From: an uncultured Bacteroidales bacterium | GTDB lineage: Bacteria > Bacteroidota > Bacteroidia > Bacteroidales > WCHB1-69 | DNA: 64,000 nucleotides | NCBI GenBank assembly: GCA_900316305.1 | Contig: ONCM01000011.1 | Location: forward strand, 1,863 to 65,862 | Reading direction: 5' to 3' | Shown: piece after piece, positions 1 to 64,000 of the stretch | Layout of the letters: each line of letters opens with the position of its first letter | Position numbering within the stretch: position 1 is the stretch's first letter | Notes under the pieces: model-generated | The model's input: only the letters and a program-made list of their open reading frames with translations | The model's database searches: none | Told to the model about the DNA's origin: nothing | Made by a program: the position numbers and the translations under genes

Positions 1-1
1 T

Positions 2-391
2 GCAGTCAGTGCGGAGTTCACTATCGAGACCTCCGACAGCTGTTACGAATGGAATGGCGTTTCCTATTGTGGAACTGGCGACTACACGCAGACGCTTACC
101 TCGGAGAACGGCTGCGACAGCGTGGTGACAATGCATCTGACCACGAGTGTAGGCATCAACGACAACGAGGTAAGTCTGGTCTATCTTGCACCAAACCCGA
201 CCTCCAACATCTGCCGCATCATCGGATTAAGCCAAGAACCTCAGCGCGTGGAACTTTACGATATGCATGGAGCTTTCATCAAGCGATACCAAGAGACCGA
301 ACTGGATGTGACCACCTTGGTCACCGGCGTGTATATCGTGAAAGTCTTCACCGACAACAACGTCATCAACCTTAAGTTAGTCAAGCAATAG
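2..391 (+). CDS. 3' end of a secreted protein with a T9SS (Por) C-terminal sorting domain; the 5' end lies outside the window
   Basis: The frame is open from base 2. A Cys-rich module (CYEWNGVSYCGTGDYTQTLTSENGCDSVVTMHLT) is followed by a CTD-like tail (LAPNPTSNICRIIG...GVYIVKVFTDNNVINLKLVKQ) and a stop at 389-391. Confidence 0.7.
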   Translation, partial: AVSAEFTIETSDSCYEWNGVSYCGTGDYTQTLTSENGCDSVVTMHLTTSVGINDNEVSLVYLAPNPTSNICRIIGLSQEPQRVELYDMHGAFIKRYQETELDVTTLVTGVYIVKVFTDNNVINLKLVKQ

Positions 392-468
392 GCCAAGAGC
401 TAAGAGCTAAGAGCTAAGAGCCAAGATCCAAAAGCTAAAAGCCAAAAGCTAATAGCTAATAGCTAAAA
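392..468. repeat. Heptamer tandem array (AAGAGCT / AAAGCYA / AATAGCT units)
   Basis: gccaagagctaagagctaagagctaagagcc...aaagctaaaagccaaaagctaatagctaatagctaa. It contains the stop codon of the porin gene (463-465). Confidence 0.9.
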
Positions 469-1629
469 CCGTACGGATACTTTTGCTGCCCACGTATGTC
501 CGGGCTTCTGGTGATCAGCACGACATTTAAGCGTGTAGTCCAAATGCACACGGACATGTTCCTCCGGCCACCATTCGAGGTCGAAGGAGAAATAGTGGGA
601 GGTGGTAGTGGGTTCCTGTTTGTCACGGACATAGTAGTCGTAGCGGAAGAGCGGGCGCAGACGCTGCACAGCAGAACTCTTGCTCCCCCACCCCATGTAG
701 AACCAATAACCGACAAACGCGTACAGGCCTCGCGTCTTCACCAGATAGACGGAGTCAGCGGCCATCGGGTCGAAATCGGCAATACCTGTGGTGCCCTGCA
801 GATACTCGCTACGGGCGGTCCAATGTTTACCCAAGTATTCCGCGCCGCACGACCAACGGTTGCGGGGCGCGTTCCGGTCCTTGAAAAGCGGATAGTTGCC
901 TAAATAAACAGATCCTGACAAACGGAAATTCTTCACAAAAGGATAGAAATCCAAACGAGCGGAGAAGTCTTTGCTCAGGTTATCTTTCTTGATATTGATG
1001 CCACCACCGCCGAAAATGCCCGCATAATAGTTCAAGATGGGTATTCTCTCGTCGCCGAGCTTGTAGTCCACCAGCGTACCCGACAACATCGCTCCGATTT
1101 CCAGACCGTTGGCATATTCAGGAATGCCGGAAATGTCGTTGAAGCCAGCCAACGCGGCCACGGACTGAGAGAGTTCCACAAATTCCAAGTCCAAAGGTGA
1201 CAGGAAGTTATCCATCGTATAAGGCGTTTTGATCTGGCCTATCCAAAGGTGGGCATATTTGCAGAACTTCACCCGCAACCACGCATCCAACAGGCGCGGC
1301 GTAAAGGCCAAATCCGCCTGCAAACGGAAGTCAAGCATCGGGTGAAGATTGCCAGAGAAGTCGAAACGGGCACGACGCAACATCATGACACTGGTTTTCG
1401 TCACGGTGCCGTCATTTTCAGGCTGCAACGCATAGTCATATTGGGCATCCACAAAGCCGTGAATCTGGAGATAATCGCTGAGCTTCCACACCCGCTCCTT
1501 CTTCACTTTCCCAGACAGCGAATCCGACTGCGCAAAAGCGTCGGAAGGCGAAAAAAGAAGCAAGATCAGGATAAAAAACAGGCAAAAAGTCGCAAAATCA
1601 AACTGATACGGCTTTGCTATATCTCTCAT
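463..1629 (-). CDS. Phosphate-selective porin O/P family outer-membrane protein
   Basis: Signal peptide ending AFAQ. Motifs RRARFDFSG, DAWLRVKF and GQIKTPYTMDNF are typical of porin O/P. Start taken at MRDIAKPY (ATG 1629) inside the 399-aa ORF. Confidence 0.7.
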   Translation of the reverse strand: MRDIAKPYQFDFATFCLFFILILLLFSPSDAFAQSDSLSGKVKKERVWKLSDYLQIHGFVDAQYDYALQPENDGTVTKTSVMMLRRARFDFSGNLHPMLDFRLQADLAFTPRLLDAWLRVKFCKYAHLWIGQIKTPYTMDNFLSPLDLEFVELSQSVAALAGFNDISGIPEYANGLEIGAMLSGTLVDYKLGDERIPILNYYAGIFGGGGINIKKDNLSKDFSARLDFYPFVKNFRLSGSVYLGNYPLFKDRNAPRNRWSCGAEYLGKHWTARSEYLQGTTGIADFDPMAADSVYLVKTRGLYAFVGYWFYMGWGSKSSAVQRLRPLFRYDYYVRDKQEPTTTSHYFSFDLEWWPEEHVRVHLDYTLKCRADHQKPGHTWAAKVSVRF

Positions 1630-1820
1630 AACCAATATTATAAAGGAACAAAAATAAACCAAATTTGATTTTGCAAAGATAGCAAATACATCATTATTAT
1701 GTATGTTTACATATTTTAAGCTGCTACTATTCCGCGACTGGCAACATCACGGTACTCTATGCGCACACTTTTACGGAAAAAATCCTATTTTTGCCGCCTA
1801 AAACTGCAAAACAATTACGT

Positions 1821-2306
1821 ATGAGCGAACAATATCCCTTAACGATTTTCAAGGACAACCAGCCGGTGACCATTTACGATGAGCAGGAATGGAACCGTTT
1901 CGTGCAAGATTATACCCTGATTCACGCGGCGGGAGGCCTTGTTTCCAACGAAAACGACGAAATCCTGATGATTTTCCGACTCGGATGCTGGGATTTTCCA
2001 AAAGGGAAAGTCGAAGAGGGCGAAGACTGGCCCACGGCGGCCGTCCGCGAGGTGGAAGAGGAAACCGGTCTGCGGAACATTCTCCTGAAAGAAGCCTTCG
2101 TTAACACCTATCACACTTATATCCTGAAAGATACGCCTATCCTGAAAATCACCCACTGGTACTCAATGCAGGCACATTCCCAATCACTCGTCCCCCAGAC
2201 CGAAGAGGATATCGCACAGGCGGTGTGGGTGCCAGTGGCGGAGGTTTCCTCGCGGCTGAAGGAATCCTATTTGTCATTGAGGGAGCTTTGGGGGATGATG
2301 CGATGA
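1821..2306 (+). CDS. NUDIX hydrolase
   Basis: Nudix box GKVEEGEDWPTAAVREVEEETGL. ATG at 1821 (MSEQ); the track start at 1791 is a TTG. Confidence 0.8.
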   Translation: MSEQYPLTIFKDNQPVTIYDEQEWNRFVQDYTLIHAAGGLVSNENDEILMIFRLGCWDFPKGKVEEGEDWPTAAVREVEEETGLRNILLKEAFVNTYHTYILKDTPILKITHWYSMQAHSQSLVPQTEEDIAQAVWVPVAEVSSRLKESYLSLRELWGMMR

Positions 2307-2403
2307 AAGACGATGAAGGACGATGAAAAACGATGAAAAACGATGAAAAACGATGAAAAACGATGAAAAACGATGAAAAATAACGATGAAAAGCGATGAA
2401 AAG
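2301..2403. repeat. Decamer tandem array CGATGAARRA, 10 units
   Basis: Eight in-phase units from 2301 plus two more after a TAA insert. The NUDIX stop TGA (2304-2306) is in unit 1 and the hydrolase ATG (2396) is in the last unit. Confidence 0.95.
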
Positions 2404-3787
2404 AGTAGTTATATATAGCTTATTATTATTGATATCTGGGGGACTGGCGGCGCAGAATATTTCCGGTTATTGGGAAGACAAGATTGCCATTTCCAAGAAG
2501 GATTCGCTGACCATCGGCATCCAAGTGGACTACCATGCGGACACGCTCTATATTGAGCTTGACAGTCCCGACCAGTATTTCACGGGGCAGCCCGCTTCGG
2601 ACGTGCAATTCAAGGATTCCGTGCTCACCTTCAGTGTGCCCGAATTCGGACTCAGCTTTGAAGGCAAGCTATCCACGGATGGTCAACACATTACAGGCAC
2701 TTGCAAACAACACGGGCGCAAGTTTTCCTGCGAACTGGCGACAGGTGCGAAACGGAAGCAATTTCTTCGTCCGCAGATGCCCACCCCACCCTATCCATAC
2801 CGCACGGAGGAGGTCAACTACCGCGACATACAAGGCAAATTCCTCCTTATCAACGGAACGCTGACCCTACCGGAAAGAACGCCCAAAGGATTGGTGATCT
2901 TCATCAGCGGTTCTGGCTGGCAGGATCGTAACGAATCCATCTCCGGGCACAAGCCCTTCGCTGTGCTAGCTGACACCATCACAAAGGCCGGTTTTGCAAC
3001 CTACCGCTACGACGACTTCCCCGTGACCGTTTTCCGCAAATCGACCACCTACGACTTCGCCGACGGGGTGCGGTCCGTCATGGATTCCTTGCTTCAGCGC
3101 GATGACCTGCACGGACTTAACGTCTTCCTCCTCGGGCACAGCGAGGGCAGTCTGGTCGCTTCCATCGTGGCCGCCGCCGACCCAAGAGTCACAAGCACCA
3201 TCCACCTCGCCGGTGTTGCACAGCCCATCGAAGAGATCCTGCTCTACCAAAGCGAAGCCCTCAATCGCGCCTCGGGCAAGCTGACGGAAGAAGAAGTCAA
3301 GAACAGCACGGCCATCAACAAGCAATTCTATGAACTCATCAAAAAAAGCAAAAACCGAGAAGAATGCGCCGAGAAAATCGGCAAATTATGGGACAAATTG
3401 GCCGCTCAACTCTCAGAAGAAGAGCAGGTTAAATACAATATGACATCAGAAGGAAAGTTTATGATGATCCAGACCATGAGTTCCCCGTGGTATTACGAAC
3501 TCTTCCACATCGACCCAATCAAATATCTGAAGAAGATTACCACACCCGTGCTGGCCATCTCCGGCGACAAAGACTTGCAAGTGGACGCCTCCCGCACCGA
3601 AGAAAACATGCTTAAATACCTGAAAAAATGTCCTGCTTTCGATTTCGAGCACCTCACCGGACTGAATCACCTGTTACAGCCCTGCACCACCGGCAGCTTA
3701 GAGGAGTACGGCCAAATCGAAACCACAATCGACCCCGATGTGCTGGATATCGTCGTAAAATGGTTGAAAATATTTCCAACTAAATGA
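2396..3787 (+). CDS. Secreted alpha/beta-hydrolase (serine hydrolase)
   Basis: Signal peptide MKRVVIYSLLLLISGGLAAQ, nucleophile elbow GHSEG, 463 aa. Confidence 0.7.
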   Translation: MKRVVIYSLLLLISGGLAAQNISGYWEDKIAISKKDSLTIGIQVDYHADTLYIELDSPDQYFTGQPASDVQFKDSVLTFSVPEFGLSFEGKLSTDGQHITGTCKQHGRKFSCELATGAKRKQFLRPQMPTPPYPYRTEEVNYRDIQGKFLLINGTLTLPERTPKGLVIFISGSGWQDRNESISGHKPFAVLADTITKAGFATYRYDDFPVTVFRKSTTYDFADGVRSVMDSLLQRDDLHGLNVFLLGHSEGSLVASIVAAADPRVTSTIHLAGVAQPIEEILLYQSEALNRASGKLTEEEVKNSTAINKQFYELIKKSKNREECAEKIGKLWDKLAAQLSEEEQVKYNMTSEGKFMMIQTMSSPWYYELFHIDPIKYLKKITTPVLAISGDKDLQVDASRTEENMLKYLKKCPAFDFEHLTGLNHLLQPCTTGSLEEYGQIETTIDPDVLDIVVKWLKIFPTK

Positions 3788-3802
3788 AAATTCAACCATC
3801 CT

Positions 3803-3847
3803 ATTCTTCATTCTTCATTCTTCATTCTACATTCTACATTCTACATT
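3803..3847. repeat. Heptamer array ATTCTTC x3 / ATTCTAC x3-4
   Basis: Read directly; lies between the hydrolase stop and the YfcC stop. Confidence 0.9.
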
Positions 3848-3849
3848 GA

Positions 3850-5454
3850 TCAGAATCCTGCGAATGGCATAAACAGCGGCGGGAGCAACAGCAGAAATCC
3901 CAACACGATGAGCACCAGAAGGAACTTCCAAATGAATTTGAACCACGTGGCGTAAGGGATGCGGGCGACGCCGAGCACACCGATAAGCACGCCTGAAGTG
4001 GGAGTAATCATATTTGTAAATCCGTCGCCGAATTGGAAAGCGAGGACGGTGAGCTGACGCGGAATTTCCATCAAATCAGACCATTCCGCCATCATAGGGA
4101 TGGTAAGCGCAGCTTTGGCAGAACCCGACGGGATAATCAAATTCAACAGATTTTGCATCACGTACATGGTAGCCGTGCTGCCGATTCGGCCGGCATCCTG
4201 CATGCTTTGCGCCACCGCGAAGAGGATGGTGTCGATGATGTGACCCTCTTCCAAAATGATGATGATGCCGCCGGCGAGACCGACGACCAACGCGGCCACT
4301 AGGATGTCCTTACAACCCTCCAAGAAGCTGCGGACCACCTTGTCGAACTTCATCCCGAAGGCGATACCGGCGGAGATACCCATCGCGAAGAAAAGTCCTG
4401 CGATCTCCATCACATACCAGTCGTAGCCCAACACGCCCGTCACGAGGATCAAAATCGTGAAAAGCAGCAGCGTAAGGATCAGATGGTGAACGGATTTCCG
4501 TGTCGCGAAGAAGCCGATGAGGATGAACAATCCCGCCCAAATCGGGAAAAGCATCACGTGACGGCTACCCAAACCAACGGTGATGTCTGTATAGGGCATT
4601 GTAATGGCACAATACAACAAAACAGCTGATATACAGCCATATACTATCCATGCAGAGAGGCCAGATTTCACCATCTCCTGCTGAGAGCCCGTGACCGTCG
4701 TTTTTTCGCGCCAGTAATTGTCGATTTCGTATGTCAGCGACTTTTCGGGATTCTTCTTTACCCAAGCAGCATAAAACAACGTGAAAACGATAGCGATAAT
4801 CGTCAATATAATCCAACAGATGAGTCGGTAGCCGATGCCGGAGAAGGTCGGCAGTCCCGAAAGTCCCTGTGCAATACCGATGGTGAAGGGGTTGAGCATC
4901 GCGCCTGCGAAGCCCACGTGCGCGGCCACATAGCACATCAGCACGCCCGTGATGGAGTCGTAGCCCATGGAAACGGCCAACGGCACGAAGACTACGATAA
5001 AGGCGATGGTCTCCTCGCTCATTCCGAACACCGACCCGAACAAACTGAACATCAGCATAATGGCGATAATCAGCAAGTTGTTGACCCCCACCTTTCGGAA
5101 GAAGGCGTGCTCTTGCATCCGCTGGGTCTTGTCGAGGAAAAGCCAGATGCCGCGGTTGATGGCGTCGGTTTCGTTCATGATCCAGAAGGCCCCGCCAATC
5201 ATCAGAATGAAGACGATGATGCCCGAAGTGCGCTCGAAGCCCTTGAAGAAGGCGGTGAATACCTGCCAGGTCTGCGGTGCGGAATCAACACGATGATACG
5301 AATCGGCAACCACTACATTGCGATCGTGTCCATCCACCGTAACAGTCTGACGCTCAAACTGTCCGGCAGGTACAATCCACGTCAGCACCGCGCACACGGC
5401 GATGATGCTGAACACGATGGTGAAGGTATGGGGGATATTGAATTTGGTACGCAT
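3850..5454 (-). CDS. YfcC/DcuC-like anaerobic C4-dicarboxylate-type membrane transporter family protein
   Basis: 534-aa polytopic membrane protein. The N-terminus FNIPHTFTIVFSIIAVCAVLTWIVPAGQFERQ is typical of YfcC family proteins. Confidence 0.75.
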   Translation of the reverse strand: MRTKFNIPHTFTIVFSIIAVCAVLTWIVPAGQFERQTVTVDGHDRNVVVADSYHRVDSAPQTWQVFTAFFKGFERTSGIIVFILMIGGAFWIMNETDAINRGIWLFLDKTQRMQEHAFFRKVGVNNLLIIAIMLMFSLFGSVFGMSEETIAFIVVFVPLAVSMGYDSITGVLMCYVAAHVGFAGAMLNPFTIGIAQGLSGLPTFSGIGYRLICWIILTIIAIVFTLFYAAWVKKNPEKSLTYEIDNYWREKTTVTGSQQEMVKSGLSAWIVYGCISAVLLYCAITMPYTDITVGLGSRHVMLFPIWAGLFILIGFFATRKSVHHLILTLLLFTILILVTGVLGYDWYVMEIAGLFFAMGISAGIAFGMKFDKVVRSFLEGCKDILVAALVVGLAGGIIIILEEGHIIDTILFAVAQSMQDAGRIGSTATMYVMQNLLNLIIPSGSAKAALTIPMMAEWSDLMEIPRQLTVLAFQFGDGFTNMITPTSGVLIGVLGVARIPYATWFKFIWKFLLVLIVLGFLLLLPPLFMPFAGF

Positions 5455-5463
5455 TCTTTTTAA

Positions 5464-5617
5464 TGGTTATTGGTTATAGATGTTTAGAGTTTAGAGTTTA
5501 GAGTTTAATGTTTAGGAGTTTAGGAGCTTAGGAGTTTAGGAGCTTAGGAGCTTAAGTTCAAAGTTCTATGTCTAAGTTGAAAAGCCAAAAGCTAACAGCA
5601 AACAGCTAATAGCCAAC
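5464..5617. repeat. Composite heptamer arrays (GGTTATT, GTTTAGA, GGAGYTTA, AGCTAAC...)
   Basis: Fills the whole YfcC-ROK intercistronic gap. Confidence 0.9.
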
Positions 5618-5619
5618 GA

Positions 5620-6564
5620 CTATTTCAAATGCACCAACGCCGCGGCACCCAATACGGCCGCGTCATTGGATTGTAATTCAGAAAATTGGATGGAGATTCT
5701 GTCCTTGTAGATGTAGAGCAGGTTCTCCGCGAAGTAGCGGCGCAGCGGCTGGAGAAGGGCTTCGCCAGCGCGGGTGGGACCGCCCATGAGAAAGAAGGCC
5801 TCCGGAGAGCAGAACGAGGCGGCGTTGGCCATGCCGATGGCGAGCCAGTAGGCCGTGGTGTCGTAGGTTTTCCGTGCGAGCGGGTCGCCTGCGACGGCCA
5901 TCTCGCCCACGTCCTTGCAGGTGAGCTCCTCTCCCTTGAACGTGTCTGGAAACTCGCCCTTGGCGGCTTCCTCGCGGTAGGTCTGGCAGATACCGCGTGC
6001 GGAGGCGTACATCTCTAAGCAGCCCTTACGACCGCAACTGCAGAGTCTGTCGCTCAGCGGGTTGACGATGGCGTGACCGAGTTCGCCAGCCATGCAGCCA
6101 CGACCGTGGATCAGGTGGCCATCGACGAAGATGCCGCTGCCCACACCCGTACCAAGGGTGATGGTCACGAAATGCTGCATCAGTTTGGCACCGCCGTAAA
6201 TGTGCTCGCCCAAAGCGGCGGCATCCGCATCGTTAGAGAGCGTAACCGGCAGATTCAGCGTTTGTTGCAGCATATTGCAGAGAGGGATTTCCTCTTTCAT
6301 CCGCAGATTGGCCGTGTTCGCGCCAATGCAGCCCGTGTCGAAATGGGCGTTCGGGGCCCCAATGCCCACTCCCAACACGTTGGGATTGCCAAATTCGGAC
6401 CTCAACGACCGCACCGCATCCGCAATATCACGGACATAACGATCCGAGTTGTCATATTCCTGCGTTTTCAATCCTCTCCTGCCCAACACTTTCCCGTCAG
6501 GGTTCACCAAGGCGATGTCCGTGTTTGTCCCGCCGATGTCAATGCCTACAGCCAACTTATTCAT
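5620..6564 (-). CDS. ROK family sugar kinase (glucokinase-like)
   Basis: ATP-binding DIGGTN and ROK zinc motif CSCGRKGCLE. Confidence 0.8.
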   Translation of the reverse strand: MNKLAVGIDIGGTNTDIALVNPDGKVLGRRGLKTQEYDNSDRYVRDIADAVRSLRSEFGNPNVLGVGIGAPNAHFDTGCIGANTANLRMKEEIPLCNMLQQTLNLPVTLSNDADAAALGEHIYGGAKLMQHFVTITLGTGVGSGIFVDGHLIHGRGCMAGELGHAIVNPLSDRLCSCGRKGCLEMYASARGICQTYREEAAKGEFPDTFKGEELTCKDVGEMAVAGDPLARKTYDTTAYWLAIGMANAASFCSPEAFFLMGGPTRAGEALLQPLRRYFAENLLYIYKDRISIQFSELQSNDAAVLGAAALVHLK

Positions 6565-6600
6565 ACTTTACAACTTAATTTCACGAAAAAATTGAAAGTG

Positions 6601-6608
6601 CAAAAGTA
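6601..6608 (-). promoter_or_regulatory. Bacteroidetes -7 box (TACTTTTG) for the ROK kinase gene
   Basis: CAAAAGTA on the + strand, 37 nt upstream of the ATG at 6564. Confidence 0.5.
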
Positions 6609-6660
6609 ACATAAAAAGCGTTACAAAAAACCTCCCCGCTCCAACTATCGCAAAAAAATG

Positions 6661-6668
6661 TATCTTTG
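6661..6668 (+). promoter_or_regulatory. -7 box TATCTTTG for the class-V aminotransferase gene
   Basis: 29 nt upstream of the ATG at 6697. Confidence 0.5.
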
Positions 6669-6696
6669 CCGCTTCGAAAATTCTAAATCTAAAAAT

Positions 6697-7851
6697 ATGA
6701 TATATTTAGACAATTCAGCAACATCTTTTCCGAAACCGAATGAGGTTTACGAATTTATGGACCATTTCTACCGTGTTCACGGTGTGAGCCCGGGCCGTGC
6801 AGGCTACGACGCCGGCATCGAGACCGGTGAAGTCCTGACCGAAACCCGCCGTATGCTCACCAAGCTGTTCAACGGCGGCACGGATGAGAAACGTCTGACG
6901 TTCAGCTATAACGCCACCGATTCCTTGAACATTCTGATCCAAGGTTTGGCCCAGAAGGGCAGCCACGTGATCACCACGATGTTGGAGCACAACTCTGTCC
7001 TTCGTCCGCTCTATCACCTTGAGAAAGAAGGCATTATCGAGGTCACCTACCTGCCTTTCGATGAAGCTGGCTACGTTCACCCCGAACAGTTCGAAGAAGC
7101 TATCCGTCCGAACACGAAGATGGTGGTCTGCACGCAGTGCTCCAACGTCATCGGCACGGTGCAACCTATCAAGGCGATCGGTAAGGTTTGTAAGGAACAC
7201 GGTCTCACCTTCGTCGTCGATGGCAGCCAAGGCGCGGGTGCCGTCAAGATGGATATGATCGACTATAACGTTGACGCCTACGCCTTTACGGGTCACAAGT
7301 GCCTGATGGGACCCACCGGTATCGGCGGCAGCTACGTGCGCGAGGGCGTGGAAGTGCGCCACACCCGTTTCGGCGGCACCGGCGTGAAATCCGCCGTCCG
7401 CGACCATCTGGAGGAATTCCCCTACCGTCTGGAAGCCGGCACCATCAACATGCTGGGCATCAGCGGTCTGCACGCAGGTGTGAAGTGGATTACCGAGAGA
7501 GGTATCGAGAACATCCACAACCAGGAGATGGCGTTATGGAAACGTCTCCGCGACGGCATCAAGGACGTTCCCGGCGTCATCATCTACTGCGCTACCTCCG
7601 TGGAGAACCAGAACCCCGTGCTCTCCATCAACATCAAGGGCTTTGAGGCCATGGACGTGGGCACCATGCTCGACGTCGATTACGACATCGCATGCCGTAC
7701 CGGTCTGCAGTGCGCCCCTCTGGTCCACGAATGTCTCGGCACGATGAAGATCGACGGCACCGTACGTCTCAGCATCGGCGCCTTCAACACCGAGGCCGAC
7801 ATCGACGCCTGCATCCAAGCCGTCAAGGAGATCGCCGCGATGAAAAATTAG
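6697..7851 (+). CDS. Class-V aminotransferase / cysteine desulfurase family protein
   Basis: MIYLDNSATSFPKP start and PLP-lysine context FTGHKCLMGPTGIGG. ATG at 6697, 29 nt downstream of a TATCTTTG box. Confidence 0.8.
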   Translation: MIYLDNSATSFPKPNEVYEFMDHFYRVHGVSPGRAGYDAGIETGEVLTETRRMLTKLFNGGTDEKRLTFSYNATDSLNILIQGLAQKGSHVITTMLEHNSVLRPLYHLEKEGIIEVTYLPFDEAGYVHPEQFEEAIRPNTKMVVCTQCSNVIGTVQPIKAIGKVCKEHGLTFVVDGSQGAGAVKMDMIDYNVDAYAFTGHKCLMGPTGIGGSYVREGVEVRHTRFGGTGVKSAVRDHLEEFPYRLEAGTINMLGISGLHAGVKWITERGIENIHNQEMALWKRLRDGIKDVPGVIIYCATSVENQNPVLSINIKGFEAMDVGTMLDVDYDIACRTGLQCAPLVHECLGTMKIDGTVRLSIGAFNTEADIDACIQAVKEIAAMKN

Positions 7852-7907
7852 TGCTGGCTCTTGGCCTTTCGCTTTTAGCTATTGGCTAAATGGCACTCGC
7901 GAGAAAC

Positions 7908-7937
7908 TGTAGAGACGTGGTGCACCACGTCTCTACA
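7908..7937 (+). terminator. Perfect 30-nt palindrome downstream of the aminotransferase gene
   Basis: TGTAGAGACGTGGTGCACCACGTCTCTACA followed by TTGTTT. Confidence 0.55.
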
Positions 7938-7953
7938 TTGTTTAAGGAATTTT

Positions 7954-8035
7954 GCCAACAGCTAACAGCCAATAGCCAAAATCTAGGTCAACAGTCAATG
8001 GTCAACAGTCAATGGTCAATAGTCAAAAGTCAAAA
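7954..8035. repeat. Heptamer arrays (CAGCYAA, CAGTCAA/TGGTCAA) containing the EamA start codon
   Basis: gccaacagctaacagccaatagccaaaa...ggtcaacagtcaatggtcaacagtcaatggtcaatagtcaaaagtcaaa. A reverse-complement-like arm at 7853-7889 sits on the other side of the terminator palindrome. Confidence 0.9.
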
Positions 8036-8923
8036 TGGATCGGGCACCTCGCGGTGCTGACCGTCTATATCATCTTCGGGGTCAACCCGAACTGTTCAAA
8101 GGCGGTGGTGCCGGAGTATATCACCCCAGAGGCTTACACCGCGCTGCGACTGTTCGTCGGGTCGGCGGGATTCTGGATCATTTCCCTGTTCACCCCGCAC
8201 GAAAAGGTGGCCAAACGGGATATGTGGACCATCGTTTTCGGAGCCGTTTCCCTTTACGGCACGCTATGGGCCTTCGCGGAGGCCATGCGCTACATCTCCC
8301 CCACCTACGTGTCGCTGGTTTCGGCCATGTCGCCCCTCGTGGTGATGCTGATGGCCGCCATCTTCCTCAAAGAGCCCATCACCACACGCAAGGCCATGGG
8401 CGTCTTCTTCGGCATCGCCGGTGCGCTGATTATGATCCTCTTTTCCCTACACGGCGACGCACGCTACAGTAACCTCGGCGCCCTGCTTTGTCTCGTAAAC
8501 ATCTTGTTTTACGCCACTTATCTCATCATCACCCGAGCCATCTCTCCCAAATATTCGCCCGTGACCATGATGAAGTGGATGTTCCTGTTCAGCTTCGTTT
8601 TCAGTCTGCCTGCCGCCATCCCCACCGTCAAGGATTCGCCATTGCTGATGGGCACCGCGCCCGCTATGGCCTACGTCAACATGGGGATCGTCGCCCTCTT
8701 TGCCACCGTGCTGGCCTACTACCTGCTGCCCGTCGCTCTGCGGCACATCCGCCCGACCACCGTCAGCATGTACAGCAACCTGCAACCCTTCATCACCGCC
8801 ATCCTCGCCATCGCCGTCGGCCAGGACGTCTTCACCTGGAACAAACCCGTCGCCCTCGTCCTCATCATCTTCGGCGTGTTCCTCGTCACCACCAGCAGGG
8901 CGAAAGGAGACATCAATACGTAA
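8012..8923 (+). CDS. EamA/DMT family transporter
   Basis: About 10 TM helices in two EamA-like halves. The start codon lies inside a heptamer array. Confidence 0.7.
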   Translation: MVNSQKSKWIGHLAVLTVYIIFGVNPNCSKAVVPEYITPEAYTALRLFVGSAGFWIISLFTPHEKVAKRDMWTIVFGAVSLYGTLWAFAEAMRYISPTYVSLVSAMSPLVVMLMAAIFLKEPITTRKAMGVFFGIAGALIMILFSLHGDARYSNLGALLCLVNILFYATYLIITRAISPKYSPVTMMKWMFLFSFVFSLPAAIPTVKDSPLLMGTAPAMAYVNMGIVALFATVLAYYLLPVALRHIRPTTVSMYSNLQPFITAILAIAVGQDVFTWNKPVALVLIIFGVFLVTTSRAKGDINT

Positions 8924-8925
8924 AA

Positions 8926-8981
8926 CATTGACCATTGACTGTGTAACCATAAACTGTAAACCTCAATAACCAATAACCATT
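8926..8981. repeat. Composite array TTGACYA - TAAACYR - CAATAAC (short version)
   Basis: cattgaccattgactgtgtaaccataaactgtaaacctcaataaccaataaccatt, ending 6 nt before the ATG at 8988. Confidence 0.9.
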
Positions 8982-8987
8982 ACAAAA

Positions 8988-10166
8988 ATGTTCGTCATCA
9001 TTTTCCTCATCCTGCTCCTCCTCTTTTTCATCACCCCGGACATCTACATCTCGGCTGTCTATCTTCGGCAAGCCCCGATGGTCTGGCGGATTTTGTTTTT
9101 TCTGCCGACCGTCGTCAGCTTTCTTTCCATCGTGGGAGTGTACTATCGGGGATCCTCTAGCGTCTATACCCTCATTTTTCTCTTTATCCTGCTTTGCGTT
9201 GCCATGCCGAAGCTGGTTTTCATGATTTTCTCGCTGCTGTCCAGACTGTTTGGTCATTGGAGTCCAACCGCTGCGACGATTACCAGCATTGTCGGGGTAA
9301 TCGCCGTGTCCGCCGTCTTCTTTGTGGCGTTCTATGGGCTCACGTTCGGATGGAAAAGACTTGAAGTACAACACGTTGACCTTTATTTCGACCATCTGCC
9401 TGCGGCGTATGACGGCTACCGCATCGCGCACCTGAGCGACCTCCATGTGGGTTCCTATCGGAAGAAGACCGGTTTCGTGGAGAAGGTGGTGCAGCGCGTG
9501 AACGAGGAGAGGCCGGATCTGGTGGTCTTCACCGGCGACTTGGTGAACACCGATCCCCACGAGCTGACGCCCTACATCCCCGTTCTGTCGAAACTCACCG
9601 CCCCGGACGGCGTGTTCTCGGTGCTCGGCAACCACGACTACTGTCTATACGGGAAGCCGAAGCGTTGGGCGGACGTGCGCGAAGGTGGCCTGATTGTGGC
9701 GGACATCGAGCGCAAGATGGGTTGGCGGATGCTGATGAACGACGCCCGCATCCTCACCCGCGACACCGACCGCATCGCCATCGTCGGGGTGGAAAACACG
9801 GGCAAGCCACCGTTCCCGCAGATCGGCAACCTGCAAGGTGCGGTAAAGGGCATAACAGACTATGACACCATAAAAAGCAGCGACGACCTTTTCACCATCC
9901 TGCTCACCCACGACCCGTCGCACTGGCGTATGGAGGTGCTGCCGAAGACGCACATCCCACTGACCCTCAGCGGGCACACGCACTCCGCCCAGCTACGCAT
10001 CGGCAACTGGTCGCCATCAAAATGGATGTACGAGGAATGGGACGGATTGTACGAGTCCGGGGACCAGAAACTTTACATCTCGCAAGGCATTGGCGGCACT
10101 TTCCCGTTCCGCTTCGGGGCAAGGCCGAGAATTGTGATTATTACGTTGAGGAGAAATCATGAATGA
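8988..10166 (+). CDS. Membrane-anchored metallophosphoesterase
   Basis: N-terminal TM helices followed by HLSDLHVG, GDLVN, GNHD and GHTH calcineurin-like motifs. Confidence 0.8.
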   Translation: MFVIIFLILLLLFFITPDIYISAVYLRQAPMVWRILFFLPTVVSFLSIVGVYYRGSSSVYTLIFLFILLCVAMPKLVFMIFSLLSRLFGHWSPTAATITSIVGVIAVSAVFFVAFYGLTFGWKRLEVQHVDLYFDHLPAAYDGYRIAHLSDLHVGSYRKKTGFVEKVVQRVNEERPDLVVFTGDLVNTDPHELTPYIPVLSKLTAPDGVFSVLGNHDYCLYGKPKRWADVREGGLIVADIERKMGWRMLMNDARILTRDTDRIAIVGVENTGKPPFPQIGNLQGAVKGITDYDTIKSSDDLFTILLTHDPSHWRMEVLPKTHIPLTLSGHTHSAQLRIGNWSPSKWMYEEWDGLYESGDQKLYISQGIGGTFPFRFGARPRIVIITLRRNHE

Positions 10167-10217
10167 AGAATGAAGAATGTAGAATGCATAATTATGAATG
10201 ATGAATGATGAATGATG
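10161..10217. repeat. Heptamer array GAATGAA/GAATGTA/GAATGAT
   Basis: Contains the metallophosphoesterase stop codon. It is the reverse complement of the 3803 array unit. Confidence 0.9.
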
Positions 10218-10410
10218 GATGGTGAGGGGGGAATAATAATTGGGGCAGAACAATTTTTGCATTTAACTCAATATCTTTCAATCAATTACAACATACTCTA
10301 AAATAATTTCAGTTGCTGTGTGACGAAATGTCCATTTTTTACGACTAAAAGGTATAAGCACATTAATTAAACACTTAAACCTTAATACTCATAATTAAAC
10401 ACAGAAAAAA

Positions 10411-10803
10411 ATGGACAAAAAAATCAAAAGAATGGCGCTATTCGTCATGGCGGCTGTGACAATGCTTTGCTTTGCCGCTTGTAACAGAGAGAACGAGAGC
10501 CCTGACACCGAGAACCAGGAGGTATTGGGCAACACCCTTTGGGCTTGGGAGGGTCAAGAGACACTCGGATTTATCTCCGCCGAAATAGTTTTCCCCGGCG
10601 ACTATGCGGCAAAGATCACGTTCTACAAACCCGATCACTCCCCTGTCATATTAGACGGCACCTACAGCTATTCCAACGGTAACGGCACCATGGCGTTGAG
10701 GTATCAGACGACGCACAACGCCATCAACCCGACGTTTACCGTTAACGGCAACACCATGGTGCTATACATTTTCGGTGTCACCTACACGTTCACCAAACAA
10801 TAA
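10411..10803 (+). CDS. Small lipoprotein, unknown function
   Basis: Lipobox LCFAAC after MDKKIKRMALFVMAAV; 130 aa. Confidence 0.55.
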   Translation: MDKKIKRMALFVMAAVTMLCFAACNRENESPDTENQEVLGNTLWAWEGQETLGFISAEIVFPGDYAAKITFYKPDHSPVILDGTYSYSNGNGTMALRYQTTHNAINPTFTVNGNTMVLYIFGVTYTFTKQ

Positions 10804-11176
10804 ACACTTTCCATCACCCTCACCGCCTCAGCCCAGGGCGAATGGAAGTGGGCGAACTACTGGTCGGGAAGCGATGAACTTGGCAATAGCCTTACGAATC
10901 GTTTTGAAAGGACTGCATTTGACGATGACGGAAACATATACGTTTTCGGAAGTTTCAGTGGTAGCGCGACTCTTTATGCCTCAAAATGGCACCTCGCATG
11001 ATGCTGGTGGTCATCATCCGTATATCATACTTCTGATCCGGCGCTACCCCAACCCCACCACCGACCGTGTGGTCATTGAGAGTCCCGAGGGGCTGTACGT
11101 CGCGCACGTAAGCACCCATATTGTCAGCATAGCGACAAAGTGGTTCTCTTCCCCGTTAGGGAATCCGTATCAATAG
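10804..11176 (+). pseudogene. Remnant of a T9SS-secreted protein (signal-peptide end plus beta-propeller-like start, then a frameshifted CTD fragment)
   Basis: One frame reads ...LTASAQGEWKWANYWSGSDELGN...DDDGNIYVFGSFSGSATLY then stops. Another frame reads YPNPTTDRVVIESPEGLYVAHV (start of a T9SS CTD). No start codon; the upstream gene's stop abuts it. Confidence 0.4.
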
Positions 11177-11205
11177 CTTGGGAACATTCCCGGCCCGCCA
11201 AAAAA

Positions 11206-12144
11206 CTACCTGTTGCGGAAGAAGAAATCGTTGACCACCAGACGCAACATCACGCCGTAGTTGAAGGTCATCATCTTCTCGCCGTATGGGTATAGATGCA
11301 ATTGGCTCATACAGCCGTAGAAGGTGGGGTCGAGGGAGACGTATGGGTTGATGACGATTTTGAGGCCGGCAGCGAAGGAACCACCGTAACCAGGACCACC
11401 GTAAATCACATCGTAGGTCTGCATGTTTACGCCGGGCACATAGTTCTCACCACCGTATGGATCCAACAATGTCATCGTCAACTGCGGACTATTGTGCTCA
11501 TCCAACAAAACAGCATCAAATTTTTTAACTCTCACGTAGTTGAATTGTGCACCCACCTCGATAAAGGGTTTCACAATGCGGTGAACGCCGCTGAAGAGGT
11601 ACGACATGGAGAGATCAATCATCGAACGGTCCTCTACTCCGAGCAGCGTCATCTCCGGAAGACGGTATGTGTTGCTCGGTACCTGTCCCTTGACGTCTAG
11701 CAACACTTTATTGACCGTTTTCAGACGCGCAAAATTGTATGACAGGGATATGCCCCAATTGTCGCGAATCTTGTAACGCACACCCAAATTGATACTCACA
11801 GCAAGGTTATAGGTCGGATTCATGTTCAGATCCGACTCTTTAAACCCAATCTGGTCATTCATACTGACATGCGGATAGAGTTTCACCACCGCCTCCTGAA
11901 TTTCCTTCCGACGGTACTCATTGTCGAAGAGGTAATCCAGTCCACATTCGTTATAGGCACTTCCATTGTAGTAAAGTGCTGTCTTTTTGCCGCCCCAGAA
12001 CATGCCGGCACCGATGTAGAAATCGAAACCGCGGTCGTACCAGGTGGTGTCGTGGAAGGTGACCGCCTGACCGACCTCTTCGCGTTGCGCTACTGCTACC
12101 AGGGCGTATAGCAGGGTGATGGCTATGATTGCTATTTTCTTCAT
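11206..12144 (-). CDS. Outer-membrane beta-barrel protein, unknown function
   Basis: Signal peptide MKKIAIIAITLLYALVAVAQ and alternating beta-strand pattern. Start taken at the second ATG (12144). Confidence 0.45.
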   Translation of the reverse strand: MKKIAIIAITLLYALVAVAQREEVGQAVTFHDTTWYDRGFDFYIGAGMFWGGKKTALYYNGSAYNECGLDYLFDNEYRRKEIQEAVVKLYPHVSMNDQIGFKESDLNMNPTYNLAVSINLGVRYKIRDNWGISLSYNFARLKTVNKVLLDVKGQVPSNTYRLPEMTLLGVEDRSMIDLSMSYLFSGVHRIVKPFIEVGAQFNYVRVKKFDAVLLDEHNSPQLTMTLLDPYGGENYVPGVNMQTYDVIYGGPGYGGSFAAGLKIVINPYVSLDPTFYGCMSQLHLYPYGEKMMTFNYGVMLRLVVNDFFFRNR

Positions 12145-12263
12145 TTGACTGTTGATTTTGTGATTCCCCACACTGCGGCTCCGCCTTGTGTGGGGTTAAT
12201 TGCGCTATCGCGCGTCTTGCCTCTTCGAGGCTGCTCAAGGAATCTGTATCTTTTGACTTTTGC

Positions 12264-13544
12264 CTACTTCTGCGTCATGATGTCCAGCACCAAATTGTCA
12301 GTGGCGGCCATGCCGTGGAGACCGATGTTGGCCATGTTCTGGACGCATTGATCGACATCCTCGTCGATGATGCCTTCGGCGGGGGTAACCACCTCATCTT
12401 GGATGGCCAGCATGGACGAGAGAACGGCGGTGGAGACACCCGTGGCGACCTTCAGAGAGCAACTCGGTTTCGCACCGTCGCAGATCATACCCGTGATGTT
12501 GGCGATCATGTTCTTGACAGCATAGACGATCTGGTCGTAGTTACCGCCCAAGAGGTAGGTGAGTCCGCAGGCCGAACCGGTAGCCGCGACCACGCAACCG
12601 CACAGCGGCGAAAGGCGACCAAAACTCTGTTTGATATAGATCACCGTCAAATGGCTCAGCATCAAAGCTCTGGTGAGTTCCTCCTCTGATTTGAGGCGTT
12701 CCTTGGCGAAGACCCAGACCGGCAGCGTGGCGGCAATGCCCTGGTTCCCGCTGCCTGAATTGCTCATCACGGGCACCTTCACCCCCGCCATACGCGCATC
12801 GCACGCCGCGGACGTGTAGGACAAGATCTTGGAATAGACACCGTTGCCGAAAAACTGAACGCGGGGCTCCATAAAGATGGTGCGACCCAGCCCATGGCCG
12901 AAATTGTTGTTGAGCGACATCTCGGCCGCCCGCTTGTTGAGTTCAGCGGTCTCCAAGATGAAATGGATTTCCGACAGCGGGGCCGTCATGGCAAAATCAT
13001 AGACCGTGCGCATGTCGAGTTTCGGATCCTCGGAGGTCGTACACTCCTCGCTCTTCACGCGGTCGTCGAGCAGCACCTCCCCGTTTTTGGCGATGTAGCT
13101 GAAGTGGGTGTGCATCCCGCTGATAACCACCTCCACGCTGTCGTCTCCGTTGTGGCACTCCACCTCAATGTAGAGTTTCTCCGCCACATCCTTCTTCTGC
13201 TGGATTTTGATGCGGTTCTGGGCAATATACTCCTTGCCCTTCTCCACCAATTCCGGGGTGATATCCTTAAGAACTTCCAGCTGGTATTCCGATTTGCCCG
13301 CGAGGGCGCCGAGGGCGATGGCGATCGGCAGACCGACCATGCCAGTGCCGGGAATACCCACGCCCATGGCGTTCTTGAGCATGTTGGCACTCAACAAAAC
13401 GGTGATCTGCTTGGGCACAGAGCCCAAAATCTCTTTCGCCTTGGCCACCGCCAAAGCCACGGCCATGGGTTCGGTGCAACCTATGGCGGGCACCACTTCA
13501 CGCTTCACCAGCGCTATAATCCGATTTCTCTCTTCTGCTGTCAT
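12264..13544 (-). CDS. UPF0597 / L-cysteine desulfidase (serine dehydratase alpha-like) family protein
   Basis: N-terminus EVVPAIGCTEPMAVALAVAKA and length (426 aa) are typical of the YhaM/CyuA family. Confidence 0.7.
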   Translation of the reverse strand: MTAEERNRIIALVKREVVPAIGCTEPMAVALAVAKAKEILGSVPKQITVLLSANMLKNAMGVGIPGTGMVGLPIAIALGALAGKSEYQLEVLKDITPELVEKGKEYIAQNRIKIQQKKDVAEKLYIEVECHNGDDSVEVVISGMHTHFSYIAKNGEVLLDDRVKSEECTTSEDPKLDMRTVYDFAMTAPLSEIHFILETAELNKRAAEMSLNNNFGHGLGRTIFMEPRVQFFGNGVYSKILSYTSAACDARMAGVKVPVMSNSGSGNQGIAATLPVWVFAKERLKSEEELTRALMLSHLTVIYIKQSFGRLSPLCGCVVAATGSACGLTYLLGGNYDQIVYAVKNMIANITGMICDGAKPSCSLKVATGVSTAVLSSMLAIQDEVVTPAEGIIDEDVDQCVQNMANIGLHGMAATDNLVLDIMTQK

Positions 13545-13564
13545 TGGATAATATTTTGAAACGG

Positions 13565-13572
13565 CAAAAATA
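13565..13572 (-). promoter_or_regulatory. -7 box TATTTTTG for the cysteine desulfidase-like gene
   Basis: CAAAAATA on the + strand, 21 nt upstream of the ATG at 13544. Confidence 0.45.
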
Positions 13573-13580
13573 CATTTTTT

Positions 13581-13690
13581 AATGGTTATTGGTTATAGGT
13601 TATTGGTTATTGAAGGTTAATGGTTAATGGTCAACAGTCAACAGTCAACAGTCAACAGTCAACAGTCAATGGTCAATGGTCAATGGTCAA
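13581..13690. repeat. Composite array (reverse orientation): GGTTATT - GGTTAAT - GGTCAAC/GGTCAAT
   Basis: Encodes the last PrmC codons (LTIDH*) and runs up to the cysteine-desulfidase promoter. Confidence 0.9.
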
Positions 13691-14539
13691 GCTTGCCGTT
13701 AGGAAGCGGGGGCGGCCATTGAGGTCCTGTAGGGAACGGATTTCTGAAAAGCCGTGACGGGCGAACAGGTCGATCATCTCCTCGTGGTAATCGTGATAGG
13801 TTTCCACCCAGAGCGTGCCGCCGGGAGCCAGCACCAGCCGGGCAAGACTTGCTAACGCTTTATAACACCAAAGTTTATCCTCGTCGGGCACGAAAAGGGC
13901 TTGCGCAGGCTCGTAGTCCACCACATTGCGATGCATCGCGGCTCGGTCGGAAGCGGGGATGTAAGGGGGATTGCTGACCAGCACATCGAACTTCTCTTCC
14001 GCAAAAGGAAGGTTCTCGATATCGAACATGTCATGGCAGACGAAAGTCACCCCGACCCCATTGCGTTCGGCATTCCCACGGGCGACCGTCAAAGCCTCCG
14101 ATGAAATGTCGGTAGCGAAGACCTTGGCCTCTTTCAGCGATTTCGCCAACGAGACGGCAATGCAGCCGCTGCCCGTGCCCACATCCCATATACGCGGTGC
14201 CGAACCTGCATATCGTTGCACAACCATCTGCACCAATTCCTCCGTCTCAGGTCTGGGAATCAGCACCGCCGGCGACACTGTGAACGACAGTCCGTAAAAT
14301 TCGGTCTCGCCCAACACGTACTGCACCGGACAACCTTCCGCCAGCCGTTCCACATCGCGTCGGACTTCCTGCATCAGCGACTCATCCAAAGTCTCATTCC
14401 CGCGCAATGCCAGTTCGTACCGTTCCATTCCCAGCTTCGCACACACATACCACGAAGCAATCGCAGCCGCCTCACGAGGGTCGTAGAGCGGCTGCAAGGT
14501 TGCGGTCATTTCGTTAATTAGATTCTTAATTGTGAGCAT
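13673..14539 (-). CDS. prmC: Peptide chain release factor N5-glutamine methyltransferase
   Basis: SAM motif VGTGSGCI and catalytic NPPY (VSNPPYIP). Confidence 0.85.
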   Translation of the reverse strand: MLTIKNLINEMTATLQPLYDPREAAAIASWYVCAKLGMERYELALRGNETLDESLMQEVRRDVERLAEGCPVQYVLGETEFYGLSFTVSPAVLIPRPETEELVQMVVQRYAGSAPRIWDVGTGSGCIAVSLAKSLKEAKVFATDISSEALTVARGNAERNGVGVTFVCHDMFDIENLPFAEEKFDVLVSNPPYIPASDRAAMHRNVVDYEPAQALFVPDEDKLWCYKALASLARLVLAPGGTLWVETYHDYHEEMIDLFARHGFSEIRSLQDLNGRPRFLTASLTIDH

Positions 14540-14543
14540 TGGG

Positions 14544-14669
14544 GATTGATGAAATACGATGAATGACGATGAATTATGTCGATGAATTATGTCGATGAAT
14601 GAAACGATTATTCATAATTCATAATTCATAATTCATCATTCATCATTCTACATTCTACATTCTACATTC
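14544..14669. repeat. Two-armed heptamer array (GATGAAT-type arm, then its complement ATTCATN / ATTCTAC arm)
   Basis: The arms are mutually complementary around 14605-14612. Fills the DoxX-prmC gap. Confidence 0.9.
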
Positions 14670-15831
14670 CCTCCGGAAAGTCCCTCCATGCCCACTTCTC
14701 CTTCACCACGCCTTTATCCAGCAGGATGATGCCCGGGTTGGAGCGGATGGCGTCGCGAACCATGAACGGACCCGTGATCGGATTGATCGGGTTGTAGTAG
14801 ATCGGGAATTCGATACCGTATTCCTCCACAAATGCAGCAATATCCTCCTCCGAAGAGTTGGTAATGCCCACGAAATCGACCCCTTTGTCCTGACAAGCTT
14901 TGGCTAATGTCAGCGCCTTCTGCATACCCTTCTCCTTGGCCTCGCTCAGATTGTGTACATATAATATATATACCTCACCCTCGCGGTCTTTGGCGAAATA
15001 GTCGGGTGCGTGGTCGGCACCGTTCTCGTCCAGCATGTTGAAGCCGTCAATCTTGGCCTTCACCGCCTCCTTGACGACCTTATCCTCGCGGTCAACATAC
15101 TCGTTATTCTCATAAAAAGCGTCATCCTGCGCCATCAGCTCGTCCTGCGTGAGTTTCACCTCTTCGCCGGAAGCGTTGTTCTTATAAACGAACACCACCT
15201 CCTTCTGTGCGGGCTGCGCTACGAAAACGGAGACATCCTTGCCCTTGTTCCAGTCGCTCTTGCCGATGAAGGGCAGATGACGGATGACGTACAGCTGGAA
15301 GCCGACGGAGATGGCCGCGAAAATGGCCACACAAAGCCACTGCCCAAGTTCCGTCAGACGGCAGTCCTTGACTTTCTTCCGATTGAAGAAGAAGATCAAG
15401 GTCGGGATGATGATGACCACATTCTTGAGGAATGTCTGCATGTTGGACATTTCAATGACGTCGCCGAAGCAGCCGCAGTCCTTCACCACGCCGAAGTAAT
15501 GGATGCCCTTCAGCTCCAACTGCTCGGCAATGGCGAGCCACATCGTGAGGAAGAAGAAGAACGTCATGAAAAGGAGGTAGCCCCAAGCGGCCCATTGCAC
15601 CTTCACGCGGAAGAGCAGCATGCAGCCGAGAACAAATTCGCACATGATGGCTACCACCGCTGCAAACAGTGCCAACGGATGCAGGAAGCCCATGTGAAAA
15701 GAGACGAAGTAGTCGTTCATCGTCACCCCGAAACCCACCGGATCGATGGCTTTCGTAAAACTGGAGAAGATGAAGAGGCACCCCAGGAGGATGCGGATAA
15801 CTTTAAGCCAGATAGGTTCTTTTTTTGCCAT
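14662..15831 (-). CDS. DoxX/MauE-like membrane protein with C-terminal thioredoxin-fold-like domain (BT_3928-like)
   Basis: N-terminal 4-5 TM helices (LLGCLFIFSSFTKAIDPVGF) plus a soluble C-terminal half. Confidence 0.55.
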   Translation of the reverse strand: MAKKEPIWLKVIRILLGCLFIFSSFTKAIDPVGFGVTMNDYFVSFHMGFLHPLALFAAVVAIMCEFVLGCMLLFRVKVQWAAWGYLLFMTFFFFLTMWLAIAEQLELKGIHYFGVVKDCGCFGDVIEMSNMQTFLKNVVIIIPTLIFFFNRKKVKDCRLTELGQWLCVAIFAAISVGFQLYVIRHLPFIGKSDWNKGKDVSVFVAQPAQKEVVFVYKNNASGEEVKLTQDELMAQDDAFYENNEYVDREDKVVKEAVKAKIDGFNMLDENGADHAPDYFAKDREGEVYILYVHNLSEAKEKGMQKALTLAKACQDKGVDFVGITNSSEEDIAAFVEEYGIEFPIYYNPINPITGPFMVRDAIRSNPGIILLDKGVVKEKWAWRDFPEGM

Positions 15832-15838
15832 TATTATA

Positions 15839-15920
15839 GGTTTACATGTTTACAAGTTTATAAGCTTACAAGCTTACAAGTTTACAAGCTTAAGCTCCTA
15901 AGCTCCTAAGCCCCTAAGCC
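15839..15920. repeat. Heptamer arrays GTTTACA/AGCTTAC and AGCTCCTA around an AAGCTT centre
   Basis: Contains the DUF1599 stop codon. Fills the DUF1599-DoxX gap. Confidence 0.85.
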
Positions 15921-16471
15921 TCTTTCTCGAGGACAAGGCGGATGAGGCAGAACATCGCGTAATTGATCATATCGTAGTAGTTGGCGTCGAGGCCTTCGGA
16001 GACGAGGGTGTTGCCCTGATGGTCTTCGATGGACTTGGTGCGGTAGATTTTCATGAGGATGATGTCGGTGATGGAGCTGATGCGCATCTGTCGCCAGGCC
16101 TCGCCGTAGTCGTGGTTCTTGCTCATCATCAGATCTTTGGCGGCGTGGATGTACTTGTCGTACAGCTCGCGGGTCTTCTCCGGCGCAAGGCTAACCTCCT
16201 CGGATTTCTCCGCGACCCCGATCTCCAGCTGGATGAGGGCCATCACGGCATAGTTGACGATGCCCACGAATTCGGGGATGACACCCTCCGCAACTTTCGC
16301 CACTCCAGTCTGTTGGATGCTGCGAATGCGGTTGGCCTTGATGTAGATCTGGTCGGTGAGCGACGGCAGGCGCAGAATGCGCCAAGCTGTGCCGTAGTCA
16401 ATCGCCTTGTTGCAGAAAGTCTCCCGACAATAGGCGATTATCTCCTCATATTGTTCTGCTGTATTTGCCAT
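15914..16471 (-). CDS. DUF1599 domain protein
   Basis: Duplicated motif DYGxAWR...SxTDxIxxKxxRxxSI. The start ATG overlaps the stop of the upstream peptidase gene by 1 nt (TAATG). Confidence 0.7.
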   Translation of the reverse strand: MANTAEQYEEIIAYCRETFCNKAIDYGTAWRILRLPSLTDQIYIKANRIRSIQQTGVAKVAEGVIPEFVGIVNYAVMALIQLEIGVAEKSEEVSLAPEKTRELYDKYIHAAKDLMMSKNHDYGEAWRQMRISSITDIILMKIYRTKSIEDHQGNTLVSEGLDANYYDMINYAMFCLIRLVLEKEA

Positions 16472-19400
16472 TATCTCTTGATAATCTTAAGGTTCTGAGT
16501 CTTTTGGTTGTCGAAGGTGATTTGCAGCAAGTAGAAACCGGCCGGCACATCACCCATATTGAGCTGGTAGCTGTTTTCGCCGCTCAGGTTCACATTCTTC
16601 ACCATACGACCGTTCAGGTCAAAGAGGACAATGCGCTGAGCAGGCTGCTCGCTCTCTATATTCACCCATTCGTTAGTGGGGTTCGGGAAGACGCGCGCAC
16701 GAACCATCTCATACTCCTCAATGCCAACGCCCGTAGTGTCCGTCACATCCTCAATCACCATAATTCCTACACTCGGCAGAATGATATCGTCAACCCATAC
16801 GCAGTCGTGACCACCGGTAGTACTATAATCCTTTTCGTAGGAGAAGATGATGGTATTCGTACCAGCAGGAATGCTTACATCCACCTTAGTCCAGGGAATA
16901 TCACCCGAAACAGATTCTTTCTTGGAGGTGTTCACATAAAGGTTGAAAAAGTCATAACCCGATTCCGTACTCACGCGTCTGTAATAGGACAGCGTGGATG
17001 CCGCCTGCGTTGTCACCGTGATGGACATTCTGGAATTAGCATTATTCGGCAAGCTTTGTTTGGAACGAGCGCAATATTGTCCGGTATGGACCGCTGCTCC
17101 GGAAACAATTTCCCACGGGTAATTGTTCATCGTCCAGTTTTGGTGCGTAAAATCGCCGCTCTCAAAATCCTCGTATGAGCCACCCACCATCACATAGAGG
17201 GTGTCGATTGTGTGGATACCATCATAAAAAGTATGGAAATACATCGGAACGATGGAGGAATTGGGCACTGTGTCGGCTATCTGCACATTGAAGAAACGCT
17301 CCACCGGCATATTCGGTTCCAAACCGTCGATGGAGATCGGATCCGTCAGAATCTTCACGCCAGAGTAGTTGCATGTCAGATCAATGGAGCCGTTCTGGAC
17401 TTCCGCATGGCCCACGTTCTTGTTGATCATGTTGAAACGGACCGCATCACCGGGGTCCAGGAACGAGGTCTGCATGTCATTGACCGTTGTGGAGTAACTG
17501 TCTAAGACAACCTTCGGCAATTTCACCAGCACGCGCACCTCGGAGTTGACAATCGTGTCATTCCAGTGAATTCCAAGGGTGAAGGGAATGTTGGCATAGT
17601 CTTCGGATGCAGGCATCACGAAAGAGAATGCCGCCGTCCGGCTCTCGATGTCATTCACATTGAGCACACCCACATAAACGGAGTCTTGTAACATGGTCAC
17701 ATTGTTTACCGGCGTAAGCGTGGCATAGACCTGAGTGGCATTGGCGACACCAACATTAGAAAGAGACAAGTCCATGTTGATGGTGCTGCCTATTGCAAAC
17801 ATCGTATTTTCAGCCACGTTCAGACTGGTGGAAACCACATACGGGCCATAAGGCGCAATGACCTGCAACGTCTGGAAGTAAGGAATATAATTTTGTGCCA
17901 GCACGACCAACTCATAGCTGCCCGGATTCATCGAAGAGGGCAAATTAAGCACCACGTTACCGTTTTCGTCCGCATACCCCATCACAATAAGTGTATTTCC
18001 TTGGGTGATCGCGACGTAGGCATACGGAACGGTTTGCACTGTATAGAGTTCCTCGTTGGTGGTGATGACAGCACTTGCCGTCACGGCCATCGTGGAGGGA
18101 ACACCCAGGTAGGCACGCACGGAGGGATCGCCGAAACAGTGGTAGATTTCCCAATAATACTGTTTCAAGCTAGAACTGGAGGACTGCACGGTCATATTGC
18201 CGGCCGTTATGATGCCGCCGATCGTGGAAACCCAGTACTGATAATCCTCACCATGGGTATGGAAAAGCTTGTCATACATGCCCAATGTGGTTCCTGTGTA
18301 GGTGGGGTTTGCCGTAATGCTGTTCGTCACGCCAACAGCCCAGTAGAAGTCTTCGCCCCAGTAGGAGTTGTTGGAAGCACCGATGTAGCCCATAGCACCC
18401 TTCTTCTCGGCACGCAACAACGCCTCGCCAAAGCATTCGGAGGTATTGAAATGGCCGGACACGCAGCAGTTGCCTATCATCAAACCATATTTGTCAGTGT
18501 TCTGAAGTTGGTAAACGTGCGAAACGGTGAACTCCGGATCCGCCCAGCTGGTTTCGCTGCCGTGAGCCGTATAGTTCGCCCAACCTGCACCAGCACTCAC
18601 CTCAGAGCGAATCAGGGCAGCTTGGGAAGAACAGTTGTAAAGGTGTACCATCACATTGGAGTAACGGGGATTATCGGTATTAATGTAGTTGTTGTTGACG
18701 TAGTTGATCTGACCGTTGGCGTGCGTAGGGCCGTAATTCGCGTCCGTGCCCGCAATCAACACAGCATTGCCCAAATAGGAGGGATCCGGCATGGTAAACT
18801 GCTCATACATCAGGATTTTCTCCAACTGATGGTCAAGCTGGTCGTTGTTGGTAGCAGAAAGACGGCCGTAGTAGCAGTCCGGAATGTAGTCGTTTCCTGA
18901 AAGTGTTGCATAGTAGAGGTCCGTGACATGATTGTTGTTCGTTTGGGCATTGAAGGGAGGGAGCTGCGCAACATCCCCAATGAAAAGGAGATAAGTGGGC
19001 GCGGGATCCTCTTCGGTGCCGGCATCATACTTCGACTGGATAAAGCTCTTGATGGAAGTGGTCGTGGAACCCACAGCCGGATCACTCGTATAGTACAACT
19101 CCACAAGATAGCCCAAACGACGTTTCCAAGAGACAAACTCCTGCAAAAGTTCATTGGTGGAAAACATGTTGTTGGCAATAATCAAATATTTGACGGGAGT
19201 CGTCGCAAATTCGTCGCGGGTAGGCTCCATACTGTTGATAACCAGACTTCTGTCTAAAGAAAACATGGGAGAGGCATACTTCTGCAAATCGTTCGTAGCC
19301 GTCATATCCACATTGGTGAACGTGATGTCCACATCAATTTGGGTATAGATTCTAATCTTCTGGGAAACAGGATTATACTGCACCGGTGAAACATAAAGGT

Positions 19401-19875
19401 TCGCCATGGCGGCACTACGTCTCACACCGGCTTTCTCCACCTTCACCAAAGGCTGGGCATAAAAAGCATTGGTGCTGTAAACTTCTGGATTATAGGAGAA
19501 AGGCGGTTGGGGACCGCTCTTGGAAGCGGCGACTTGCGAGGGGTACAGCGGATGGTGCACACCCAAATCGGCGGCATCATACTCCGTGTATTGCGCATTC
19601 GTCACCGTGGCCACCACCTCGTCACAGACCGGAATCTGGAGCAATTTGGAAAGCTGGGGCAGTTGCGGGTCACCCGGGTTGTAGGATTCCCCATACTCCG
19701 GCATAGACACCAACGAAAAAACACCCTCCGGCACGGTGATTTCTTCCACAGAAAGAGCACCAGGAGTAAAAGAGATCGAAACTTTCTGATAGGTGTTCTG
19801 ACGGATGTCAATTGTCTGAGCGAATGACATTCCCATGATGGCGAAGACGCCAAGTAAGAAAAATAACTTTTTCAT
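16471..19875 (-). CDS. Peptidase C25 (gingipain family) with T9SS C-terminal sorting domain
   Basis: Motifs YLLFIGDVAQLPPF, TAHGSETSWADP and GNCCVSGHF (catalytic His/Cys context). C-terminal tail VFPNPTNEWVNIE...GFYLLQITFDNQKTQNLKIIKR. Start taken at MKKLFFLL (19875). Confidence 0.8.
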   Translation of the reverse strand: MKKLFFLLGVFAIMGMSFAQTIDIRQNTYQKVSISFTPGALSVEEITVPEGVFSLVSMPEYGESYNPGDPQLPQLSKLLQIPVCDEVVATVTNAQYTEYDAADLGVHHPLYPSQVAASKSGPQPPFSYNPEVYSTNAFYAQPLVKVEKAGVRRSAAMANLYVSPVQYNPVSQKIRIYTQIDVDITFTNVDMTATNDLQKYASPMFSLDRSLVINSMEPTRDEFATTPVKYLIIANNMFSTNELLQEFVSWKRRLGYLVELYYTSDPAVGSTTTSIKSFIQSKYDAGTEEDPAPTYLLFIGDVAQLPPFNAQTNNNHVTDLYYATLSGNDYIPDCYYGRLSATNNDQLDHQLEKILMYEQFTMPDPSYLGNAVLIAGTDANYGPTHANGQINYVNNNYINTDNPRYSNVMVHLYNCSSQAALIRSEVSAGAGWANYTAHGSETSWADPEFTVSHVYQLQNTDKYGLMIGNCCVSGHFNTSECFGEALLRAEKKGAMGYIGASNNSYWGEDFYWAVGVTNSITANPTYTGTTLGMYDKLFHTHGEDYQYWVSTIGGIITAGNMTVQSSSSSLKQYYWEIYHCFGDPSVRAYLGVPSTMAVTASAVITTNEELYTVQTVPYAYVAITQGNTLIVMGYADENGNVVLNLPSSMNPGSYELVVLAQNYIPYFQTLQVIAPYGPYVVSTSLNVAENTMFAIGSTINMDLSLSNVGVANATQVYATLTPVNNVTMLQDSVYVGVLNVNDIESRTAAFSFVMPASEDYANIPFTLGIHWNDTIVNSEVRVLVKLPKVVLDSYSTTVNDMQTSFLDPGDAVRFNMINKNVGHAEVQNGSIDLTCNYSGVKILTDPISIDGLEPNMPVERFFNVQIADTVPNSSIVPMYFHTFYDGIHTIDTLYVMVGGSYEDFESGDFTHQNWTMNNYPWEIVSGAAVHTGQYCARSKQSLPNNANSRMSITVTTQAASTLSYYRRVSTESGYDFFNLYVNTSKKESVSGDIPWTKVDVSIPAGTNTIIFSYEKDYSTTGGHDCVWVDDIILPSVGIMVIEDVTDTTGVGIEEYEMVRARVFPNPTNEWVNIESEQPAQRIVLFDLNGRMVKNVNLSGENSYQLNMGDVPAGFYLLQITFDNQKTQNLKIIKR

Positions 19876-19921
19876 AATATGATTTATTTTTACTTTATTA
19901 TTACTCACAAAAAATGCGGCG

Positions 19922-19929
19922 CAAAAATA
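19922..19929 (-). promoter_or_regulatory. -7 box TATTTTTG for the C25 peptidase operon
   Basis: Extended context AAGTGTATTTTTGC, 47 nt upstream of the ATG at 19875. Confidence 0.5.
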
Positions 19930-19986
19930 CACTTTCTTTTCAAATCCACGGCCATATTCGACCTTTGAACCAACGTATTTTTTTTA

Positions 19987-19994
19987 TACTTTTG
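19987..19994 (+). promoter_or_regulatory. -7 box TACTTTTG for the porin-like gene
   Basis: 34 nt upstream of the ATG at 20028; divergent from the C25 promoter. Confidence 0.5.
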
Positions 19995-20027
19995 CGAGCG
20001 AAAAAAATACGGTTTTTCATACAATTA

Positions 20028-21935
20028 ATGTATTACAAATCAGCGATATATAAAATCCTCACACTACTCGGCATCCTCCTGTCGGGAGTTCTCTGCCTGC
20101 AAGCTCAGGAAGAGAAGCCTACGCGCAAGGCCATCGACTCGGTCATGGCCATCTCGCCCGACTACCTGCCCACGCGTCTCGCACCTAACCCCACCCTCGA
20201 TTTCAACCCGCTGGAATACACCAACATTGACACTTCGCTTGTCCACATTTCCCAATATGACCCGTTATGGCGGATTGAGAACATGTACCAATCGCTCGGC
20301 ATCAACGGCCAAGCCCACAAGAACATGGTTTTCGACATCGACCGCTCGATGGGCTTCACGATGATCACGCTCCCCTACCCGCTCTATTTCAAGAAGATAT
20401 CCGACCTCTACCTCTACAATCTCAAGACCTCCTACACGGACATTGACTTCACCTACGGTATTTTGAGTGAGTTCTCGTTCAGGGCAACCCACGCGCAGCA
20501 CGTTCGGCAGGCCGACTTCGTCTTCAACATCGACGGACTCAGCAACAAGGGCTATTTCATCCACCAAGCCACCAACCGACTCAGTCTCAGTGGTCTAGCG
20601 CGCTACGAAACGCCCAACAAGATCTACGGATTCCTGCTGACCTACGCCTTCAACCACGGCAAATACATGGAAAACGGCGGTTTGGAGAACTGTTCAGATT
20701 TCACTGACCGCAACGCCCGCGACCACAGTATATCCAACGATTTGAGCAGCTTTGCCGTGATGTTCAGCAATGCCGAATCGCTGATTAACCAACACACGGG
20801 CGAGATGATCAACTACGTGAATATCAAGAACAAAAAAGGGCAATATTTCGGAACTTTCAGTCACACATTGGATGTCACCAATCTGAGAAGCAGATTCCTG
20901 GACAACGACCTGAACAACCTCTTCTACCGTAACCGTTATTATGTGAGCACCGACTCCACCAACGACTCCATCGAGTACGTCAGCGTGGCCAATGCCCTGC
21001 AGTTCTCCAACTACAGTCCGGTCGATACCATCGGCGACCAGTCCTATTTCATCCGGTTTGCCGGCGGGTTGCGACATGAGTACGTGACCGCGATCAACCC
21101 ATTTTACAAGGGCAACAGCCTCACCCTCTTCGCCCGCACCACCATCCGTCTATTCAAGGTTTGGGAGCTCTACGGCAACATCTCCTACACGCTCTTCGGT
21201 TACAACAAAAACGACGCCATGGCGAAGGTCGGGGCGCGGTTCACCATCAACAAGAAGCACCGCCACTACCTCGGGCTCGAAGCCTCCTTCATGCGCTGCT
21301 CGCCCGACTACATCTACACCAAGTACCACGGCAACAACAACTCTTGGCTGAACGACTGGAACAAGCAAAACATCTTCAAGGCTGGAGCCTACTGGACGAT
21401 GTTCGGCTACACCCTCAGCGCACACATCTTCAACCTCGGCAAATACATCTTCCTCAACGACAACTTCGAGCCGCAGCAGTTGACAAAGCCCGCTCAAGTC
21501 ATCCAGTTAGAACTCAAGGCACCTGTGCGCACGAAGCACTTCGCCCTGGACGCCAACATGGCCCTGCAGCACTCCACCAACAAAGCCGTCACCGTGCCGC
21601 TGTTCGCTGGCAAGTTGGGCGCGGCCTTCCAGACACGCATCTTCAAGAAAAAGCTGCATTTCCAGGTGGGTGTCGATCTCTTCTACAACACTAGATACTT
21701 TGCCGACGGCTACAACCCCATCCTGCATCAGTTCTACTCACAGCAATACGTCACCACGGGCAACTACCTCTATGTCAACGCCCACATCGCCTTCCGCGTG
21801 AAGCGCATCTCCTTCTTCATACGCGGCGGCAACCTCATCGCCGGCCTCTTCAGCTACCACTACATCACCACCCCCGGCTACCCCATGCAGGACCGGAATT
21901 TCGAGGCGGGAGTGAACTGGAAATTCTATGACTAA
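20028..21935 (+). CDS. Outer-membrane beta-barrel protein (putative porin family)
   Basis: Signal peptide ending CLQAQ, aromatic-terminal beta-barrel (…NWKFYD). ATG at 20028, 34 nt after a TACTTTTG box. Confidence 0.5.
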   Translation: MYYKSAIYKILTLLGILLSGVLCLQAQEEKPTRKAIDSVMAISPDYLPTRLAPNPTLDFNPLEYTNIDTSLVHISQYDPLWRIENMYQSLGINGQAHKNMVFDIDRSMGFTMITLPYPLYFKKISDLYLYNLKTSYTDIDFTYGILSEFSFRATHAQHVRQADFVFNIDGLSNKGYFIHQATNRLSLSGLARYETPNKIYGFLLTYAFNHGKYMENGGLENCSDFTDRNARDHSISNDLSSFAVMFSNAESLINQHTGEMINYVNIKNKKGQYFGTFSHTLDVTNLRSRFLDNDLNNLFYRNRYYVSTDSTNDSIEYVSVANALQFSNYSPVDTIGDQSYFIRFAGGLRHEYVTAINPFYKGNSLTLFARTTIRLFKVWELYGNISYTLFGYNKNDAMAKVGARFTINKKHRHYLGLEASFMRCSPDYIYTKYHGNNNSWLNDWNKQNIFKAGAYWTMFGYTLSAHIFNLGKYIFLNDNFEPQQLTKPAQVIQLELKAPVRTKHFALDANMALQHSTNKAVTVPLFAGKLGAAFQTRIFKKKLHFQVGVDLFYNTRYFADGYNPILHQFYSQQYVTTGNYLYVNAHIAFRVKRISFFIRGGNLIAGLFSYHYITTPGYPMQDRNFEAGVNWKFYD

Positions 21936-21975
21936 TAATGGTTATTGGTTATTGAAGGGTTATTGGTTATTGAAG
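21936..21975. repeat. GGTTATT array arm directly after the porin-like gene stop
   Basis: taatggttattggttattgaagggttattggttattgaag, complementary to 22160-22192. Confidence 0.85.
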
Positions 21976-22089
21976 CGGGAGGAGAGGATGAAAGGAGGAG
22001 AGGATGAGAGGAGAGAATGAGAGGGGCAAGCGTCGGGAGCGAACGAAGAGACGATAATGCGATGAATTTCAAGCCCCTATTTACTAATC

Positions 22090-22192
22090 ACTATAAACCA
22101 TAAACCATAAACTATAAACCATAAACTATAAACCATAAACTGTAAACTGTAAACTGTAAACCTCAATAACCAATAACCAATAACCCATAACC
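22090..22192. repeat. Composite array TAAACYR x about 10 - CAATAAC x3, ending 9 nt before the fumC ATG
   Basis: ctataaaccataaaccataaactataaacc...ctgtaaacctcaataaccaataaccaataacccataacc. Confidence 0.9.
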
Positions 22193-22201
22193 TTTATAAA
22201 A

Positions 22202-23572
22202 ATGGAATATAGAATCGAAAAAGACACATTAGGCGAAATACGCGTCGAGGCCGACAAGCTGTGGGGCGCGCAGACGCAACGGGCGATGGAGAACTTCCAA
22301 ATCGGGAAGAAGCACATCCCCATCGAGATCATCTACGGCATCGCGACGGCCAAGAAGGCGGCGGCCTGCGCCAACTACGACTGCGGCGTGCTGCCCGAGG
22401 ACAAGCGCGACCTGATCGTGCGCGTGGTCGATGAGATCACCAGCGGACAATGGGACGACCAGTTCCCGTTGCACATCTGGCAGACCGGCTCCGGCACACA
22501 GACCAACATGAACGTCAACGAGGTGATCGCCCACCGCGCGCAGCAGCTGCAAGGCGGCCAACTCACCGACTACCCGCTCTTCCTCTCGCCCAACGATGAT
22601 GTCAACAAATCGCAATCCACCAACGACATCTTCCCCACGGGCATGAGGATCGCCACCGCGAAGAGCATCATCACGCGCACGCTGCCCACGCTGGAGCGTA
22701 TGATGGAGACCTACCGCGAGAAGGTCGCTGAATACGCAGACATCAAGAAGATCGGGCGCACGCATTTGATGGACGCCACCCCGCTGACACTCGGCGACGA
22801 ACTCTCCGGCCACCTTTCCCAATTAGAGCACGGCTACGAGGTTATCCAACAGAGTCTCAAACACTTGATGGAACTTCCCATCGGCGGAACGGCCGTCGGC
22901 AACGGCATCAACGCCCCGAAAGGCTACGACAAAATCGCCCTGCAATACATCAACCAATTCACGGGTTTGGAATTCACCAACTGTCCCAACAAATTCGAGG
23001 CGATGGCCACCCACGACTCGCTCTGCGAGATGTCGGGCGCGTTCAAGCGTTTGGCGGTTTCGCTGATGAAGATCGCCAATGACTTCCGCTTGCTTAACTC
23101 CGGTCCGCGCTGCGGCCTGGGCGAGGTGATATTGCCCGCCAACGAGCCCGGCTCCTCCATCATGCCCGGCAAGGTGAACCCCACGCAGTGTGAGGCACTC
23201 TCACAGGTTTGCTGCCAAGTCATCGGCAACGACGTAGCCATCACCACCGGCGCCATGCAGGGCCACCTGCAGCTCAACGTCTTCATGCCGCTCATCGGCC
23301 GCAACCTGCTGCAATCATCGCGCTTATTGGCAGATGTTATCAACTCCTTCAACGATCACTGTCTCAAGGGAATAAAGCCCAACTTGGAGCGCATCTCCAT
23401 GCATCTCCACAACTCGCTGATGCTGGTCACGAAGCTGAACCCGCACATCGGTTACTACAACGCCGCGAAGATCGCGCAACATGCGCACGAAAACGGGCTG
23501 ACGTTGCGAGAATCTGCATTGGAATTGGGATTGGTGTCTGCGGAAGATTTCGACGAGTGGATGCAATTGTAG
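22202..23572 (+). CDS. fumC: Class II fumarate hydratase
   Basis: Signature GSSIMPGKVNPTQCEA; 456 aa. Confidence 0.9.
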   Translation: MEYRIEKDTLGEIRVEADKLWGAQTQRAMENFQIGKKHIPIEIIYGIATAKKAAACANYDCGVLPEDKRDLIVRVVDEITSGQWDDQFPLHIWQTGSGTQTNMNVNEVIAHRAQQLQGGQLTDYPLFLSPNDDVNKSQSTNDIFPTGMRIATAKSIITRTLPTLERMMETYREKVAEYADIKKIGRTHLMDATPLTLGDELSGHLSQLEHGYEVIQQSLKHLMELPIGGTAVGNGINAPKGYDKIALQYINQFTGLEFTNCPNKFEAMATHDSLCEMSGAFKRLAVSLMKIANDFRLLNSGPRCGLGEVILPANEPGSSIMPGKVNPTQCEALSQVCCQVIGNDVAITTGAMQGHLQLNVFMPLIGRNLLQSSRLLADVINSFNDHCLKGIKPNLERISMHLHNSLMLVTKLNPHIGYYNAAKIAQHAHENGLTLRESALELGLVSAEDFDEWMQL

Positions 23573-23593
23573 AGACGCAAAATTTTGCGTCTC
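23572..23593 (+). terminator. Palindromic hairpin immediately after the fumC stop
   Basis: GAGACGCAAAATTTTGCGTCTC. Confidence 0.5.
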
Positions 23594-23620
23594 AACGCGT
23601 GCGGGGCACGTCATTTATGG

Positions 23621-23665
23621 CCCTTGCGGGGTAATCCTTTTCCGTTATTGTGTGCCCTTGCGTGT
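23621..23665 (+). repeat. Left copy of the 45-bp imperfect direct repeat bounding the Abi islet
   Basis: cccttgcggggtaatccttttccgttattgtgtgcccttgcgtgt. Confidence 0.8.
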
Positions 23666-23791
23666 ATGGGACGGTCTCGCCCGTTTTTGCTTTTGTTCAG
23701 TCATTATTTCTCACAATACAGCCTATGGATGTGGGTTCAGAATTGAGCAGCCTCTGATTATCTTCAGCCTGCAGTTGTGCCATTGCGTCAT

Positions 23792-24220
23792 TCAAGTGCC
23801 CGATTTGAGACAATATGCCGTTCTGCTCTTTTGCAACCATTTCGTTGATGTCGTTTTAATAACGCAGCGTTTCGTACATTTCGGATTTGAGTCGTTCAAC
23901 TTCAGAGCGTATTTTTCTATCTGCAATTGAGTATCGCTCAGCGTGAGCAAAGCTTGTTGCTTTTGAAAGAATGCACGCATAATATTGATATTCACTTGAA
24001 TGGCAATGAGAGTTCTTAACAACCCCGATAGCATAGCGATGCCTTCTCGCGTAAAAGCGTATGGGAGATACTTGCTGTGTTGCCCGCGACCCTTCTTTAA
24101 GGTGAAAAAATTGCACCTTAAAGAATCGTATTCGTCTTGGGTTAGCACCAACATGGAATCTTTAGGGAAACGTTTTTTTTTGTAATGTAAAATATTGGAT
24201 GTAAAAAAATTATCGAACAA
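23792..24220 (-). pseudogene. ORF6N/KilA-N-like domain gene, N-terminally truncated and apparently frameshifted at the 3' end
   Basis: RFPKDSMLVLTQDEYDSLR...KYLPYAFTREGIAMLSGLL...AIQVNINIMRAF matches the ORF6N core, but the usual N-terminal part is missing and the C-terminal coiled-coil continues in another frame. Confidence 0.45.
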
Positions 24221-24242
24221 TGTTTGGATATTAAAAAAATTG

Positions 24243-24250
24243 TATTTTTG
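24243..24250 (+). promoter_or_regulatory. -7 box TATTTTTG for the Abi_2 gene
   Basis: 98 nt upstream of the ATG at 24348; the leader contains a hairpin followed by a T-run. Confidence 0.45.
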
Positions 24251-24347
24251 CGGCTGACAGTTTCCACCACGCTACAAGACGTAAGTCCAGCGAACCAGGG
24301 TGGAACTTTTGTTTATAACCATCTGAAAAACAAATTATTAAACAATT

Positions 24348-25262
24348 ATGACATACGATAAACAACCATTAAGCGTTGAGTCTCAAATTTCGCAATTAAA
24401 AGAACGTGGACTGATTATTGAAAATGAAATAATTGCGGCAAAAGTTTTGTCTGTTATCAGTTACTTCCGCTTTGCCAATTATCTGCGACCATACGAGGCG
24501 GACAAAACGAACCATATATTTAAACCAGGAAAAATGTTTGGCGATGTCGTGAAACTATACTATTTTGATAAAAGTTTGAGAGGAATCATCTTCTCAACCA
24601 TTCAGTCTGTGGAAATTGCATTGAGAACAAGCATTATACAAAACTTCTCAATGAAATATGGTCCGTTTTGGTTTATGGATGCCAGCCTTTTCAAGAATGC
24701 TCAAATCTACAATGAATGTATCAACAGCATTCAAGCCGAATTATCGAGAACTAAAGAAGATTTCATCCAAGAGCATTTTGCCAAATATGACAGTCCTAAT
24801 ATGCCTCCAGCATGGAAGACCCTCGAAGTGATATCATTCGGCACGTTAGGCAAACTCTTCAGCAATTTCAAGGACAACACTGTCAAAAAAGCGGTGGCGA
24901 GAGGTTTTAATGTGCCGCAACATGTTTATCTTGAGAGTTGGATAGCAAGTTTGGCTGCATTGCGCAACTGTTGTGCCCATCATGCCCGCGTTTGGAACAG
25001 AGTATATCCCATAAAGCCACAGTTGCCGAAATCAAAACTGATGCGTTCTTCTTGGATAGAAAATGCCAATATCTTTCCCAATCGTCTATATGCAATACTA
25101 TGTTGTCTTCTGTACTGGGCAAATAACATCGCCTCAGATAATTCATTTAAAACAGATATAGTTGGCCTTTTGCGAAATAATCCTGTCGTTGATGTTGCCG
25201 CTATGGGATTCCCGCACAGTTGGGAGGAAGAACCGCTGTGGCGCTCCTCAGCGGTTTCGTGA
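24348..25262 (+). CDS. Abi_2 (AbiD/AbiF-like) abortive-infection family protein
   Basis: 304 aa. Motifs ISYFRFANYLRPYE, FGTLGKLF and LRNCCAHHARVWNR are characteristic of Abi-like (PF07751-type) proteins. Confidence 0.75.
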   Translation: MTYDKQPLSVESQISQLKERGLIIENEIIAAKVLSVISYFRFANYLRPYEADKTNHIFKPGKMFGDVVKLYYFDKSLRGIIFSTIQSVEIALRTSIIQNFSMKYGPFWFMDASLFKNAQIYNECINSIQAELSRTKEDFIQEHFAKYDSPNMPPAWKTLEVISFGTLGKLFSNFKDNTVKKAVARGFNVPQHVYLESWIASLAALRNCCAHHARVWNRVYPIKPQLPKSKLMRSSWIENANIFPNRLYAILCCLLYWANNIASDNSFKTDIVGLLRNNPVVDVAAMGFPHSWEEEPLWRSSAVS

Positions 25263-25281
25263 TGTTTATGTTGTCAGCCAG

Positions 25282-25326
25282 CCCTTGCGGGTTTATCCTT
25301 TTCCGTTATGGTGTGCTCTTGCGTGT
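25282..25326 (+). repeat. Right copy of the 45-bp imperfect direct repeat bounding the Abi islet
   Basis: cccttgcgggtttatccttttccgttatggtgtgctcttgcgtgt. Six mismatches to the left copy by eye. Followed by cccgcaagggc, which is complementary to its start. Confidence 0.8.
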
Positions 25327-25376
25327 TACGAAAGAGCAGGGTGCCCGCAAGGGCGCAAGATGTCGAAAAAAAACAA

Positions 25377-25408
25377 TGTAGGGGGCGAATAATCATTCGC
25401 CCCCTACA
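25377..25408 (-). terminator. Hairpin plus T-run (minus strand) after tgt
   Basis: TGTAGGGGGCGAATAATCATTCGCCCCCTACA, with an A-run on the + strand side (a T-run for the minus transcript). Confidence 0.55.
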
Positions 25409-25431
25409 ATTATCTTATCCTCCCATCATCG

Positions 25432-26565
25432 TCACAACCTCCGCGAAATCTTCGGCAACACCTCGTCTTTCCAGGTCGCAAACGTGCCGTCAAGGATCTT
25501 TTGGCGGGCGGTGGTGACGAGGTCGAGGTAGAAGTGCAGGTTGTGGATGCTGCCAATCATCGGGCCGAGGATTTCGTCCGAGACGTAGAGGTGGCGCAAG
25601 TAGGCGCGGGTGTATTCGCGGTCGGCGAAGAGGTCGCTCTCCGCATCTAACGGCGTAAAGTCGTTCTTCCACTTTTCGTTACGCATGTTCATCATGCCTT
25701 CCCACGTGAAAATCATGCCGTTACGACCGTTACGCGTCGGCATCACGCAGTCGAACATATCAATGCCCAAAGCGATGCACTCGATGATGTTGGCGGGAGT
25801 ACCCACCCCCATCAGGTAGCGCGGCTTGTCCTTCGGCAGAATTTGACAGCAGACATCCGTCATCTCGTACATCAACTCCGTCGGCTCACCCACGGAGACA
25901 CCGCCGATGGCGTTGCCGTCACAGTTCGTGGAAGCCACATACTCCGCCGACTGCACGCGCAGATCCTTGAACGTGCTGCCCTGCACAATCGGGAAGAGCG
26001 TTTGCTCGTATCCGTAGTAGGGTTCGGTCTCGTCCAGACGGGCAATGCATCGTTTCAACCACTTGTAGGTGGTCTCCATGGAGTTCTTAGCATACTTGTA
26101 ATCAGCGGGATACGGCGTACACTCGTCAAAAGCCATGATGATGTCGGCACCGATGTTGCGTTCGAGGTCCATCACCTTTTCCGGACTGAACAGATGGCGG
26201 GAACCGTCGATGTGCGACTGGAACCAGACACCCTCTTCGGCATCAATCTTACGACGGTGGCTCAGCGAGAAAACTTGGAATCCGCCACTGTCAGTGAGGA
26301 TCGGACGATCCCAGCCGTTGAACTTGTGGAGTCCGCCGGCTTCACGCAAGACCTCCATGCCGGGGCGCATATACAAATGGTAAGTGTTGCCCAAGATAAT
26401 CTGGGCTTTCACATCCTGTTTCAAATCCCTGATATGTAACGACTTGACCGCACCCAACGTACCTACGGGCATGAAAATCGGGGTTTCAATCAATCCGTGA
26501 GCGGTCTCAATCAATCCGGCACGAGCGCGACTTTTGCCGTCTTCCTTCTGGAGAGTAAACTTCAT
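25432..26565 (-). CDS. tgt: tRNA-guanine(34) transglycosylase
   Basis: MKFTLQKEDGKSRAG..., TDSGGFQV, LMGVGTP. Start taken at ATG 26565. Confidence 0.9.
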   Translation of the reverse strand: MKFTLQKEDGKSRARAGLIETAHGLIETPIFMPVGTLGAVKSLHIRDLKQDVKAQIILGNTYHLYMRPGMEVLREAGGLHKFNGWDRPILTDSGGFQVFSLSHRRKIDAEEGVWFQSHIDGSRHLFSPEKVMDLERNIGADIIMAFDECTPYPADYKYAKNSMETTYKWLKRCIARLDETEPYYGYEQTLFPIVQGSTFKDLRVQSAEYVASTNCDGNAIGGVSVGEPTELMYEMTDVCCQILPKDKPRYLMGVGTPANIIECIALGIDMFDCVMPTRNGRNGMIFTWEGMMNMRNEKWKNDFTPLDAESDLFADREYTRAYLRHLYVSDEILGPMIGSIHNLHFYLDLVTTARQKILDGTFATWKDEVLPKISRRL

Positions 26566-26599
26566 ATTATTGTTCGTAAGTTTGTTTATATTTTTTTGG

Positions 26600-26607
26600 C
26601 AAAAATA
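26600..26607 (-). promoter_or_regulatory. -7 box TATTTTTG for tgt
   Basis: 35 nt upstream of the ATG at 26565. Confidence 0.5.
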
Positions 26608-26629
26608 CATATTTTATCGAAATAAAACA

Positions 26630-26637
26630 TACTTTTG
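26630..26637 (+). promoter_or_regulatory. -7 box TACTTTTG for the GT2-sigma operon
   Basis: 34 nt upstream of the ATG at 26671. Confidence 0.5.
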
Positions 26638-26670
26638 CAGCCAAACTGTTAACCTAAACCGATTCATAAA

Positions 26671-27807
26671 ATGCAAATATCAGAAGTAGCTCTGGCTATT
26701 TTAATCATATTTGGCGTTATAACTCTCATTCAGTTAGTCTATTACTACGTCATCTATGGCCGTTTCGCCTTCTATCGGAAAAAAGGCGCATTGGGATTCC
26801 GGGACATTCCGATTTCGGTTGTCATCGTGGTCCGCGACGATGCCGCGCAGGTTTTGCAGACCCTCCCCTCCCTTCTGGAACAACAGTATTCTTTCTACGA
26901 AATCGTAATCGTCAACGACCGGTCGCGGGACGAGAATTCCCTGCACGCTATCCGGGAGTACAAGGATCGTTACCCGAACATCAAGATTGTGGACCTGAGC
27001 ACGGCCGTCTCAACAAGCCGCGGCAAGAAGATGGCCATCTCCATGGGCATCAAGTGCGCCACCTACGACCACATCCTGCTTACCAGTCCGAACTGCATCC
27101 CGGCCTCCAAACTTTGGATTTCCAATATGGCGCAAAACTTCCAGTTCCAACGCAAGGTCGTGTTGGGTTATAACACATACGCCAAGAAAAAAGGGCCGTA
27201 CAGCCATTTTCTGCTCTACGACAACCTTATCGGTGCAGTGCAGTACTTCTCGCACGCACTACTGCGCACCACCTACCGCGGCGACCTTAACAACGTCGCC
27301 TTCGTGCGCCCGCTCTTCTACCAACAGAAAGGATTCATTGCTTACAACCATCTGCTCTATGGCGAAGAAGACATCTTCATCCACCGCGCCTCCAACAAGA
27401 ACAACACCGCCATTGAGTTCGACCCTGATTCAGCCACCGTGCGCCAGCACACGCCCAGCTACGGTTTCTGGCGGCTCCACAAAGTGAGTCTTTTCTTCAC
27501 CAGAAAGTACAACTCTTTCAAGAACAGATTTTTACTCAGTCTCTACGAGCTCACCAACCTGCTATTTTACGTCTTTTTGGCCATCACCATCGTGGTTGCC
27601 CTGCATCAGCCGCTGGCCCTCTACATCGCCGCCGGCATCGCCGTGCTGCGCATCGCCAGCATGTACGTCGTGATGGGCATCGCCGCGAAGAAACTGCAAG
27701 AAAAACAGCTCATTCCGTACTTCCTGTTTTACGACCTGCTCTTCTCCATTCTGAATCCGCTATATTGGCTATCATCTAAAATTCACCATAAAAAGATCGC
27801 ACAATGA
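26671..27807 (+). CDS. Family 2 glycosyltransferase, membrane-bound
   Basis: ISVVIVVRDD...YEIVIVNDRSRDEN (GT2 DxD region) with N- and C-terminal TM helices. Confidence 0.7.
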   Translation: MQISEVALAILIIFGVITLIQLVYYYVIYGRFAFYRKKGALGFRDIPISVVIVVRDDAAQVLQTLPSLLEQQYSFYEIVIVNDRSRDENSLHAIREYKDRYPNIKIVDLSTAVSTSRGKKMAISMGIKCATYDHILLTSPNCIPASKLWISNMAQNFQFQRKVVLGYNTYAKKKGPYSHFLLYDNLIGAVQYFSHALLRTTYRGDLNNVAFVRPLFYQQKGFIAYNHLLYGEEDIFIHRASNKNNTAIEFDPDSATVRQHTPSYGFWRLHKVSLFFTRKYNSFKNRFLLSLYELTNLLFYVFLAITIVVALHQPLALYIAAGIAVLRIASMYVVMGIAAKKLQEKQLIPYFLFYDLLFSILNPLYWLSSKIHHKKIAQ

Positions 27808-28412
27808 TAAGCACCTGCCAAACTGAAAAAGCGCGCCGCGATTACGTATTGCTTCGTAAAGCGCTGGACCACAACGACCAGCAGGCCTACGCCGAGCTGA
27901 TGTCCCTCTATCGCGACAGCATCTACTACATGTTGATCCGGATGGTGAAAAACAAAGACGACGCCGAGGACCTCACCCTCATGACCTTCGGCAAGGCGTT
28001 CCGCTATCTCGACAAATACACCCCAAAATACGCCTTCTCCACGTGGCTCTACCGCATCGCACTCAACAACAGCATTGACTTCCTGCGCGTGAAAAACAAT
28101 ATGCCGCAATATTTCGAGGAAGATCTCTACACCACGAGCACAACCTCCATCATCGACCAGAGCGAGGACAACCTGCAACGCACCCCCGAAGACGAAATCA
28201 TCGACAAACAACGGCTGCAGATGCTGCGCGCCGCCGTCTCGGAGCTGCCCGAAAAGTACCGGAAAGTCATTGAGTTACGTTACTATGAGGACCTCGCTTA
28301 CGAGGACATCGCCGAGCGTCTGGGGCTCACCCTCTCCAACGTGAAAATCCAGATCATGCGCGCCAAGCAGATGCTCACCCAGCTGATGCAGCCTATGCGC
28401 AACGCGATGTAA
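27804..28412 (+). CDS. ECF-type RNA polymerase sigma-70 family factor
   Basis: Region 2 (FSTWLYRIALNNSIDFLR) and region 4 (YEDIAERLGLTLSNVKIQIMRAK). ATGA overlap with the upstream GT2 gene. Confidence 0.85.
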   Translation: MISTCQTEKARRDYVLLRKALDHNDQQAYAELMSLYRDSIYYMLIRMVKNKDDAEDLTLMTFGKAFRYLDKYTPKYAFSTWLYRIALNNSIDFLRVKNNMPQYFEEDLYTTSTTSIIDQSEDNLQRTPEDEIIDKQRLQMLRAAVSELPEKYRKVIELRYYEDLAYEDIAERLGLTLSNVKIQIMRAKQMLTQLMQPMRNAM

Positions 28413-28417
28413 TCCCT

Positions 28418-29398
28418 TTATACAAAAAGCTTTACCAAGCCGATCAGAATCAACGCAAATAGTATAAGACCTACTATCAAGATCGTAAAAGCTAATGCAG
28501 AGGCCAACGTAAACTTCAAAATCGTGCGCCACCAACTGTAGCCTGTGAACTGTTTGATGGGAATCATCACCAACAGCATGGACCAGGAGGCCAAAGTGGT
28601 CAAACCGAAAAAGGTCAGCACAATCGAATAGATGGAGTACATGTTGACAGAATAAAGCAGCGCAACAAAGAACTCGGAGTAGCGCAAACCAGGAACATTG
28701 GGACTGCGCTTAAAGAACTGATAAAGTTCACCAGAAATAACCATTAAAAGCAATAACAAGAAGACGTTCGGCGCACGATCCTCCAATTTTTCAAAAAAAG
28801 GTAAAATTTTATCGGGTATTTCATCGATTTTCTTAAGCTCGTTTTCAGTAAAAACGCTATGCTCCTCATCTTTTTTGGTCGTCTGTTCTTCAACCTCTTT
28901 GGATGGTGTCTGCGAGGCAAGGGATAACGTATCCGCAGGCATGGTCTCGTCCGCTTTCGTCTCCTCCTTCTGCACTTGCGTCTCCTCTTTCTCGCTATCG
29001 CCAAAATTTTCCCTTTTGATATTAACCCCGTGGACTACGAGCAGGGAAACGGCGGCAAGCAGAAAATACATTTTGAAAGGACCAAAATAGGATGCCTGCA
29101 TGCCGTTGACAAAGTCGCGAATCAAGTACCCGGGACGCAGGATAAGGTCGCGCATGGTGCGAAACATACCCCGATCACCCATACCGGTGGCATCTAAAAA
29201 GTTATAGAAAGCCGTCTTCAGCGAATATCGGCCCAACTTTTCCGACTGACCGCAGCGAGGACAATAATTTCCCTTGTAATGGTCGTGACAATTGTGGCAT
29301 TCATGCTCATTCTCGGTCATCGGCTCCACTTGGTGCGGTCGGGTCTGCCAGGCCTTGAATTGGCGATATTTCTCTTTAAGGTTAAATTTCTTTTTCAT
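28418..29398 (-). CDS. DUF3667-like zinc-ribbon membrane protein
   Basis: N-terminal CHNCHDHYKGNYCPRCGQ zinc ribbon followed by TM helices. Convergent with the sigma gene with a 5-nt gap. Confidence 0.6.
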   Translation of the reverse strand: MKKKFNLKEKYRQFKAWQTRPHQVEPMTENEHECHNCHDHYKGNYCPRCGQSEKLGRYSLKTAFYNFLDATGMGDRGMFRTMRDLILRPGYLIRDFVNGMQASYFGPFKMYFLLAAVSLLVVHGVNIKRENFGDSEKEETQVQKEETKADETMPADTLSLASQTPSKEVEEQTTKKDEEHSVFTENELKKIDEIPDKILPFFEKLEDRAPNVFLLLLLMVISGELYQFFKRSPNVPGLRYSEFFVALLYSVNMYSIYSIVLTFFGLTTLASWSMLLVMIPIKQFTGYSWWRTILKFTLASALAFTILIVGLILFALILIGLVKLFV

Positions 29399-29451
29399 AA
29401 TGAGGCGCAAAAGTACAAAAAAATAACAAGTATCACGTATTCAAAAAATAT

Positions 29452-29459
29452 TACTTTTG
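29452..29459 (+). promoter_or_regulatory. -7 box TACTTTTG upstream of the lipocalin-like gene
   Basis: 45 nt upstream of the ATA at 29504. Confidence 0.45.
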
Positions 29460-29503
29460 CCGAATCAAAAGAAATCTAATTATTCACCAAACAATAAAGC
29501 ATT

Positions 29504-29908
29504 ATAAAATTCAAACATTTTTTCGTTTTAGCAGTTGCTTTTGCATTAGTTGCATTAGGAACCTCTTGTAACAAGCCGTCCGAAAACAAGATTCTCGGAA
29601 AATGGAGAACGACGGGCATTGAAACGTGCAACTCCATAAACCCTGACGTTTGGGTAGAAGAGACTCTTCCGGCAGACGAAGTCAACATCATTGAGTTCCG
29701 CAGCAATGGCACCTGTTTGTACTACAACGAAGACGGCCAACAAGAAACCGGCGCTTGGTCTTACGACAAAGACAGTCAACAACTCACCATCAACGGTAAA
29801 ACCGGTGACATCATTGAATTCGCTTCCAATCAGATGAAATTAGAATTCAAACTTACCGCTGGAGAAAATTGGATAAAAACAAGAACTACGATGAAGAAGA
29901 TCAAATAA
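29504..29908 (+). CDS. Small lipocalin-like lipoprotein with no canonical start codon
   Basis: The in-frame stop at 29495-29497 is followed by AGC ATT ATA AAA TTC AAA..., encoding (I/M)KFKHFFVLAVAFALVALGTSC (clear lipobox). There is no ATG/GTG/TTG before 29717. A TACTTTTG box lies at 29452-29459 and a terminator at 29931. Confidence 0.5.
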   Translation: MKFKHFFVLAVAFALVALGTSCNKPSENKILGKWRTTGIETCNSINPDVWVEETLPADEVNIIEFRSNGTCLYYNEDGQQETGAWSYDKDSQQLTINGKTGDIIEFASNQMKLEFKLTAGENWIKTRTTMKKIK

Positions 29909-29930
29909 ACTTCTTTCTGATCAAAAAAAG

Positions 29931-29966
29931 AAAAGCGTCGTTTGAATAACGACGCTTTTTTTTTTG
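29931..29966 (+). terminator. Rho-independent terminator of the lipocalin-like gene
   Basis: AAAAGCGTCGTTTGAATAACGACGCTTTT followed by a T-run. Confidence 0.7.
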
Positions 29967-29994
29967 CAACAAATGTGTCAGACCGATACAGAAA

Positions 29995-30017
29995 AGGCCT
30001 CCGAAAATCGGAGGCCT
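29995..30017 (-). terminator. Hairpin plus T-run (minus strand) right after rpsS
   Basis: AGGCCTCCGAAAATCGGAGGCCT. The minus strand continues TTTTC. Confidence 0.55.
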
Positions 30018-30080
30018 GCATATAGAGGGTATTGGTAATTCGAAGGAAGATAACCTAAACTGGACGTGGTCCAAATGGAA

Positions 30081-30359
30081 TTACTTGGAACCTTTGTCCT
30101 TTTGTCCTGCGTGACCGCGGAAGATACGGGTGGGGGCGAACTCGCCGAGTTTGTGGCCGACCATGTTCTCCGTCACATAGACGGGGATAAACTTGTTGCC
30201 ATTATGCACAGCGATGGTGAGGCCGACGAAGTCGGGGGAGATCATGGAAGAGCGGGACCACGTTTTGATGGTGGACTTCTTGCCAGACTCCTGGGCGGCA
30301 ATCACACGTTGCTCCAGTTTGTAATGTATATACGGTCCTTTTTTTAATGAACGACTCAT
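30081..30359 (-). CDS. rpsS: 30S ribosomal protein S19
   Basis: [15 protein letters not shown]...[11 protein letters not shown]. Confidence 0.95.
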
Positions 30360-30376
30360 AATGGATAGCTTTTAGG

Positions 30377-31201
30377 TTATTTTTTTCTTCTTTCAACGAT
30401 GTATTGGGAAGAGTTCTTCTTCGGATGGCGGGTCTTGTAGCCTTTAGCGGGCATACCCTTGCGAGAACGCGGATTACCACCGGAAGCACGGCCTTCACCA
30501 CCACCCATCGGGTGATCGACAGGGTTCATGACGACACCGCGGTTGCGCGGACGGCGACCGAGCCAGCGACTGCGGCCGGCCTTACCGGACACCTCAAGGC
30601 TGTGGTCTCCGTTGGAGACGATGCCGATGGTGGCCTTACAGGCGCAGAGGATCAGGCGGGTCTCACCAGAAGGCAGCTTGATGATGGCGTAGCGGCCGTC
30701 ACGAGACATCAGCTGTGCGTAGGAACCGGCGCTGCGGGCAATCTTGCCGCCCTGACCGGGACGCATCTCGATGTTGTGAATGATGGAACCGAGGGGAATC
30801 TCGCCGATCGGAAGGCTGTTGCCAAGGTCGGGGGAAACACCGGTACCGCTGACGATCTGCTGACCCACTTTGATGCCGTGAGGCGCCACGATATAGCGTT
30901 TCTCACCATCAGCGTAGAACAGCAGGGCGATGCGTGCCGAGCGGTTCGGATCGTACTCAATGGTCTTAACGGTGGCCGGAACACCATCCTTATTTCTCTT
31001 GAAATCAATGATGCGATACATCTGCTTGTGACCGCCTCCGCGGTACCGTATCGTCATCTTACCACTGCTGTTTCTACCGCCCGTGCTGTGCTTGGGAGCC
31101 AACAGGCTCTTTTCGGGCTTGTTCGTGGTAATGTCATCGTAAGCGCTAATCACTTTGAAGCGCTGACCCGGCGTTACAGGTTTGTACTTTTTTAATGCCA
31201 T
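30377..31201 (-). CDS. rplB: 50S ribosomal protein L2
   Basis: [15 protein letters not shown]...[13 protein letters not shown]. Confidence 0.95.
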
Positions 31202-31212
31202 TTTTATACTTT

Positions 31213-31331
31213 GGTTTAATGTTTATGGTTTAAGGTTTATGGTTTATGGTTTATGGTTTATGGTTTGACGGGGCCTTGGGAAAGACAACCTTAAACTCTC
31301 AACCTTAAACTCTCAACCTTAAACCTTAAAC
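31213..31331. repeat. Two-armed heptamer array inside the ribosomal block (rplW-rplB spacer)
   Basis: A GGTTTAT/GGTTTAA arm (31213-31266) and an AACCTTA/AACTCTC arm (31287-31331). GGTTTAAGGTTT and AAACCTTAAACC are exact complements. Confidence 0.9.
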
Positions 31332-31334
31332 TAA

Positions 31335-31625
31335 TTAGATGTTACTGTAGAAATCGATTTTCTGGTCTTTGTCGACGAAGACGTAAGCCTTCTTGAAATT
31401 GTTCTTTTGACCGAGGATGACGCCAGCCTTGGTGTTGCGGGCGGTCGTTTTGCCGCGTTGGATGAGCGTGTTCACGCGCACCACTTTCACGTTGTACAGA
31501 GACTCGATCTCGCGTTTGATCTCGGGTTTCGTAGCCTCGCGCGTCACCATGAAGCCGTAGCGGTTGTATTTCTCAGCCACGGTGGTCATCTTCTCACTGA
31601 TGATGGGTTTTATGATGCAACTCAT
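31335..31625 (-). CDS. rplW: 50S ribosomal protein L23
   Basis: 96 aa, IIKPIISEKMT...YNVKVVRVNT, positioned between rplD and rplB. Confidence 0.9.
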   Translation of the reverse strand: MSCIIKPIISEKMTTVAEKYNRYGFMVTREATKPEIKREIESLYNVKVVRVNTLIQRGKTTARNTKAGVILGQKNNFKKAYVFVDKDQKIDFYSNI

Positions 31626-31651
31626 TGTTTCTGATTTTTAAGGGTGATGAA

Positions 31652-32281
31652 TTATTCGCCTAACATCTTTTCCAACTCCTTGAGGCTGCTCTCGCAGATG
31701 ATGAGGTTGTTGGCGTTAAGCACATGATACGTATTGGCCTCGATGGCGCGCATGATGTTGGTGCGTTGGAGGTTGCGGCCGGAAAGATAGATGTTTCTGT
31801 CGTTCTCGGGGAGAAGCAGCAGGGTCTTCTTGCCTTCAAGTTTGAGGTTCTTGAGCATGGCCTTGTACTCCTTGGTCTTGGGGGCCTCGAAGGTGAAGTC
31901 TTCCACCACGGTGATGTTGCCTTCCTGTTGTTTGTAGGTGAAGGCGGAGAAGCGGGCGAGACGTTTCACTTTCTTGTTGAGCTTGAAGCCGTAGTCGCGC
32001 GGATGAGGTCCGAACACGGTGGCACCGCCGCGGATGGTCGGGCTCTTGATGCTACCTGCACGTGCGCCGCCAGTACCTTTCTGACGTTTGAGCTTGCGGG
32101 TGCTGCCTGACACGGTGGAGCGTTCCAGCGTATTGTGCGTGCCTTGTCTCTGATTTGCCAAATATTGTTTCACGTCAAGCCAGATGGCATGATCGTTCGG
32201 TTCCACGTTGAAGATCTTATCGTTCAGGGTGACCGTCTTTGCAGTTTCGCTGCCGTCTATTTTATAAACTCTTAGCTCCAT
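31652..32281 (-). CDS. rplD: 50S ribosomal protein L4
   Basis: 209 aa, [28 protein letters not shown]. Confidence 0.9.
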
Positions 32282-32901
32282 CTCTCAATAATTATATATG
32301 AACCATTGGCTCCCGGAACGGAACCTTTAACTAAAACTAAATTCTTCTCTTTCACGATCTTGATGATCTGGAGGTTGATGACCTTCACCTTGGCGTTGCC
32401 CATCTGGCCGGCCATGCGCATGCCCTTGAACACGCGTGACGGGTAGGAGGATGCACCCATAGAACCGGGGGCTCTCAAACGGTTGTGCTGACCGTGGGTG
32501 GCGTCACCGACACCGCCGAAGTGGTGGCGTTTCACAACACCCTGGAAGCCTTTACCCTTGGAGGTGCCGCTCACATCGACATATTCGCCTTCCTCGAAGA
32601 CGGTGACGTCGAGCACATCACCCAAAGATTTCTGATGGCCTTCCTCGAAGCGGGTGAACTCACGCACGATCTTTTTCGGCGTGGTACCGGCCTTCGCGAA
32701 GTGACCCTTCAGCGACTTGGTCGTGTTTTTCTCTTTCTTCTCGTCGTAAGCCAATTGGATAGCGCTGTAGCCGTCCGTCTCGACGGTTTTGACTTGCGTG
32801 ACCACGCAAGGACCAGCCTCTAACACCGTGCACGGCACAACCTTGCCGGAGGCATCGTAGATGCTAGTCATCCCAATTTTTTTTCCTATTAATCCTGACA
32901 T
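32272..32901 (-). CDS. rplC: 50S ribosomal protein L3
   Basis: [16 protein letters not shown]...[16 protein letters not shown]. Confidence 0.95.
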
Positions 32902-33022
32902 TTTTGGTTAGATTTATAAAATTAATTGTCTTTTACTGCTCGTTTCGACAACCCACACTTCAACTCAACTAATTGACAAACAATCAATTAAGCTTCAGAA
33001 ATGGGTTTTTCTAACAAGCGTG

Positions 33023-33030
33023 CAAATATA
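33023..33030 (-). promoter_or_regulatory. -7 box TATATTTG for the rplC-rpsS block
   Basis: Context AAAAAGTGTATATTTGC, 122 nt upstream of the rplC ATG. Confidence 0.45.
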
Positions 33031-33080
33031 CACTTTTTCTTTATACTCAGTCACTTGCACGAAAAAAAGTTTTCAAAAAA

Positions 33081-33110
33081 AGAAGAGGCGCAAAATTTTG
33101 CGCCTCTTCT
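33081..33110 (-). terminator. Palindromic hairpin terminating the 33140-33997 lipoprotein gene
   Basis: AGAAGAGGCGCAAAATTTTGCGCCTCTTCT, flanked by A/T runs on both sides. Confidence 0.6.
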
Positions 33111-33139
33111 TTTTACGTTTTTACTGATTAATGCCGGTA

Positions 33140-33997
33140 TTAATACTGGAACTCGTCCACGCACGTGACCGGAAGTTCGAGGATGTTTTCAAAATTCATC
33201 GTGCTTTCCCAAGTCATTTTAACAGGACTCTTCTTACTGTTATAGACATAGCTGTAGTTCGTGGCGCTTGTGTTATTGCCTTGCATGATCTCCTCGCGAA
33301 CAACATTGTTTGCTGAGAAAATCTCATCCGTACCCAGAGCCACCACATCGAAAAGTCCCTTGTAGGGGTTGTTCTTGTCGTCATACGCCCATTTGTAGGA
33401 CATGTTATTCTCGCCATTCATTTCCATGGCCGTGACGTTCTTGCCCGTCCACGTGAGAAGAACATGGGTGGTACCTTTCACCGGCGAGTTTTCCATCACC
33501 TGATTGGCAGCGTTTTCAGGAATGAAAAGTCTCAACGGGTTGAAAGGAAGTGAGTTCACGGACTTGCCATCATTAAAGGTCACATTCATGCCCGTCACCG
33601 TTTTTCCTTTGTGCTCCAACTCGTATTTTCCTATCGTGGTGCCAGCGGCGTTGAAGATTTCAATGTTTTTGATCAAATTGTTGTCGTAGTTGAATTTAGC
33701 AGTATTACTACCGTAGTTGATCTCGACAACCCGGTTGTTATCATCGTAACGGAACAGTGCGGTGCTGCGGTTGTCATTAGCATCGTAATAGTCGATGTAG
33801 CTGAGTACCTTGCCGTTCCAAGTCCAAACCTCGCGCTCGGTGCGGGAAATCTCGGTACCAGCAGGGGTCTTGTAAGTACGGGTGTGTTTGACCTCGGTAA
33901 TTTTCTGTTTGGGGGTGTACTGTCCCTCCTTTTCGCAAGAGGTGAAAGCCAAAGCGACTGCAAATACAGCAATCATGAATACAAATGTCTTTTTCAT
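33140..33997 (-). CDS. Lipoprotein, unknown function
   Basis: MKKTFVFMIAVFAVALAFTSC lipobox; 285 aa. A palindromic terminator lies downstream at 33081-33110. Confidence 0.6.
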   Translation of the reverse strand: MKKTFVFMIAVFAVALAFTSCEKEGQYTPKQKITEVKHTRTYKTPAGTEISRTEREVWTWNGKVLSYIDYYDANDNRSTALFRYDDNNRVVEINYGSNTAKFNYDNNLIKNIEIFNAAGTTIGKYELEHKGKTVTGMNVTFNDGKSVNSLPFNPLRLFIPENAANQVMENSPVKGTTHVLLTWTGKNVTAMEMNGENNMSYKWAYDDKNNPYKGLFDVVALGTDEIFSANNVVREEIMQGNNTSATNYSYVYNSKKSPVKMTWESTMNFENILELPVTCVDEFQY

Positions 33998-34117
33998 AAT
34001 TCTACTATTATTTTAATCGTTTAATTATCAATATCTTATACAAGAATAAATTTTTGATAAATCAAATAGCGAAGATACACTTTTTCTCTCTACACTGCAA
34101 CAGACGCGAAAAAGTTT

Positions 34118-34639
34118 TTACTGCGCCACACTCACCTTCGTGCTCAGACTAATGAAGCCGTAGTTGTCGGCCTTCTCGGCACGACGATAGACGGACAACT
34201 TGTGGGTACCGAGGTTCTTGAACTTGCGGTGCGGATAGACCACCACGTCAAGCACGGCATTGTTGCTGTTGCCCTCGGGACGAATGTCCTTGTTGTTCTT
34301 CGAATCAAGCAGAAATTGGCTGCTGGCGATGGACTGCATGCCGTCGGGACTGGTCAGGGTAAGCGTGAGGGGAATCACCCTCAACGCCACGATGGAGGTG
34401 TCGTAGAGAAGCGATACCGTGACATCATAGTATTTGGTGGTGTCCTTAATCTCGAAATCGAAGTCCAAAACCTCCTCCTCAAACGCCCAGTTGGTGTTCG
34501 GGAAAGGATGACTCACCTCCATTGACCAATTCTTGTTGACACCTTTTCGTTTAAAGGAATCGCATGAAACCAAAGTGGTGGTCAGCAAAACGGCAACAAC
34601 CACCGTCCAAAATCCGCGTGCAAAATTTATCTTTCTCAT
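34118..34639 (-). CDS. Small lipoprotein (possibly GldH-like)
   Basis: Lipobox LVSCD; 173 aa. The layout W.F....L.F.F.I.D....Y.V.V.L.Y resembles GldH, but this is a weak call made by eye. Confidence 0.4.
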   Translation of the reverse strand: MRKINFARGFWTVVVAVLLTTTLVSCDSFKRKGVNKNWSMEVSHPFPNTNWAFEEEVLDFDFEIKDTTKYYDVTVSLLYDTSIVALRVIPLTLTLTSPDGMQSIASSQFLLDSKNNKDIRPEGNSNNAVLDVVVYPHRKFKNLGTHKLSVYRRAEKADNYGFISLSTKVSVAQ

Positions 34640-34656
34640 ATACCTATATTATATAT

Positions 34657-34750
34657 TCATCGTCTTTCATCGTCTTTCATCGTCTTTCATCGTCTTTCAT
34701 CGCTTTTCATCGCTTTTCATCGTCTTTCATCGCTTTTCATCGTCTTTCAT
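34657..34750. repeat. Decamer array CATCGYYTTT x9-10 (reverse complement of the 2301 unit)
   Basis: In-phase units from 34661 to 34750. Lies upstream of the 34639 lipoprotein gene in that gene's orientation. Confidence 0.95.
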
Positions 34751-34788
34751 GACAGCCCTACGGGAGAATTGCGTATCCATATTTTATG

Positions 34789-34796
34789 TACTTTTG
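34789..34796 (+). promoter_or_regulatory. -7 box TACTTTTG for rnhA
   Basis: 41 nt upstream of the ATG at 34837. Confidence 0.5.
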
Positions 34797-34836
34797 CCTC
34801 CCCAAAATTGCGGCGGCAAAAATAACAAATTTGAAG

Positions 34837-35478
34837 ATGGCAAAGCAACAAAAATATTATGTGGTGTGGTCGGGCAAGCAACCCGGCGTTTACGACAACT
34901 GGAACGACTGCAAAGCACAGGTCTATCAGTTCGAGAACGCGAAGTACAAGTCGTTTGAGAGTCGCTCGGCGGCGGAAAGCGCCTTCAAGCAGGGATACGA
35001 GAAGTTCTACAAAAGTCACCCTTCCGAGAAAAACTCCGCCAAACAACTGATCCTGCTCCAAGACCAGCCCAAGCCGATCTTGCGGAGTCTGTCCGTCGAT
35101 GCGGCGTGGAATTCCGTGACCAAGGTAATGGAATACCGCGGCGTCTATACCGAGACCGGACAGGAGTGGTTCCACAAGGGGCCGTTCCCGCACGCCACCA
35201 ACAACGTCGGCGAATTTTTAGCCATCGTGCACGGCCTCGCCCTCATCAAGCAGAAAGGCTACGACATCCCCATTTACACCGACAGCATGACCGCCCTCTC
35301 CTGGGTTCGCAAGAAAAAGCACAATTCCGTGATTCTGCCCACCGCCGACAACGAGGAGGTCTTAGATCTGTTGGAACGCGCCGAAAACTGGCTCCGCAAC
35401 AACACCTACGAAACCCCTATCTACAAATGGAACACCCCGCTCTGGGGAGAAATTCCCGCGGATTTTGGGAGGAAATGA
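34837..35478 (+). CDS. rnhA: Ribonuclease H1 with N-terminal hybrid-binding (viroplasmin-like) domain
   Basis: KYYVVWSGKQPGVYDNWNDCKAQV...F.SRSAAESAF followed by an RNase H core (NNVGEFLAIVHGL, IYTDSMTALSWV). ATG at 34837. Confidence 0.75.
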   Translation: MAKQQKYYVVWSGKQPGVYDNWNDCKAQVYQFENAKYKSFESRSAAESAFKQGYEKFYKSHPSEKNSAKQLILLQDQPKPILRSLSVDAAWNSVTKVMEYRGVYTETGQEWFHKGPFPHATNNVGEFLAIVHGLALIKQKGYDIPIYTDSMTALSWVRKKKHNSVILPTADNEEVLDLLERAENWLRNNTYETPIYKWNTPLWGEIPADFGRK

Positions 35479-35510
35479 CCATTGACAAAGGGCGTATGCG
35501 ATACGCCCCT

Positions 35511-35550
35511 ACCAATAACCTATAACCAATAACCAATAACCTATAACCTA
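35511..35550. repeat. Heptamer array CAATAAC/CTATAAC containing the stop of the OadA-like gene
   Basis: accaataacctataaccaataaccaataacctataaccta. Confidence 0.9.
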
Positions 35551-37329
35551 TTTCACAAACGCAATCACATCGCCTTTGTTGACCTTCTGGCCTTGTTCGG
35601 CGACCGTTTCGAGGATCTGACCGTCGAAGAGGCTTACCACAGGTTCCATGCCGTAGTAGGTGCTCACCATGCAGACGGTGTCGCCCTTCTTCAACGCCGT
35701 GCCGACCGGTTTGGGCATCGACTTCTCGTCACCCACGGCAATCTCCCAAAGGATTTGTCCGCTCACGGGCGCGACCACCGGCTGGGCCTCGGGATACATC
35801 TTTCTGACACGCTCGAAAATAATCTGTTGACGATCTTGCGGGGCAGCGGCAACGCCACCAGCCTGCTTCTTCTGCATGGCGGCCTCCAACTCACGATTGA
35901 AGTTCTGTTTCGCCCTACCCTCTTTATAATCAACATATTGGCGTTCGTGCATAGCTAATTCGAAGAGTTCCTCTTCGTCCTGACCGACATCCCAGCCCTT
36001 TTCTTCCATCATCTTGCGGTACTTAGGCAGCTCGTCGGGATAGTTGTCTTGCGGCACGCCGTCGAAGAACTCGAAGCCTTTTTCCTTGGCCAACTCGATG
36101 ATTTCGGGAGCCAGCGGTCCAGGCAGACGGCCGCACTTGCCGAGAATCATATCCCACTGGTTCTGCTCCATGTAGGTAAAGCGCGGTTTGCCCTCCACCT
36201 CAGCGCGGACGTTCATCAGCGCGATGTTCTTGACATACTGGCTGAACGGGGTCACCAAACCGGGCGTGCCCACCATCGGCCACACGGCAGCCACCTCGTC
36301 GAACAGCTTGACCAGCAGCTGGTCTTCGTTGAGCGTTGGCTGGCCGTTTTTCTCCAATGTCTTGTTGAGATAGCTGTGGATGCCCTTCAGGTCGGCCATC
36401 ATGGAGCCCATCATGCCGCCGGGCAGACCGCAACCGAGCAGTAAGGATGTGGAAATCTTGTTCTTCGGCTCAATGAAGTAGCCGAGGAAGTCGTCCATGA
36501 ACTTTTGGGTGAGCGAACGGGCCTCCATGTAAGCGTTCATATCAATGTCGGCGACCTCGAAACCGTCGTTGCGGAGCATGGCCTGCACGGCAATGACATC
36601 GGGATGAACCATACCCCAGGAAAGCGGTTCCATAGCCACGTCGATGATGTCGGCGCCGTTGCGGCAGACTTCCAGCACGGAAGCCATGGAGAGGCCGGGA
36701 CCCGTATGTCCGTGATACTGAATCACCAAGTGCGGGTACTTCTCCTTGATAGCCTTCACCAACTTGCCGAGGTCCGCAGGACGACCGATGCCGGCCATGT
36801 CCTTCAGACCAATCTCCTTCGCGCCGTACTCCACATATTTATCGACCACGGAGAGATAGTGCTCTAATGTATGGACGGGCGAGTGCGAGATGCTGAGTGC
36901 GGCCTGCGAAATGAGGCCGAACTCATTGGCGTATTTGATGGAGAGTTCCAGATTCCGGTGGTCGTTGAGGCCGCAGAAAGAGCGGACCACATCCACGCCT
37001 TGTGCCTTCTTGACCTTGAACATCAGTCGGCGCACGTCGGCGGGCACAGGGTACATGCGCAGACCATTGAGGGCGCGTTCCAGCATCTGGCACTGGATGC
37101 CGGCAGCCCGCAACGGCTTCGTCCACTCGCGCACGGCGTGGTTGGGGTTCTCGCCGTACATCAGGTTCACCTGCTCGAAGGCACCGCCATTGGTTTCCAC
37201 GCGATCGAAGCAGCCCATGCGCGCAATCACAGGCGCAATTTCGGTCAACTGATCCACGCGCGGCTGATACTTTCCGGACGACTGCCACATGTCACGATAC
37301 ACCAAACAGAATCCGATTCTCTTTTTCAT
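35548..37329 (-). CDS. Oxaloacetate decarboxylase alpha / pyruvate carboxylase subunit B-like carboxyltransferase with a C-terminal biotinyl-fold domain lacking the canonical lysine
   Basis: 593 aa with an HMGL-like TIM barrel (YRDMWQSS, HGHTGPGLS). The C-terminal segment APVSGQIL...GDTVCMVSTYYGMEPVVS...GDVIAFVK aligns to a biotinyl domain, but EAMKM is replaced by STYYGM. Confidence 0.65.
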   Translation of the reverse strand: MKKRIGFCLVYRDMWQSSGKYQPRVDQLTEIAPVIARMGCFDRVETNGGAFEQVNLMYGENPNHAVREWTKPLRAAGIQCQMLERALNGLRMYPVPADVRRLMFKVKKAQGVDVVRSFCGLNDHRNLELSIKYANEFGLISQAALSISHSPVHTLEHYLSVVDKYVEYGAKEIGLKDMAGIGRPADLGKLVKAIKEKYPHLVIQYHGHTGPGLSMASVLEVCRNGADIIDVAMEPLSWGMVHPDVIAVQAMLRNDGFEVADIDMNAYMEARSLTQKFMDDFLGYFIEPKNKISTSLLLGCGLPGGMMGSMMADLKGIHSYLNKTLEKNGQPTLNEDQLLVKLFDEVAAVWPMVGTPGLVTPFSQYVKNIALMNVRAEVEGKPRFTYMEQNQWDMILGKCGRLPGPLAPEIIELAKEKGFEFFDGVPQDNYPDELPKYRKMMEEKGWDVGQDEEELFELAMHERQYVDYKEGRAKQNFNRELEAAMQKKQAGGVAAAPQDRQQIIFERVRKMYPEAQPVVAPVSGQILWEIAVGDEKSMPKPVGTALKKGDTVCMVSTYYGMEPVVSLFDGQILETVAEQGQKVNKGDVIAFVK

Positions 37330-37543
37330 ACTATCTTTCCTTTCTTAATATCTTATAAATCAACAATATATATTATACATTACCTTTTTTTCAGGCGGTG
37401 GCAAAAGTACAAAAAAAAGTTATCAACAAGGTGCAACCCTTTCGTTTTTCTGTATCATATAATCAAAATTGAAGTTTCAGGTTTACGTCTAAAAAAATAC
37501 TACTTTTGCAACTTCAACTGACAACAAACAAAAAAATATAAAA

Positions 37544-39082
37544 ATGAAAAAACTACTGTTATCCGCCATTTTCATGGCATTCGCCGTCTGCATGATGGCA
37601 CAAAGCGTGGCGCTTTGCGAACCTTTCTCCAATTGTTGGATCAGACGTTCCACTATCATCGGAACATCCATCGGACAGGATGAAGAGACCCTCTACTACT
37701 ACCTGTCGCCCCGTCATTCTGACTCTTTCAAACCGAAAACCTGGACCGAGCATGTTTTCTTCATCGACAAGAACACGATGGCCAAAACGGATATTCCCGT
37801 CACCACACCCAACACCCACACAATGCTGGATGCCATCCTTTCCGAGGACGGAGTCATCGCATTGTACCAGAGCCTGTCCAAGAAGGGTGACCAAGCCATC
37901 TTCACCATCGCCAATATTGACAGAAACGCCAAGCAGGTGACTTTGGACAATGCCACTACGGTTACCGTTCCGACCAACGCCAAATACTGGCCGGAGTTCA
38001 AGACCGCCAAATCTCCGGACGGCAAGCTGCTGGCGGTATTAGTGATGGTCACCGGAAAAGACAGCCAGTTAGAGAGCCTTTCCGCATTGGTAATCAACAA
38101 CCAAGGCGAGGTCGTGTGGAACGGGGCCGTCACCCCAGAATTCGGAGGAAAGAGCTTCTCGTTGGGCAACCTCACGATGGACAACAACGGTACCCTCTAC
38201 CTGCCGGCCTACACCTGCCAGGTGAGCGGCAAGAACATATCCAATGTAAACCTTATGATGACCAAGACCACCGAAGACGGCACCGAAACCTACACGGAGG
38301 AAGTGAGCTTCGGCACCCCGCAGAATTTCACCGCCAAGGTGCTCAAGGACGGCAACATCGCCGTTGCGGGCTACTACACAGAATCCATGACCAACACCGC
38401 CATTCAGACGAGCGGCTACTACTTTTACAAGTTCGACACTAAGTCGGAGAACATCACTGACCTGAAAAACTTCCCCTTCGCCAGCGACTACGTGGAGAAG
38501 ACGGCGTGGGCCCGTTTCTCCTCCGTACTCGGCAACCAGCAGTACTCCATCAGCGCGGGCGACATCTTCGAGTTGGCAAACGGCAATCTGGTGCTTTGCG
38601 GCGAACACCGCTTCATCAAGGAGATTTATGACGGCAACATGCACAGCTACACCTACCAGATGCTCACCAAAAACATACTGGTCTCCACCCTCAAGACCGA
38701 CGGCACGTCCAACTTCACCATGGTGGAGAAGCAACAGATGTCGTCCAAGGGCACCTTCCCTGACGACGACTGGCGGCCCGTCTGCGTCTCCTACACCGCC
38801 TTCGCCCATGGGGACGATATGTACTTCCTCTTCAACGACGACACCAAGAACATCCCCTACCCCGGAAAGGATGCGGTCTGCACTTTCGCCGGTTTCGGTA
38901 TCACCAACAACTGGAAAAGCGTGCTGATGCGCCTCACCCCCGACCAGAAACTCACTCAGCGCGTATTCCCTGAGACCAAGCAGCTGCTCCGCTATGTGGA
39001 TTTCACCGACGGCGACAACTTCTACGCCTCCGGCATCAGAGGCGGCGAGGTCTATATGACGAAATACGCAATCGAGGAGTGA
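37544..39082 (+). CDS. Secreted protein, unknown function
   Basis: Signal peptide MKKLLLSAIFMAFAVCMMAQS; 512 aa, beta-rich. Confidence 0.55.
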   Translation: MKKLLLSAIFMAFAVCMMAQSVALCEPFSNCWIRRSTIIGTSIGQDEETLYYYLSPRHSDSFKPKTWTEHVFFIDKNTMAKTDIPVTTPNTHTMLDAILSEDGVIALYQSLSKKGDQAIFTIANIDRNAKQVTLDNATTVTVPTNAKYWPEFKTAKSPDGKLLAVLVMVTGKDSQLESLSALVINNQGEVVWNGAVTPEFGGKSFSLGNLTMDNNGTLYLPAYTCQVSGKNISNVNLMMTKTTEDGTETYTEEVSFGTPQNFTAKVLKDGNIAVAGYYTESMTNTAIQTSGYYFYKFDTKSENITDLKNFPFASDYVEKTAWARFSSVLGNQQYSISAGDIFELANGNLVLCGEHRFIKEIYDGNMHSYTYQMLTKNILVSTLKTDGTSNFTMVEKQQMSSKGTFPDDDWRPVCVSYTAFAHGDDMYFLFNDDTKNIPYPGKDAVCTFAGFGITNNWKSVLMRLTPDQKLTQRVFPETKQLLRYVDFTDGDNFYASGIRGGEVYMTKYAIEE

Positions 39083-39110
39083 GCAGTTAGCAGTTAGTAG
39101 TTAGCAGTTA
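39083..39110. repeat. Heptamer array GCAGTTA x4
   Basis: Immediately after the stop at 39080-39082. The same unit recurs in the Rhs cassette leaders. Confidence 0.85.
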
Positions 39111-39156
39111 ACGTGGTAGTACATACGTTAAACAAATAATACATTAAAAACATTTT

Positions 39157-39218
39157 CCAAAAAGGGCTGAAAGCCCGACCACGTGTCAGCCTAGGGTGGA
39201 GCGAAGCAGAGCCCTAGG
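39157..39218. repeat. REP-like double-hairpin element, copy 1
   Basis: ccaaaaagggctgaaagcccgaccacgtgtcagcctagggtggagcgaagcagagccctagg, with hairpins gggctgaaagccc and cctaggg...ccctagg. Confidence 0.75.
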
Positions 39219-39251
39219 TATTATGAAATGTACAAAAAATATACAAAAATC

Positions 39252-39299
39252 AAACGGGATTGTCCAATAATTTGACGGACAGTCCCGTTTTTGTTTTGC
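39252..39299 (+). terminator. Hairpin plus T-run about 170 nt downstream of the 37544-39082 gene
   Basis: AACGGGATTGTCC...GGACAGTCCCGTT followed by TTTTGTTTTG. Confidence 0.5.
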
Positions 39300-39437
39300 A
39301 TAAAACATTATCATTCAAAACAATACAACATTTGGCACGATTGTGGTAATTTTTCGTCAAAATAATTGTCTAATACATTGTAGTAAAAACAAACCGCCAT
39401 GCGTCAAAGAAAAAGTTCGACTATTTTGAATAATATG

Positions 39438-39445
39438 TATTTTTG
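39438..39445 (+). promoter_or_regulatory. -7 box TATTTTTG for the TonB-dependent-receptor-like gene
   Basis: 32 nt upstream of the ATG at 39477. Confidence 0.5.
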
Positions 39446-39476
39446 CACCCTTAAAAATAATCAAAAACAAACGATC

Positions 39477-41939
39477 ATGACATTCACACGAAAAACCGTA
39501 ACCAAGATTTTATCCACTCTCTTTTTAATACTATTCTGCTGTTTTTCAGCATTTTCACAAAATACCATTCAAGGTCTTCTCCAAGATGAGAACACGGGGA
39601 AGCCGGTACAGTACGCCAACGTGAGTCTGCTGCGGCAAGCGGACAGCGTGCTGGTGGGCTACACCGCCGCCGATGACAAAGGGGCGTTCACCCTGCAGGC
39701 GGTTCCCAACGGCAAATACCGTCTGGTGGTCTTCTTTGTGGGATACGAAAACTACCAGCAGGAACTTCTGGTTGACAAAAACATGGACTTGGGCACCATC
39801 AAGATCAAGCCGGGCACGGCCACCATCGGCGAAGTGGTGGTGAAGGGCGAGCGGCCGCTGTTTGCCGTGGATGGGGAAAAAACCTACTACAACACCGCCG
39901 AAGACCCTACCGTACAGACGGGTACGGCTTCTGATGTACTGCAGAACGCGCCGGGTGTCTCCGTGGATGTAGAGGGCAACGTCACCCTGCGCGGCACCTC
40001 CAGCGTGGAAATCTGGATCAACGACAAGCCCTCGCACATGAACGCCGAGAACCTCAAGATCTACCTCCAGCAGATGCCCGCCAACAGCATCGACCACGTG
40101 GAGGTCATCACCAACCCCTCGGCGCGTTACGGTTCCAAGGCCGACGGCATCATCAACATCGTGACCACCACGAAAGTGATGAAGAACCAATTCGTCAGCT
40201 TCGGTGCCAACGCCTCCATCAAACCGTATGCAAGTCCTTGGATCTCATACGTTTGGAGCAACGAAAAGCTCTCCATCAACCTCTACAGCAACTTCTCTTA
40301 TTCCATGGATCGCTACAACAACATGTCCGACATCTCCATCTATCAGCCCGGACCGGAAGGCCGCGAAATCGTGAGTTTCGAGAAAGACTCCTCCTATTCC
40401 AGGGGCCATAACTTCGGAGGCGGACTCCATTTCAATATGGATTACGAAATCGACAGCATGAACAGCATCTCGTTGTGGAGCGGTTTTTGGCCGAACTTGC
40501 GCAACTTCAACGGCTATTCCGAGACCTATCGCGAAATGTTCATAGACAGTTCTCTTACCCATTATCGAACGTTATCTCCGAGCAGAAGTAACAGCCATTG
40601 GGCTGGTTTTGGGTTCTATTATCTGCATAATTTCGACCAAAACGGGCACAACATCTCCTTGGATGTGAATGGAAGCAGCTGGGGATGGGGAAATGTTGGC
40701 AAAACCGAAAAAGTTTACCTCTCACCGACCGAATATACGCGATTCATGGACGAGAAAAACCGCAGCGGCTCTTTTGATGTGAGCGCGGAATTGACTTACA
40801 ACCGTCCCTATTCCGAAAACGGCGAGATTTCGCTCGGCTATTACGGCGGATACACCCATTCCAACGAATACGATTACTTGGACACGCTGAACAACGGGAT
40901 TTGGGTGAGAGATGAAATGCGAAGCTATAGAAGTCTGGCACCGGAGATTGAGAACCAGGTGTTCTTCACGTTGCAGCACAAATTCGGCAACTTCACCATC
41001 AAGCCGGGCGTGCGCCTGGAGCACACCTACACCAGCATCCTCTACCCCGAAATCGTGCCCGACACCTTCGCCGTACGGCGGAACTTCTTCCACGTGCGCC
41101 CGTCATTGCACCTGTCGTACCGCACCGAATCGATGCACAACTTCCGCCTGAGCTACACCTTCCGCAGCAGCAACCCTGATGCCGAAAATCTCACCCGCTT
41201 TGTCAAATACGAAGAGGAGAGCTTCTACGGCGGCAACCCCGACCTGAACTCCATCCTGACACATTCCGTGGAAGCGGGTTGGCAGAAATACTGGGAGAAG
41301 TTCGGTTCTGTGGGAGTGACGCTCTACTACCGCGCCAAAACCCGGGACATCGACGAAATCACGGTGCCCGCCTACCACGAGATTTACGGCCGTCAGGTTT
41401 CCTTCACCTATCCCGTGAACGTGGGCAAGGCGATGAACACCGGCTTGGAGGTCAACACCATGTACCGTCCGAACGCCATGTTCAACATACGCCTCTACGC
41501 TAACGTCTATCATCGTTACATAGAAACGATGTACGACAACGAATTCTACAAGCAGCAGATGTGGTCTTACAGCTTCAACATGAGCGTATGGGCTAAGCTT
41601 TGGAAACGTCTGGAAATCAACGTGTCCGGCTATTACGGCTCACCTTCGATTTCCCTGTTCAGCAGCACCCACGCCCACTACAGCATCAATGCGGGTCTGC
41701 GCGCCGACTTCTTCGACAAGAAGCTTTCGGTCTATCTGAACGCCAACGACATCTTCAACTGGAACAGCTGGGGATTCGACAACGACAGTCCCTACTACGT
41801 GTCGCACGGCACGTTCAAGTACAATTCCCGTACAGTGGCGTTGGGCTTCACGCTCAGATTCGGAAAGATGGAGCTGGAGAACCAAGCCCGCCAAGGCGCC
41901 GCCAGCGAGAGCAGCGGCAGCGGTCAGGGCGGCCATTGA
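39477..41939 (+). CDS. TonB-dependent-receptor-like outer-membrane beta-barrel protein with CarboxypepD_reg-like N-domain
   Basis: Signal peptide ...AFSQ, carboxypeptidase-regulatory-like fold (GKYRLVVFFVGYE), plug region (DVLQNAPGVSVDVEGNVTLRGTSS). ATG at 39477, 32 nt after a TATTTTTG box. Confidence 0.7.
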   Translation: MTFTRKTVTKILSTLFLILFCCFSAFSQNTIQGLLQDENTGKPVQYANVSLLRQADSVLVGYTAADDKGAFTLQAVPNGKYRLVVFFVGYENYQQELLVDKNMDLGTIKIKPGTATIGEVVVKGERPLFAVDGEKTYYNTAEDPTVQTGTASDVLQNAPGVSVDVEGNVTLRGTSSVEIWINDKPSHMNAENLKIYLQQMPANSIDHVEVITNPSARYGSKADGIINIVTTTKVMKNQFVSFGANASIKPYASPWISYVWSNEKLSINLYSNFSYSMDRYNNMSDISIYQPGPEGREIVSFEKDSSYSRGHNFGGGLHFNMDYEIDSMNSISLWSGFWPNLRNFNGYSETYREMFIDSSLTHYRTLSPSRSNSHWAGFGFYYLHNFDQNGHNISLDVNGSSWGWGNVGKTEKVYLSPTEYTRFMDEKNRSGSFDVSAELTYNRPYSENGEISLGYYGGYTHSNEYDYLDTLNNGIWVRDEMRSYRSLAPEIENQVFFTLQHKFGNFTIKPGVRLEHTYTSILYPEIVPDTFAVRRNFFHVRPSLHLSYRTESMHNFRLSYTFRSSNPDAENLTRFVKYEEESFYGGNPDLNSILTHSVEAGWQKYWEKFGSVGVTLYYRAKTRDIDEITVPAYHEIYGRQVSFTYPVNVGKAMNTGLEVNTMYRPNAMFNIRLYANVYHRYIETMYDNEFYKQQMWSYSFNMSVWAKLWKRLEINVSGYYGSPSISLFSSTHAHYSINAGLRADFFDKKLSVYLNANDIFNWNSWGFDNDSPYYVSHGTFKYNSRTVALGFTLRFGKMELENQARQGAASESSGSGQGGH

Positions 41940-42064
41940 CCATTGACTATTGACTATTGACCATTGACTGCTGACTGTGTAACCATAAACCATAAACTGT
42001 AAACTATAAACTATAAACCTCAATAACCAATAACCAATAACCAATAACCTATAACCTATAACCA
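41933..42064. repeat. Composite array TTGACYA x6 - TAAACYR x6 - CAATAAC/CTATAAC x6 (long version)
   Basis: Starts on the receptor-like gene's stop codon and ends 4 nt before the nspC ATG. Uses the same junction strings (tgactgtgtaaccataaac; taaacctcaataacc) as 8926 and 22090. Confidence 0.95.
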
Positions 42065-42068
42065 AATA

Positions 42069-43223
42069 ATGAACCAATACGACCAATACCCCTCCCCCTG
42101 CTACATCCTCTCCGAAGAGGCACTGTTGGCGAATTTGCAACTGCTGGATCTCGTGCAGAAAGAGGCCGGTGTGAAGATCATCTGCGCTTTGAAGGGCTAC
42201 GCCTTCTGGCCGTCGTTCCCGCTCATCCGCGAGTGGCTTAGCGGCGCGACCGCCAGCTCCGTGAATGAGGCGCGACTCATCGCTGAGGAGATGGGATGCG
42301 AGGCGCACACCTACGCGCCCGTCTATACCGAACAGGACTTCGAACAGTTGCTCATGTTCAGCAGTCACCTGACGTTCAACTCGTTGACGCAGTACGAGCG
42401 GTTCCGTGCACAGGCGGCCGCCTTCCCCAAGAAGGTGAGCCTCGGACTGCGCATCAACCCCGAATATTCGGAGATCGAGACCGACCTCTACAACCCCGCT
42501 GTACCGGGTTCGCGCTTGGGTATCCTGCGCGACGACATGCCCGACACGCTGCCCGAAGGCATTGAGGGTCTGCACTTCCACGTGCTCTGCGAGAACGACA
42601 GCTACGCCCTCGAACGCTGCCTTAAAGCCACGGAGGAGAAGTTCGGCGACCTCATTCGCCAGTGCAAATGGTTCAACATGGGCGGCGGCCACCATATCAC
42701 CCGCGCCGACTACGACATCCCGCACCTCATCGGGCTGCTGCAGGACTTCCGCAACCGCTACCCGAATTTGGAGGAGGTCATCCTCGAACCAGGCGAGGCC
42801 GTGGGCTGGCAGACCGGCGTGCTGACCTCCACCGTGGAGGACATCGTGGAAAACAAAGGCATCAAGATCGCGATGCTCAACGTCTCTTTCGCCTGCCACA
42901 TGCCCGACTGTCTGGAAATGCCCTACAAACCGACGGTGCTTGGTGCCACCGAACCCAACGAAAACAGCAAGCACGTCTATCGTCTGGGCGGCTGCTCCTG
43001 TCTGGCCGGCGACTTCATCGGCATGGGCGACTTCGCATTCCCCGAACCGTTGGAGCTCGGTGACCGCATCGTTTTCGACGACATGATCCACTACACGATG
43101 GTGAAGACCACCTTTTTCAACGGGGTGGCGCATCCCGCCATCGGGGTCATCCACACGGACGGCAATTTCGAGATGTTGGCACAACCCGGGGACTATGCTT
43201 CGTACAAGGCGAAGTTGGGGTAA
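42069..43223 (+). CDS. nspC: Carboxynorspermidine/carboxyspermidine decarboxylase
   Basis: PSPCYILSEEAL...IICALKGYAFW...ASSVNEARL...FNSLTQ; 384 aa. Confidence 0.8.
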   Translation: MNQYDQYPSPCYILSEEALLANLQLLDLVQKEAGVKIICALKGYAFWPSFPLIREWLSGATASSVNEARLIAEEMGCEAHTYAPVYTEQDFEQLLMFSSHLTFNSLTQYERFRAQAAAFPKKVSLGLRINPEYSEIETDLYNPAVPGSRLGILRDDMPDTLPEGIEGLHFHVLCENDSYALERCLKATEEKFGDLIRQCKWFNMGGGHHITRADYDIPHLIGLLQDFRNRYPNLEEVILEPGEAVGWQTGVLTSTVEDIVENKGIKIAMLNVSFACHMPDCLEMPYKPTVLGATEPNENSKHVYRLGGCSCLAGDFIGMGDFAFPEPLELGDRIVFDDMIHYTMVKTTFFNGVAHPAIGVIHTDGNFEMLAQPGDYASYKAKLG

Positions 43224-43306
43224 TTCAGAATTATGAATTAAGAATGATGAATGATGAATAAAGAGGATAGAGGGAGGAAGAAGTAGAAGGTAAATTATAA
43301 CAAGAA

Positions 43307-43708
43307 ATGGCATTTACATTGAAAATACGGGAAAACGGTTCGCAGCAGGAGGTTTTCGACCCCGTGCGGCAGAAGTGGGTCGTGATGACCCCCGAGGAGC
43401 GCGTGCGGCAGGTCTTCATCCTCTACCTGCTAAACGTCAAGGGATTGCCACTCTCGCACCTCTCGGTGGAGCACGCCGTGACCGTCAACGGAATGACCCA
43501 ACGTTACGACCTCGTGGTCTTCGACGACGCGCTGCAACCGTATATGGTGGTCGAGTGCAAGGCCCCGCACATAAAGCTCACGCAAAAGGTCGTGGAGCAG
43601 GCCGGCCGCTACAACAGCATCCTGAAGGCACCGCTGCTGTGCGTCACGAACGGGGTGGAACAGAGGATGTTTGAGATCGACTTTGAGGATAAGAGGATAA
43701 GAGGATAA
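43307..43708 (+). CDS. Type I restriction enzyme HsdR N-terminal domain-like small protein
   Basis: 133 aa, PEERVRQ...YDLVVF...MVVECKAP pattern (PD-(D/E)xK-like). Confidence 0.65.
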   Translation: MAFTLKIRENGSQQEVFDPVRQKWVVMTPEERVRQVFILYLLNVKGLPLSHLSVEHAVTVNGMTQRYDLVVFDDALQPYMVVECKAPHIKLTQKVVEQAGRYNSILKAPLLCVTNGVEQRMFEIDFEDKRIRG

Positions 43709-43851
43709 GAGAATTGGAGGATGAAAAAGCGATGAAGGGGCGATGAAAAGCGATGAAGGGGCGATGAAAGGACGATGAAAAAGCGATGAAAAGCGATGAA
43801 GGGGCGATGAAAGGACGATGAAAAAGCGATGAAAAAGCGATGAAGGACGAC
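43685..43851. repeat. GAGGATAA x3, then a decamer array GCGATGAARR x about 13 with a 40-nt super-period
   Basis: Contains the HsdR_N-like gene's stop codon and fills the convergent gap to paralogue A. Confidence 0.9.
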
Positions 43852-43868
43852 ACGAGGGGAAATGCCCC

Positions 43869-44711
43869 CTATCGCAACATCCGGCGGGAATACTCTTGTC
43901 CCACTATTTCTGTAGGTTTGGATTTTCTGGGGTTGAGTGTCCAGCGGGGCATATTGTCGATGATGCGGTAAAAAGCTTCGCTCATCCGCCAATCTTCATC
44001 ATTATCCCGGTCATATCGCAACCATACACCCACGACTTCCCCTTCTTGGTTGATTTGCAACAAAAAGGAGTTTTCTTTGGATTTAAAACGACTATTCTTC
44101 TTATTTTCTTTGGCAATGATCCTTGCCTCGATGTCATTCTTTTTCAATCGCTCCTGCTTTGCCTTTTCTTTGAACCAAGCCCGCAATTCCGGGTTCTTTT
44201 TCAGCTCTTTATGTAAATAGGATCTCAGCGTGCCATACTCGGAAGGGAAACGCCAAAGGTTTCGGGTGATTTTAATCATCGCCGACGAAGTCCCTTGCCA
44301 TAAAAATTCTGGTGGAGTGAATTCGATACTCACTGTATCTATCTGAGCCTCAAGATCGCTGTCGGTTTTCGTCGTATCCACCACCACAGGTATAATCCCC
44401 ATCATTGGCGGGATTGTATCACATTGCCGGATTTGACTATCCGCAGGCGCGCTTACTGGCTGTGCGGTAGCTGGCCCCGTCATCGACACCGCCGCCACCG
44501 CAATTCCCGCCACCGCCACGGCCTTGCCGAGGCTCTTGCGTTTGGAAAGTTCGCGTTCGAGGTAGCGCACCTCCGACTCGCAATAGGGACACGTGCCCGC
44601 GCAGTCGCCCGTGTGCGTGCATTCGCGCTCCTGCAGCGGGATGCCGTTGGCGTCGGCGATCTTCCGCCGCACCTCCTTCAAGACCTTGCATGTGTTTTTG
44701 CCTCGGGACAT
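43869..44711 (-). CDS. Paralogue A: Cys-rich cytoplasmic N-domain / single TM / TonB_C-like exported domain protein
   Basis: MSRGKNTCKVLKEVRRKIADANGIPLQERECTHTGDCAGTCPYCESEVRYLERELSKRK, then TM helix AVAVAGIAVAAV. The C-terminal part is divergent. Confidence 0.6.
   Translation of the reverse strand: MSRGKNTCKVLKEVRRKIADANGIPLQERECTHTGDCAGTCPYCESEVRYLERELSKRKSLGKAVAVAGIAVAAVSMTGPATAQPVSAPADSQIRQCDTIPPMMGIIPVVVDTTKTDSDLEAQIDTVSIEFTPPEFLWQGTSSAMIKITRNLWRFPSEYGTLRSYLHKELKKNPELRAWFKEKAKQERLKKNDIEARIIAKENKKNSRFKSKENSFLLQINQEGEVVGVWLRYDRDNDEDWRMSEAFYRIIDNMPRWTLNPRKSKPTEIVGQEYSRRMLR
44499..44711 (-). repeat. Conserved 5' coding block of paralogue A
   Basis: About 210 nt, near-identical to the blocks at 46295-46507 and 47677-47889. 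The differences seen are mostly synonymous. Confidence 0.8.
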
Positions 44712-44749
44712 AGCTTTGTTTTTTAGGGGAATATGAGCGAAATCGACTA

Positions 44750-45553
44750 CTATACAGAGTCGGCCATCAAATCTTTACGGCCAATAAGACTAAAGACAGT
44801 GATATTATTTTCTTCGTTCAGTATCCGCAATGTCCGTAACATCTCGTTCAATGTGGAACCGCTGGTGGTCACGTCGTCGATGATAAGCACGTTTTGATTT
44901 CTAATGGAAGCACAAAGTTGTTCGTCCTCTTCGTTGGCGAATTTCAAAAAGTGCATGATATACGGGCGCAAGCGACTCTTTTTCACATCTTTAGCGATGG
45001 TAAAATAGTCTTTCTTATGGATAAGGTCAACCATATCATTGACGGCAGCCTTCACTTCCGCCTTCTGTTTTTCTGTGTAACGAGGGCGGCCGTTTTCCAG
45101 CGTATCGTCCAGATATTGTTTCTCGTATGCGTCCATATCAAATGAGATGTTCTGGGGCAGCGCCTTCACAAGTTGCATCTTGTGGAGCGTGGGCTGCGCA
45201 AACCGGTAAATATAACGCAGCATATACTGGTTCACTTTGCTCGAAGACTCGGGCATGACCACCATTTGGTAATCGTACAAGTTGATTTTCCGGTTCAAAT
45301 CGTCAATGGCCTTTTTGATAAATTGGGTCAGGTTCGGATCTTTTTGAATATCCTCAGGAAATTTCACATATTGAATGAATGCACTCCGGACACGGCTGTC
45401 CACCTGCCCGGAAAACTCATATCCATAATAGAAGCACTTGCCGAACGCCTCTACTTGGTATCCGTTGCCAGCCAACTGGACGATATCCGTTTCGTTGTCA
45501 TGTACAAAATCGAACACGAACCGCTGTGTCTTTTCATCGAAAGTAATGCCCAT
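44750..45553 (-). CDS. Phosphoribosyltransferase (PRTase)-domain protein, ComF-like C-terminus with a long unique N-terminal region
   Basis: PRPP-binding loop VLIIDDVTTSGSTL near the C-terminus; 267 aa. Visibly more AT-rich than the flanking 5' blocks. Confidence 0.65.
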   Translation of the reverse strand: MGITFDEKTQRFVFDFVHDNETDIVQLAGNGYQVEAFGKCFYYGYEFSGQVDSRVRSAFIQYVKFPEDIQKDPNLTQFIKKAIDDLNRKINLYDYQMVVMPESSSKVNQYMLRYIYRFAQPTLHKMQLVKALPQNISFDMDAYEKQYLDDTLENGRPRYTEKQKAEVKAAVNDMVDLIHKKDYFTIAKDVKKSRLRPYIMHFLKFANEEDEQLCASIRNQNVLIIDDVTTSGSTLNEMLRTLRILNEENNITVFSLIGRKDLMADSV

Positions 45554-45637
45554 AACTATTCGTCTAACATTTGAATATTCAGCTGCAAAGATACATTTTT
45601 TGTATTAACCGCAACAATATCGTCTTATCCGTATCCA

Positions 45638-46507
45638 CTATCGTAACTCCTTCACGGGAATCTGCTGCCGTACATAATACTTGTGATGTTCTACTTTATA
45701 GTAGGGTTCCCATGGGGGCATGTCCAAGAAAATTTGGAATAGCTTTTCAAACTCCAGTTGGTCTTTATCGCTATACGTGTCAAAGTTCATTTTCATCCAA
45801 AACACCTTACCAGAAGGGTCAAATTCTACCGTAAAGATATCCTCTTTGGATTCGTCACGCAACTGTTCATTCGTTTTCTTTCGCAACCATCTCCTAAGCT
45901 CCGAATCCTTCCTCAACTGTTTGCGCAAATAAGATTTCAACGTCCCCTGACTTGAAGGAAATTGCCAATAAAGGTTGCTGTTGATAAATGGTAAGGCCAA
46001 TCCCATTATAGGAGGTTCGTCTATACTATCTCGGCTTTCTATACCCGCATCTATGGAGCTGCTGTCGCTTTGCGGTACGATACCGGGCATCGGAAAGGTG
46101 TCGCATCTCTGCATTTTTTCAGTCTCCTTCCTCCCAGAGGTTTTCTCTTTTGAATGGCGTTTGCGTTCTATGACAATTTCGCCCATGGTATCATCATCCC
46201 ATGGTATTTCCTCTTCGGGTGTTTTTGAGTTTTTTAGGGTTGTCTTACTCACGGGTTCGGAAGTCGCGCAACCGACCATCGTCACTGCTGAGAGGGCAAT
46301 TCCCGCCACCGCCACTGCCTTGCCGAGGCTCTTGCGTTTGGAAAGTTCGCGTTCGAGATAGCGCACCTCCGACTCGCAATAGGGACACGTGCCCGCACAG
46401 TCGCCCGTATGCGTACACTCACGCTCTTGCAACGGGATACCGTTGGCGTCGGCGATCTTCCGCCGCACCTCCTTCAAGACCTTGCATGTGGTTTTGCCTC
46501 GGGACAT
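45638..46507 (-). CDS. Paralogue B of the Cys-rich/TM/TonB_C-like family
   Basis: The first 86 aa are identical to paralogue C and differ by one residue from A over about 70 aa. The C-terminal part is unique. Confidence 0.6.
   Translation of the reverse strand: MSRGKTTCKVLKEVRRKIADANGIPLQERECTHTGDCAGTCPYCESEVRYLERELSKRKSLGKAVAVAGIALSAVTMVGCATSEPVSKTTLKNSKTPEEEIPWDDDTMGEIVIERKRHSKEKTSGRKETEKMQRCDTFPMPGIVPQSDSSSIDAGIESRDSIDEPPIMGLALPFINSNLYWQFPSSQGTLKSYLRKQLRKDSELRRWLRKKTNEQLRDESKEDIFTVEFDPSGKVFWMKMNFDTYSDKDQLEFEKLFQIFLDMPPWEPYYKVEHHKYYVRQQIPVKELR
46250..46507 (-). repeat. Conserved 5' coding block of paralogue B
   Basis: About 258 nt encoding the same 86 aa as paralogue C. Confidence 0.8.
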
Positions 46508-46617
46508 CGATAGGAATTACTTGAGAAGGCAAAAATAAAAAAATATACCACACCGAGAAGAAAGAAAAAATGTTATCTTTACAGTCTTAAAAATTTTTGT
46601 AATAAAAATTAAAAAAC

Positions 46618-46785
46618 ATGGAATACAAAGCCATTATAACAAAGACTAAAAGCGGGCGTTATATAGCCCAGTGCGAGCAGCTTCCTGCGGCCCTCACCCA
46701 AGGCGACACGGAGGAGGAAGCACTGGAGAACCTTCAGGACGCCATTGACCTCATCTTGAAAACAGAAGAGGAAGAGATTGCATAA
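46618..46785 (+). CDS. HicB/UPF0150-family antitoxin-like protein (55 aa; too short for the ORF track)
   Basis: MEYKAIITKTKSGRYIAQCEQLPAALTQGDTEEEALENLQDAIDLILKTEEEEIA matches the HicB N-domain pattern. Confidence 0.6.
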   Translation: MEYKAIITKTKSGRYIAQCEQLPAALTQGDTEEEALENLQDAIDLILKTEEEEIA

Positions 46786-46789
46786 AACA

Positions 46790-46907
46790 CGACGCTTACA
46801 TTAACACGGTAACAAAAGTTAAGACAACCCTTCCGAGGCACGCAGACATCGACGAGGAGCTGGCGGACGCGATATGCAAACAGCTCGGAATCCCTAAGAG
46901 GCGTTAA
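46790..46907 (+). pseudogene. Probable HicA/YcfA-type toxin remnant (C-terminal about 35 codons only)
   Basis: The frame reads ...TVTKVKTTLPRHADIDEELADAICKQLGIPKRR*, resembling a HicA C-terminus (tvPrH..el...t...IlKQlgi). No start codon or N-terminal half was found. Confidence 0.3.
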
Positions 46908-46947
46908 TCATGTGATACGCAAACACATTGTTTTTCACAAAGAAAAA

Positions 46948-47889
46948 TTACCGCAAATCCCGCAGCCGGACAGTAACGATGGAGGACACCGGCTTGTCAG
47001 AGACGGTGGCGGGCTTCCATTCCGTACCGGAAATCACCGCGGTGACCTTCGCACGGAACGCCTCGTCCTTCGGCTCGTACACTTCCGGCATATTCAGGAT
47101 GTTCACCAGCGACACACTGCCGTCCTCTTCCACGAAGAAACGAATTTCAACCGAATCAACCCGCGGTTCCTGCATATACGTTTGGAACTGTTTCAGACGT
47201 TCGCCCAACCAACCTTCAAACTTGCCCTCTGTGAAAACGGCCGGTGAAAATCCAGGAATTGACTCGGGAGCAGGTCTTTCTTCTTCGTTGAAGATCCAGT
47301 TTTGAAAACCCACATCATCCACCAAGCCAATAATGACTTCATCATTTTCCGTTTTATGCTTACCCTCATCCGTTTCGAGCAGAAGACTTTCATCGAAGGT
47401 AATCTCCTTTTGAGCCGTATCGTGCTTTGATTCGTCCATATCAAGTACAATTCCCCGTACCTGCAGCGTGTCGCAATTCTTCTGCCGTTTCTTTTTCTTC
47501 GACTTATTCTTTTCGGGATTACGAGCCTTCGGCTTGCCATTGTCGTCCACAACAACAGCCCCCATCCAAGAAAGAGCATTCGTTATTTCCCGCCCTGATG
47601 TTTTTCGGGTTTTATTCGAGGAGTCGGTCGTTACGGGTTCGGAAGTCGCGCAGCCTACCATGGTAACCGCTGAGAGAGCGATTCCCGCCACTGCCACAGC
47701 CTTGCCGAGGCTCTTGCGCTTGGAGAGCTCGCGTTCGAGGTAGCGCACCTCCGACTCGCAATAGGGACACGTGCCCGCGCAGTCGCCCGTATGCGTACAC
47801 TCACGCTCTTGCAACGGGATACCGTTGGCGTCGGCGATCTTCCGCCGCACCTCCTTCAGAACCTTGCATGTGGTTTTGCCTCGGGACAT
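46948..47889 (-). CDS. Paralogue C of the Cys-rich/TM/TonB_C-like family
   Basis: Same N-terminal 86 aa as B. The C-terminal segment FEGWLGERLK...VEIRFFVEEDGSVSLVNI...AFRAKVTAVISGTEWKPATV resembles a TonB C-terminal domain. Confidence 0.6.
   Translation of the reverse strand: MSRGKTTCKVLKEVRRKIADANGIPLQERECTHTGDCAGTCPYCESEVRYLERELSKRKSLGKAVAVAGIALSAVTMVGCATSEPVTTDSSNKTRKTSGREITNALSWMGAVVVDDNGKPKARNPEKNKSKKKKRQKNCDTLQVRGIVLDMDESKHDTAQKEITFDESLLLETDEGKHKTENDEVIIGLVDDVGFQNWIFNEEERPAPESIPGFSPAVFTEGKFEGWLGERLKQFQTYMQEPRVDSVEIRFFVEEDGSVSLVNILNMPEVYEPKDEAFRAKVTAVISGTEWKPATVSDKPVSSIVTVRLRDLR
47632..47889 (-). repeat. Conserved 5' coding block of paralogue C
   Basis: See paralogue B. Confidence 0.8.
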
Positions 47890-47945
47890 TGTTCGGGATT
47901 ATTTGAAAGTGCGAAAATACACTTTTTTTCGTTGCGGAAATTTTG

Positions 47946-47953
47946 TATCTTTG
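47946..47953 (+). promoter_or_regulatory. -7 box TATCTTTG for the 47979 gene
   Basis: 25 nt upstream of the ATG. Confidence 0.5.
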
Positions 47954-47978
47954 CACTTTCATCCAAACAACGCCCACT

Positions 47979-48575
47979 ATGAACAAGAAAATCCTCCGAT
48001 ATCTCTTCGTTTGTGTTGCCGTCTTCGCGATTTCCGCCGTGTTTGACCTAATCGCTGGCGGCAAGACGACAGAAGTCGCCCTCAAAACAGCAGCCATATA
48101 CAGCATCTTATTCACCATCCTGTGGGGACTGATTGTAGAACGCACCCGCAAGAATCGTGAAGAAGAAGCTGATGAAAATGAGGAGATTACAGATTCTTCA
48201 GACGTTTCGGAAACCAACACTGTCGAAAAGATGGTGGAGCAGTATGGCGAACCGGATGCGACCATCGTCACCGACGGCACAAAGGGGATGGCACCCGACA
48301 GCACCGTGCTGGTTTATGACCACGGCGGCAGTAACGACAACGGATTTCTGGTCTATGACGGCCTCGCCATCGACAAATCAAGCATCACCGACCTCACTTT
48401 TCACCGCGAGGAGAGATCCCCTTACGGTGCCCAAAATTTTACCTTCCCGGAACTGTTCGAGATTGTGCTAAACACCACCGACGACAACCACCCGAAGGTA
48501 TTCGTTAATGCCGGCCACGACTTGGAGCTGGCAAAGGAGACAATGCTGGAAATCCGGAAGCATATTATTGTATAG
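47979..48575 (+). CDS. Membrane protein, unknown function
   Basis: Two TM helices, then an acidic linker and a soluble domain. ATG at 47979, 25 nt after a TATCTTTG box. Confidence 0.5.
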   Translation: MNKKILRYLFVCVAVFAISAVFDLIAGGKTTEVALKTAAIYSILFTILWGLIVERTRKNREEEADENEEITDSSDVSETNTVEKMVEQYGEPDATIVTDGTKGMAPDSTVLVYDHGGSNDNGFLVYDGLAIDKSSITDLTFHREERSPYGAQNFTFPELFEIVLNTTDDNHPKVFVNAGHDLELAKETMLEIRKHIIV

Positions 48576-48605
48576 GTGCACCCTGAAATTCAAGTAATAC
48601 CTGCA

Positions 48606-49124
48606 ATGAAGAGTTCTCTTCTCCGATATATCCTCGTCAGCATCGCCGCTGCCCTCTTTCTACCCTGTGCGGCGCAGAGCATTATCGACAATCCGCTGCG
48701 ACGAACAGTACTGTACCGCCCCGGCGACTTCGATTCCAAGTTCTTCCGCATTCCCGCCATCATCACCGCCAAGGACAGCACTCTTGTGATCGCCACAGAC
48801 CGCCGCAAGTACAGCAACGCGGACCTTCCCGAGGACATTGACATCATCCTCAACTACAGTGCGGACGGCACGAGCGTGTTGCTCCACTCGCTGCCCATCG
48901 GCAACGAACGGAAAAACGTATCCGTCCTAATCAGCTATGATGAGGGGAAATCCTGGCCCGTGAGCCGCGTAATCGTGCCCTACAATTCCGCCTACTCGTC
49001 ACTCTGCATTCTCCCCGACGGCACCATCGGGATGTACGTAGAGGAGGCCCCCAACGGCGGCGACCATTACGAAATGGTGTTTTACAATTTCACGTTGGAT
49101 TGGTTGGAGGCAACTAACCATTAA
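48606..49124 (+). pseudogene. Exo-alpha-sialidase remnant with a large internal deletion
   Basis: Signal peptide, FRIP motif (FRIPAIITAKDSTLVIATDRR) and the first Asp-box start (SADGTS), joined directly to the last blade (SYDEGKSW ... LPDGTIGMYVEE). Only 172 aa versus several hundred for intact sialidases. Confidence 0.5.
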
Positions 49125-49131
49125 CAAAAAA

Positions 49132-49190
49132 CCTAGGGCTCGCTCCCGCTCACCCTAGGCTGACATACGTCGGGCCTTCAGCCCTTTTGG
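49132..49190. repeat. REP-like double-hairpin element, copy 2 (inverted relative to copy 1)
   Basis: cctagggctcgctcccgctcaccctaggctgacatacgtcgggccttcagcccttttgg. It aligns to the reverse complement of copy 1 with a few differences. Confidence 0.75.
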
Positions 49191-49222
49191 AAATAATATT
49201 TCTATTGCCTGTTGCCTTATTC

Positions 49223-50713
49223 CTACGCCAACGACCATTCCGCCCCGTCCTTGGTGTCCTTCACCACGATGCCGGCGGCGTTGAGGTCGTCGCGAATTTT
49301 GTCCGACAACGCCCAGTTCTTTTCGGCTTTGGCGGTCTTGCGCATCTCCAACACCAACTGCATGGCCTTATCGAGGGCGTCGTGCTCGCGGGTGTCACCC
49401 TGTGCGAGTTCGGGTTTGATGCCCAAGATGTCGAAGAAGAAGGTGCGGAAGGTGGTCTTCAGCAACTCAATATCTTCAGCCGTAAGCGTGGCGTGACCGT
49501 CCTTCACAGCGTTGATGATGCGCACTGCGTCAAACAACTCGGCAATCACCTTCGGGGTGTTGAAGTCGTCGTTCATCGCCTCGTAGCAGCGTTCCTGCAG
49601 GGCTTCGATGTTCTCGGTGGAGGTGGCACCGGCCTTCAAACTGTCGAGGTGACGTTCGGCGGCATATAGTTTTTCCAGTCCCTTCTCGGCAGATTGCAGT
49701 GCGGCGTTGCTGAAATCGACCGTGCCGCGATAGGAGGCCTGCAAAACGAAATAGCGAATCGTCATCGGCGAATAGGCCTTCTCCAACTTAGGATGGCTGC
49801 CGGTGAAAAACTCGTTGAGGGTAATGAAGTTGCCGAGCGACTTGCCCATCTTCTGTCCCTCAATGGTAATCATATTGTTGTGCATCCAGTAGCGCACGGA
49901 ACTCTTGCCGTTGGCCACGGTGCTCTGACACACTTCCGACTCGTGGTGCGGGAACAGCAGGTCCATGCCGCCGCCGTGGATGTCGAACTGCTCGCCCAAA
50001 TACTTGGTGCTCATGGCCGTACATTCGATATGCCAGCCCGGGAAACCGACGCTCCAGGGGGAGTTCCAGCGCATGATGTGCTCGGGGGCGGCCTTCTTCC
50101 AGAGGGCGAAGTCGGCGGGATTGCGTTTCTCGCTCTGACCGTCCAGCTCGCGGGTGTTGGCAATCAGCTCTGCCAAAACGCGACCCGAAAGCTTGCCGTA
50201 GCCGAAGTCCTTGTCGAACTTCTCCACATCGAAATAGACGGAGCCTTCCGACACGTAGGCATAGCCCGCATCAAGAATTTTTTGCACCATCTCGATTTGC
50301 TCGATAATGTGGCCGGAAGCGCGAGGCTCAATGGAGGGTCCCTTCACATTGAGCGCATCCATGGCCTTGTGGTAGCTGTCCATGTAGTATTGCGCCACCT
50401 CCATGGGTTCCAGCTGCTCCAAACGGGCCTTCTTGGCGATCTTGTCTTCACCCTCGTCGGCATCGTGCTCCAGATGGCCCACGTCGGTGATGTTGCGCAC
50501 GTAGCGCACCTTGTAACCGATGTGCGTGAGGTAGCGGAACACCACGTCGAAGGTGACCGCAGGGCGCGCATGCCCCAGGTGCGGCTCGCCATAGACCGTC
50601 GGTCCGCAGACATAGAGGCCCACATGGTCGGGCGTGATGGGCTTGAACAGCTCTTTTCTCTTACTTAACGTATTGAATAAAAAGACTTTGCCTTTATTGT
50701 CGGTGTTTTTCAT
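49223..50713 (-). CDS. cysS: Cysteine--tRNA ligase
   Basis: HIGH-type motif PHLGHAR, KMSKS-type motif KMGKS; 496 aa. Confidence 0.95.
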
Positions 50714-50780
50714 ATCTTATTATTAAATTCTATTACCATTATTTTTTCGTCCTGTAAAGGCGTATGCGATACGCCCCTAC

Positions 50781-50846
50781 ATTTCATCGTTCTTTCATCG
50801 TTCTTTCATCGTTCATTCATCGTTCATTCATCGCCCTTCATCGTCC
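50781..50846. repeat. Decamer-type array CATCGTTCWTT
   Basis: Lies between the acyl-CoA ligase stop and the cysS promoter region; abuts the stop at 50847. Confidence 0.85.
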
Positions 50847-52607
50847 CTATGCAAACAACTTCTCAATCTGATCCTCGTACTTCTTAATCAGGACATTGCG
50901 CTTTAATTTCAACGTGGGGGTGAGCTCGCCGGACTGGATGGACCATTCGTGGTTCATCAGCAAGAAGCGTTTCACCTTCTCGGTGTCGCCGAAGAACTTG
51001 TTGTATTCATCCACAATCTTCTTGTACTTTTTCTGCACCTCGGGATGCTCGATCATCTCCTCGTTGGTGGTATAAGGAATACCCTTGTTGGTGCACCAGG
51101 AGCGCAGGTCCACGAAGTTCGGTACGATGAGGGCGGCGGCGAACTGTTTGTTCTCGCCAACCACCAGGATATTGTCAATCAGGGACTCTTCCATGAATTT
51201 GTTCTCGATGATGGTGGGCACCACATACTTGCCGAACGCCGTCTTGAACATCTCTTTCTTACGACCGGTAATCTTCAGCCGGCCTTCGGGAGTGAGTTGC
51301 CCGAGGTCGCCGGTATGGAACCAACCGTCAGCATCAATCACCTCGGCGGTCTGTTCGGGATGGTTGTAGTAGCCCTTCATGACATGCGGTCCTTTGGTGA
51401 GGATCTCTCCGTCCTCTGCGATACGCACGCGCGTACCGGGCAACACCGGACCGGCCGTGCCGATCTCCATACCGCCCTCGAAGAAGTTGCACACCGCAAT
51501 CACCGGGGAGGTCTCGGTGGTGCCGTAGCCCTCCAACACGGGAATACCCATGGCCCAAAACACCTTGGAGATACGCGGCTGGATGGCCGCACCACCCGTC
51601 ACCACAACCTTCAGGTTGCCGCCGAGTGCCTTGTTCCACTGGTTCAGCACCAGCTTGCGCGCCCACTTCAGCCGACGGTCGTAACGCTTGCCGGGATTGT
51701 CGCCGTACTGCAACGCGATCTCATTGGCCCAGAAGAAAATCCGCTGTTTGGTTTTGCTCAGCTTATGTCCTTTCTGCAGAATCTTGTCATAGACTTTTTC
51801 CAAGAGTCGCGGCACCGTCGTGAAGATATCGGGTTTCAGCTCCACCATATTCTCCTGAATCTTGGCCAGGCTCTCTGCATAGTATATCGGCAGGCCGAGA
51901 TACTGCCAAGCGTAGTTCATCATGCGTTCATACACGTGACACAGAGGGAGATAACTCAGAATGCGGTTGTTTTCGGTCGTCGGGATGATCGGCAGCACCG
52001 CCTCCACATTGGAGAGGAAATTGCGGTGGCTCAGCATCACACCTTTAGGGAATCCGGTGGTACCGGACGTGTAAACTAAAGAGATAATGTCCTCGGGTTG
52101 GATGCTGTCCTTGATCTCTTTCAGGTACTGCGGCGCGGGGTTGGCGCGACCGAGTTCGATCACCTCGTTCAAGTGCTTGTAACCACGGAGGTTACGGAAT
52201 GTATAGACTTTGTCTTTCAGTTCGGGTTTGTCTTCCAAAATCTGGGTGATCTTGCGCAGCAGGTCCCAGCCGGCCACGAAAATCAGCTTCACATGGGCAT
52301 CTTCAAAGATATAGCGGTAGTCGCTCTCGCTGATGGTCGGGTAGATGGCCACGTGGAGTGCGCCGATCTGCATGATGGCCATGTCGAGGAAGTTCCACTC
52401 CGGTCGGTTGGGGGTGATGGTGGCCACACTGTCGCCCTTCTTGATGCCCAGCTGCATCAGTCCGTAGGAGAGACTGTTGACGATTTCCACGTATTGTTGG
52501 GTGCTGTATTTCACCCAGATGCCGTTCTCCTTGCAGCACAGGGCGTCTTCCTTCGGGAATTCTTTCAGATCACGTTCGAGCATGTCGAACAATCGAGTCA
52601 CTTCCAT
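50847..52607 (-). CDS. Long-chain-fatty-acid--CoA ligase (AMP-binding enzyme)
   Basis: AMP-binding signature YTSGTTGFPKGVMLSHRN; 586 aa. Confidence 0.85.
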   Translation of the reverse strand: MEVTRLFDMLERDLKEFPKEDALCCKENGIWVKYSTQQYVEIVNSLSYGLMQLGIKKGDSVATITPNRPEWNFLDMAIMQIGALHVAIYPTISESDYRYIFEDAHVKLIFVAGWDLLRKITQILEDKPELKDKVYTFRNLRGYKHLNEVIELGRANPAPQYLKEIKDSIQPEDIISLVYTSGTTGFPKGVMLSHRNFLSNVEAVLPIIPTTENNRILSYLPLCHVYERMMNYAWQYLGLPIYYAESLAKIQENMVELKPDIFTTVPRLLEKVYDKILQKGHKLSKTKQRIFFWANEIALQYGDNPGKRYDRRLKWARKLVLNQWNKALGGNLKVVVTGGAAIQPRISKVFWAMGIPVLEGYGTTETSPVIAVCNFFEGGMEIGTAGPVLPGTRVRIAEDGEILTKGPHVMKGYYNHPEQTAEVIDADGWFHTGDLGQLTPEGRLKITGRKKEMFKTAFGKYVVPTIIENKFMEESLIDNILVVGENKQFAAALIVPNFVDLRSWCTNKGIPYTTNEEMIEHPEVQKKYKKIVDEYNKFFGDTEKVKRFLLMNHEWSIQSGELTPTLKLKRNVLIKKYEDQIEKLFA

Positions 52608-52685
52608 AATCCTATTTTAGAATGAGGCGGCAAAGATACATAAAATGTGAATACATCGAATAGGCGTCCATCATCGTTAATCGGA

Positions 52686-52846
52686 TGGAGAAGGTGAACG
52701 TCCAGTTAGCAGTGAGCAGTGAGTAGTTAGCAGTTGGGCGGGAACCGTCATTGTTCTCTCCGTTAGGGGATGCATGGCAATAGCCAGGAACAGGACGGTG
52801 CGCGGGGGAAATCCATGGAAAGAGATTCTTCGGATGGTAATCGTCT
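52686..52846 (-). repeat. Terminal (truncated) cassette leader plus the first 12 nt of an Rhs core end
   Basis: Minus strand: ...CTGGCTATTGCCATGCATCCCCTAACGGAGA...CCAACTGCTAACTACTCACTGCTCACTGCTAACTGGACGTTCACCTTCTCC, then unrelated sequence. Confidence 0.7.
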
Positions 52847-53371
52847 TTAACGACCATATGTGATTTTGTTCTTCTTGTTCGTATAGAGTTTTGGATATAT
52901 GGCGTGAATTCTTTGGAAAGCCTTCTTGCGGTTGCCGAATCGTTTGTCATATTCGTATACCTTCACCCAAAGTCCTCCTGAATAATCAACGTAATAAACA
53001 GTCTTTTCGTTATTAAATGTCGTTATGTTTATGAGAACATTTCCGCTCATCAAAACTTCTTTCCACATGATGGATTTGAATTCATACGTCTTTTTTTTGG
53101 GGGGTCCTTCATACCATTCGGTATATGCCATTGTGATATATAAAGTTGCCGTATCCGGAAGCGTTTGCAATTCCTCATAAATAAGATCGTCTATTTTGAA
53201 ATGGCTTCTGAAATAGGGGAACGACAATGTGTCTCCAGGACGTGTCACACACGTGAAACCGATTGATTCAGGAAGTGTTCCGTCAACGACTACTATCGCA
53301 GGGACAATTTTTTGAGCCAACATCAAGTTGGACAGCACTAACAAAACGAAAAACAAAAATGTCTTTTTCAT
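52847..53371 (-). CDS. Putative immunity protein of cassette 1 (exported)
   Basis: Starts 9 nt after the stop of the toxin ORF. Signal peptide MKKTFLFFVLLVLSNLMLAQ. Function assigned by position only. Confidence 0.45.
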   Translation of the reverse strand: MKKTFLFFVLLVLSNLMLAQKIVPAIVVVDGTLPESIGFTCVTRPGDTLSFPYFRSHFKIDDLIYEELQTLPDTATLYITMAYTEWYEGPPKKKTYEFKSIMWKEVLMSGNVLINITTFNNEKTVYYVDYSGGLWVKVYEYDKRFGNRKKAFQRIHAIYPKLYTNKKNKITYGR

Positions 53372-53380
53372 ATTATCAAA

Positions 53381-54469
53381 TCAAAATCCGATTTTGATCT
53401 TTTTTAAATTATCAATGAGGATGCCCCCAATCATATTGCTGTTCGAATCATATACAACAGCCGTTCCCAATCTTTTTTCATACTTCACCCCTGTGGTGAA
53501 ATTGGGGATAGATTCATAACTATTTCCAACAATAACATTATAGGCATATTTTGAGAAAACGGATTTGTCCTTTTCAGATAATCTGTATGGTGTCTGAACA
53601 CAAGTCCCTGTACCATCAGGGCAACTGAAAGAATGTAATTTATGGGAGTGTATGGATAAATATCCTTTAGGATCGATTTCAATCTCTCCATCAGGAGTAC
53701 CAGTAGGATAAGTTTTGGGTAGTCCGCCAGAAAATGATGTGGCTTCTTCCCTGTCCCCACCATTGATGACCGTCCTATCATATACAGATATTATTGCTTC
53801 TATTTCAATAATATCCGTCTTCCAATCAACTGTCACCGCTGAACGGCTTGTCACCCTTTGTGCCTCATTATTTTTTGTTATGATATTGATACTTTCCTCA
53901 TCGGAAACAAAATAAACAGAAATGTCCTCTTTACCGTCTGTGCCCAAGAAATTTCCATTCCAATCTAAATACTGTCCTATCTCCTCCCCATTCGGATCCA
54001 CGCACCTCACCGGGTTGTTCGCGCAATAAACATACGGACTCAAAGAAGGATATTTGTCACTCATCGGGTCCACGCTCAACCAGACGCTGAGGTCGCTGCT
54101 GTAATACCGTGAGCCAAAGTAAGATAGACCCGTTTCGGAGTCCTTTTCTTTTGCGGAGAAGGTGAAAGTTCCGTCACGGTGTGGGTGTTGTCCGGGATTC
54201 CGCCACACGGTTGCGGTGTGCCGTGGCCGGGACTGGCCGGGGGTGTGGCGGAATGGCGGTGGGGTTGCCGGAGCGGATCCCTTGCCGGACAAGGCCTTGA
54301 AAGAACGGTTTTGCCGGTCCGCGGCGGGGGCCAAAGCCCGGAGGGAGGGCATCCCCCGTGACCACGCTGTCCTGGTTGGGACAACAGCCTGGCTGCCCGA
54401 AGCGTTTGCGGGCGCGGGCGAAATCCCCGAACGGGGATTCATCGCATGGTATGATTGGCGGCGGTTCAT
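53381..54469 (-). CDS. Cassette 1: Rhs core-end plus variable C-terminal toxin domain, fused in frame to a GC-rich Pro/Arg-rich leader with its own ATG
   Basis: FTFSAKEKDSETGLSYFGSRYYSSDLSVWLSVDPMSDKYPSLSPYVYCANNPVRCVDPNGEE is an RHS repeat-associated core end, followed by a unique about 215-aa tail. The conserved leader ATG at 54469 is in frame. Confidence 0.6.
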   Translation of the reverse strand: MNRRQSYHAMNPRSGISPAPANASGSQAVVPTRTAWSRGMPSLRALAPAADRQNRSFKALSGKGSAPATPPPFRHTPGQSRPRHTATVWRNPGQHPHRDGTFTFSAKEKDSETGLSYFGSRYYSSDLSVWLSVDPMSDKYPSLSPYVYCANNPVRCVDPNGEEIGQYLDWNGNFLGTDGKEDISVYFVSDEESINIITKNNEAQRVTSRSAVTVDWKTDIIEIEAIISVYDRTVINGGDREEATSFSGGLPKTYPTGTPDGEIEIDPKGYLSIHSHKLHSFSCPDGTGTCVQTPYRLSEKDKSVFSKYAYNVIVGNSYESIPNFTTGVKYEKRLGTAVVYDSNSNMIGGILIDNLKKIKIGF

Positions 54470-54510
54470 CGGCGGTTTTTTGACGGGGCGAAGATACGAT
54501 TTCTGAGAGT
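54167..54510 (-). repeat. GC-rich leader of cassette 1
   Basis: TATCTTCG box, ATGAACCGCCGCC, hairpin AATCCCCGTTCGGGGATT (54422-54439), and a 12-bp inverted repeat ATTCCGCCACAC/GTGTGGCGGAAT (54197-54208 / 54243-54254). Confidence 0.8.
54489..54496 (-). promoter_or_regulatory. Variant -7-like box TATCTTCG at the 5' end of the cassette-1 leader
   Basis: TCGTATCTTCGCCCCGTCAAAAA, 19 nt upstream of the leader ATG at 54469. The same string recurs at 59215 and 62977. Confidence 0.35.
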
Positions 54511-54559
54511 GATTATTTGTTCGGGATTTTGAATACAATTATAAAGGAAGACGATCCGG

Positions 54560-54784
54560 TCAAAAATGTCTGACATAAATAATAGCAGCCACCCACAATG
54601 CGCCTATGGCATAAAACCATAAATCACTAAGAATTTGAGACCAGCTTTGCTTCCCCATTCCTAAAAAATCATTATAATGGTGGACCAGCGTAAAAAACAA
54701 CAATGATGCAATAAACACTCCAATAAAAAAACATATTTTTTTTGTTTTTATTCTGCGAAGGCTGTTATTTTTTCTTTTTTCCAT
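54560..54784 (-). CDS. Putative immunity protein of cassette 2 (74 aa, two TM helices)
   Basis: Overlaps the toxin ORF end by 20 nt; has two hydrophobic helices. Assigned by position only. Confidence 0.4.
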   Translation of the reverse strand: MEKRKNNSLRRIKTKKICFFIGVFIASLLFFTLVHHYNDFLGMGKQSWSQILSDLWFYAIGALWVAAIIYVRHF

Positions 54785-55805
54785 TTTTCCATTTGTTTTT
54801 TGTTGTCATGAACCAAGAACGAATATTTAAGGCATAACCAACATCTTCAATAATGTCAGCCGCTTTCCTGACTACAGGTCCACCTGCTTCCTCAAATAGT
54901 TTAAGTGTTTTCCCAACCCCAAGTGTTGCCAAGTCTATTATTGCCCATTCTTTGTCTGATTTAGATGCTTTGTCTCCAAACATATTCTCTCCCTTGCCCA
55001 ATATCATGATATCATTTATTTGTGAAGTGATTGGCAATGCCGTGACCAAACCCTGACCAATAGCCACACCCTTTTGTGCTGCTTTCCTGTCAAAATCATC
55101 CAATTTCTCACGTCTTGTTCTCGGATCAAGGATAATTGGGGATTTAACCACTCCATCAGAAGATTGTCCAATCATAGGGATTGACGCGTCATCTTCCACA
55201 TATTGAGGTTTTGTATAACTGACATATTCTCGTTTGTTGTCAATGGAAAATTTCCCAGAAAACTTATCCCTTCTTGAATTCCTTTTGATAATTCCGCCAG
55301 TATGATGCTCTTTTCGGTATCGTCTTGCCTCCGCACGAGTGTCAAATTCACCATTGGGATCCACCATAATTATTGGGTTATTCCTGCAATAAGCGTATGG
55401 AGAAGTTGAGGCATATTTCGCTGCCATCGGGTCCACGCTCAGCCAGATGCTTAGGTCGGAGGAGTAATACCGTGAGCCAAAGTAACTTAAACCAGTTTCC
55501 AAGTCCTTTTCTTTTGCGGAGAAGGTGAAAGACAATGATGAATGATAAATGATGAATGATGAATAGTGACTGGGAGCATGCTGGCGGTTTTGTTGGAAAT
55601 TCCGCCACACGGTTGTGGTCGGCCGTGGCCGGGGATGGTTGGGAGTGTGGCGGAATGGTGGTGGGTAGGCAGTGAGTTGCGACCGTTCGCGCGCGCAGGC
55701 CGTAGGTCTGCAGGGCTTGGTGGCGGGGAAAAGGCACAACCGGTGGCGCGCGCCGGAGGTGTGCGGGCACGTGGAGAACAGGCGATATGTTCGGGTGACG
55801 GACAT
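54765..55805 (-). CDS. Cassette 2: leader plus Rhs core-end plus variable toxin domain
   Basis: The ATG at 55805 is in frame with FTFSAKEKDLETGLSYFGSRYYSSDLSIWLSVDPMAAKYASTSPYAYCRNNPIIMVDPNGE, followed by a unique basic tail. Confidence 0.6.
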   Translation of the reverse strand: MSVTRTYRLFSTCPHTSGARHRLCLFPATKPCRPTACARERSQLTAYPPPFRHTPNHPRPRPTTTVWRNFQQNRQHAPSHYSSFIIYHSSLSFTFSAKEKDLETGLSYFGSRYYSSDLSIWLSVDPMAAKYASTSPYAYCRNNPIIMVDPNGEFDTRAEARRYRKEHHTGGIIKRNSRRDKFSGKFSIDNKREYVSYTKPQYVEDDASIPMIGQSSDGVVKSPIILDPRTRREKLDDFDRKAAQKGVAIGQGLVTALPITSQINDIMILGKGENMFGDKASKSDKEWAIIDLATLGVGKTLKLFEEAGGPVVRKAADIIEDVGYALNIRSWFMTTKNKWKNGKKKK

Positions 55806-55837
55806 CAGATTTTGACAGGGTGGATGAATGAGATATC
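55530..55837 (-). repeat. GC-rich leader of cassette 2
   Basis: ATG at 55805. The same 12-bp inverted repeat ATTCCGCCACAC/GTGTGGCGGAAT (55599-55610 / 55645-55656). A CATTCAT heptamer array lies directly before FTFS. Confidence 0.8.
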
Positions 55838-56476
55838 TTATTTTATTATAGGATTTTCCATGACAGAATATGGATACCTATCAGACCATTTTAAAGCGAT
55901 AAAATTTCCACCATGATAAGCATAGACCGCTAAAAAAGGATCTATGTGAAGAAAGTATTCTATACCATCACAATAATACATTCCATCAATATAACGAGCT
56001 TCCTTGCCATCAATCGTCAATGTAAGATGTGGCAATAGAGTGTCCTCCCGAGATTTGATAACCGATAAATGTGCCATCCACGAGAGATCGTCGGGAAGTT
56101 GTTCCGTTTTGTTCGTTTTTTTCAAGAAAAGTCCATACGATTCACCAAATATATAACAGTCCCTTTTATTATAATACAAGTGACCCGTTAAAGGATTATC
56201 CGTGTATATGCCACCATAATTACAACATAATTCAGGAAGAAAAGTCTTTGGAGCATAACCGATATATGTAAAAGTCGTATCGTTTCTTTGAACGAAATTT
56301 ATCAGGAATATATAATCTTCTTTGGAATCTGAAATGTTAGAGGAAAGTATTTGTTTGAAACACTTGTTTTTAACACGAAGTTGTTGTAGTTTAACCTTGT
56401 TTTGTGAATCTACTTGCGCATCACAAATCAAAGGAATCAACAATAACAACAAATAGAATTTATATAACTTTTTCAT
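55838..56476 (-). CDS. Putative immunity protein of cassette 3 (exported)
   Basis: Signal peptide MKKLYKFYLLLLLIPLICDAQ. Starts 8 nt after the toxin stop if ATG 56476 is used. Confidence 0.45.
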   Translation of the reverse strand: MKKLYKFYLLLLLIPLICDAQVDSQNKVKLQQLRVKNKCFKQILSSNISDSKEDYIFLINFVQRNDTTFTYIGYAPKTFLPELCCNYGGIYTDNPLTGHLYYNKRDCYIFGESYGLFLKKTNKTEQLPDDLSWMAHLSVIKSREDTLLPHLTLTIDGKEARYIDGMYYCDGIEYFLHIDPFLAVYAYHGGNFIALKWSDRYPYSVMENPIIK

Positions 56477-56484
56477 TGATACAA

Positions 56485-57444
56485 TCATTTGAACCAAAGG
56501 CGATGAGTTGCTTGAAACAGATTGATTGACTTTTGAATATTCTTGGATATTTCATATCTGTAGTTTTGTTGGTCATCCGTCGAAACGTAACGGTGACGAA
56601 AAGCTTCATAGACTTTATATGTATTGGGATTATTTATCATCATAGGAATATCACAAGTTGGGCAAGGTTTACCATCCGGACCTCTGTAACTTAATTTATG
56701 TCTATAACTCCAATGACTGTGAATTTGGTATTTGACATTTTCGGGAGAACGGACTTGGTTGAAAACATCCTGATGAGATGTTCCAACAATGGTTTCTGTT
56801 TCACCAATATTCAATGCCCATTCAACATCAGTGTTTTCCGCTGCAAATTCGAAGAAATCGGTGGCAACGTTAGCATCATCAAATGACATGATATGTGTAA
56901 TGAAATCTATTTTTTTGCTAGGGTCATTTTTGTCTAGTATCAACTCTCCAGGATAGTTGTCAGAATTATGATTGATTGAACCCGCTTTATAATACCGACT
57001 AATTTCTTTCCCATTTTTATCTGTTGCATATACAATATCCACATCTGTTCTACCATTATCTCTTTTAGTCAAAGTTCCATCTCGTGCCAGATCCCACTCA
57101 TCCTCCCCATTCGGATCAACCACTTTTATAGGGTTATTGCTGCAATAAACATAGTTAGATTGATTTGGATATTTCCCCGCCATCGGGTCCACACTCAGCC
57201 ACACACTCAAATCGCTGTTGTAATACCGTGAGCCGAAGTAAGATAAGCCGGTTTCGGAGTCCTTTTCTTTGGCGGAGAAGGTGAAAGTCAGAGAGTTAGC
57301 AGTTAGCAGTGAGTAGTTAGCAGTTGGACGGAGGGAGGCAGAATAGTGTATCTCTGCGTATCGCGCATGTAGGCACGTATTTGTCCGCAGACAATCTGCG
57401 GAATTCTGCGGGATCAGTGGGCTATATGTGGAGGCGGCGGGCAT
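56485..57444 (-). CDS. Cassette 3: leader plus Rhs core-end plus variable toxin domain (contains an IHSH motif)
   Basis: The ATG at 57444 is in frame with LTFTFSAKEKDSETGLSYFGSRYYNSDLSVWLSVDPMAGKYPNQSNYVYCSNNPIKVVDPNGED, followed by a unique tail. Confidence 0.6.
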   Translation of the reverse strand: MPAASTYSPLIPQNSADCLRTNTCLHARYAEIHYSASLRPTANYSLLTANSLTFTFSAKEKDSETGLSYFGSRYYNSDLSVWLSVDPMAGKYPNQSNYVYCSNNPIKVVDPNGEDEWDLARDGTLTKRDNGRTDVDIVYATDKNGKEISRYYKAGSINHNSDNYPGELILDKNDPSKKIDFITHIMSFDDANVATDFFEFAAENTDVEWALNIGETETIVGTSHQDVFNQVRSPENVKYQIHSHWSYRHKLSYRGPDGKPCPTCDIPMMINNPNTYKVYEAFRHRYVSTDDQQNYRYEISKNIQKSINLFQATHRLWFK

Positions 57445-57475
57445 AGGATTTTGATGGGGCGATGAGAAGTTTTTA
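57286..57475 (-). repeat. GC-rich leader of cassette 3
   Basis: ATGCCCGCCGCC start. GCTAACT heptamers lie directly before FTFS. Confidence 0.75.
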
Positions 57476-57531
57476 TTAATTTGACGTTCACAATTCGGGG
57501 AATGTTCACAATTGGTATTGTTTCTCTATCA

Positions 57532-58113
57532 TTATTTTGTAGTATAAAAACGATCACATTTGATGATTTTGTTCGCTTTGTGTTTATTAATAGGTTTGTT
57601 GATTCGAATCGCAGAAGAAATGCAATCGTTTAACGCTGCTGTGTCTCTTTCGGATGCTTGAGCATATCCTACATATAAATGTTCAAATCCTCTATTGCTT
57701 ACTCCATATATATGATTTGGTTTTTCCAAGTTATAAAACAAATAATATCTCCAAAAAGTACTACCGTATCTTCCACTTTCATATAAAACACCTTCTATGG
57801 GTATATCAATTCTTTCTCCCATTTGTAAAAGGCACTGGGTTCTCAGAAGAAAGTTGTACAAAGTGTCCTGTGATTTATACGGGTATTCTTCACTAATGTA
57901 AAATACAGCGTCATGATAGGAGAACGTATAAGCATCGGAATGTCCACTTATAATGGTTTCAATTGTACTATTGAGTGGCAATTTCACCATATATGCAGGA
58001 GAGTCTTCCAATGGTTTGTATAAAAAAACTTTACAAAAATGCTTTTCTATTTTAAATGCACAACTTGCTGTTATCAGACACACTATGGAAAGCATAAGTT
58101 TACTTTTTTTCAT
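57532..58113 (-). CDS. Putative immunity lipoprotein of cassette 4
   Basis: Lipobox LITASC. Overlaps the toxin ORF end by 14 nt. Confidence 0.45.
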   Translation of the reverse strand: MKKSKLMLSIVCLITASCAFKIEKHFCKVFLYKPLEDSPAYMVKLPLNSTIETIISGHSDAYTFSYHDAVFYISEEYPYKSQDTLYNFLLRTQCLLQMGERIDIPIEGVLYESGRYGSTFWRYYLFYNLEKPNHIYGVSNRGFEHLYVGYAQASERDTAALNDCISSAIRINKPINKHKANKIIKCDRFYTTK

Positions 58114-59197
58114 AAGATTCTATATTAAAGGGCAAAAATGGACCTGTTTTATCATCGTTCAATAAGGAAGGACCTGTTCCTCCCAAATATTGCCCATCCT
58201 TACTCCATTTGACAATATAATGCGTTCTATATCCAAAGCCCAATTCTTTGCGTACAAGGTTTTCTCTATAACAAGCGACCCATTCATTTTTTTCGATTTT
58301 TTCATCAGATGTGCAATCTCTCCCAACTAAAGTGAAATCTCTCCAATTGTTATTGTCATCAAATGCATGGGATAGTTCATGCGCTAAATCGCAGGTGCCA
58401 TTATATTCTCCTAATGGATTTCCTTGTACAGGTAATCTTGTCCCATTTGGAGCCCATGTTATAGTGTTTTGTTCTTTTTTCTCATACCAACTTGTACCAG
58501 CTTTAATCGTATATTGAGTTCCTGAATTTTGTAAATCAGAAATCATACGATTCCCCTCCGTTGTCTTATTTATTTTGTCCAACGAATATTTAGCTTTATT
58601 AACAAAACGATTCTGTTGGCGCTCATTGAGAACAGCACCTTTTATGTGAGTTAAAGTACCATCTTTTTCATATCTATATTGAGAGCCTCGCCATTCAATT
58701 ACTATCTCTTCCCCATTCGGATCCACCAGTTTCACTGGGTTATCCGCGCAATAAACATACGGCGACAGCGACGCATATTTGTCACTCATCGGATCCACGC
58801 TCAACCAAATGGAGAGGTCGCTGCTGTAATACCGTGAGCCAAAGTAAGATAGACCGGTTTCGGAGTCCTTTTCTTTTGCGGAGAAGGTGAAAATCCAGTT
58901 AGCAGTCAGCAGTGAGTAGTTAGCAGTTGGGCGGAGAACAGTGGGATGCGTGGCAGTGATTCGGAGCGGCAGGCTTTCCCCGGTAGGGGATGAAGCGCGG
59001 TAGGACGGGGACACACCGCAGTCACCATGTCCCGCAGGGACAGAAGCTCGGTAGGAACCGGAAGCGGCGCGGGGTTTCCCAAGCCCCTTCAGGGGCGAGA
59101 CATGGCTCCGCGGATCGCGCGGATCACACGGATTTCCGCGAAGAGGGTCTGCGGGGAACGGCGGGAGCGGCGGGCGATATGTTCGGTGGCGGTTCAT
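58100..59197 (-). CDS. Cassette 4: leader plus Rhs core-end plus HExxH metallopeptidase-like toxin domain
   Basis: The ATG at 59197 (MNRHRTYRPP...) is in frame with FTFSAKEKDSETGLSYFGSRYYSSDLSIWLSVDPMSDKYASLSPYVYCADNPVKLVDPNGEE. The tail contains AHELSHAFD. Confidence 0.6.
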   Translation of the reverse strand: MNRHRTYRPPLPPFPADPLRGNPCDPRDPRSHVSPLKGLGKPRAASGSYRASVPAGHGDCGVSPSYRASSPTGESLPLRITATHPTVLRPTANYSLLTANWIFTFSAKEKDSETGLSYFGSRYYSSDLSIWLSVDPMSDKYASLSPYVYCADNPVKLVDPNGEEIVIEWRGSQYRYEKDGTLTHIKGAVLNERQQNRFVNKAKYSLDKINKTTEGNRMISDLQNSGTQYTIKAGTSWYEKKEQNTITWAPNGTRLPVQGNPLGEYNGTCDLAHELSHAFDDNNNWRDFTLVGRDCTSDEKIEKNEWVACYRENLVRKELGFGYRTHYIVKWSKDGQYLGGTGPSLLNDDKTGPFLPFNIESYEKK

Positions 59198-59230
59198 AGG
59201 CGTTTTTGACGGGGCGAAGATACGAAAAAA
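58892..59230 (-). repeat. GC-rich leader of cassette 4
   Basis: TATCTTCG box, ATGAACCGCCACC, block CGGAAATCCGTGTGATCCGCGCGATCCGCGGAG, hairpins GCCCCTGAAGGGGC and TCCCCTACCGGGGA, and GCTAACT heptamers. Confidence 0.8.
59215..59222 (-). promoter_or_regulatory. Variant -7-like box TATCTTCG at the 5' end of the cassette-4 leader
   Basis: 17 nt upstream of the leader ATG at 59197. Confidence 0.35.
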
Positions 59231-59317
59231 TTGGGGTTATATGAGTTGATGTGTTGTCCGAAATTCAGGGAAGATTATAATCCTTTGATAATAAAGATTA
59301 GTATCGCTACAGGAAAA

Positions 59318-59974
59318 TCACCATGCAATAGTCCAACAATATACACGATTCGTTGTGTTCTTGTCAAATGCGACTCCGCTATTATAACCATGTTTTATCC
59401 GGTCAGGCAATAAATCCCAGTTATATTCATAATCCTGAGGCAGAATAAAACCGTCTCCAAATTTCATCACACAAAAAACGATTGAATCTTGAGAAAACCG
59501 AGAATGTTTAGGGCCGTTTGAAAGAAAATCACAAATGTGCTTGAAATTGGGAATAAGATGCCCGCAGTCAGGTACGTTCTCAAAAAGTCTCTCCAACATG
59601 ATGGTGTCGTATTCAGATCTCAGCGATCGTTCATTGCTAAACGAGACAAACAAGCTGTCATTTTGGTTGACAACATATGTCGCAGATCGTAAGCATTGAT
59701 TTTGGAATCTTTGCATTTGATCGGAATCTTTGCATTGATACACCTTCCATCGGTACAATAGCTCAAATTCATCTGTAAAATAAGGGTATTGGCGATCAAC
59801 AACATTCCCTCCCATTCCAATCAATGTGAAATGTTTTATAGTATCAAATTCGTGAAAAACACTATCAGGAATAACGTAATCATTTTGAAAAAACGCACTT
59901 TTATGAATGTTTTGACACGATGCAAGACAAAAGACAAAATTCATTATTTGCAACATTAATACATATTTTCGCAT
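59318..59974 (-). CDS. Putative immunity lipoprotein of cassette 5
   Basis: MRKYVLMLQIMNFVFCLASC lipobox. The ATG at 59974 lies 4 nt after the toxin stop; the upstream part of the 316-aa track ORF is read-through of the toxin region in another frame. Confidence 0.45.
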   Translation of the reverse strand: MRKYVLMLQIMNFVFCLASCQNIHKSAFFQNDYVIPDSVFHEFDTIKHFTLIGMGGNVVDRQYPYFTDEFELLYRWKVYQCKDSDQMQRFQNQCLRSATYVVNQNDSLFVSFSNERSLRSEYDTIMLERLFENVPDCGHLIPNFKHICDFLSNGPKHSRFSQDSIVFCVMKFGDGFILPQDYEYNWDLLPDRIKHGYNSGVAFDKNTTNRVYCWTIAW

Positions 59975-59978
59975 AATC

Positions 59979-60746
59979 TTAAAACATTTTGGAAATAACT
60001 TTGAGAACTTCAACGAATACATCAGTGACTGATTGTTGTTTCGAAGACTTAGAGTAATCATACATGCGTCGCTCGGTCGCTGAGTTGATATGAGTGGCTG
60101 AAAAAAAATGAATATCGTCTTTGACGTTTTTTCGTGACAAGACAGTATATCTGCTTGACGAGTTTTTTTTAGCATATGTCCAAGAAAAGATTTTAACAGC
60201 ATATTCTGATGTTTCAGTATGCGAAAAAGAATTTGGCCCCATAGCATCAGGGAAAGATTGTGTAACACTTCTTACTTCAACATCTTGAACCAACGGTCTT
60301 TTTTCATAACCCATATTATTCATAAATGCTTCGGCATTATCACCCGTAAATGTTGCGTTCGCTATTCCATCAACACCATCTTGTCGGCATGATACATCAC
60401 TTACCTTATCCAAATTAGAATTAATGGCATCATTGTCGGATTTGTCGAACATATTATTACTACCCATCCATTTCCACCCTTTTCCCTCCAATGATTTTTC
60501 ATCTCCTTTTCGGTAATCTCGATTGTAATATACATCCCCCGTCAACTCATTTTCAAACCAGTCCTCCCCATTCGGATCCACCAGTTTCACTGGGTTATCC
60601 GCGCAATAAACATACGGGCTCAGCGAGGCATATTTGTCACTCATTGGATCCACGCTCAACCAAATACTCAAATCGCTGCTGTAATAGCGTGAGCCAAAGT
60701 AAGATAGACCGGTTTCGGAGTCCTTTTCTTTTGCGGAGAAGGTGAA
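59979..60746 (-). pseudogene. Cassette 5: Rhs core-end plus variable toxin domain, out of frame with its leader ATG (no usable ATG)
   Basis: FTFSAKEKDSETGLSYFGSRYYSSDLSIWLSVDPMSDKYASLSPYVYCADNPVKLVDPNGED plus a unique tail. The leader ATG at 60831 is in a different frame; the only in-frame start is a TTG inside the core end. Confidence 0.5.
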
Positions 60747-60858
60747 AATAGCCCGGAACGGTGGCGGGTTCGTCCCAAATCCCCGGAAGGGGATTCATCG
60801 GTCTCTGGCGATATGGGCGGTGGCGGGGCATTGGTGATTATATAATAGTGCAAAAGTA
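60747..60858 (-). repeat. Short leader of cassette 5
   Basis: TACTTTTG box, ATGCCCCGCCACC, hairpin AATCCCCTTCCGGGGATT (60778-60795), and CCGTTCCGGGCTAT. Confidence 0.75.
60851..60858 (-). promoter_or_regulatory. -7 box TACTTTTG at the 5' end of the cassette-5 leader
   Basis: 19 nt upstream of the leader ATG at 60831. Back to back with the + strand box at 60904-60911. Confidence 0.4.
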
Positions 60859-60903
60859 CAAAAATATCATATACAAAATCAATGCAACTTCAAGATTTTT
60901 TTA

Positions 60904-60911
60904 TACTTTTG
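60904..60911 (+). promoter_or_regulatory. -7 box TACTTTTG for the + strand gene pair inside the array
   Basis: 16 nt upstream of the ATG at 60928. Confidence 0.45.
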
Positions 60912-60927
60912 CAAAAATATTTGACTT

Positions 60928-61266
60928 ATGCAGATTCTTCGACAGAAAATCACAAGAGAGCATCTCAAAACATTGGCAGCCAACACATTCGTTGATATGA
61001 TCAAATGTGTCGCCGATGTTAAACAAAATCTGTTGGCTGTTGATGCTGAACTACATGCCGACCTTGAATCCATGTTGCTTGAAAATGGTTCTGAACAGGG
61101 TTGTCTTTGGGGATTTAACCTCTATCCTGACGAAACTGGCGATGATTTCATCGAATTCGATTCTCTTATCAACATCCGCTCTTGGCAAGGGAACCGCAGC
61201 AGAGACGTTGAAGACGAAAGTGTGCGTCAGCAAATCAGAGAAATTGTTTCCAAATACATTGAATAA
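60928..61266 (+). CDS. Small conserved hypothetical protein (DUF5674-like by recollection)
   Basis: 112 aa. Perfect TACTTTTG box 16 nt upstream. Opposite strand to the whole array. Confidence 0.45.
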   Translation: MQILRQKITREHLKTLAANTFVDMIKCVADVKQNLLAVDAELHADLESMLLENGSEQGCLWGFNLYPDETGDDFIEFDSLINIRSWQGNRSRDVEDESVRQQIREIVSKYIE

Positions 61267-61268
61267 CC

Positions 61269-61595
61269 ATGCAGCACGAAACCCTCAGCAACGGCGCTTG
61301 GGCCGATATGACGTTGGCCCAGCAAATGGCAAACATTGGAAGTGAAAGTTACCGTGCCACAAAATGGCTTGCTAAAGGCCGCAGTGACAACGCCGAACGT
61401 GCTTTTGAGCGTATGCAAGAGCTGGTGGACCTCACTATCGCTTACGGTCGACGCAATTCCCCAAATCGATATTCTCTTCTGAAAGAAATCTGTCGCTTCA
61501 GGGAACTTTTCTGCAAGGCATTCCTCGATTCCAATCTGACCGAACTTTCTGCACTCAACCATTATCTCGATCATTTTGCTAAGATCAGGGCATAG
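61269..61595 (+). CDS. Small helical hypothetical protein, translationally coupled to the preceding gene
   Basis: 108 aa. Starts 2 nt after the upstream stop. Confidence 0.4.
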   Translation: MQHETLSNGAWADMTLAQQMANIGSESYRATKWLAKGRSDNAERAFERMQELVDLTIAYGRRNSPNRYSLLKEICRFRELFCKAFLDSNLTELSALNHYLDHFAKIRA

Positions 61596-61800
61596 AGTTA
61601 CACAGATCTCATGCATTTGGATGCATAGCAATAGCCCGGGACGTTTGCGGGTTCGTTCCAAATCCCCGTGAGGGAATTCATGAATCTCCGCGTGTCACAC
61701 GTATCCACACGTATTAGGGCTGCGGAAATCTGCGAGGTCTGTGATATTTGATGGTGGCGGGCATAGCGGATTTTTGAGGGGGCAATGATGTGAAATTAAA
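61596..61800 (-). repeat. Leader copy not followed by an Rhs core end (precedes the inverted two-gene insert)
   Basis: ATGCCCGCCACC at 61764, hairpin AATTCCCTCACGGGGATT (61661-78), and CCCGGGCTATTGCTATGCATCC. Confidence 0.7.
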
Positions 61801-61810
61801 TAATACAATA

Positions 61811-62377
61811 TTATTCTAATCCTGTGAAATATTCTCGAGCAGTATAAAAGGCTTTTTTAGACTCCTTTTCCATGAAAACAAAGTGCCATCTTGCTGTTGG
61901 CTGAAGAAAAAACGTGGATTTCACCCCATTGTATGTTATTTCTACTTCACAACTCTCACTTTCGAATTCTCTCTTTTCGAAAACACAATACTCCGACCAA
62001 TTCCTGCTATTATAGATGCTTTTTATTCTGTTTTTAGAATAATAGACAACATAAAAGTCTTCAACCATCACCCCACTAATGCCTGCGAGTTGTATTTTGT
62101 CATCCATATTGTACACATGACGATCTAACAGAAGTTTATCCCCAACTTTTATAGATAACGTATCGTTCTCATTTATTCCAAAAATTGTAAGCACTGCATG
62201 TCTCTTTTTATACGGTTTGGCAAAATCCCAGATCTCATCAGTGGTTTGCCAATGCCTTGTTACATGCTTCGATGGGCTGGCGTAATTTATTGAATCTTGA
62301 CCTAAGGCAGTTAACGCATATATGGTTGACATAAATATGAATACAAGTGATTTAATCTGATTATTTGTCTTGCTCAT
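61811..62377 (-). CDS. Putative immunity protein of cassette 6 (exported)
   Basis: Signal peptide ...MSTIYALTALGQ. Starts 9 nt after the toxin stop. Confidence 0.45.
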   Translation of the reverse strand: MSKTNNQIKSLVFIFMSTIYALTALGQDSINYASPSKHVTRHWQTTDEIWDFAKPYKKRHAVLTIFGINENDTLSIKVGDKLLLDRHVYNMDDKIQLAGISGVMVEDFYVVYYSKNRIKSIYNSRNWSEYCVFEKREFESESCEVEITYNGVKSTFFLQPTARWHFVFMEKESKKAFYTAREYFTGLE

Positions 62378-62386
62378 AGCGATTTG

Positions 62387-62749
62387 TCAATGATGGTTGT
62401 GTCGATAGTTTTCAAAATAATGCTTCAAAATTTCATCTCTCATCCTCTCCATTTTTCTTTTACTGAACGGATGAGAGGATTTATTCACGATCTTTGCGGT
62501 AAAGTTAATGGTGATAATTTTATTCCCATTCTCATCGATTGTTATGACTATTTCTATCTCCTCCCCATCCGGATCCACCAACTTCACCGGGTTGTCTGCG
62601 CAATAAACGTAAGGCGAAAGCGAAGGATATTTCCCCGCCATCGGGTCGACGCTCAACCAAATGCTCAAATCGCTGCTGTAATAGCGTGAGCCAAAGTAAC
62701 TTAAGCCGGTTTCAACATCCTTCTCTTTTGCGGAGAACGTGTAAGACAA
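62387..62749 (-). CDS. Cassette 6: Rhs core-end plus short toxin tail, out of frame with its leader ATG (only a TTG start)
   Basis: (L)SYTFSAKEKDVETGLSYFGSRYYSSDLSIWLSVDPMAGKYPSLSPYVYCADNPVKLVDPDGEE plus a 55-aa tail. The leader ATG at 62958 is in another frame. Confidence 0.45.
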   Translation of the reverse strand: MSYTFSAKEKDVETGLSYFGSRYYSSDLSIWLSVDPMAGKYPSLSPYVYCADNPVKLVDPDGEEIEIVITIDENGNKIITINFTAKIVNKSSHPFSKRKMERMRDEILKHYFENYRHNHH

Positions 62750-62990
62750 ATGTAGAATGAAGAATGTAGAATGGCGGCGGGATACCCTTCCCCGTTAGGG
62801 GATGCATATCTGTAGCCCGGAACGGTTGCGCACGCGGGCCAAATCCCCGTGAGGGGATTCATGGATCTCCGCGGATCGCGCGAATCGCACGGATTTCCGA
62901 GAAGAGAATCTGCGGGGATATGCGCGGTCTGCGGGCGATATGTGAGGTGGCGGTTCATCGGTGGTTTTTGACGGAGCGAAGATACGAAAA
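62750..62990 (-). repeat. GC-rich leader of cassette 6
   Basis: TATCTTCG box, ATGAACCGCCACC, CGGAAATCCGTGCGATTCGCGCGATCCGCGGAG, hairpins AATCCCCTCACGGGGATT (62842-59) and TCCCCTAACGGGGA (62789-802), and TTCTACA/TTCTTCA heptamers. Confidence 0.8.
62977..62984 (-). promoter_or_regulatory. Variant -7-like box TATCTTCG at the 5' end of the cassette-6 leader
   Basis: 18 nt upstream of the leader ATG at 62958 and 7 nt after the stop of the YwqK-like gene. Confidence 0.35.
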
Positions 62991-63863
62991 TCACGAATCG
63001 GTTTTGGTACATTTCGTACCTCTGGCCTGTTTCATTCTCCATTTTCTTATGAAGCTATATGTACTCCAACCAAGAGCTTTCCGTTCGCCACGTTTCTGGT
63101 TTTTGAAAATCCGCCCCTTGGTGTCATAATAGACGGCGTTTGTCAGTTTGCCCGCCTGATAATAACGGATGCATTGGAGACCGTTGTAATGCTTTTTCGT
63201 ATAGAAGTCATATATAGTGTCTTTTACGCCATTTGTATATTTCGTTGTTGTCTCTAACATCCTTCGATGGTTGTAGAAGTTCTCTTTGTACAAGGTATTG
63301 TTTTTGTAGTATTGGACCAAACTGTCGGCCCAACAATAGGCGGAGTCTATTAGGGTGTCGTATTTCGCATAATACTTCCAAATGGGCTGGTTAAAGCCCA
63401 CGTAGGAAGTGTCATACTCGATTTTGTCCGAGAGATACCGGTCCGGATAGTTCAGATCCTCATCGCCATTCACGTAGAGGAGTCGTGTTAACAGTTCTCC
63501 ACCTGCGGAATAGCTTCTGACAACCCCGTCCGCAACACCTTGTTTGTAAGAGACCTCTCCACGCAACCGGCCGTCAGGCCAGTACTCTTTTGAAACGCCA
63601 TCTTCCAAACCTTCTTTGTAGCTGATGGTTTGAATGAGTTTACCCGTCTTGAAGTTGTAGCTGGTGTCTGATAGCTTATGCCCCATCTCATACACCGTCT
63701 TTTTCACCAGAACAGTATCGTTATCAACCTTCATGGAGATTACGAACCAGTTCCCGTGCGGCAATCCGCCCACAAGTTGGTTGTGCGCGTCATACAGACC
63801 GGTCACAGTTTGCCCAAACAACAAGGTTGGAAAGACCCCCAAAAGCAACAATAGTTTCTTCAT
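62991..63863 (-). CDS. YwqK-like (MORN-variant repeat) immunity/antitoxin family protein, exported
   Basis: Signal peptide MKKLLLLLGVFPTLLFGQ. Repeats of the G..DG....Y...G.L type (EGLEDGVSKEYWPDGRLRGEVSYKQGVADGVVRSYSAGGEL). Confidence 0.55.
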   Translation of the reverse strand: MKKLLLLLGVFPTLLFGQTVTGLYDAHNQLVGGLPHGNWFVISMKVDNDTVLVKKTVYEMGHKLSDTSYNFKTGKLIQTISYKEGLEDGVSKEYWPDGRLRGEVSYKQGVADGVVRSYSAGGELLTRLLYVNGDEDLNYPDRYLSDKIEYDTSYVGFNQPIWKYYAKYDTLIDSAYCWADSLVQYYKNNTLYKENFYNHRRMLETTTKYTNGVKDTIYDFYTKKHYNGLQCIRYYQAGKLTNAVYYDTKGRIFKNQKRGERKALGWSTYSFIRKWRMKQARGTKCTKTDS

Positions 63864-63889
63864 ATTCTGTCTGCTTTTCTCCAATCGAT

Positions 63890-64000
63890 TCATCTCTTGC
63901 GAACAATTTTTTTGCGAGAACGACAATTAGAAATCCTCAACTCAGGTCTTATAACCAATCTTCTTGATCGCATTGTTACAGAAAAACTCCAATTATCTTG
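63890..64000 (-). CDS. Possible 3' end of a further toxin ORF (cassette 7) running off the window
   Basis: The open frame from the window edge reads QDNWSFSVTMRSRRLVIRPELRISNCRSRKKIVRKR* and stops 27 nt upstream of the YwqK-like gene's ATG. The position is analogous to the other toxin ends. Confidence 0.3.
   Translation of the reverse strand, partial: QDNWSFSVTMRSRRLVIRPELRISNCRSRKKIVRKR

Follow-up and report, generated by a model that had tools for sequence, protein, structure and literature searches.

What are the short tandem arrays that lie between the genes of this uncultured Bacteroidales bacterium, and why do they sit where they do? We analyzed the whole 64,000-nt stretch of DNA (referred to here as the window) and compared it with metagenome contigs and other Bacteroidales.

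Extent and vocabulary of the arrays

The initial annotation had named a set of repeat units and the spacers that hold them. Tandem Repeats Finder recovered all of these units as arrays at the places given (the gaps are also readable by eye), and the gene labels were correct. A lag scan of the window gaps found 783 bases periodic at lag 7 (about 1 base in shuffled gaps) and 134, 161, and 150 bases at lags 8, 10, and 11, respectively, while there was no periodicity at lags 4 to 6, 9, or 12. The 19 heptamers present as exact dimers in the window collapsed into four families joined by single mismatches; for comparison, a random pair of heptamers is related in 1.7% of cases. The proposal of a small, reused vocabulary at a density beyond chance is thus borne out.

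Arrays had also been said to occupy nearly every gap. In our census of gaps of at least 15 nt between 1 and 52.6 kb (n = 39), 18 gaps were above the threshold, or 19 (about half) with the two-copy modules at 8924-8987 added, and arrays made up 24% of the gap bases. By gap type, they were present in 14 of 22 co-directional (8924-8987 counted), 4 of 9 convergent, and 1 of 8 divergent gaps. In nine gaps, arrays cover at least 70% of the spacer. Further similar arrays lie beyond the range of the initial annotation (Table 1, last three rows).

Many short contigs end in or beside arrays (L085, L087 to L089, and many contigs of 500 to 700 nt), as would be expected of an assembly or sequencing artifact, a possibility that the initial annotation had raised. 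However, the rplW-rplB gap is identical in L082, L083, and L084, which come from different samples and were built by different assemblers, and JGI and NCBI metagenome contigs contain orthologous arrays that differ cleanly by whole units. The arrays are real; the artifact reading is refuted, and we give it next to no credence.

Table 1. Arrays and array-bearing spacers of the window, in order of position.
Array or spacer	Position	Strand	Context
(AAGAGCT/AAAAGCY/AATAGCT) x ~11	383..470	-	Convergent gap; minus-strand AGCTNTT directly after stop of porin gene (463-1662)
(CGATGAAAAA) x ~10	2297..2402	+	Whole NUDIX-hydrolase spacer; upstream TGA and downstream ATG inside units; RNA MFE 0.0
(GAATGAA/GAATGTA) x 7	3801..3849	-	Minus-strand reading; directly after stop of DcuC/YfcC-like gene
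ROK-DcuC spacer	5460..5617	-	Minus strand: AGCTNTT units, (TAAGCTCC/TAAACTCC) 8-mers, (TAAACTC) x 5, CTATAAC-CAATAAC, A-rich tail, ATG
Aminotransferase-EamA spacer	7855..8036	+	GGCTCTT/AGCTATT and inverse (GCCAACA/GCTAACA) around hairpin 7908-7937; fold z = -5.2
(GTCAACA/GTCAATG) x 7	within 7855..8036	+	3' of hairpin 7908-7937; runs into EamA start codon
TTGACYR x 2 - TAAACYR x 2 - CAATAAC x 2	8928..8979	+	EamA-phosphoesterase compact cassette; L124 (99.6% identical) has 3 more TTGACYR and 2 more CAATAAC units
(GAATGAA/GAATGAT/GAATGTA) x 10	10155..10225	+	Begins within last codons of phosphoesterase gene
PrmC-SDH_alpha spacer	13579..13692	-	Minus strand: (TTGACCA/TTGACTG) x 9, TTAACCA x 2, (CAATAAC/CTATAAC) x 5, -7 box TATTTTTG, ATG; L124 28 nt (4 units) fewer
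DoxX/MauE-PrmC spacer	14547..14671	-	(GAATGTA/GAATGAT/GAATTAT) x 9 after stop, then complementary TTCATCG-type units; hairpin, fold z = -3.0; L124 differs by +24 and -14 nt
DUF1599-DoxX spacer	15834..15924	-	98% 8-mers (GTTTACAA/GCTTACAA, TAAGCTCC)
Porin-fumC spacer	21939..22193	+	(GGTTATTG) after stop, purine-rich (GAGGAGAGGATGA) array, (TAAACYR) x 10, (CAATAAC) x 4, tail, ATG; outer arms complementary; copy number differs in orthologues L104, L114
rplW-rplB spacer	31203..31331	-	Minus strand: (GTTTAAG/GTTGAGA) arm, loop, (TAAACCA) x 8 arm, free A-rich tail; fold z = -5.9
(AGACGATGAA) x 9.5	34652..34750	-	Minus-strand reading; upstream of gene 34118-34639; sole array-bearing divergent gap in 1-52.6 kb; L091 20 and 30 nt fewer
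(CAATAAC/CTATAAC) x 6	35511..35552	+	Convergent gap; GGTTATT directly after stop of minus-strand gene 35548-37329; adjoins REP-like hairpin 35491-35507
(GCAGTTA) x 5	39074..39112	+	Begins in last codons of gene 37544-39082; inverse of TAACTGC
TonB receptor-nspC full cassette	41931..42066	+	Fills spacer: (TTGACYR) x 6, (TAAACYR) x 5.6, (CAATAAC/CTATAAC) x 6.4, AAATA-ATG; stop codon inside first TTGACYR unit
(GAATGAT/GAATTAW) x 4.6	43228..43264	+	After nspC stop
(GAGGATAA) x 4.8, then (GATGAAAAAGC) x 11.5	43681..43849	+	Convergent gap; first array at end of HSDR_N_2 gene
(GAACGATGAAA) x 5.8	50777..50844	-	Minus-strand reading; directly after AMP-binding ligase stop, then REP-like hairpin 50759-50775
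(TAACTGC/TCACTGC) x 4.7	52702..52735	-	Minus-strand reading
Array type of 52702..52735	57293-57325, 58896-58928		Precedes orphan toxin cassettes
ATTCATC- and CATTCTA-type arrays	55533-55569, 62749-62774		Precede orphan toxin cassettes

Clade restriction and turnover of units

Arrays were found in 47 of 119 co-directional spacers (39%) in the rumen clade, compared with 7 of 211 (3%) in other Bacteroidales (p = 3e-17). The array family is specific to this clade of uncultured rumen Bacteroidales. Over 8.8 kb, the window and L124 are 99.0 to 99.6% identical, and all six of the indels between them (+21, +14, -28, +24, and -12/-2 nt, reported as whole numbers of units) lie inside arrays. L086 and L087 have exactly one TAAACCA unit fewer in rplW-rplB, and L002 has one GAATGAT unit fewer after the nspC stop. 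Whole-unit gain and loss is consistent with replication slippage and is fast enough that genomes 99% identical already differ.

Arrays in the same gap were directly related in 17 of 44 pairs and related by inversion in 14 of 44, compared with about 8% between gaps (p = 1e-5). Together with the single-substitution links among units, this kinship points to local duplication and homogenization. The irregular 21-nt junction AAACCTCAATAACCAATAACC is present in three window gaps and, with 38 exact matches, at 37 metagenome loci ahead of unrelated genes; the junction TAAACC-TCAATAACCAATAACC is shared among window cassettes. In 20 of 27 cases the junction motif lies upstream of a start in sense orientation, the remainder being antisense and 9 to 51 nt after a stop. 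The occurrence of identical irregular junctions at many unrelated loci in several species shows that sequence is copied between loci.

Placement, polarity, and predicted RNA features

The alternative allowed for in the initial annotation, i.e., random orientation and placement, was not what we found. Arrays occupy 4 of 36 divergent gaps, compared with 75 of 221 other gaps (p = 0.006). They lie mainly in promoter-less co-directional spacers and after stops, at places that measure 0 to 12 nt in relatives, and frequently begin within the final codons of the gene upstream or within its stop codon. The nspC-HSDR_N spacer, for example, is 0 to 10 nt long in L006, L007, L010, and L013 and 76 to 200 nt long with arrays. 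Bacteroidetes promoters use TAnnTTTG boxes. Such a -7 box was found in 7 of 46 gaps with arrays, compared with 35 of 78 other gaps (p = 8e-4); in five of the seven it lies downstream of the array and before the ATG, which places those arrays outside the leader. From the absent promoter boxes and the ribosomal-protein operon context, we infer that the arrays are mostly inside operons and are transcribed through.

Post-stop arrays were G>C in a ratio of 34:11 (a G/T/A-rich strand) and pre-start arrays C>G in a ratio of 28:13 (a C/A-rich strand; Fisher p = 7.5e-5). Orientation flips with the gene strand, while the cumulative GC skew runs monotonically from one end of the window to the other. This polarity would reflect selection on mRNA. 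Exceptions include the AUG-rich CGATGAAAAA, which abuts starts at 2396 and 34639, and the extreme locus L100, at which every gene is antisense to the C/A-rich strand.

Bacteroidia ribosomes ignore the Shine-Dalgarno sequence and prefer unstructured, A-rich, AUG-poor leaders (PMC6847099). We scored 24 array-led genes by these criteria. Their leaders had a G frequency of about 0 from -20 to -1, a median MFE of 0.0 versus -6.8 kcal/mol (p = 3e-9), 0.08 versus 0.73 upstream AUGs (p = 6e-4), and A frequencies of 0.71 versus 0.48 at -3 and 0.62 versus 0.41 at -6; part of this result arises because C>G arrays were selected. Array leaders free of G, AUG, and structure would suit Shine-Dalgarno-blind ribosomes of this kind.

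A subset of the gaps consists of predicted stop-to-start hairpins, with the z-scores given in Table 1. As a class, array gaps were not significantly more structured (median z, -1.7 versus -0.9), and folding energies of their sense and antisense strands did not differ overall. The rplW-rplB spacer is 5 to 12 nt long in relatives (ancestrally 5 nt) and 84 to 133 nt long where arrays are present, and the same hairpin architecture occurs in four lineages, built from three unit families. In sister lineages, the ancestral 5 nt were replaced by hairpins made of different unit families.

Known relatives and competing explanations

Contrary to the implied lack of any known counterpart, the arrays fall into an established class, the intergenic heptanucleotide tandem repeats. 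Within this class they are a new and exceptionally dense member, and all of their features have precedents. Like the STRRs of filamentous cyanobacteria, they consist of tandem 7-nt units in few families dispersed over many intergenic regions, and the window unit GTCAACA (= CAACAGT) equals STRR3 as reported by Mazel et al. 1990. Unlike STRRs, they belong to rumen Bacteroidales, i.e., to another phylum and habitat; most units differ, a composite cassette recurs in which module order and junction are fixed, and a relation to Shine-Dalgarno-independent initiation can be drawn. Cyanobacterial STRRs form hairpins between cotranscribed genes (e.g., hupS-hupL), for which a role in transcript stability or translational coupling was proposed (PMC2670836). 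TAACTGA direct repeats (MacGregor 2015), known from Beggiatoaceae, cyanobacteria, and five Bacteroidetes and proposed to act in translation via bS1 and Csp, resemble the arrays in lying forward 1 to 43 nt upstream of starts and reverse after stops, ahead of unrelated genes including ribosomal-protein genes, with shorter repeat-free spacers in close relatives and contigs that break inside repeats (PMC4679880). The same placement, orientation rule, and inter-cistronic hairpins have thus been reported before (PMC4679880, PMC2670836). Here there are no exact TAACTGA tandems, and TAACTGC (one mismatch) comes closest; the arrays also have many unit families instead of one, are much denser (39% of spacers) and longer, and are combined into modules. 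Long SSRs of 5 to 11 nt (Mrazek et al. 2007, as described in PMC4679880) are likewise dominated by heptanucleotides, noncoding, lineage specific, and grown by slippage; that survey treats repeats as independent loci, whereas here composite junctions recur at many loci and the strand follows a rule relative to the flanking genes.

No Rfam family matched the arrays. CRISPR was rejected given the lack of spacers and the 7- to 11-nt period. The exclusion of promoters, terminators, REP elements, and CRISPR by the initial annotation stands for sigma-70 promoters, terminators, and CRISPR, but the likeness to BOX/BIME mosaic elements was underrated. Mosaic intergenic elements include pneumococcal BOX (boxA-(boxB)n-boxC), Escherichia coli BIME/REP, and Neisseria Correia elements. 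These too are small, noncoding, modular, and often palindromic, with a variable number of internal modules, and lie in transcribed spacers and after genes, cotranscribed with the flanking genes. Their blocks are 35 to 45 nt, whereas the arrays repeat 7- to 11-nt units many times; most array copies are not palindromic, and we found neither defined termini nor target duplications.

On balance, we lean toward repeats of the STRR or heptanucleotide long-SSR type (7, 8, 10, and 11 nt) that form a dispersed, modular family of this rumen clade, driven by slippage, with polarity selected on mRNA and roles in leaders and hairpins. This explanation offers no independent rationale for the G>C bias after stops. 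Nonautonomous mobile elements (MITE, Correia, or BOX type) are possible but doubtful; small palindromic or mosaic elements with heptamer-array arms would have inserted at stop-start junctions and slipped afterwards, single-arm arrays being decayed halves. Presence or absence at orthologous sites (rplW-rplB, 5 versus 84 to 133 nt; after nspC, 0 to 10 versus 76 to 200 nt), different elements at one site in sister lineages, the identical 21-nt junction at unrelated loci, and inverted-repeat-like termini (TAATGGTTATTGG...CCAATAACCATTA) speak for insertion, as do the G-arm to C-arm order of all seven paired CAATAAC-family elements and the presence of a repeated ~50-nt REP-like element among the arrays of L100. 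However, of the 67 CAATAAC-family arrays, 60 lack a paired arm; we could define neither a target-site duplication nor a fixed length or conserved loop, no transposase or RAYT gene was seen in the DNA examined, and the junction motif had no match in viral contigs. Flush stop/start placement and the strand rule would demand strong selection after insertion, and the mutational continuum of units is that expected of growth in place.

We consider a dedicated role as cis-regulatory platforms unlikely; in this reading, each 7-nt unit would bind one OB-fold or RRM domain of a single-stranded-RNA-binding protein (bS1, cold-shock protein, or a Bacteroidales RRM protein) in a translational or stability regulon tuned by copy number. 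The strand rule does track transcription, copy number is polymorphic, a conserved terminal block and tail lie 10 to 34 nt from the ATG of unrelated genes, and other phyla have ACYR-type units as well (TAACTGA, and CAACAGT in STRR3). Period 7 also matches one CspB per heptamer, and bS1 makes contact near -12 to -15 (PMC4679880, PMC6847099). Yet a sequence-specific reader is hard to reconcile with the many unit families that serve in the same position, even at a single site; the genes downstream have unrelated functions, no candidate reader protein was identified, and sister lineages with 5-nt spacers manage without arrays. Neutral debris of a lineage-specific replication or repair quirk that inflates noncoding short repeats, with no selection on strand or place, would fit the whole-unit indels and strong 7-nt preference (as in the Mrazek survey cited in PMC4679880), the clade restriction, the rapid unit turnover, and the frequent beginning of arrays in upstream last codons or stops, where duplication is silent. 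This reading is already disfavored by the polarity tests, in which the stop/start bias flips with gene strand, and becomes improbable given the depletion from divergent and promoter-bearing gaps, the near absence of G and AUG before starts, and the irregular junctions common to many loci. More improbable still are transcription signals (promoters, intrinsic terminators, or putative C-rich Rho-loading [rut] sites attenuating read-through), even though arrays before starts resemble rut sites in being long, C>G, and unstructured, and TTGAC and TATAAC strings resemble sigma-70 hexamers. Sigma-70-like sites numbered 24 (18 +/- 3.5 expected) and terminators 12 (20 +/- 5 expected), with one of each in array gaps; TAnnTTTG boxes are depleted there, the TTGAC and TATAAC modules are ~85 nt apart, and arrays lie within a ribosomal-protein operon (rplW-rplB), where termination would be harmful.

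Under the slippage-driven explanation that we prefer, the arrays would be mutationally driven repeats that are tolerated, and probably mildly favored, as inter-cistronic spacers, not dedicated switches. A G-rich array followed by a complementary C/A-rich array would form the stop-to-start hairpin and leave the A-rich tail free; such a hairpin may stabilize or process the transcript or bring the stop near the start. The C/A-rich strand would offer internal cistrons a G-free, structure-free landing pad with a conserved A-rich tail at its end.

Extent, vocabulary, and turnover of the arrays

Tandem Repeats Finder reported 85 rows of short-period arrays in the window, and the gaps between long open reading frames (ORFs) show arrays when read directly. 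In a lag scan of the window gaps, 783 gap bases were periodic at lag 7, compared with approximately 1 in gaps shuffled in place; lags 8, 10, and 11 gave 134, 161, and 150 periodic gap bases, respectively, and lags 4 to 6, 9, and 12 gave none. With units of at most 11 nt in up to 16 tandem copies, longer than expected by chance, the arrays qualify as long SSRs. The initial annotation had described nearly every gap as filled with them. Among gaps of at least 15 nt within 1 to 52.6 kb (n = 39), arrays exceeded the threshold in 18 (19 with a two-copy cassette included) and contained 24% of the gap bases; the arrays are real and far above chance, but they occupy about half of the gaps. By gap type, they were present in 14 of 22 co-directional, 4 of 9 convergent, and 1 of 8 divergent gaps. 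The gene labels of the initial annotation were right, and its small unit vocabulary was borne out: 19 heptamers found as exact dimers fell into four families through single mismatches (random heptamers, 1.7% related). TTGACYR, TAAACYR, and CAATAAC have an ACYR core in common and constitute one family.

The window is a scaffold from a metagenome assembly of cattle rumen (L001 and L082 are one record). The rplW-rplB gap was identical in three assemblies made from differing samples with differing assemblers, thus ruling out an assembly artefact, and arrays were reproduced across separate assemblies. Many short contigs terminate at arrays. Many public contigs with the L23 gene (L085, L087 to L089, P0002, P0003, P0006, P0013, and others) are only 500 to 700 nt long and stop at or within the array that follows rplW. 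Short-read assemblies of this clade are evidently fragmented by the arrays, which break rumen MAGs built from short reads. Because the strand complementary to C/A-rich arrays has no stop codons, mechanical ORF lists also contain long spurious antisense ORFs (e.g., one of 557 aa running through the arrays), which are a trap for gene callers on MAGs of this clade.

All of the nspC-region relatives found were uncultured Bacteroidales MAGs. Outside the window and the relatives closest to it, heptamer arrays were not dense. Co-directional spacers carried arrays in 47 of 119 cases in this clade versus 7 of 211 in other Bacteroidales (P = 3e-17). The genome-collection loci at nspC represent different species with little synteny; strain-level comparisons were drawn from other relatives. 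Between the window and L124, a relative 99.0 to 99.6% identical across 8.8 kb, there were six indels, all within arrays and consisting of whole units (+21, +14, -28, +24, and -12/-2 nt), and no indel was found outside arrays in this 8.8-kb comparison. The decamer array of L091 (98% identical) differed by -20 and -30 nt, L086 and L087 were exactly one TAAACCA unit short in the rplW-rplB gap, and the nspC-locus relative L002 was one GAATGAT unit short. Whole-unit copy-number change between close relatives (indels of 7, 14, 21, 28, 20, and 30 nt) was accordingly seen with flanks 98 to 99.6% identical. The nspC-HSDR_N spacer is 0 to 10 nt long in L006, L007, L010, and L013 and 76 to 200 nt long, with differing units, in the window, L002, L003, L004, and L005. 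Across longer evolutionary distances, unit turnover is complete.

A segment of approximately 1 kb with two small ORFs lacking Pfam hits is missing from the 99%-identical L124, which has approximately 48 nt there instead; this indel adjoins a GAATGAW array.

Placement and polarity relative to genes

The Bacteroidetes -7 box (TAnnTTTG) was found in 7 of 46 array gaps versus 35 of 78 other gaps (P = 8e-4), and arrays were present in 4 of 36 divergent gaps versus 75 of 221 other gaps (P = 0.006). The scarcity of the box and of divergent array gaps indicates that arrays are mainly operon-internal or 3'-side spacers. At nspC, orthologues that have a promoter box to themselves carried zero arrays, and those without the box had arrays in 5 of 9 cases. 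Sigma-70-like promoters and intrinsic terminators were not in excess in array gaps, and this lack of excess consensus matches, together with the depleted -7 box, upholds the earlier view that the arrays are neither promoters nor terminators. A sigma-70-type promoter composed of TTGAC and TATAAC was rejected on the basis of its spacing (approximately 85 nt) and the lack of excess matches.

Array strand was assessed independently of the unit vocabulary, by G versus C content nearer the stop or nearer the start codon. G exceeded C in 34 of 45 arrays nearer a stop codon, and C exceeded G in 28 of 41 nearer a start (Fisher P = 7.5e-5; Spearman rho = -0.42). Given this polarity and the depletion in divergent gaps, the random orientation and placement that the initial annotation had named as a counterexplanation does not hold. 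Cassettes in the window flip with gene strand under a monotonic cumulative GC skew, so the rule follows transcription rather than replication. Exceptions were AUG-rich CGATGAAAAA arrays, which adjoin two start codons, and the extreme mosaic locus L100, in which none of the genes has the C/A-rich strand in sense orientation. The presence of stops in every reading frame was rejected as the cause of strand choice (66 sense versus 54 antisense arrays; no real asymmetry).

Bacteroidales in general have few G residues before starts (GC skew, -0.15 to -0.17), and array gaps show this more strongly (-0.31). A post-stop bias of G over C (+0.23) was specific to arrays. In part because arrays with more C than G had been selected, 24 nonredundant array-led leaders differed from other leaders of the clade in G frequency (approximately 0 from -20 to -1), median MFE from -60 to +3 (0.0 versus -6.8 kcal/mol; P = 3e-9), upstream AUGs (0.08 versus 0.73; P = 6e-4), and A at -3 (0.71 versus 0.48) and at -6 (0.62 versus 0.41; P = 0.05 each). 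In Shine-Dalgarno-blind Bacteroidia, ribosome profiling has tied such leader features to efficient initiation (PMC6847099). Several whole array gaps were nearly structure free (MFE, 0 to -2.6 kcal/mol over 62 to 89 nt). A relay of mini-ORFs was also considered, since units containing ATGA (GAATGAT and CGATGAAAAA) chain overlapping mini-ORFs; it was rejected because the chains overshoot the real start codons or end 37 to 48 nt short of them, and the chains are an automatic by-product of unit sequence.

Some gaps are predicted to form long hairpins from a G-rich array and its complement. As a class, array gaps did not exceed other gaps in structure, and overall there was no energy difference between the sense and antisense strands; general RNA structure was rejected as the explanation, the hairpins being only a subset of array gaps. 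The most informative site is rplW-rplB, where the spacer is 5 to 12 nt long in relatives with L23 76 to 91% identical. Four lineages with L23 94 to 100% identical carry insertions of 84 to 133 nt of one design: the stop is followed by a G/T-rich array, a loop, the complementary C/A-rich array, and a free A-rich tail of 12 to 19 nt leading to the ATG. Three unit families (GTTTAAG/TAAACCA, AGGTTAAA/TTAACCT, and GGTTATK/CAATAAC) make up these insertions. This shows that a highly expressed operon can accommodate arrays, and it suggests that the architecture is selected for or else that some process generates inverted arrays where stop and start meet. Pairing of a gene's 5' array with its 3' array was rejected, as CAATAAC-led genes have GAATGAW arrays or plain hairpins on their 3' side and not GGTTATT.

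The S10 ribosomal-protein operon ends after rpsS, which is followed by a DUF3667 protein and then an ECF sigma factor, not by rplV. This break is present in three independent assemblies (L082, the window's own record, and L083 and L084) and is therefore probably a real rearrangement.

Features in the window (positions on another contig are marked as such)
Feature	Position	Strand	Remark
Two-copy cassette	8924-8987
Hairpin gap	7852-8011		Fold z, -5.2
Hairpin gap	14540-14661		Fold z, -3.0
rplW-rplB spacer	31203-31331	minus	Fold z, -5.9
GTCAACA x 6	13630-13669
TAACTGC/TAACTAC array	39074-39112
TAACTGC/TAACTAC array	52702-52735
TAACTGC/TAACTAC array	57293-57325
TAACTGC/TAACTAC array	58896-58928
GAATGAW array	10155-10225
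Segment missing from L124	10187-11202		ORFs, 10411-10803 and 10775-11176
End of S10 operon	29411-30376		rpsS, 30081-30359, minus
Stop-free complement of arrays	41640-43313	minus	Similar cases elsewhere
Acido-Lenti-1 RNA	49132-49185	plus	40.2 bits; gathering score, 37
Inverted relative of Acido-Lenti-1	~39164-39218
REP-like hairpin GGCGTATGCGATACGCC	35491-35507, 50759-50775
REP-like hairpin GTAGAGACG...CGTCTC	7909-7933, 23569-23593
REP-like hairpin GGGGCGAATAATCATTCGCCCC	25382-25403
Toxin-cassette segment	52600-64000	minus	37-44% GC
Conserved toxin blocks	near 55480, 57240, 58840, 62700
Toxin-JAB1 tip (Pfam)	56485-57444
Peptidase_M91 tip (Pfam)	58100-59197
MORN_2 tip (Pfam)	62991-63926
L100 array spacers	4094-4608, 6336-6786, 8877-9208, 10199-10631, 11325-11602		On JAEEGI010010361.1

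Dispersed cassettes and known repeat classes

Five cassettes in the window have in common the order TTGACYR, TAAACYR, CAATAAC, A-rich tail, and ATG, as well as the irregular junction TAAACC-TCAATAACCAATAACC. The 21-mer AAACCTCAATAACCAATAACC occurred 38 times in 37 rumen metagenome loci, ahead of unrelated housekeeping genes, usually 18 to 31 nt from the ATG and with a conserved tail (ATAACC[AT]TTA[N]AAA). Of 27 nonredundant cases of the junction motif, 20 were sense oriented and lay ahead of a start; the rest were antisense, 9 to 51 nt past a stop. An identical irregular junction at unrelated loci is beyond independent slippage and indicates that sequence was copied between loci. Within one gap, array pairs were direct related in 17 of 44 and inverted related in 14 of 44 cases, versus approximately 8% per orientation between gaps (P = 1e-5). 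A viral origin of the cassettes was rejected because the junction motif had no match in 2.9 million viral contigs. Possible routes of copying are transposition and ectopic gene conversion from one array to another, and MITE-like mobility is a live alternative. In comparison with MITE, Correia, and BOX elements, the CAATAAC family comprised 7 paired G-arm/C-arm elements (always G-arm first) versus 60 unpaired arrays, lengths were 84 to 266 nt, and loops were unconserved; neither a target-site duplication nor a cognate transposase was seen in the 64 kb and the fragments of related genomes.

L100 is an extreme relative, with spacers of 300 to 500 nt between housekeeping genes packed with CTTTAAA, CTATTAT, TAACCTA, and CAATAAC arrays. 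An element of approximately 50 nt (CTTTCTGCCTGACCTCTGGTCACGGCCTGCGAC...GGAGCAAAC) lies between these arrays in up to five copies per gap.

As the initial annotation had argued, the arrays are not CRISPR (7- to 11-nt units and zero spacers, versus 23- to 50-nt repeats with unique spacers) and not REP/BIME elements (none of the units is individually palindromic, versus an imperfect palindrome of approximately 35 nt). A search of Rfam 15 gave no array match at the gathering score in the window, and no tRNA-related repeats were found. The sole Rfam match in the window, Acido-Lenti-1 RNA, is not an array. This element (CCTAGGG...CCCTAGG plus GGGCYKWMAGCCC) also occurs in L004 downstream of nspC, and its dispersed copies are more suggestive of a REP-type repeat than of one sRNA gene. 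GC-rich REP-like hairpins of three kinds occur repeatedly after genes, some of them immediately beside heptamer arrays.

Intergenic heptamer arrays have a history going back to 1990 and, to our knowledge, no accepted function. Cyanobacterial STRRs have the units CCCCAGT (STRR1), TTGGTCA (STRR2), and CAACAGT (STRR3). The GTCAACA unit of the window corresponds to STRR3, and ATGGTCA is one mismatch off STRR2; CCCCAGT was not seen, and most units differ from STRRs. Like STRRs, the arrays are 7-nt tandem units of few families scattered over many intergenic loci, and they can form hairpins between genes (rplW-rplB and others), although the hosts are Bacteroidales MAGs with Bacteroidetes-type promoter boxes and gene content rather than (heterocystous) cyanobacteria. 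STRR hairpins between cotranscribed genes such as hupS-hupL have been suggested to act in transcript stability or translational coupling (PMC2670836), and deleting heptamer repeats in Nostoc gave reporter effects with no mechanism (10.1101/2022.06.06.494920). The TAACTGA repeats that MacGregor described in Flexibacter litoralis are forward and 1 to 43 nt upstream of a start in 12 of 14 sets, and one reverse set directly follows a stop; in relatives the spacers are shorter and lack repeats, and the repeats are sites of contig breaks (PMC4679880). The arrays are similarly forward shortly upstream of starts, reverse after stops, and missing in relatives, but exact TAACTGA tandems are absent and the nearest unit is TAACTGC. 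Given these precedents, the arrays belong to a known unexplained class as a new member of very high density, with a recurrent composite cassette, a quantified strand rule, and a fit to Shine-Dalgarno-independent initiation as added features.

At its low-GC end, the window carries successive orphan C-terminal cassettes of polymorphic toxins (Rhs/YD type). A conserved block (...FTFSAKEKDxETGLSYFGSRYYxSDLS) opens each cassette and is followed by a variable tip, and a heptamer array of 4 to 5 units (TAACTGC, ATTCATC, or CATTCTA type), open in the block's reading frame, lies directly before each block. Heptamer arrays may be the recombination boundary of these cassettes.

Proposed roles of the arrays between genes

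We conclude that the arrays are real, nonrandom, and clade specific. They are best read as slippage-driven arrays copied between loci, tolerated and probably mildly favored as intercistronic spacers, a function that we infer. The C/A-rich strand would provide structure-free leaders, and complementary array pairs would form stop-to-start hairpins. Besides MITE-like mobility, a dedicated platform for an RNA-binding protein is a live alternative to this spacer reading.

A more far-reaching proposal, which we consider unlikely, is that the arrays are evolvable intercistronic expression elements replacing Shine-Dalgarno-based translational coupling in Shine-Dalgarno-blind Bacteroidia. De novo initiation on internal cistrons would then use the C/A-rich array as an unstructured landing pad favorable to bS1. 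The G-rich array, as its complement, would fold the spacer and bring stop and start codons side by side, and the expression ratios of neighboring genes would be retuned by slippage in one arm or the other. If true, this would also account for the STRR and TAACTGA repeats in cyanobacteria and Beggiatoaceae. Since host translation ignores the Shine-Dalgarno sequence, a leader or landing-pad role is directly testable with reporters in cultivable Bacteroidia. The clade is an unusually dense natural experiment, with sister lineages that either have or lack arrays at a given site (e.g., 5 versus 84 to 133 nt at rplW-rplB), strain-level copy-number polymorphism, and a clear strand rule relative to flanking genes.

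Follow-up and report, generated by a model that had tools for sequence, protein, structure and literature searches.

Heptamer composites beside start codons as probable arms of a polar repeat element family in a rumen Bacteroidales genus

The heptamer composite that precedes an nspC-like gene in a 64,000-nucleotide stretch of uncultured Bacteroidales DNA (hereafter the window) is probably the A/C-rich arm of an element from a polar, heptamer-repeat family of the STRR/IVS-arm type, which is found throughout this rumen Bacteroidales genus. The anatomy of these arms, their polarity, their polymorphism and their link to PF05635 genes were directly observed, while we infer from sequence their mode of spread, the transcription of their spacers and any effect on translation. 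A complete element carries a G/T-rich array at its 5' side, a complementary A/C-rich array at its 3' side and, between them, a small four-helix-bundle gene with its own promoter (PF05635, Avd-like, '23S rRNA intervening-sequence protein'), and the spacers are tiled by gene-less two-armed copies and, above all, by solo arms. The modules of the composite would then be the layers of an arm, with CAATAAC outermost, TAAACYR or TTAACCW further in and TTGACYR innermost, each layer growing or shrinking by slippage. The CAATAAC terminus stops at host functions: beside an ATG it ends at the A-rich initiation region, beside a -7 promoter at the A-tract, and beside a convergent gene at the stop codon.

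The initial annotation of the window described four composites with the same module order and the same junction strings, located before nspC, fumC, phosphoesterase and cysteine-desulfidase genes. These loci and the related features of the window are the following:

5466-5507, minus strand: composite running from module 2 (M2) to module 3 (M3), adjoining the start (ATG at 5454) of gene 3850-5454 on the minus strand
8928-8987, plus strand: miniature composite of 2+2+2 units (TTGACYR, TAAACYR, CAATAAC) with the tail CATTACAAAA; repeats end at 8977, ATG at 8988
13565-13572, minus strand: TAttTTTG box (-7 promoter element) upstream of the SDH_alpha-type gene (ATG 13544), 12 nt away from where the CAATAAC block ends
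13580-13690, minus strand: reverse composite, TTGACYR x9, TTAACCW x2 (instead of TAAACYR), CAATAAC x4 and CATTA; repeats from 13585
21939-21972, minus strand: G/T-rich left arm of the fumC spacer, made of CAATAAC blocks in reverse complement (GGTTATTG), beginning 3 nt past the stop of a Porin_10 gene
22094-22201, plus strand: two-module arm before fumC, TAAACYR x10, CAATAAC x4 (to 22191) and the tail ctttataaaa; ATG at 22202
31226-31333, unstranded: two-armed heptamer element in a co-directional spacer, a GGTTTAW arm followed by a CWTAAAC arm
35513-35547, plus strand: block of five CAATAAC/CTATAAC units, its 3' end against the stop of the reverse-strand gene 35548-37329 (antisense class)
41936-42062, plus strand: composite before the nspC-like gene, TTGACYR x5, TAAACYR x5, [CY]WATAAC x6 and the tail caaata; ATG at 42069
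41936-41970, plus strand: module 1 (M1) of this composite, TTGACYR x5, within an array extending from ~41933 to 41976
41986-42020, plus strand: its M2, TAAACYR x5, preceded by the transitional units CTGACTG-TGTAACC
42021-42068, plus strand: its M3, CAATAAC x4, CTATAAC x2 and the tail caaata, adjoining the ATG at 42069

All four composites exist where they had been placed, but the three modules and both junction strings occur together at only two of them: TGACTGTGTAACCATAAAC is found at only two loci of the genome, TAAACCTCAATAACC at five (three of them in the window), and the reverse locus has neither, so that the claim of shared junctions was overstated. The fumC locus (22094-22191) is without a TTGACYR module. 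The identities of the downstream genes hold, with domain matches to Orn_DAP_Arg_deC (nspC-like), fumarase C, a Metallophos phosphoesterase and an SDH_alpha-type (cysteine desulfidase-like) protein, and so does the proximity of the CAATAAC end to an ATG (tails caaata, cattacaaaa and ctttataaaa) or, at 13.6 kb, to a -7 box 12 nt away. The first TTGACYR repeat of the nspC composite contains the stop codon (TGA, 41937-41939) of the OMP_b-brl_3/Plug outer-membrane-protein gene that lies upstream, the stop of a PrmC-like gene (13673-13675) lies inside the reverse composite, and the miniature composite has the stop of an EamA gene on one side and the ATG of the Metallophos gene on the other. The fumC spacer is a two-armed, gene-less element of which the listed composite is the right arm, and the nspC, 8.9-kb and 13.6-kb composites are solo arms with no partner. 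Their repeat families and termini are shared with complete cassettes, which suggests that these three solo arms descend from such cassettes.

The genome-wide analyses cover one rumen Bacteroidales MAG of 3.28 Mb (97%-complete), in which 546 of the 2059 intergenic regions (~27%) hold 902 period-7 arrays; the TRF output comprised 925 period-7 rows. Array nucleotides lie mainly inside predicted intergenic regions (24,429 of 29,777), as delimited with an in-house ORF caller that overlooked the small PF05635 genes and may have put some starts in the wrong place. With a strict detector, 264 arrays of period 7 were recovered against 2-31 for periods 5, 6 and 8-11, a pattern far beyond chance. The arrays are built from 142 distinct canonical heptamer units, the commonest families counting 59-91 arrays apiece dispersed over many loci, and an Rfam search gave no match at them. 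Head-to-tail 7-nt units, a mainly intergenic location and copy-number polymorphism, which characterize STRR-type repeats, are thus all found here. In this rumen genus, about one gene junction in four consists of this repeat system.

The order of the modules is fixed throughout the genome, with ~35-38 adjacencies leading from M1, M2 or M2b to M3 versus two reversed. Among the 37 composites with at least two module types, the architectures include M2-M3 (17), M1-M3 (6), M2b-M3 (3), M1-M2b-M3 (3), M1-M2-M3 (2) and the reversed M3-M2 (2), and their CAATAAC end meets a sense ATG within 30 nt in 24 cases, a -7 box in five and the stop of a reverse-strand gene in eight. The CAATAAC block itself is present in 100 copies with conserved ends (CTT...CATTA) and a mode of four units (50 of 100). 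Between 49 and 61 copies adjoin a sense ATG. Twelve are adjacent to a promoter, with the -7 box at +11 or +12 in 11 of them, and 21 abut the stop of a reverse-strand gene, the TTA of CATTA being that stop codon. Moreover, a 2-nt-offset junction, AACC-TC-AATAACC, recurs at no fewer than 14 non-homologous loci. Pneumococcal BOX elements (boxA-boxB(n)-boxC) and E. coli BIMEs also have a fixed module order and a variable number of internal modules, and lie in intergenic DNA near gene ends. Ordered modules of variable internal copy number are found here too, but the modules are tandem 7-mers, whereas those of BOX and BIMEs are structured, 30-60 bp long and not tandem heptamers. Neither BOX elements nor BIMEs are known to bracket a PF05635 gene.

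The initial annotation regarded the composite as one modular element with expandable parts, and this view is sustained by the conserved ends and modal size of the CAATAAC block, the fixed order and strain differences in unit number. The CAATAAC, TAAACYR and TTGACYR parts are indeed expandable, because near-identical strains differ in the number of units per module: at four loci compared with rumen metagenome contigs of 98-99% flank identity, we observed TTGACNN 2 vs 5, NNATAAC 2 vs 4, and TAAACNN 10/5/8 and 14/6/8. The counterpart of the miniature composite on a conspecific contig (L112) has five, two and four units. For the nspC locus, the sole other contig on record is identical and an exact-flank scan of metagenomes gave no match, the strain variants retrieved with the junction strings belonging to other loci. 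Between species, the units turn over at orthologous sites: the nspC ATG is adjoined by heptamer arrays of different units in several sister species, and several nspC orthologues are without an array.

The orientation of the arrays follows a genome-wide polarity rule and not the start codon as such. G-skewed arrays occupy the left half of the spacer (259:68) and C-skewed arrays the right half (233:69); the difference is significant (Fisher p = 1.6e-47) and is seen in every one of the four gene-orientation classes. Since the arrays of a family are mutual copies, these array counts exceed the number of independent events, and the ratio by unit family, with 27 obeying the rule and two violating it, is safer; the TTGACCA family runs against it (4:15). 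In multi-array spacers the order is G then C in 63:1, and the two-armed pairs of the M1-M3 families have a G-left chirality in 11:0. For arrays no more than 10 nt from a gene, it is the C>G strand that reads toward the stop in 272:64 and toward the start in 120:38. The notion that the start codon sets the orientation is therefore contradicted by the same polarity at stops and in every gene-orientation class, as well as by the 21 blocks at reverse-gene stops and the 12 at promoters. Over the genome, 74 CAATAAC blocks face a start and 23 face a stop.

Several causes of this polarity were rejected. A replication-strand bias does not fit, as, within 40 kb of the window, CAATAAC blocks switch back and forth between the strands and track the adjacent gene. 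The supply of stop codons does not explain the orientation, as families with equal stops on both strands are still oriented (e.g., AAACCTT 9:0, AAAAGCC 8:0), nor does a generic leader composition, as non-array leaders are without C>G skew over 60 nt. Instead, the ATG-ward orientation could have two sources: a universal chirality, with the G-skewed arm first and the C-skewed arm second on either strand, and a filter by which only G-free, A-rich units would persist beside starts. The units that persist there would form an unstructured, AUG-poor and stop-rich intercistronic leader suited to SD-less initiation.

The relation to PF05635 is seen in complete cassettes. The present genome has five PF05635 genes, four of which lie between inverted arrays belonging to its commonest families (AGTTAGC/GCTAACT, AATGTAG+AATTATG/ATTCTAC and CGATGAA 10-11-mers). 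Across the genus, 24 of 29 PF05635 cassettes have arrays on both sides, with complementary arms in 19 and a G-then-C order in 17 versus the opposite in two. In sister species (L149 and L151), the cassette reads (GTTATTG)n...PF05635...(TAAACAA or xAACCxx)n-CTT-(CAATAAC)n-CATTA; the TAAACAA-CAATAAC composite is there the arm of a PF05635 cassette. Inverted complementary arms around a PF05635 ORF are absent from the four loci of the window, none of which has such an ORF, but are found for the same repeat families elsewhere. Complementary two-armed pairs number 11 in all, including the fumC spacer, 31226-31333 and C97:20353-20405; a partner arm is present for <10% of M1-M3 arrays. As regards a possible MITE-like nature, CAATAAC blocks form the outer ends (TAATG...CATTA) of two-armed elements, >90% of the arms are solo and the four ends inspected showed no consistent target-site duplication. 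No transposase was found. The involvement of a reverse transcriptase or DGR was discarded as the 97%-complete genome has no PF00078 match.

The initial annotation also proposed that the A/C-rich sequence provides an unstructured leader, and this fits the start-adjacent copies. Leaders with arrays contain 11.5% G versus 17% without, and the predicted MFE of the region -45..+30 is -4.3 kcal/mol with array leaders, versus -8.8 without arrays and -9.95 when the leader is reverse-complemented. The median predicted MFE of the array-bearing leaders is 0, unlike the 30-60-bp stem-loop modules of BOX and BIMEs. A sense-strand ATG occurs in 18% of start-adjacent arrays, versus 37% on the antisense strand, and 70% of the array-bearing leaders contain stops in all three frames. 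The TAnnTTTG box, which accompanies 78% of divergent-gene starts and turns up in 8% of shuffled spacers, is absent from 40 of the 47 co-directional spacers between M3 and an ATG and present in only seven. A promoter within the arrays was rejected, as their units cannot contain TAnnTTTG and most of these spacers are without the box. A leader role is therefore plausible for the start-adjacent arms, because they are G-poor, mostly AUG-free, predicted to be unstructured and mostly in promoter-box-free spacers, although it would be neither their defining nor their sole role. The array-bearing spacers lie mostly inside operons, provide stop codons and directly adjoin start codons, and thereby affect the gene calling and assembly of such MAGs.

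Thus, of the initial interpretation, the modular expandable element is supported and a leader role of start-adjacent copies is plausible, but the start codon does not define the orientation. Its full form, a dedicated translation cis-element placed by the start codon, in which a G-poor A/C-rich landing pad would serve SD-less ribosomes and copy number would tune output, seems unlikely to us. It is consistent with the 49 of 100 CAATAAC blocks that end no more than 20 nt from a sense ATG (median start distance, 10.5 nt), the orientation-dependent weakness of the predicted folding, the scarcity of AUGs, the heptamer arrays of other units at the nspC ATG of sister species, and a coding-bias score slightly higher for array-bearing genes (0.31 vs 0.28). 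It also agrees with the A-rich, AUG-poor, weakly structured initiation regions described previously (PMC6847099, PMC3155529). Against it, the array-free leaders of this genome already show the A-rich signature at -14..-11 and -3, stop codons and convergent spacers show a polarity just as strong, transcription from the adjacent promoter would miss the 12 promoter-side blocks, the 21 blocks at reverse-gene stops have no start beside them to serve, PF05635 genes are bracketed by the same arms, and several nspC orthologues do without an array.

A further idea, to which we give a low probability, is that a process linked to the bracketed PF05635 (Avd-like, nucleic-acid-binding) protein makes, copies or maintains the heptamer arms, with the chirality as its footprint. 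Each strand would end 3' in an A/C-rich array, as could result from repeat addition or strand-specific 3'-end binding. If this were true, the excess of 7-nt repeats in different bacterial phyla would be explained by one PF05635-linked mechanism. The gene-direction-blind chirality, the layered arms with an outer terminus and the physical link to PF05635 make the cause of 7-nt repeat accumulation in bacteria testable.

We consider it very unlikely that the arrays are neutral microsatellite-like DNA, that is, products of heptamer slippage born in place and trimmed by selection at gene and promoter boundaries. In many bacteria, heptanucleotides are the commonest class of long simple-sequence repeats (Mrazek 2007, summarised in PMC4679880), and the diversity of the 142 units, their turnover at orthologous sites, the fast change in copy number between strains and the array ends lying exactly at functional boundaries could be expected from such an origin. 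Nevertheless, independent births leave unexplained why 100 CAATAAC blocks share the same ends and a modal four units, why the same offset junction recurs, why 27 of 29 families obey one chirality and why PF05635 genes are systematically bracketed; moreover, intergenic DNA outside the arrays has no G/C skew.

Rho-type transcription insulation is, in our estimation, very improbable as well, although it is the sole idea considered here that gives a reason for a chirality symmetric with respect to gene orientation. Transcripts entering genes, sense or antisense, would first carry a C-rich, G-poor, unstructured rut-like tract and, in the two-armed form, the G arm coming first would let the C arm pair on emergence. 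At starts as well as at stops, the C>G strand does read into the gene, the length of the arms is 40-130 nt with predicted structure near zero, and a Rho gene is present (C52:46977). This reading is purely compositional, abundant units such as TAACTGC and TAAACTA are without YC dinucleotides, and a rut in operon spacers devoid of promoters would make 40 or more downstream genes subject to polarity.

Finally, RNase III-processed hairpins that would separate cistrons or set mRNA stability, for which the 11 two-armed pairs, the complementary arms of most PF05635 cassettes and precedents in rRNA (PMC4990558) and in the hmw 5'-UTR (PMC12721329) could speak, are highly improbable given the scarcity of partner arms, the solo nature of the nspC, 8.9-kb and 13.6-kb composites and the lack of complementarity between arms of the same spacer beyond that of random pairs. 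A general hairpin model was rejected on the last point (predicted G-arm/C-arm duplex of -13.06 kcal/mol within a spacer vs -12.93 for random pairs) and holds only for the 11 two-armed pairs. The phase-variable ATCTTTC heptamer repeat of hmw1/hmw2 in Haemophilus influenzae (PMC12721329) is also an array just 5' of a start codon in transcribed DNA, with a strain-variable unit number. However, it is a single-locus contingency switch, between promoter and ATG, that has a G-rich hairpin partner and needs RNase III, whereas the arrays studied here lie at hundreds of housekeeping junctions, mostly without partner and, between M3 and an ATG, mostly in spacers without a -7 box.

The 23S rRNA intervening sequences with an S23p/PF05635 ORF, such as the Coxiella burnetii IVS (PMC4990558) and the rRNA insertions of CPR (PMC11270868), likewise contain a small four-helix-bundle ORF within inverted arms able to form a long stem and are regarded as selfish; PF05635 resembles the DGR protein Avd (PMC10053308). 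In contrast to these rRNA insertions, the present cassettes lie between protein-coding genes, their arms are tandem heptamers and most copies are gene-less solo arms.

Intergenic direct repeats of the heptamer TAACTGA have been described in marine Beggiatoaceae, Cyanobacteria and five Bacteroidetes (MacGregor 2015, PMC4679880). They share with our arrays the tandem intergenic 7-nt units, mostly forward and a few nt from a start codon (a placement shown here by the CAATAAC blocks), the stops on the forward strand with a translatable reverse strand, the occasional reversed copies just past a stop codon, and other heptamers in the same spacers (Gramella and Aequorivita). Nevertheless, they consist of one unit in 2-6 copies, without a reported link to PF05635, whereas here 142 units form ordered layers with a genome-wide G-then-C chirality and such a link. 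TAACTGA is not among the modules here, which are CAATAAC, TAAACYR and TTGACYR, and the nearest units, TAACTGC and TAACTAC, are mainly stop-proximal in antisense (49:5 and 52:3). The cyanobacterial STRR heptamers (PMC4679880, PMC4692102) are similarly dispersed intergenic arrays of several families with variable copy number; position-specific families, layered arms with conserved termini and a strict chirality were not found in their published descriptions. One unit of the present genome, GTCAACA, is a rotation of the STRR3 unit CAACAGT.

Arrays are present at all four loci where the initial annotation had described one composite, TTGACYA-TAAACYR-CAATAAC, and the four downstream genes (nspC, fumC, a phosphoesterase and a cysteine-desulfidase gene) were correctly named, although several details were overstated. 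A regex pass gave the exact module spans:

41936-42062, nspC spacer: TTGACYR x5, TAAACYR x5, [CY]WATAAC x6; ATG at 42069
8.9-kb locus, phosphoesterase gene: miniature composite of 2+2+2 units
fumC locus: no TTGACYR module
13.6-kb locus, reverse strand, cysteine-desulfidase gene: TAAACYR replaced by TTAACCW; composite stops 12 nt ahead of a TAttTTTG box instead of running up to the ATG

The junction string TGACTGTGTAACCATAAAC, said to be common to the four, is confined to two loci in the whole genome, and TAAACCTCAATAACC to five. In the nspC spacer, the composite runs from the stop codon (TGA) of the preceding outer-membrane-protein gene to 6 nt short of the ATG. The genes upstream of the four arrays (outer-membrane beta-barrel protein, porin, EamA transporter and PrmC-like methyltransferase) have no functional relation to those downstream. 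The predicted EamA start (8012) falls within a (GTCAAYA)x7 array (7985-8033), its ATG being part of a repeat unit; start calls adjacent to arrays are therefore uncertain. The window also holds an Rfam match to Acido-Lenti-1 sRNA (RF01687; 49132-49185, forward strand; 40.2 bits, gathering score 37).

In the genome holding the window (3.28 Mb, 99 contigs; its relatives are uncultured rumen Bacteroidales MAGs), 902 non-redundant arrays, belonging to 142 canonical unit families, remained from 925 period-7 TRF rows, and a strict detector returned 264 arrays at period 7 against 2-31 at neighbouring periods. According to a simple coding-potential ORF caller written for this analysis, intergenic regions account for 82% of array bases, and an array is present in 546 of 2059 such regions (28% where the genes are co-directional, 25% where convergent, 19% where divergent). 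Therefore, the four loci are one case of a pervasive system. Tandem arrays of 10-11-nt units of the CGATGAAAAA type also occur at gene ends in the window (2301-2402, 34656-34750, 43720-43846 and 50782-50844).

The arrays follow a polarity that the start codon does not set. Beside starts, A/C-rich families lie in sense orientation (CAATAAC 37:4, CTATAAC 11:0, AAACCTT 9:0, AAACTTG 10:0), and beside stops so do G/T-rich families (AGTTAGC 49:5, AGTTAGT 52:3, AATTATG 30:7, AATGTAG 29:4). The strand reading towards the adjacent gene has more C than G both at starts (120:38) and at stops (272:64). G-skewed arrays favour the left half of their spacer (259:68) and C-skewed arrays the right half (233:69); this rule holds across all four gene-orientation classes, is obeyed by 27 families and violated by two, and in multi-array spacers the order is G then C in 63 cases against one. 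The skew is absent from non-array intergenic DNA. Thus, the orientation first noticed is a special case of a chirality blind to gene direction, for which the candidate causes are one related to Rho and an origin linked to PF05635. CAATAAC itself shows a preference of about 3.5:1 for starts and promoters, and it is the G-free units that adjoin starts.

Module order is similarly regular. Runs of at least two units number 85 for TTGACYR, 76 for TAAACYR, 24 for TTAACCN and 100 for [CT][ATC]ATAAC in the genome, and unlike neighbouring modules stand in the order first described about 38 times and reversed twice. Of 37 composites with two or more module types, all three are combined in just two, which both lie in the window. 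The CAATAAC block behaves like a discrete entity, with exactly four units in half of its copies, (A)GCTT or CCT at the 5' flank, and CATTA followed by A-rich sequence at the 3' flank. A sense ATG lies within 20 nt of the 3' end in 49 copies and at 21-60 nt in 12 more, mostly via degenerate units; 12 copies adjoin a TAnnTTTG box (starting at +12 in nine and +11 in two), and 21 adjoin the stop codon of a reverse-strand gene, usually the TTA of CATTA. Given the promoter logo of this genome, AAAAAwtTTG-TAyyTTTGC, the block ends at the start of the promoter's own A-tract.

The PF05635 genes, missed by our ORF caller, probably place these arrays in a wider element, which is complete when two inverted arms surround the gene; an arm alone is here called solo. 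The genome has five such genes and two fragments. Two genes are bracketed by (AGTTAGC)n...(GCTAACT)n, one by (AATGTAG)(AATTATG)...(ATTCTAC) and one by inverted CGATGAA 10-11-mers, the fifth has no arms, and one fragment lies between (AATGTAC)...(GTACATT). These arms are the commonest array families of the genome, and the CGATGAAAAA-type 10-11-mers form the inverted arms of a cassette in contig C36, so that the arm system goes beyond 7-nt units. The AGTTAGC-bracketed genes (C58:56809-57120 and C58:58414-58713) are 1.6 kb apart outside the window; each has its own TAttTTTG promoter, and their arms adjoin the ends of neighbouring genes. All 31 sampled genomes of the genus carry PF05635 genes (1-18 each). 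Full flanks were available for 29 loci: 24 have arrays on either side, 19 have complementary arms (at most one mismatch per unit), and the skew goes from G upstream to C downstream in 17, with two in reverse order.

In two sister species, the cassette arms are the modules of the window composites. The L149 cassette reads TAATG-(GTTATKG)n-(GTTTATT)n, the PF05635 gene, (xAACCxx)n-CTT-(CAATAAC)3-CCATAAC-CATTA and a promoter; that of L151 reads (GTTATWG)n, the gene, and (TAAACAA)3-TAAGCTT-(CAATAAC-type)x4-CATTAAAA. What had been read as a "fixed module order" is therefore the way an arm is layered, CAATAAC being its outermost layer. Two-armed pairs of the three module families number only 11 in the genome of the window, all G-left and none of opposite chirality, so that over 90% of arrays are solo arms. 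In contig C97 (20330-20430), two arms without a gene make up a minimal element, TAATG-(GTTATKG)3-loop-(CAATAAC-type)3-CATTA, flanked by two outward-facing -7 promoters that form a perfect inverted repeat (ggcaaaaatacaataaa / tttattgtatttttgcc). This genome yielded no reverse transcriptase. The nearest published systems are TAACTGA repeats (PMC4679880), STRR and heptanucleotide simple-sequence repeats, PF05635 intervening sequences (PMC4990558) and the hmw heptamer repeat (PMC12721329); so far as our search showed, none of the four descriptions covers layered arms, the chirality rule or PF05635 bracketing between ordinary genes.

The proposal that the arrays provide an unstructured leader is plausible for a subset, on correlative evidence. 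Start-adjacent arms contain 11.5% G against 17% in array-free leaders, and the predicted folding energy (-45 to +30) is -4.3 against -8.8 kcal/mol (p = 3.5e-29), or -9.95 kcal/mol with the array leader reverse-complemented. ATG occurs in 18% of these arms on the sense strand and 37% on the antisense strand, and 70% have stops in all three frames. These features agree with SD-less Bacteroidetes initiation (PMC6847099, PMC3155529). Of the spacers joining a CAATAAC-type block to an ATG, 47 of 49 are co-directional and only 7 of the 47 have a TAnnTTTG box, found at 78% of divergent-gene starts and in 8% of shuffled spacers; these arms are thus most likely transcribed as intercistronic spacers. Nevertheless, CAATAAC blocks also lie upstream of promoters and behind convergent genes, and a leader role neither defines the element nor sets its orientation.

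The view of a modular element with expandable parts is supported by conspecific versions. A metagenome scan with junction plus block retrieved 19 rumen contigs (about 14 loci), five of which match four loci of this genome with flanks 98-99% identical and conserved junctions, while unit number per module differs:

Unit numbers in this genome and in conspecific metagenome contigs
8.9-kb locus, TTGACNN: genome 2; metagenome 5
8.9-kb locus, NNATAAC: genome 2; metagenome 4
fumC, TAAACNN: genome 10; metagenome 5 and 8
contig C77, TAAACNN: genome 14; metagenome 6 and 8
contig C37, TAAACNN: genome 8; metagenome 7

Within the genus, 15 of 24 further genomes carry the CAATAAC family; in 16 other genera from the order it was not found. 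At the nspC site of sister species, the ATG is adjoined by other heptamers (GAAACTT, CATCATT, AATTCTT, TAAACTT, TTGAGAC/CTGAAAC) or the array is absent. The gene upstream of nspC varies among species of the genus (orthologues L002-L012), and this synteny break at a repeat-filled spacer suggests that arrays may be rearrangement breakpoints. Heptamer arrays (CTGAATC, AACTGAC) also lie directly upstream of the nspC ATG in Proteiniphilum sp. UBA4084 and Bacteroidales AS09scLD_223 (L080 and L083; positions ~2944-2997), most equally distant Bacteroidales genomes having none there.

Outside the window, GC-rich palindromes (GTAGAGACG-N8-10-CGTCTCTAC; AGGGGCGAATAATTATTCGCCCCT; GGGCGTATGCRATACGCCC) are dispersed in many spacers (e.g., C23:33900, C30:148490, C61:32260), placed between stop-side and start-side arrays; having no T-tract, they are REP-like rather than terminator-like.

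Follow-up and report, generated by a model that had tools for sequence, protein, structure and literature searches.

The window, by which we mean the whole stretch of 64,000 nucleotides analysed here, comes from an uncultured Bacteroidales bacterium and contains towards one end a 188-nt direct repeat in six copies, all on the minus strand (at 53982, 55345, 57101, 58707, 60562 and 62559; identity 77-93%). Each copy matches the profile TIGR03696 (Rhs_assc_core) from position 16/17 to position 75 of 76 with E about 1e-16, and each orphan retains the last ~60 codons of the Rhs core. The tail of the Rhs core carries a self-cleavage motif. Every core copy is followed by a distinct toxin tail with a GC content of 33-39% and then by a small gene, which starts between 20 nt before and 9 nt after the toxin stop. 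An earlier note on this DNA had described Rhs-tip toxin/immunity cassettes, each with a Rhs core tail, a unique AT-rich C-terminal tail and a small gene starting within -20 to +9 nt of the toxin stop. The six TIGR03696 matches, the GC values, the differences among the tails and the measured starts agree with this description; profile matches of the core, two tails and one small gene (MORN_2) support the cassette identity.

The DNA next to the window edge is found in a metagenome contig (L001), which matches the window with 99.88% identity from 64000 to 60747 and with 100% from 60749 to 53075. This contig includes a rhs gene in the same orientation as the array, with its stop 3.1 kb past the window edge. 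The product has 3,102 aa with SpvB, FG-GAP, TcdB_midN and a YD shell; the gene order is rhs, a 246-aa gene and a fragment (T0) of 707 aa. Just outside the window edge there is a full-length rhs with its own immunity gene, and then come seven displaced toxin-tail/immunity pairs (T0-I0 to T6-I6). The earlier note had held that this is not a normal full-length rhs with displaced tips and had named beforehand a full-length rhs directly upstream among the results that would refute it; L001 contains exactly this gene, and the claim falls. The statement that there is no YD shell is true within the window, but it is an artefact of the position of the window boundary, since the shell sits beyond the edge. 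Because a full-length rhs is located just upstream in a near-identical contig, the window is, on sequence evidence, an ordinary rhs orphan array, namely the array downstream of the main gene at a chromosomal polymorphic-toxin locus of rhs type from an uncultured Bacteroidales. The habitat of the host is probably the ruminant gut.

The 3' end of T0 (63890-64000, minus strand, like all cassette features below) is cut by the window edge; the T0 gene of L001 (7728/7881-10004) aligns with the window at 99.9% identity. In L001 the T0 gene can be extended from the called frame to a 758-aa ORF if an upstream ATG is used; it consists of a leader-like start in frame with ~500 aa of YD shell, which leads into the core and the toxin tail. 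The I0 gene (62991-63893) overlaps the T0 stop by 4 nt and codes for a 300-aa MORN-repeat protein with a signal-like N-terminus, the presumed immunity protein to T0; a Pfam MORN_2 match bears out its earlier description as YwqK/MORN-like. The exact I0 protein occurs in 45 index blocks of a public collection, and 22 contigs with I0 were read. Leader 1 (62747-62984) has a box TATCTTCG (62984-62977), an ATG (62958), a GC-rich tract and a CATTCTA heptamer tract (62749-62773); in the window strain its ATG and the core are in different frames. T1 (62387-62746) is a remnant; it comprises the core tail (62559-62746) and a toxin tail that is ~400 nt shorter than in L007 and L009, where the metallopeptidase-like version has 393 aa. 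In spite of this deletion I1 (61811-62377; 188 aa, signal-like N-terminus) is intact, and the exact protein is present in 76 index blocks of the collection.

A truncated leader (61620-61800) with a degenerate box, an ATG and a hairpin motif stops at 61620 without a core; its counterpart in L007 runs on into a Toxin-JAB1 cassette. Next to it lies a plus-strand gene pair (60928-61595) made up of a DUF5674 gene (60928-61266; Pfam, E = 2e-48) and a 108-aa gene (61269-61595). At 60842-60920 an inverted repeat of 27 nt bears two divergent TAnnTTTG boxes, and the DUF5674/108-aa module accompanies leader 2 in L009, L012, L050 and L051. Leader 2 (60750-60868; box TACTTTTG, ATG) is out of frame in the window strain because ~80 nt are deleted with respect to L001. 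T2 (59979-60749) has its core tail at 60562-60749, and a family search with its toxin tail gave no match. I2 (59318-59974) has 218 aa and a lipobox-like N-terminus (LASC).

Leader 3 and T3 span 58100-59220 (box 59220-59213, ATG 59197, heptamer tract 58896-58928); T3 is a 365-aa ORF in frame with its leader and its tail matches Peptidase_M91. The T3 end overlaps by 14 nt with I3 (57532-58113; 193 aa, lipobox-like N-terminus TASC). Leader 4 and T4 (56485-57465; degenerate box, ATG 57444, heptamer tract 57294-57325) form an in-frame ORF of 319 aa with a tail matching Toxin-JAB1; I4 (55838-56476; 212 aa) has a signal- or lipoprotein-like N-terminus. Leader 5 and T5 (54765-55830; ATG 55805, CATCATT tract 55534-55564) are likewise in frame (346 aa), with a glycine-rich tail that had no match in the family search; the end of T5 overlaps by 20 nt with I5 (54560-54784), which encodes 74 aa with two transmembrane-like hydrophobic stretches. 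Leader 6 (66% GC; box 54494-54487, ATG 54469) is in frame with T6 (together 53381-54494), for whose tail searches returned neither a family nor a PDB match, and I6 (52847-53371; 174 aa) has a signal-like N-terminus.

The array ends with a stump (52687-52846), in which the 3' portion of a leader and a heptamer tract (52703-52735) are followed by 12 nt from the start of the core (TTCACCTTCTCC); beyond it the DNA is unrelated. Both this stump and the truncated leader at 61620-61800 had been overlooked on first reading. The chromosomal flank, with a minus-strand AMP-binding acyl-CoA ligase-like gene (50847-52607; Pfam AMP-binding) and then CysS (49223-50713), is conserved among conspecific contigs. 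I6 is the last cassette ahead of this flank in all contigs read that reach past it; the exact I6 protein occurs in 129 index blocks, and the AMP-ligase gene is next in 9/9 listed places that continue past I6. The array is one-directional, as had been claimed, with regard to all toxin/immunity modules, but not with regard to the DUF5674 and 108-aa genes inside it. Similarly, six core copies and a seventh toxin at the edge are present, but module 1 is a remnant, so that the count of six full modules does not hold.

The leaders have a GC content of 52-66%, GC-rich as had been noted. They are not decayed rhs, since a similarity search against rhs gene bodies found none, and no Rfam family matched them. 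In 40 of 43 unique leaders the ATG shares its frame with the core and no stop codon intervenes (binomial P about 3e-16), and variable sites are spread evenly across the three codon positions. The peptide sequence of the leader is unconstrained while the reading frame is maintained. Of 60 unique leaders, 39 have a box TAnnTT(T/C)G, which in 30 of these 39 ends 17-19 nt before the ATG (background 2%). In 2000 Bayley et al. reportedly gave TAnnTTTG as the Bacteroidetes promoter consensus. Judged by this consensus and the conserved spacing between box and ATG, the leaders appear to supply a promoter-like element, corresponding to the Bacteroidetes -7 box, upstream of the ATG. Many boxes in the window species read TATCTTCG, one base off the consensus, and leaders 4 and 5 have degenerate boxes only. 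The same leader design occurs in distant MAG loci with a Rhs identity of only 30-55%.

These data make it improbable that the orphans are silent leftovers of toxin replacement, with junk leaders, which are kept by chance or hitch-hiking. Such a graveyard would account for the T1 deletion, for leaders 1 and 2 being out of frame in the window strain, for the length of T6, which varies among strains, and for the full-length rhs directly upstream. However, it is difficult to reconcile with the in-frame ATG in nearly all unique leaders, with a box-ATG spacing that is kept across such distant lineages, and with intact immunity genes of which exact copies occur in many independent assemblies (I6 and I1 above).

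Of the six leaders, four have heptamer tracts, as does the stump; leaders 2 and 6 have none, and the claim of a heptamer microsatellite in each module was too broad. The tracts are not Rhs-specific: period-7 arrays are spread throughout this genome, with about 20 more of them outside the array, in the 52.6 kb that make up the rest of the window. Leader 1 of L005 has one CATTCTA unit more than the window, L001 and L006 and is otherwise identical; this additional unit restores the frame. The observation, together with the location of the 7-nt unit within the ORF and with period-7 tracts of other units in leaders of distant lineages, is consistent with phase variation, in which slippage between ATG and core toggles translation of the orphan and, via polarity, of its immunity gene. 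Yet heptamers elsewhere in the window mean that they are no mark of cassette genes, the tracts are imperfect, and length variants in frame differ by multiples of 3. Furthermore only 3/43 leaders are out of frame, one of them through the 80-nt deletion and not slippage, and L005 is the only slippage example, with a different downstream cassette. We consider this explanation quite unlikely.

Cassette order and content vary among contigs with 96-99% identity to the window; the earlier note had proposed such a comparison of strains as a check. The same tail/immunity pairs are the main-gene tail in some conspecific strains and orphans in others. One tail with a 231-aa immunity gene, for example, forms the end of the main gene in L007 but occupies an orphan position in L004 and L009; the L007 pair is 80-90% identical to the orphans in the first 60 core nt and 100% identical thereafter. 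The identity switches at the core start in some pairs and 60-120 nt into the core in others, a pattern expected of homologous recombination. In L048 (98.2% identity to the window over 54173-47771) the integrase-proximal leader is joined directly to T6-I6 and the AMP-ligase flank; in L047 an integrase is joined to Ta-Ia, T5-I5 and T6-I6. The inversion model given below compares the window, L047 and L048 as separate metagenome contigs, which may be chimeric at repeats; neither L047 nor L048 joins integrase, cassettes and flank in one contig.

Related loci share a common layout: an opposed array, a 374-aa phage-type integrase, a regulator, a DUF8202 partner (in most loci checked with a T9SS sorting domain), rhs and the array. 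The look-up beyond 64 kb that the earlier note had proposed yielded the full-length rhs; a tyrosine recombinase also belongs to the locus type and is situated upstream of rhs, divergent from the second array. An orthologous integrase (57-99% identical) lies between the opposed orphan array and regulator/DUF8202/rhs in every locus checked (L016, L017, L023, L024, L032, L033, L047, L051, L053-L055, L068, L069 and L070; four look-ups were anchored on the integrase instead of Rhs). Its nearest relatives outside such loci are prophage integrases, as judged from 3/3 context-checked homologues at 44-47% identity. The integrase-adjacent slot holds at least three tails in one species, Ta (L047), T0-like (L005) and T6 (L048); L063, which diverges from L005 after the core, may carry a fourth.

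This conservation could suggest a recombinase-driven system similar to rAID-1, integrons or shufflons, in which the enzyme captures, excises or inverts cassettes at the leader/core junction and the arrays serve as a store. The variable slot, the single core cut position shared by nearly all orphans, and several conspecific rearrangements that break within ~4 nt of the leader/core boundary would fit, as would two leaders in L051 that meet head to head exactly at this boundary without a core between. However, the head-to-head junction was seen once, in L051. Conservation within the core peaks over its first 26-40 nt, and homologous recombination would therefore cluster there too; several exchanges have their crossover point within the core, and T0 and L002 (at 7529) show the leader fused to Rhs at other positions. 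The prophage character of the three integrase homologues also speaks against this system, which we regard as unlikely.

The comparison with the named systems points in the same direction. The defining layout of rAID-1 clusters is a XerD-like recombinase at the 5' end with orphan immunity genes downstream in the same direction (10.1101/471110; PMC12247911). The present locus resembles them in its Bacteroidales host, low-GC cassette genes (33-39%), conserved repeats between cassettes, arrayed immunity genes and a tyrosine recombinase somewhere in the locus. The rAID-1 layout suggested in the earlier note is nevertheless not found, because rhs heads the window array, each immunity gene has a toxin ORF as its partner, and the integrase is divergent from its adjacent array in conspecific contigs. 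Integrons and tyrosine-recombinase shufflons are similar in that an integrase diverges from a short-cassette array with the most variable slot next to it, and opposed repeats could permit inversion switching. The integron analogy also fails: the cassettes, neither promoterless nor immunity-only, each come with a promoter-like box and an ATG, folding of the leaders is no stronger than that of shuffled sequence (z = -0.9 and -1.65) and shows no attC-like structure, and crossovers lie within the 188-nt homologous segment. An action of the integrase on the cassettes finds no support in these data.

The closest resemblance is to the enterobacterial orphan rhs-CT/rhsI arrays (PMC3150448; Salmonella PMC3967940). 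In both, a full-length rhs is followed by co-directional displaced tails that keep part of the core and an immunity gene each, tails are exchanged with the main gene via core homology, and immunity outlives a decayed toxin. In contrast to the enterobacterial arrays, almost all orphans here are cut at one core position and have a dedicated non-rhs leader with promoter-like box and in-frame ATG; the main gene is a SpvB/TcdB-type Rhs, the neighbour is DUF8202 and not T6SS, and related loci add an opposed second array and a conserved integrase. The locus type is thus already known; judged from the contigs compared, what is unusual here is the predicted promoter-and-start-codon leader of each pair, the conserved recombinase and the repositioning of cassettes between conspecific strains.

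Matches to named families above threshold were obtained for 2/7 tails (Peptidase_M91, Toxin-JAB1) and 1/7 small genes (MORN_2). The identifiable tails are peptidase-like (M91, JAB, metallopeptidase, plus a weak TseH-like match). Inspection by eye revealed a hydrophobic signal-like, lipobox-like or transmembrane segment at the N-terminus of 7/7 small proteins, which look exported, lipid-anchored or membrane-embedded, as had been stated. This also supports as probable the earlier suggestion that the cassette toxins act on the cell envelope. In Salmonella, Rhs tails are expressed autonomously from internal promoters (PMC7043789), a precedent for cassettes that drive their own expression. The Salmonella P2 promoter and CTG start are comparable in that orphan and main toxin tails would be expressed with their immunity genes independently of the shell, from a promoter and an initiation codon that immediately precede the tail. 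This precedent, and the maintenance of the orphans as translatable ORFs with a core tail, would agree with a toxin-antitoxin-like role, in which leader-driven fragments act inside the producer and regulate growth, as is reported of the Salmonella tails. The Salmonella promoter, however, is located within the conserved rhs core, and its module behaves like a cytoplasmic toxin-antitoxin pair, whereas the predicted promoter and ATG here belong to a leader that is distinct from the core to which it is joined, and the immunity proteins look exported. The peptidase-like tails moreover point to periplasmic or envelope targets, out of reach for a cytoplasmic fragment. Such a role is very improbable.

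Together, these results favour, with a probability of roughly 0.68, an rhs orphan array of self-expressed cassettes in which immunity is retained and toxins are held in reserve for switching by inversion; the conserved integrase is assigned no role in this proposal. The leader would turn each cassette into a separate unit of transcription and translation. Ribosomes would translate the toxin fragment and continue into the immunity gene that overlaps or abuts it, and every immunity protein would stay expressed. The shell-less toxin fragment could not be delivered and would probably do no harm in the cytoplasm, given that the exported-looking immunity proteins point to envelope targets. Steady expression of the immunity proteins would in turn protect cells from siblings or conspecifics that deploy the respective toxin from their main gene. 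The array may double as a toxin-switching reservoir: with a second array in inverted orientation on the far side of rhs, an inversion through recombination between opposed cores would exchange the toxin while keeping the cassettes.

A direct repeat of 188 nt occurs in six copies on the minus strand of the window; the copies are 77-93% identical and lie 1.4-2.0 kb apart. When translated, all six matched TIGR03696 (RHS repeat-associated core, E ~1e-16) over profile positions 16/17-75 of 76, and the common start at position 16/17 indicates that all six cores are cut at one point, F-T-F-S-A-K-E-K-D. Past the DPNGE motif each core continues into a different AT-rich tail (33-39% GC), and the tails are unrelated to each other. 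Toxin families were matched by two of them, Peptidase_M91 by T3 and Toxin-JAB1 by T4. Even at relaxed thresholds T0, T5 and T6 had no Pfam match and T2 gave only sub-threshold matches at chance level; a PDB sequence search with T6 was also without a match. Each of the small genes I0-I6 is paired with a toxin ORF and starts between 20 nt before and 9 nt after the toxin stop codon. One belongs to the MORN_2 family, and inspection by eye found a signal-like, lipobox-like or transmembrane N-terminus in all seven small proteins. Position and coupling to the toxin fit a role of the small genes as cognate immunity genes. With the 188-nt repeats and the TIGR03696 matches, the previous description of Rhs-core repeats with differing tails and small downstream genes was largely right.

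Some details of that description needed correction. The array had been called one-directional, which holds for the cores and tails but not for a DUF5674 gene (60928-61266) and a gene for a 108-aa protein (61269-61595), both on the plus strand inside the array. The 108-aa protein had no Pfam match at relaxed thresholds, and a 27-nt inverted repeat in this module (60842-61595) carries two divergent TAnnTTTG boxes. Because the same leaders, the GC-rich segments ahead of the cores, flank the module in four other contigs (L009, L012, L050 and L051), it behaves like a non-toxin cassette. Module 1 is a remnant with a deletion of ~400 nt in its tail. An extra truncated leader, absent from the earlier account, lies at 61620-61800. 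The last element of the array is a stump (52687-52846), which consists of a leader, a heptamer tract and just 12 nt of core and which abuts genes for an AMP-binding ligase and CysS.

The earlier note had also held that these are not the displaced tips of a normal rhs gene. This view proved largely wrong when the metagenome contig L001, obtained from exact-protein look-ups, was aligned with the window (99.88% identity over 64000-60747 and 100% over 60749-53075). The contig encodes a 3,102-aa Rhs protein with matches to SpvB, FG-GAP, TcdB_toxin_midN and RHS_repeat; the gene has the same orientation as the array and ends 3.1 kb past the window edge. A homologous main gene in L007 has additional matches to DUF6443 and TEN_YD-shell. 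In L001 the full-length rhs is followed by a gene for a 246-aa protein and then by the T0 gene, which the window edge cuts and which is called there as a 707-aa gene with a leader-like start, an in-frame YD shell of ~500 aa, the core and the tail. Hence the window carries a normal rhs orphan array, and a shell is missing from it because of where the window ends. The array has the tested defining features of an rhs main gene with its orphan locus: a full-length, co-oriented YD-shell rhs upstream, a conserved core end, and tails that move by recombination within the core. The remainder of the window is housekeeping chromosome, and searches of plasmid and phage collections gave no match.

The leaders could have been decayed rhs sequence. 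This explanation was ruled out, as the earlier note had expected: rhs gene bodies gave no blastn match to the leaders and only marginal matches with tblastx. A structured RNA was considered as well. Rfam searches of 52000-64000 in E-value mode returned only chance-level matches and the folding of leaders 3 and 6 was no better than that of shuffled sequence (z = -0.86 and -1.65), so that an attC-like or riboswitch-like leader was dropped.

The leaders, 63-336 nt long, have instead the layout of short expression signals. A TAnnTT(T/C)G box is present in 39 of 60 unique leaders, and in 30 of these 39 it ends 17-19 nt before an ATG (background 2%). The box matches the Bacteroidetes -7 promoter element, the consensus of which was reportedly defined by Bayley et al. 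in 2000. A scan for sigma-70 promoters and terminators gave no enrichment; Bacteroidetes promoters lie outside the scope of the tool used. The ATG is in frame with the core, and the frame open, in 40 of 43 unique leaders (P ~3e-16). Differences between related leaders are spread equally over all three codon positions; together with the conserved in-frame ATG this argues that the reading frame is under selection and the peptide sequence is not. The frame is kept by leaders 3-6 of the window but not by leaders 1 and 2: leader 1 is one heptamer unit off, the extra unit being present in L005, and leader 2 has a deletion of ~80 nt that is absent from L001. The same leader design occurs in MAG loci in which Rhs is only 30-55% identical and the leaders are AT-rich.

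Judged from these sequence features, each cassette would be an autonomous unit of transcription and translation, and translation through the toxin fragment would then serve the overlapping or abutting immunity gene. In Salmonella, Rhs tails are likewise expressed without the shell, but the promoter lies within the core (PMC7043789) and not in a separate leader as here.

A distinct leader type of 21 AT-rich codons (MNQxFTYS...FAEI) was seen on the cassette that adjoins an integrase gene in L047 (2333-2395), L005 (735-797), L016, L017, L033 and L053. The same type occurs in L014 (12791-12853), where no integrase was seen in the locus. Both leader types keep a T-Y motif (ACATAT) at codons 6-7.

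Heptamer tracts are found within the array in four leaders and in the terminal stump. The tract was rejected as an Rhs-specific signal, since ~20 period-7 arrays with many different units occur in the gaps between long ORFs in the other 52.6 kb of the window, which makes the tracts a genome-wide property. They include those at 395-466, 3803-3847, 5477-5539, 7987-8033, 10155-10225, 13579-13690, 14610-14669, 22093-22192, 31212-31331, 35511-35548, 39078-39110, 41933-42065 and 43228-43259, and the units of some (CATTCTA, CTAACTG) also occur in the leader tracts. Intergenic TAACTGA repeats are known from Beggiatoaceae, cyanobacteria and a few Bacteroidetes (PMC4679880); they are a parallel to the arrays in the window and not an explanation of them. 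The tracts in the leaders are imperfect. A perfect CTAACTG repeat has a stop codon in every frame, so an open frame needs an imperfect tract. Phase variation of cassettes by change in tract length is possible on the basis of one example, the frame difference between L005 and the window, L001 and L006, in tracts that are imperfect and of a kind found genome-wide. In other intergenic arrays a unit of 10-11 nt around GATGAAAAA (complement TTTCATCG) is repeated 6 to 11 times. They lie at 2301-2402, 34656-34750, 43720-43846 and 50782-50844, one of them between the CysS and AMP-ligase genes, and could be protein-binding arrays.

Comparison with contigs that are 96-99% identical to parts of the window revealed the same cassettes in different orders and combinations, which bears out the expectation that the array varies between relatives. 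In all contigs read that continue past I6, the T6-I6 cassette directly adjoins the AMP-ligase flank as the final cassette, and what precedes it varies. A certain tail and its 231-aa immunity gene occupy the main-gene position in L007 and orphan positions in L004 and L009. Among these copies the first ~60 nt of the core are 80-90% identical and the rest is 100% identical, the switch occurring 60-90 nt into the core; this points to a crossover inside the core. In other pairs identity switches exactly at the core start, in one pair ~90-120 nt in, and further comparisons show a break at the core/tail boundary. Crossover points that vary within a shared segment are the pattern expected of homologous recombination, the established model for rhs orphans (PMC3967940). 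Recombination of the array thus looks homologous.

Loci found via the Rhs N-terminal region and, independently, via the integrase share one layout. It begins with an orphan array encoded on the opposite strand, followed by a tyrosine integrase of 374 aa. Next there is often a regulator (a membrane protein with LytTR and MarR domains) together with a small lipoprotein, then a DUF8202 protein of ~520-540 aa, which carries a T9SS sorting domain in most of the loci checked, then rhs and finally the downstream array. The far end of the opposed array is flanked by housekeeping genes in L068 and L070. All checked homologues of the integrase with at least 57% identity sit in this layout. Many homologues are 41-46% identical, and the three whose context was checked, at 44-47%, are prophage integrases. 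In the prophages whose integrase is 47% identical, a gene for a reverse transcriptase (RVT_1) lies near genes of the tail region (L066 13544-14482, L067 4892-5830); it may belong to a diversity-generating retroelement unrelated to the array. Beside the rhs locus of a related MAG (L029 168-3183) lie genes for a HerA-like helicase and SIR2_2, which resemble a known anti-phage defence pairing.

Conspecific contigs have, beside the integrase, cassettes that in the window belong to the array downstream of rhs. The integrase is followed by a further toxin-immunity pair (Ta-Ia), T5-I5 and T6-I6 in L047 (98.7% identical to the window) and by a T0-like toxin and the MORN gene in L005. L048 matches the window at 98.2% identity over 6.4 kb; there, T6-I6 and the AMP-ligase flank are joined directly to the intergenic region beside the integrase and its short leader. 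Inversion between opposed cores seems the simplest account of these arrangements, which come from a comparison of separate contigs and not from a molecule with both states. Such an inversion would re-arm rhs with no cassette lost.

In the conspecific contig L051 (1850-2100) a T2-type leader runs head-on into the integrase-proximal leader, the latter in reverse complement. The point of fusion, ctaactggacgTTCaatgtccgc, falls precisely on the leader/core boundary of both leaders, and core sequence is absent from it. It is a single case, for which a circle junction, an inverted insertion and a chimeric assembly are all possible. A scan of metagenomes with the leader_a1 pattern gave L063 as the only relevant contig, and its junction is normal. 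The apparent inverted arms CCTTCTC-CGCAAAA-GAAAAGG of the junction sequence seemed an unlikely recombinase core site: about half of the cores have GCC and not GCA there, and the breakpoints of L051 and the stump lie outside the spacer. Two motifs, TGGCGCA(G/A) and CGCAAAA, recur in the intergenic region between the integrase and the array next to it in three lineages (L047 2104-2333, L016 near 3400-3700, L017 4392-4488) and could be binding sites.

A more far-reaching possibility is toxin switching assisted by the recombinase. In this reading two opposed arrays of self-expressed cassettes lie on either side of the segment with the integrase, the regulator, the DUF8202 partner and the rhs body, and the integrase, of phage type and domesticated, would invert or reinsert segments by acting at the leader/core junction. 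We consider this unlikely, with a probability somewhat below one in five. If true, one delivery gene would be re-armed with a new toxin while all cassettes are kept and their leaders keep the immunity genes on.

Two known systems to which the array had been likened can be compared point by point. As published, a rAID-1 cluster is defined by a recombinase at the 5' end, co-directional orphan immunity genes and a GC content of ≤41%; the recombinase is XerD-like and at least 44% identical to BF9343_RS08045, with at least two co-directional genes immediately downstream (10.1101/471110; PMC12247911). Here, in contrast, rhs stands at the head of the window's array, the integrase and the array that it adjoins diverge in L047, L053, L068 and L070, and each small gene has a toxin ORF. 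The GC limit holds for the tails (33-39%) and six of the seven small genes (32-38%) but not for I0 (45%), the cores (45-51%) or the leaders (52-66%). The rAID-1-like reading is largely wrong, and so is the integron-like one. Integrons have attC sites, imperfect inverted repeats that fold, at the cassette ends, whereas we found only short 5-bp stems and no cassette-flanking inverted repeats; integron cassettes are promoterless and depend on one promoter near the integrase, whereas the leaders carry a promoter-like box and an ATG at conserved spacing.

Relative to the enterobacterial rhs model four features are new: a dedicated leader with a putative promoter and ATG, joined at a uniform position of the core; a second array in opposite orientation; a conserved integrase of phage origin and the DUF8202 partner protein, the latter with a T9SS sorting domain in most of the loci checked; and the SpvB/TcdB-type Rhs. 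A literature search found no description of this layout, which, given its incomplete coverage, is weak evidence of novelty.

Arrays of orphan toxins tend to be regarded as silent stores. The conserved frame, the free peptide sequence and the box-to-ATG spacing that is kept in distant lineages argue, as constraints on sequence, that the spare cassettes are all functional units of expression. The sources of the loci are MAGs of uncultured Bacteroidales and gut metagenomes, most of them from ruminants or other herbivores according to MAG and sample names, and in such guts interbacterial weapons are little studied. The conserved layout offers a tractable case for how one delivery gene is re-armed. 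Working cassettes would provide a concrete reason for the persistence of the array, namely standing immunity to toxins that relatives can deploy.
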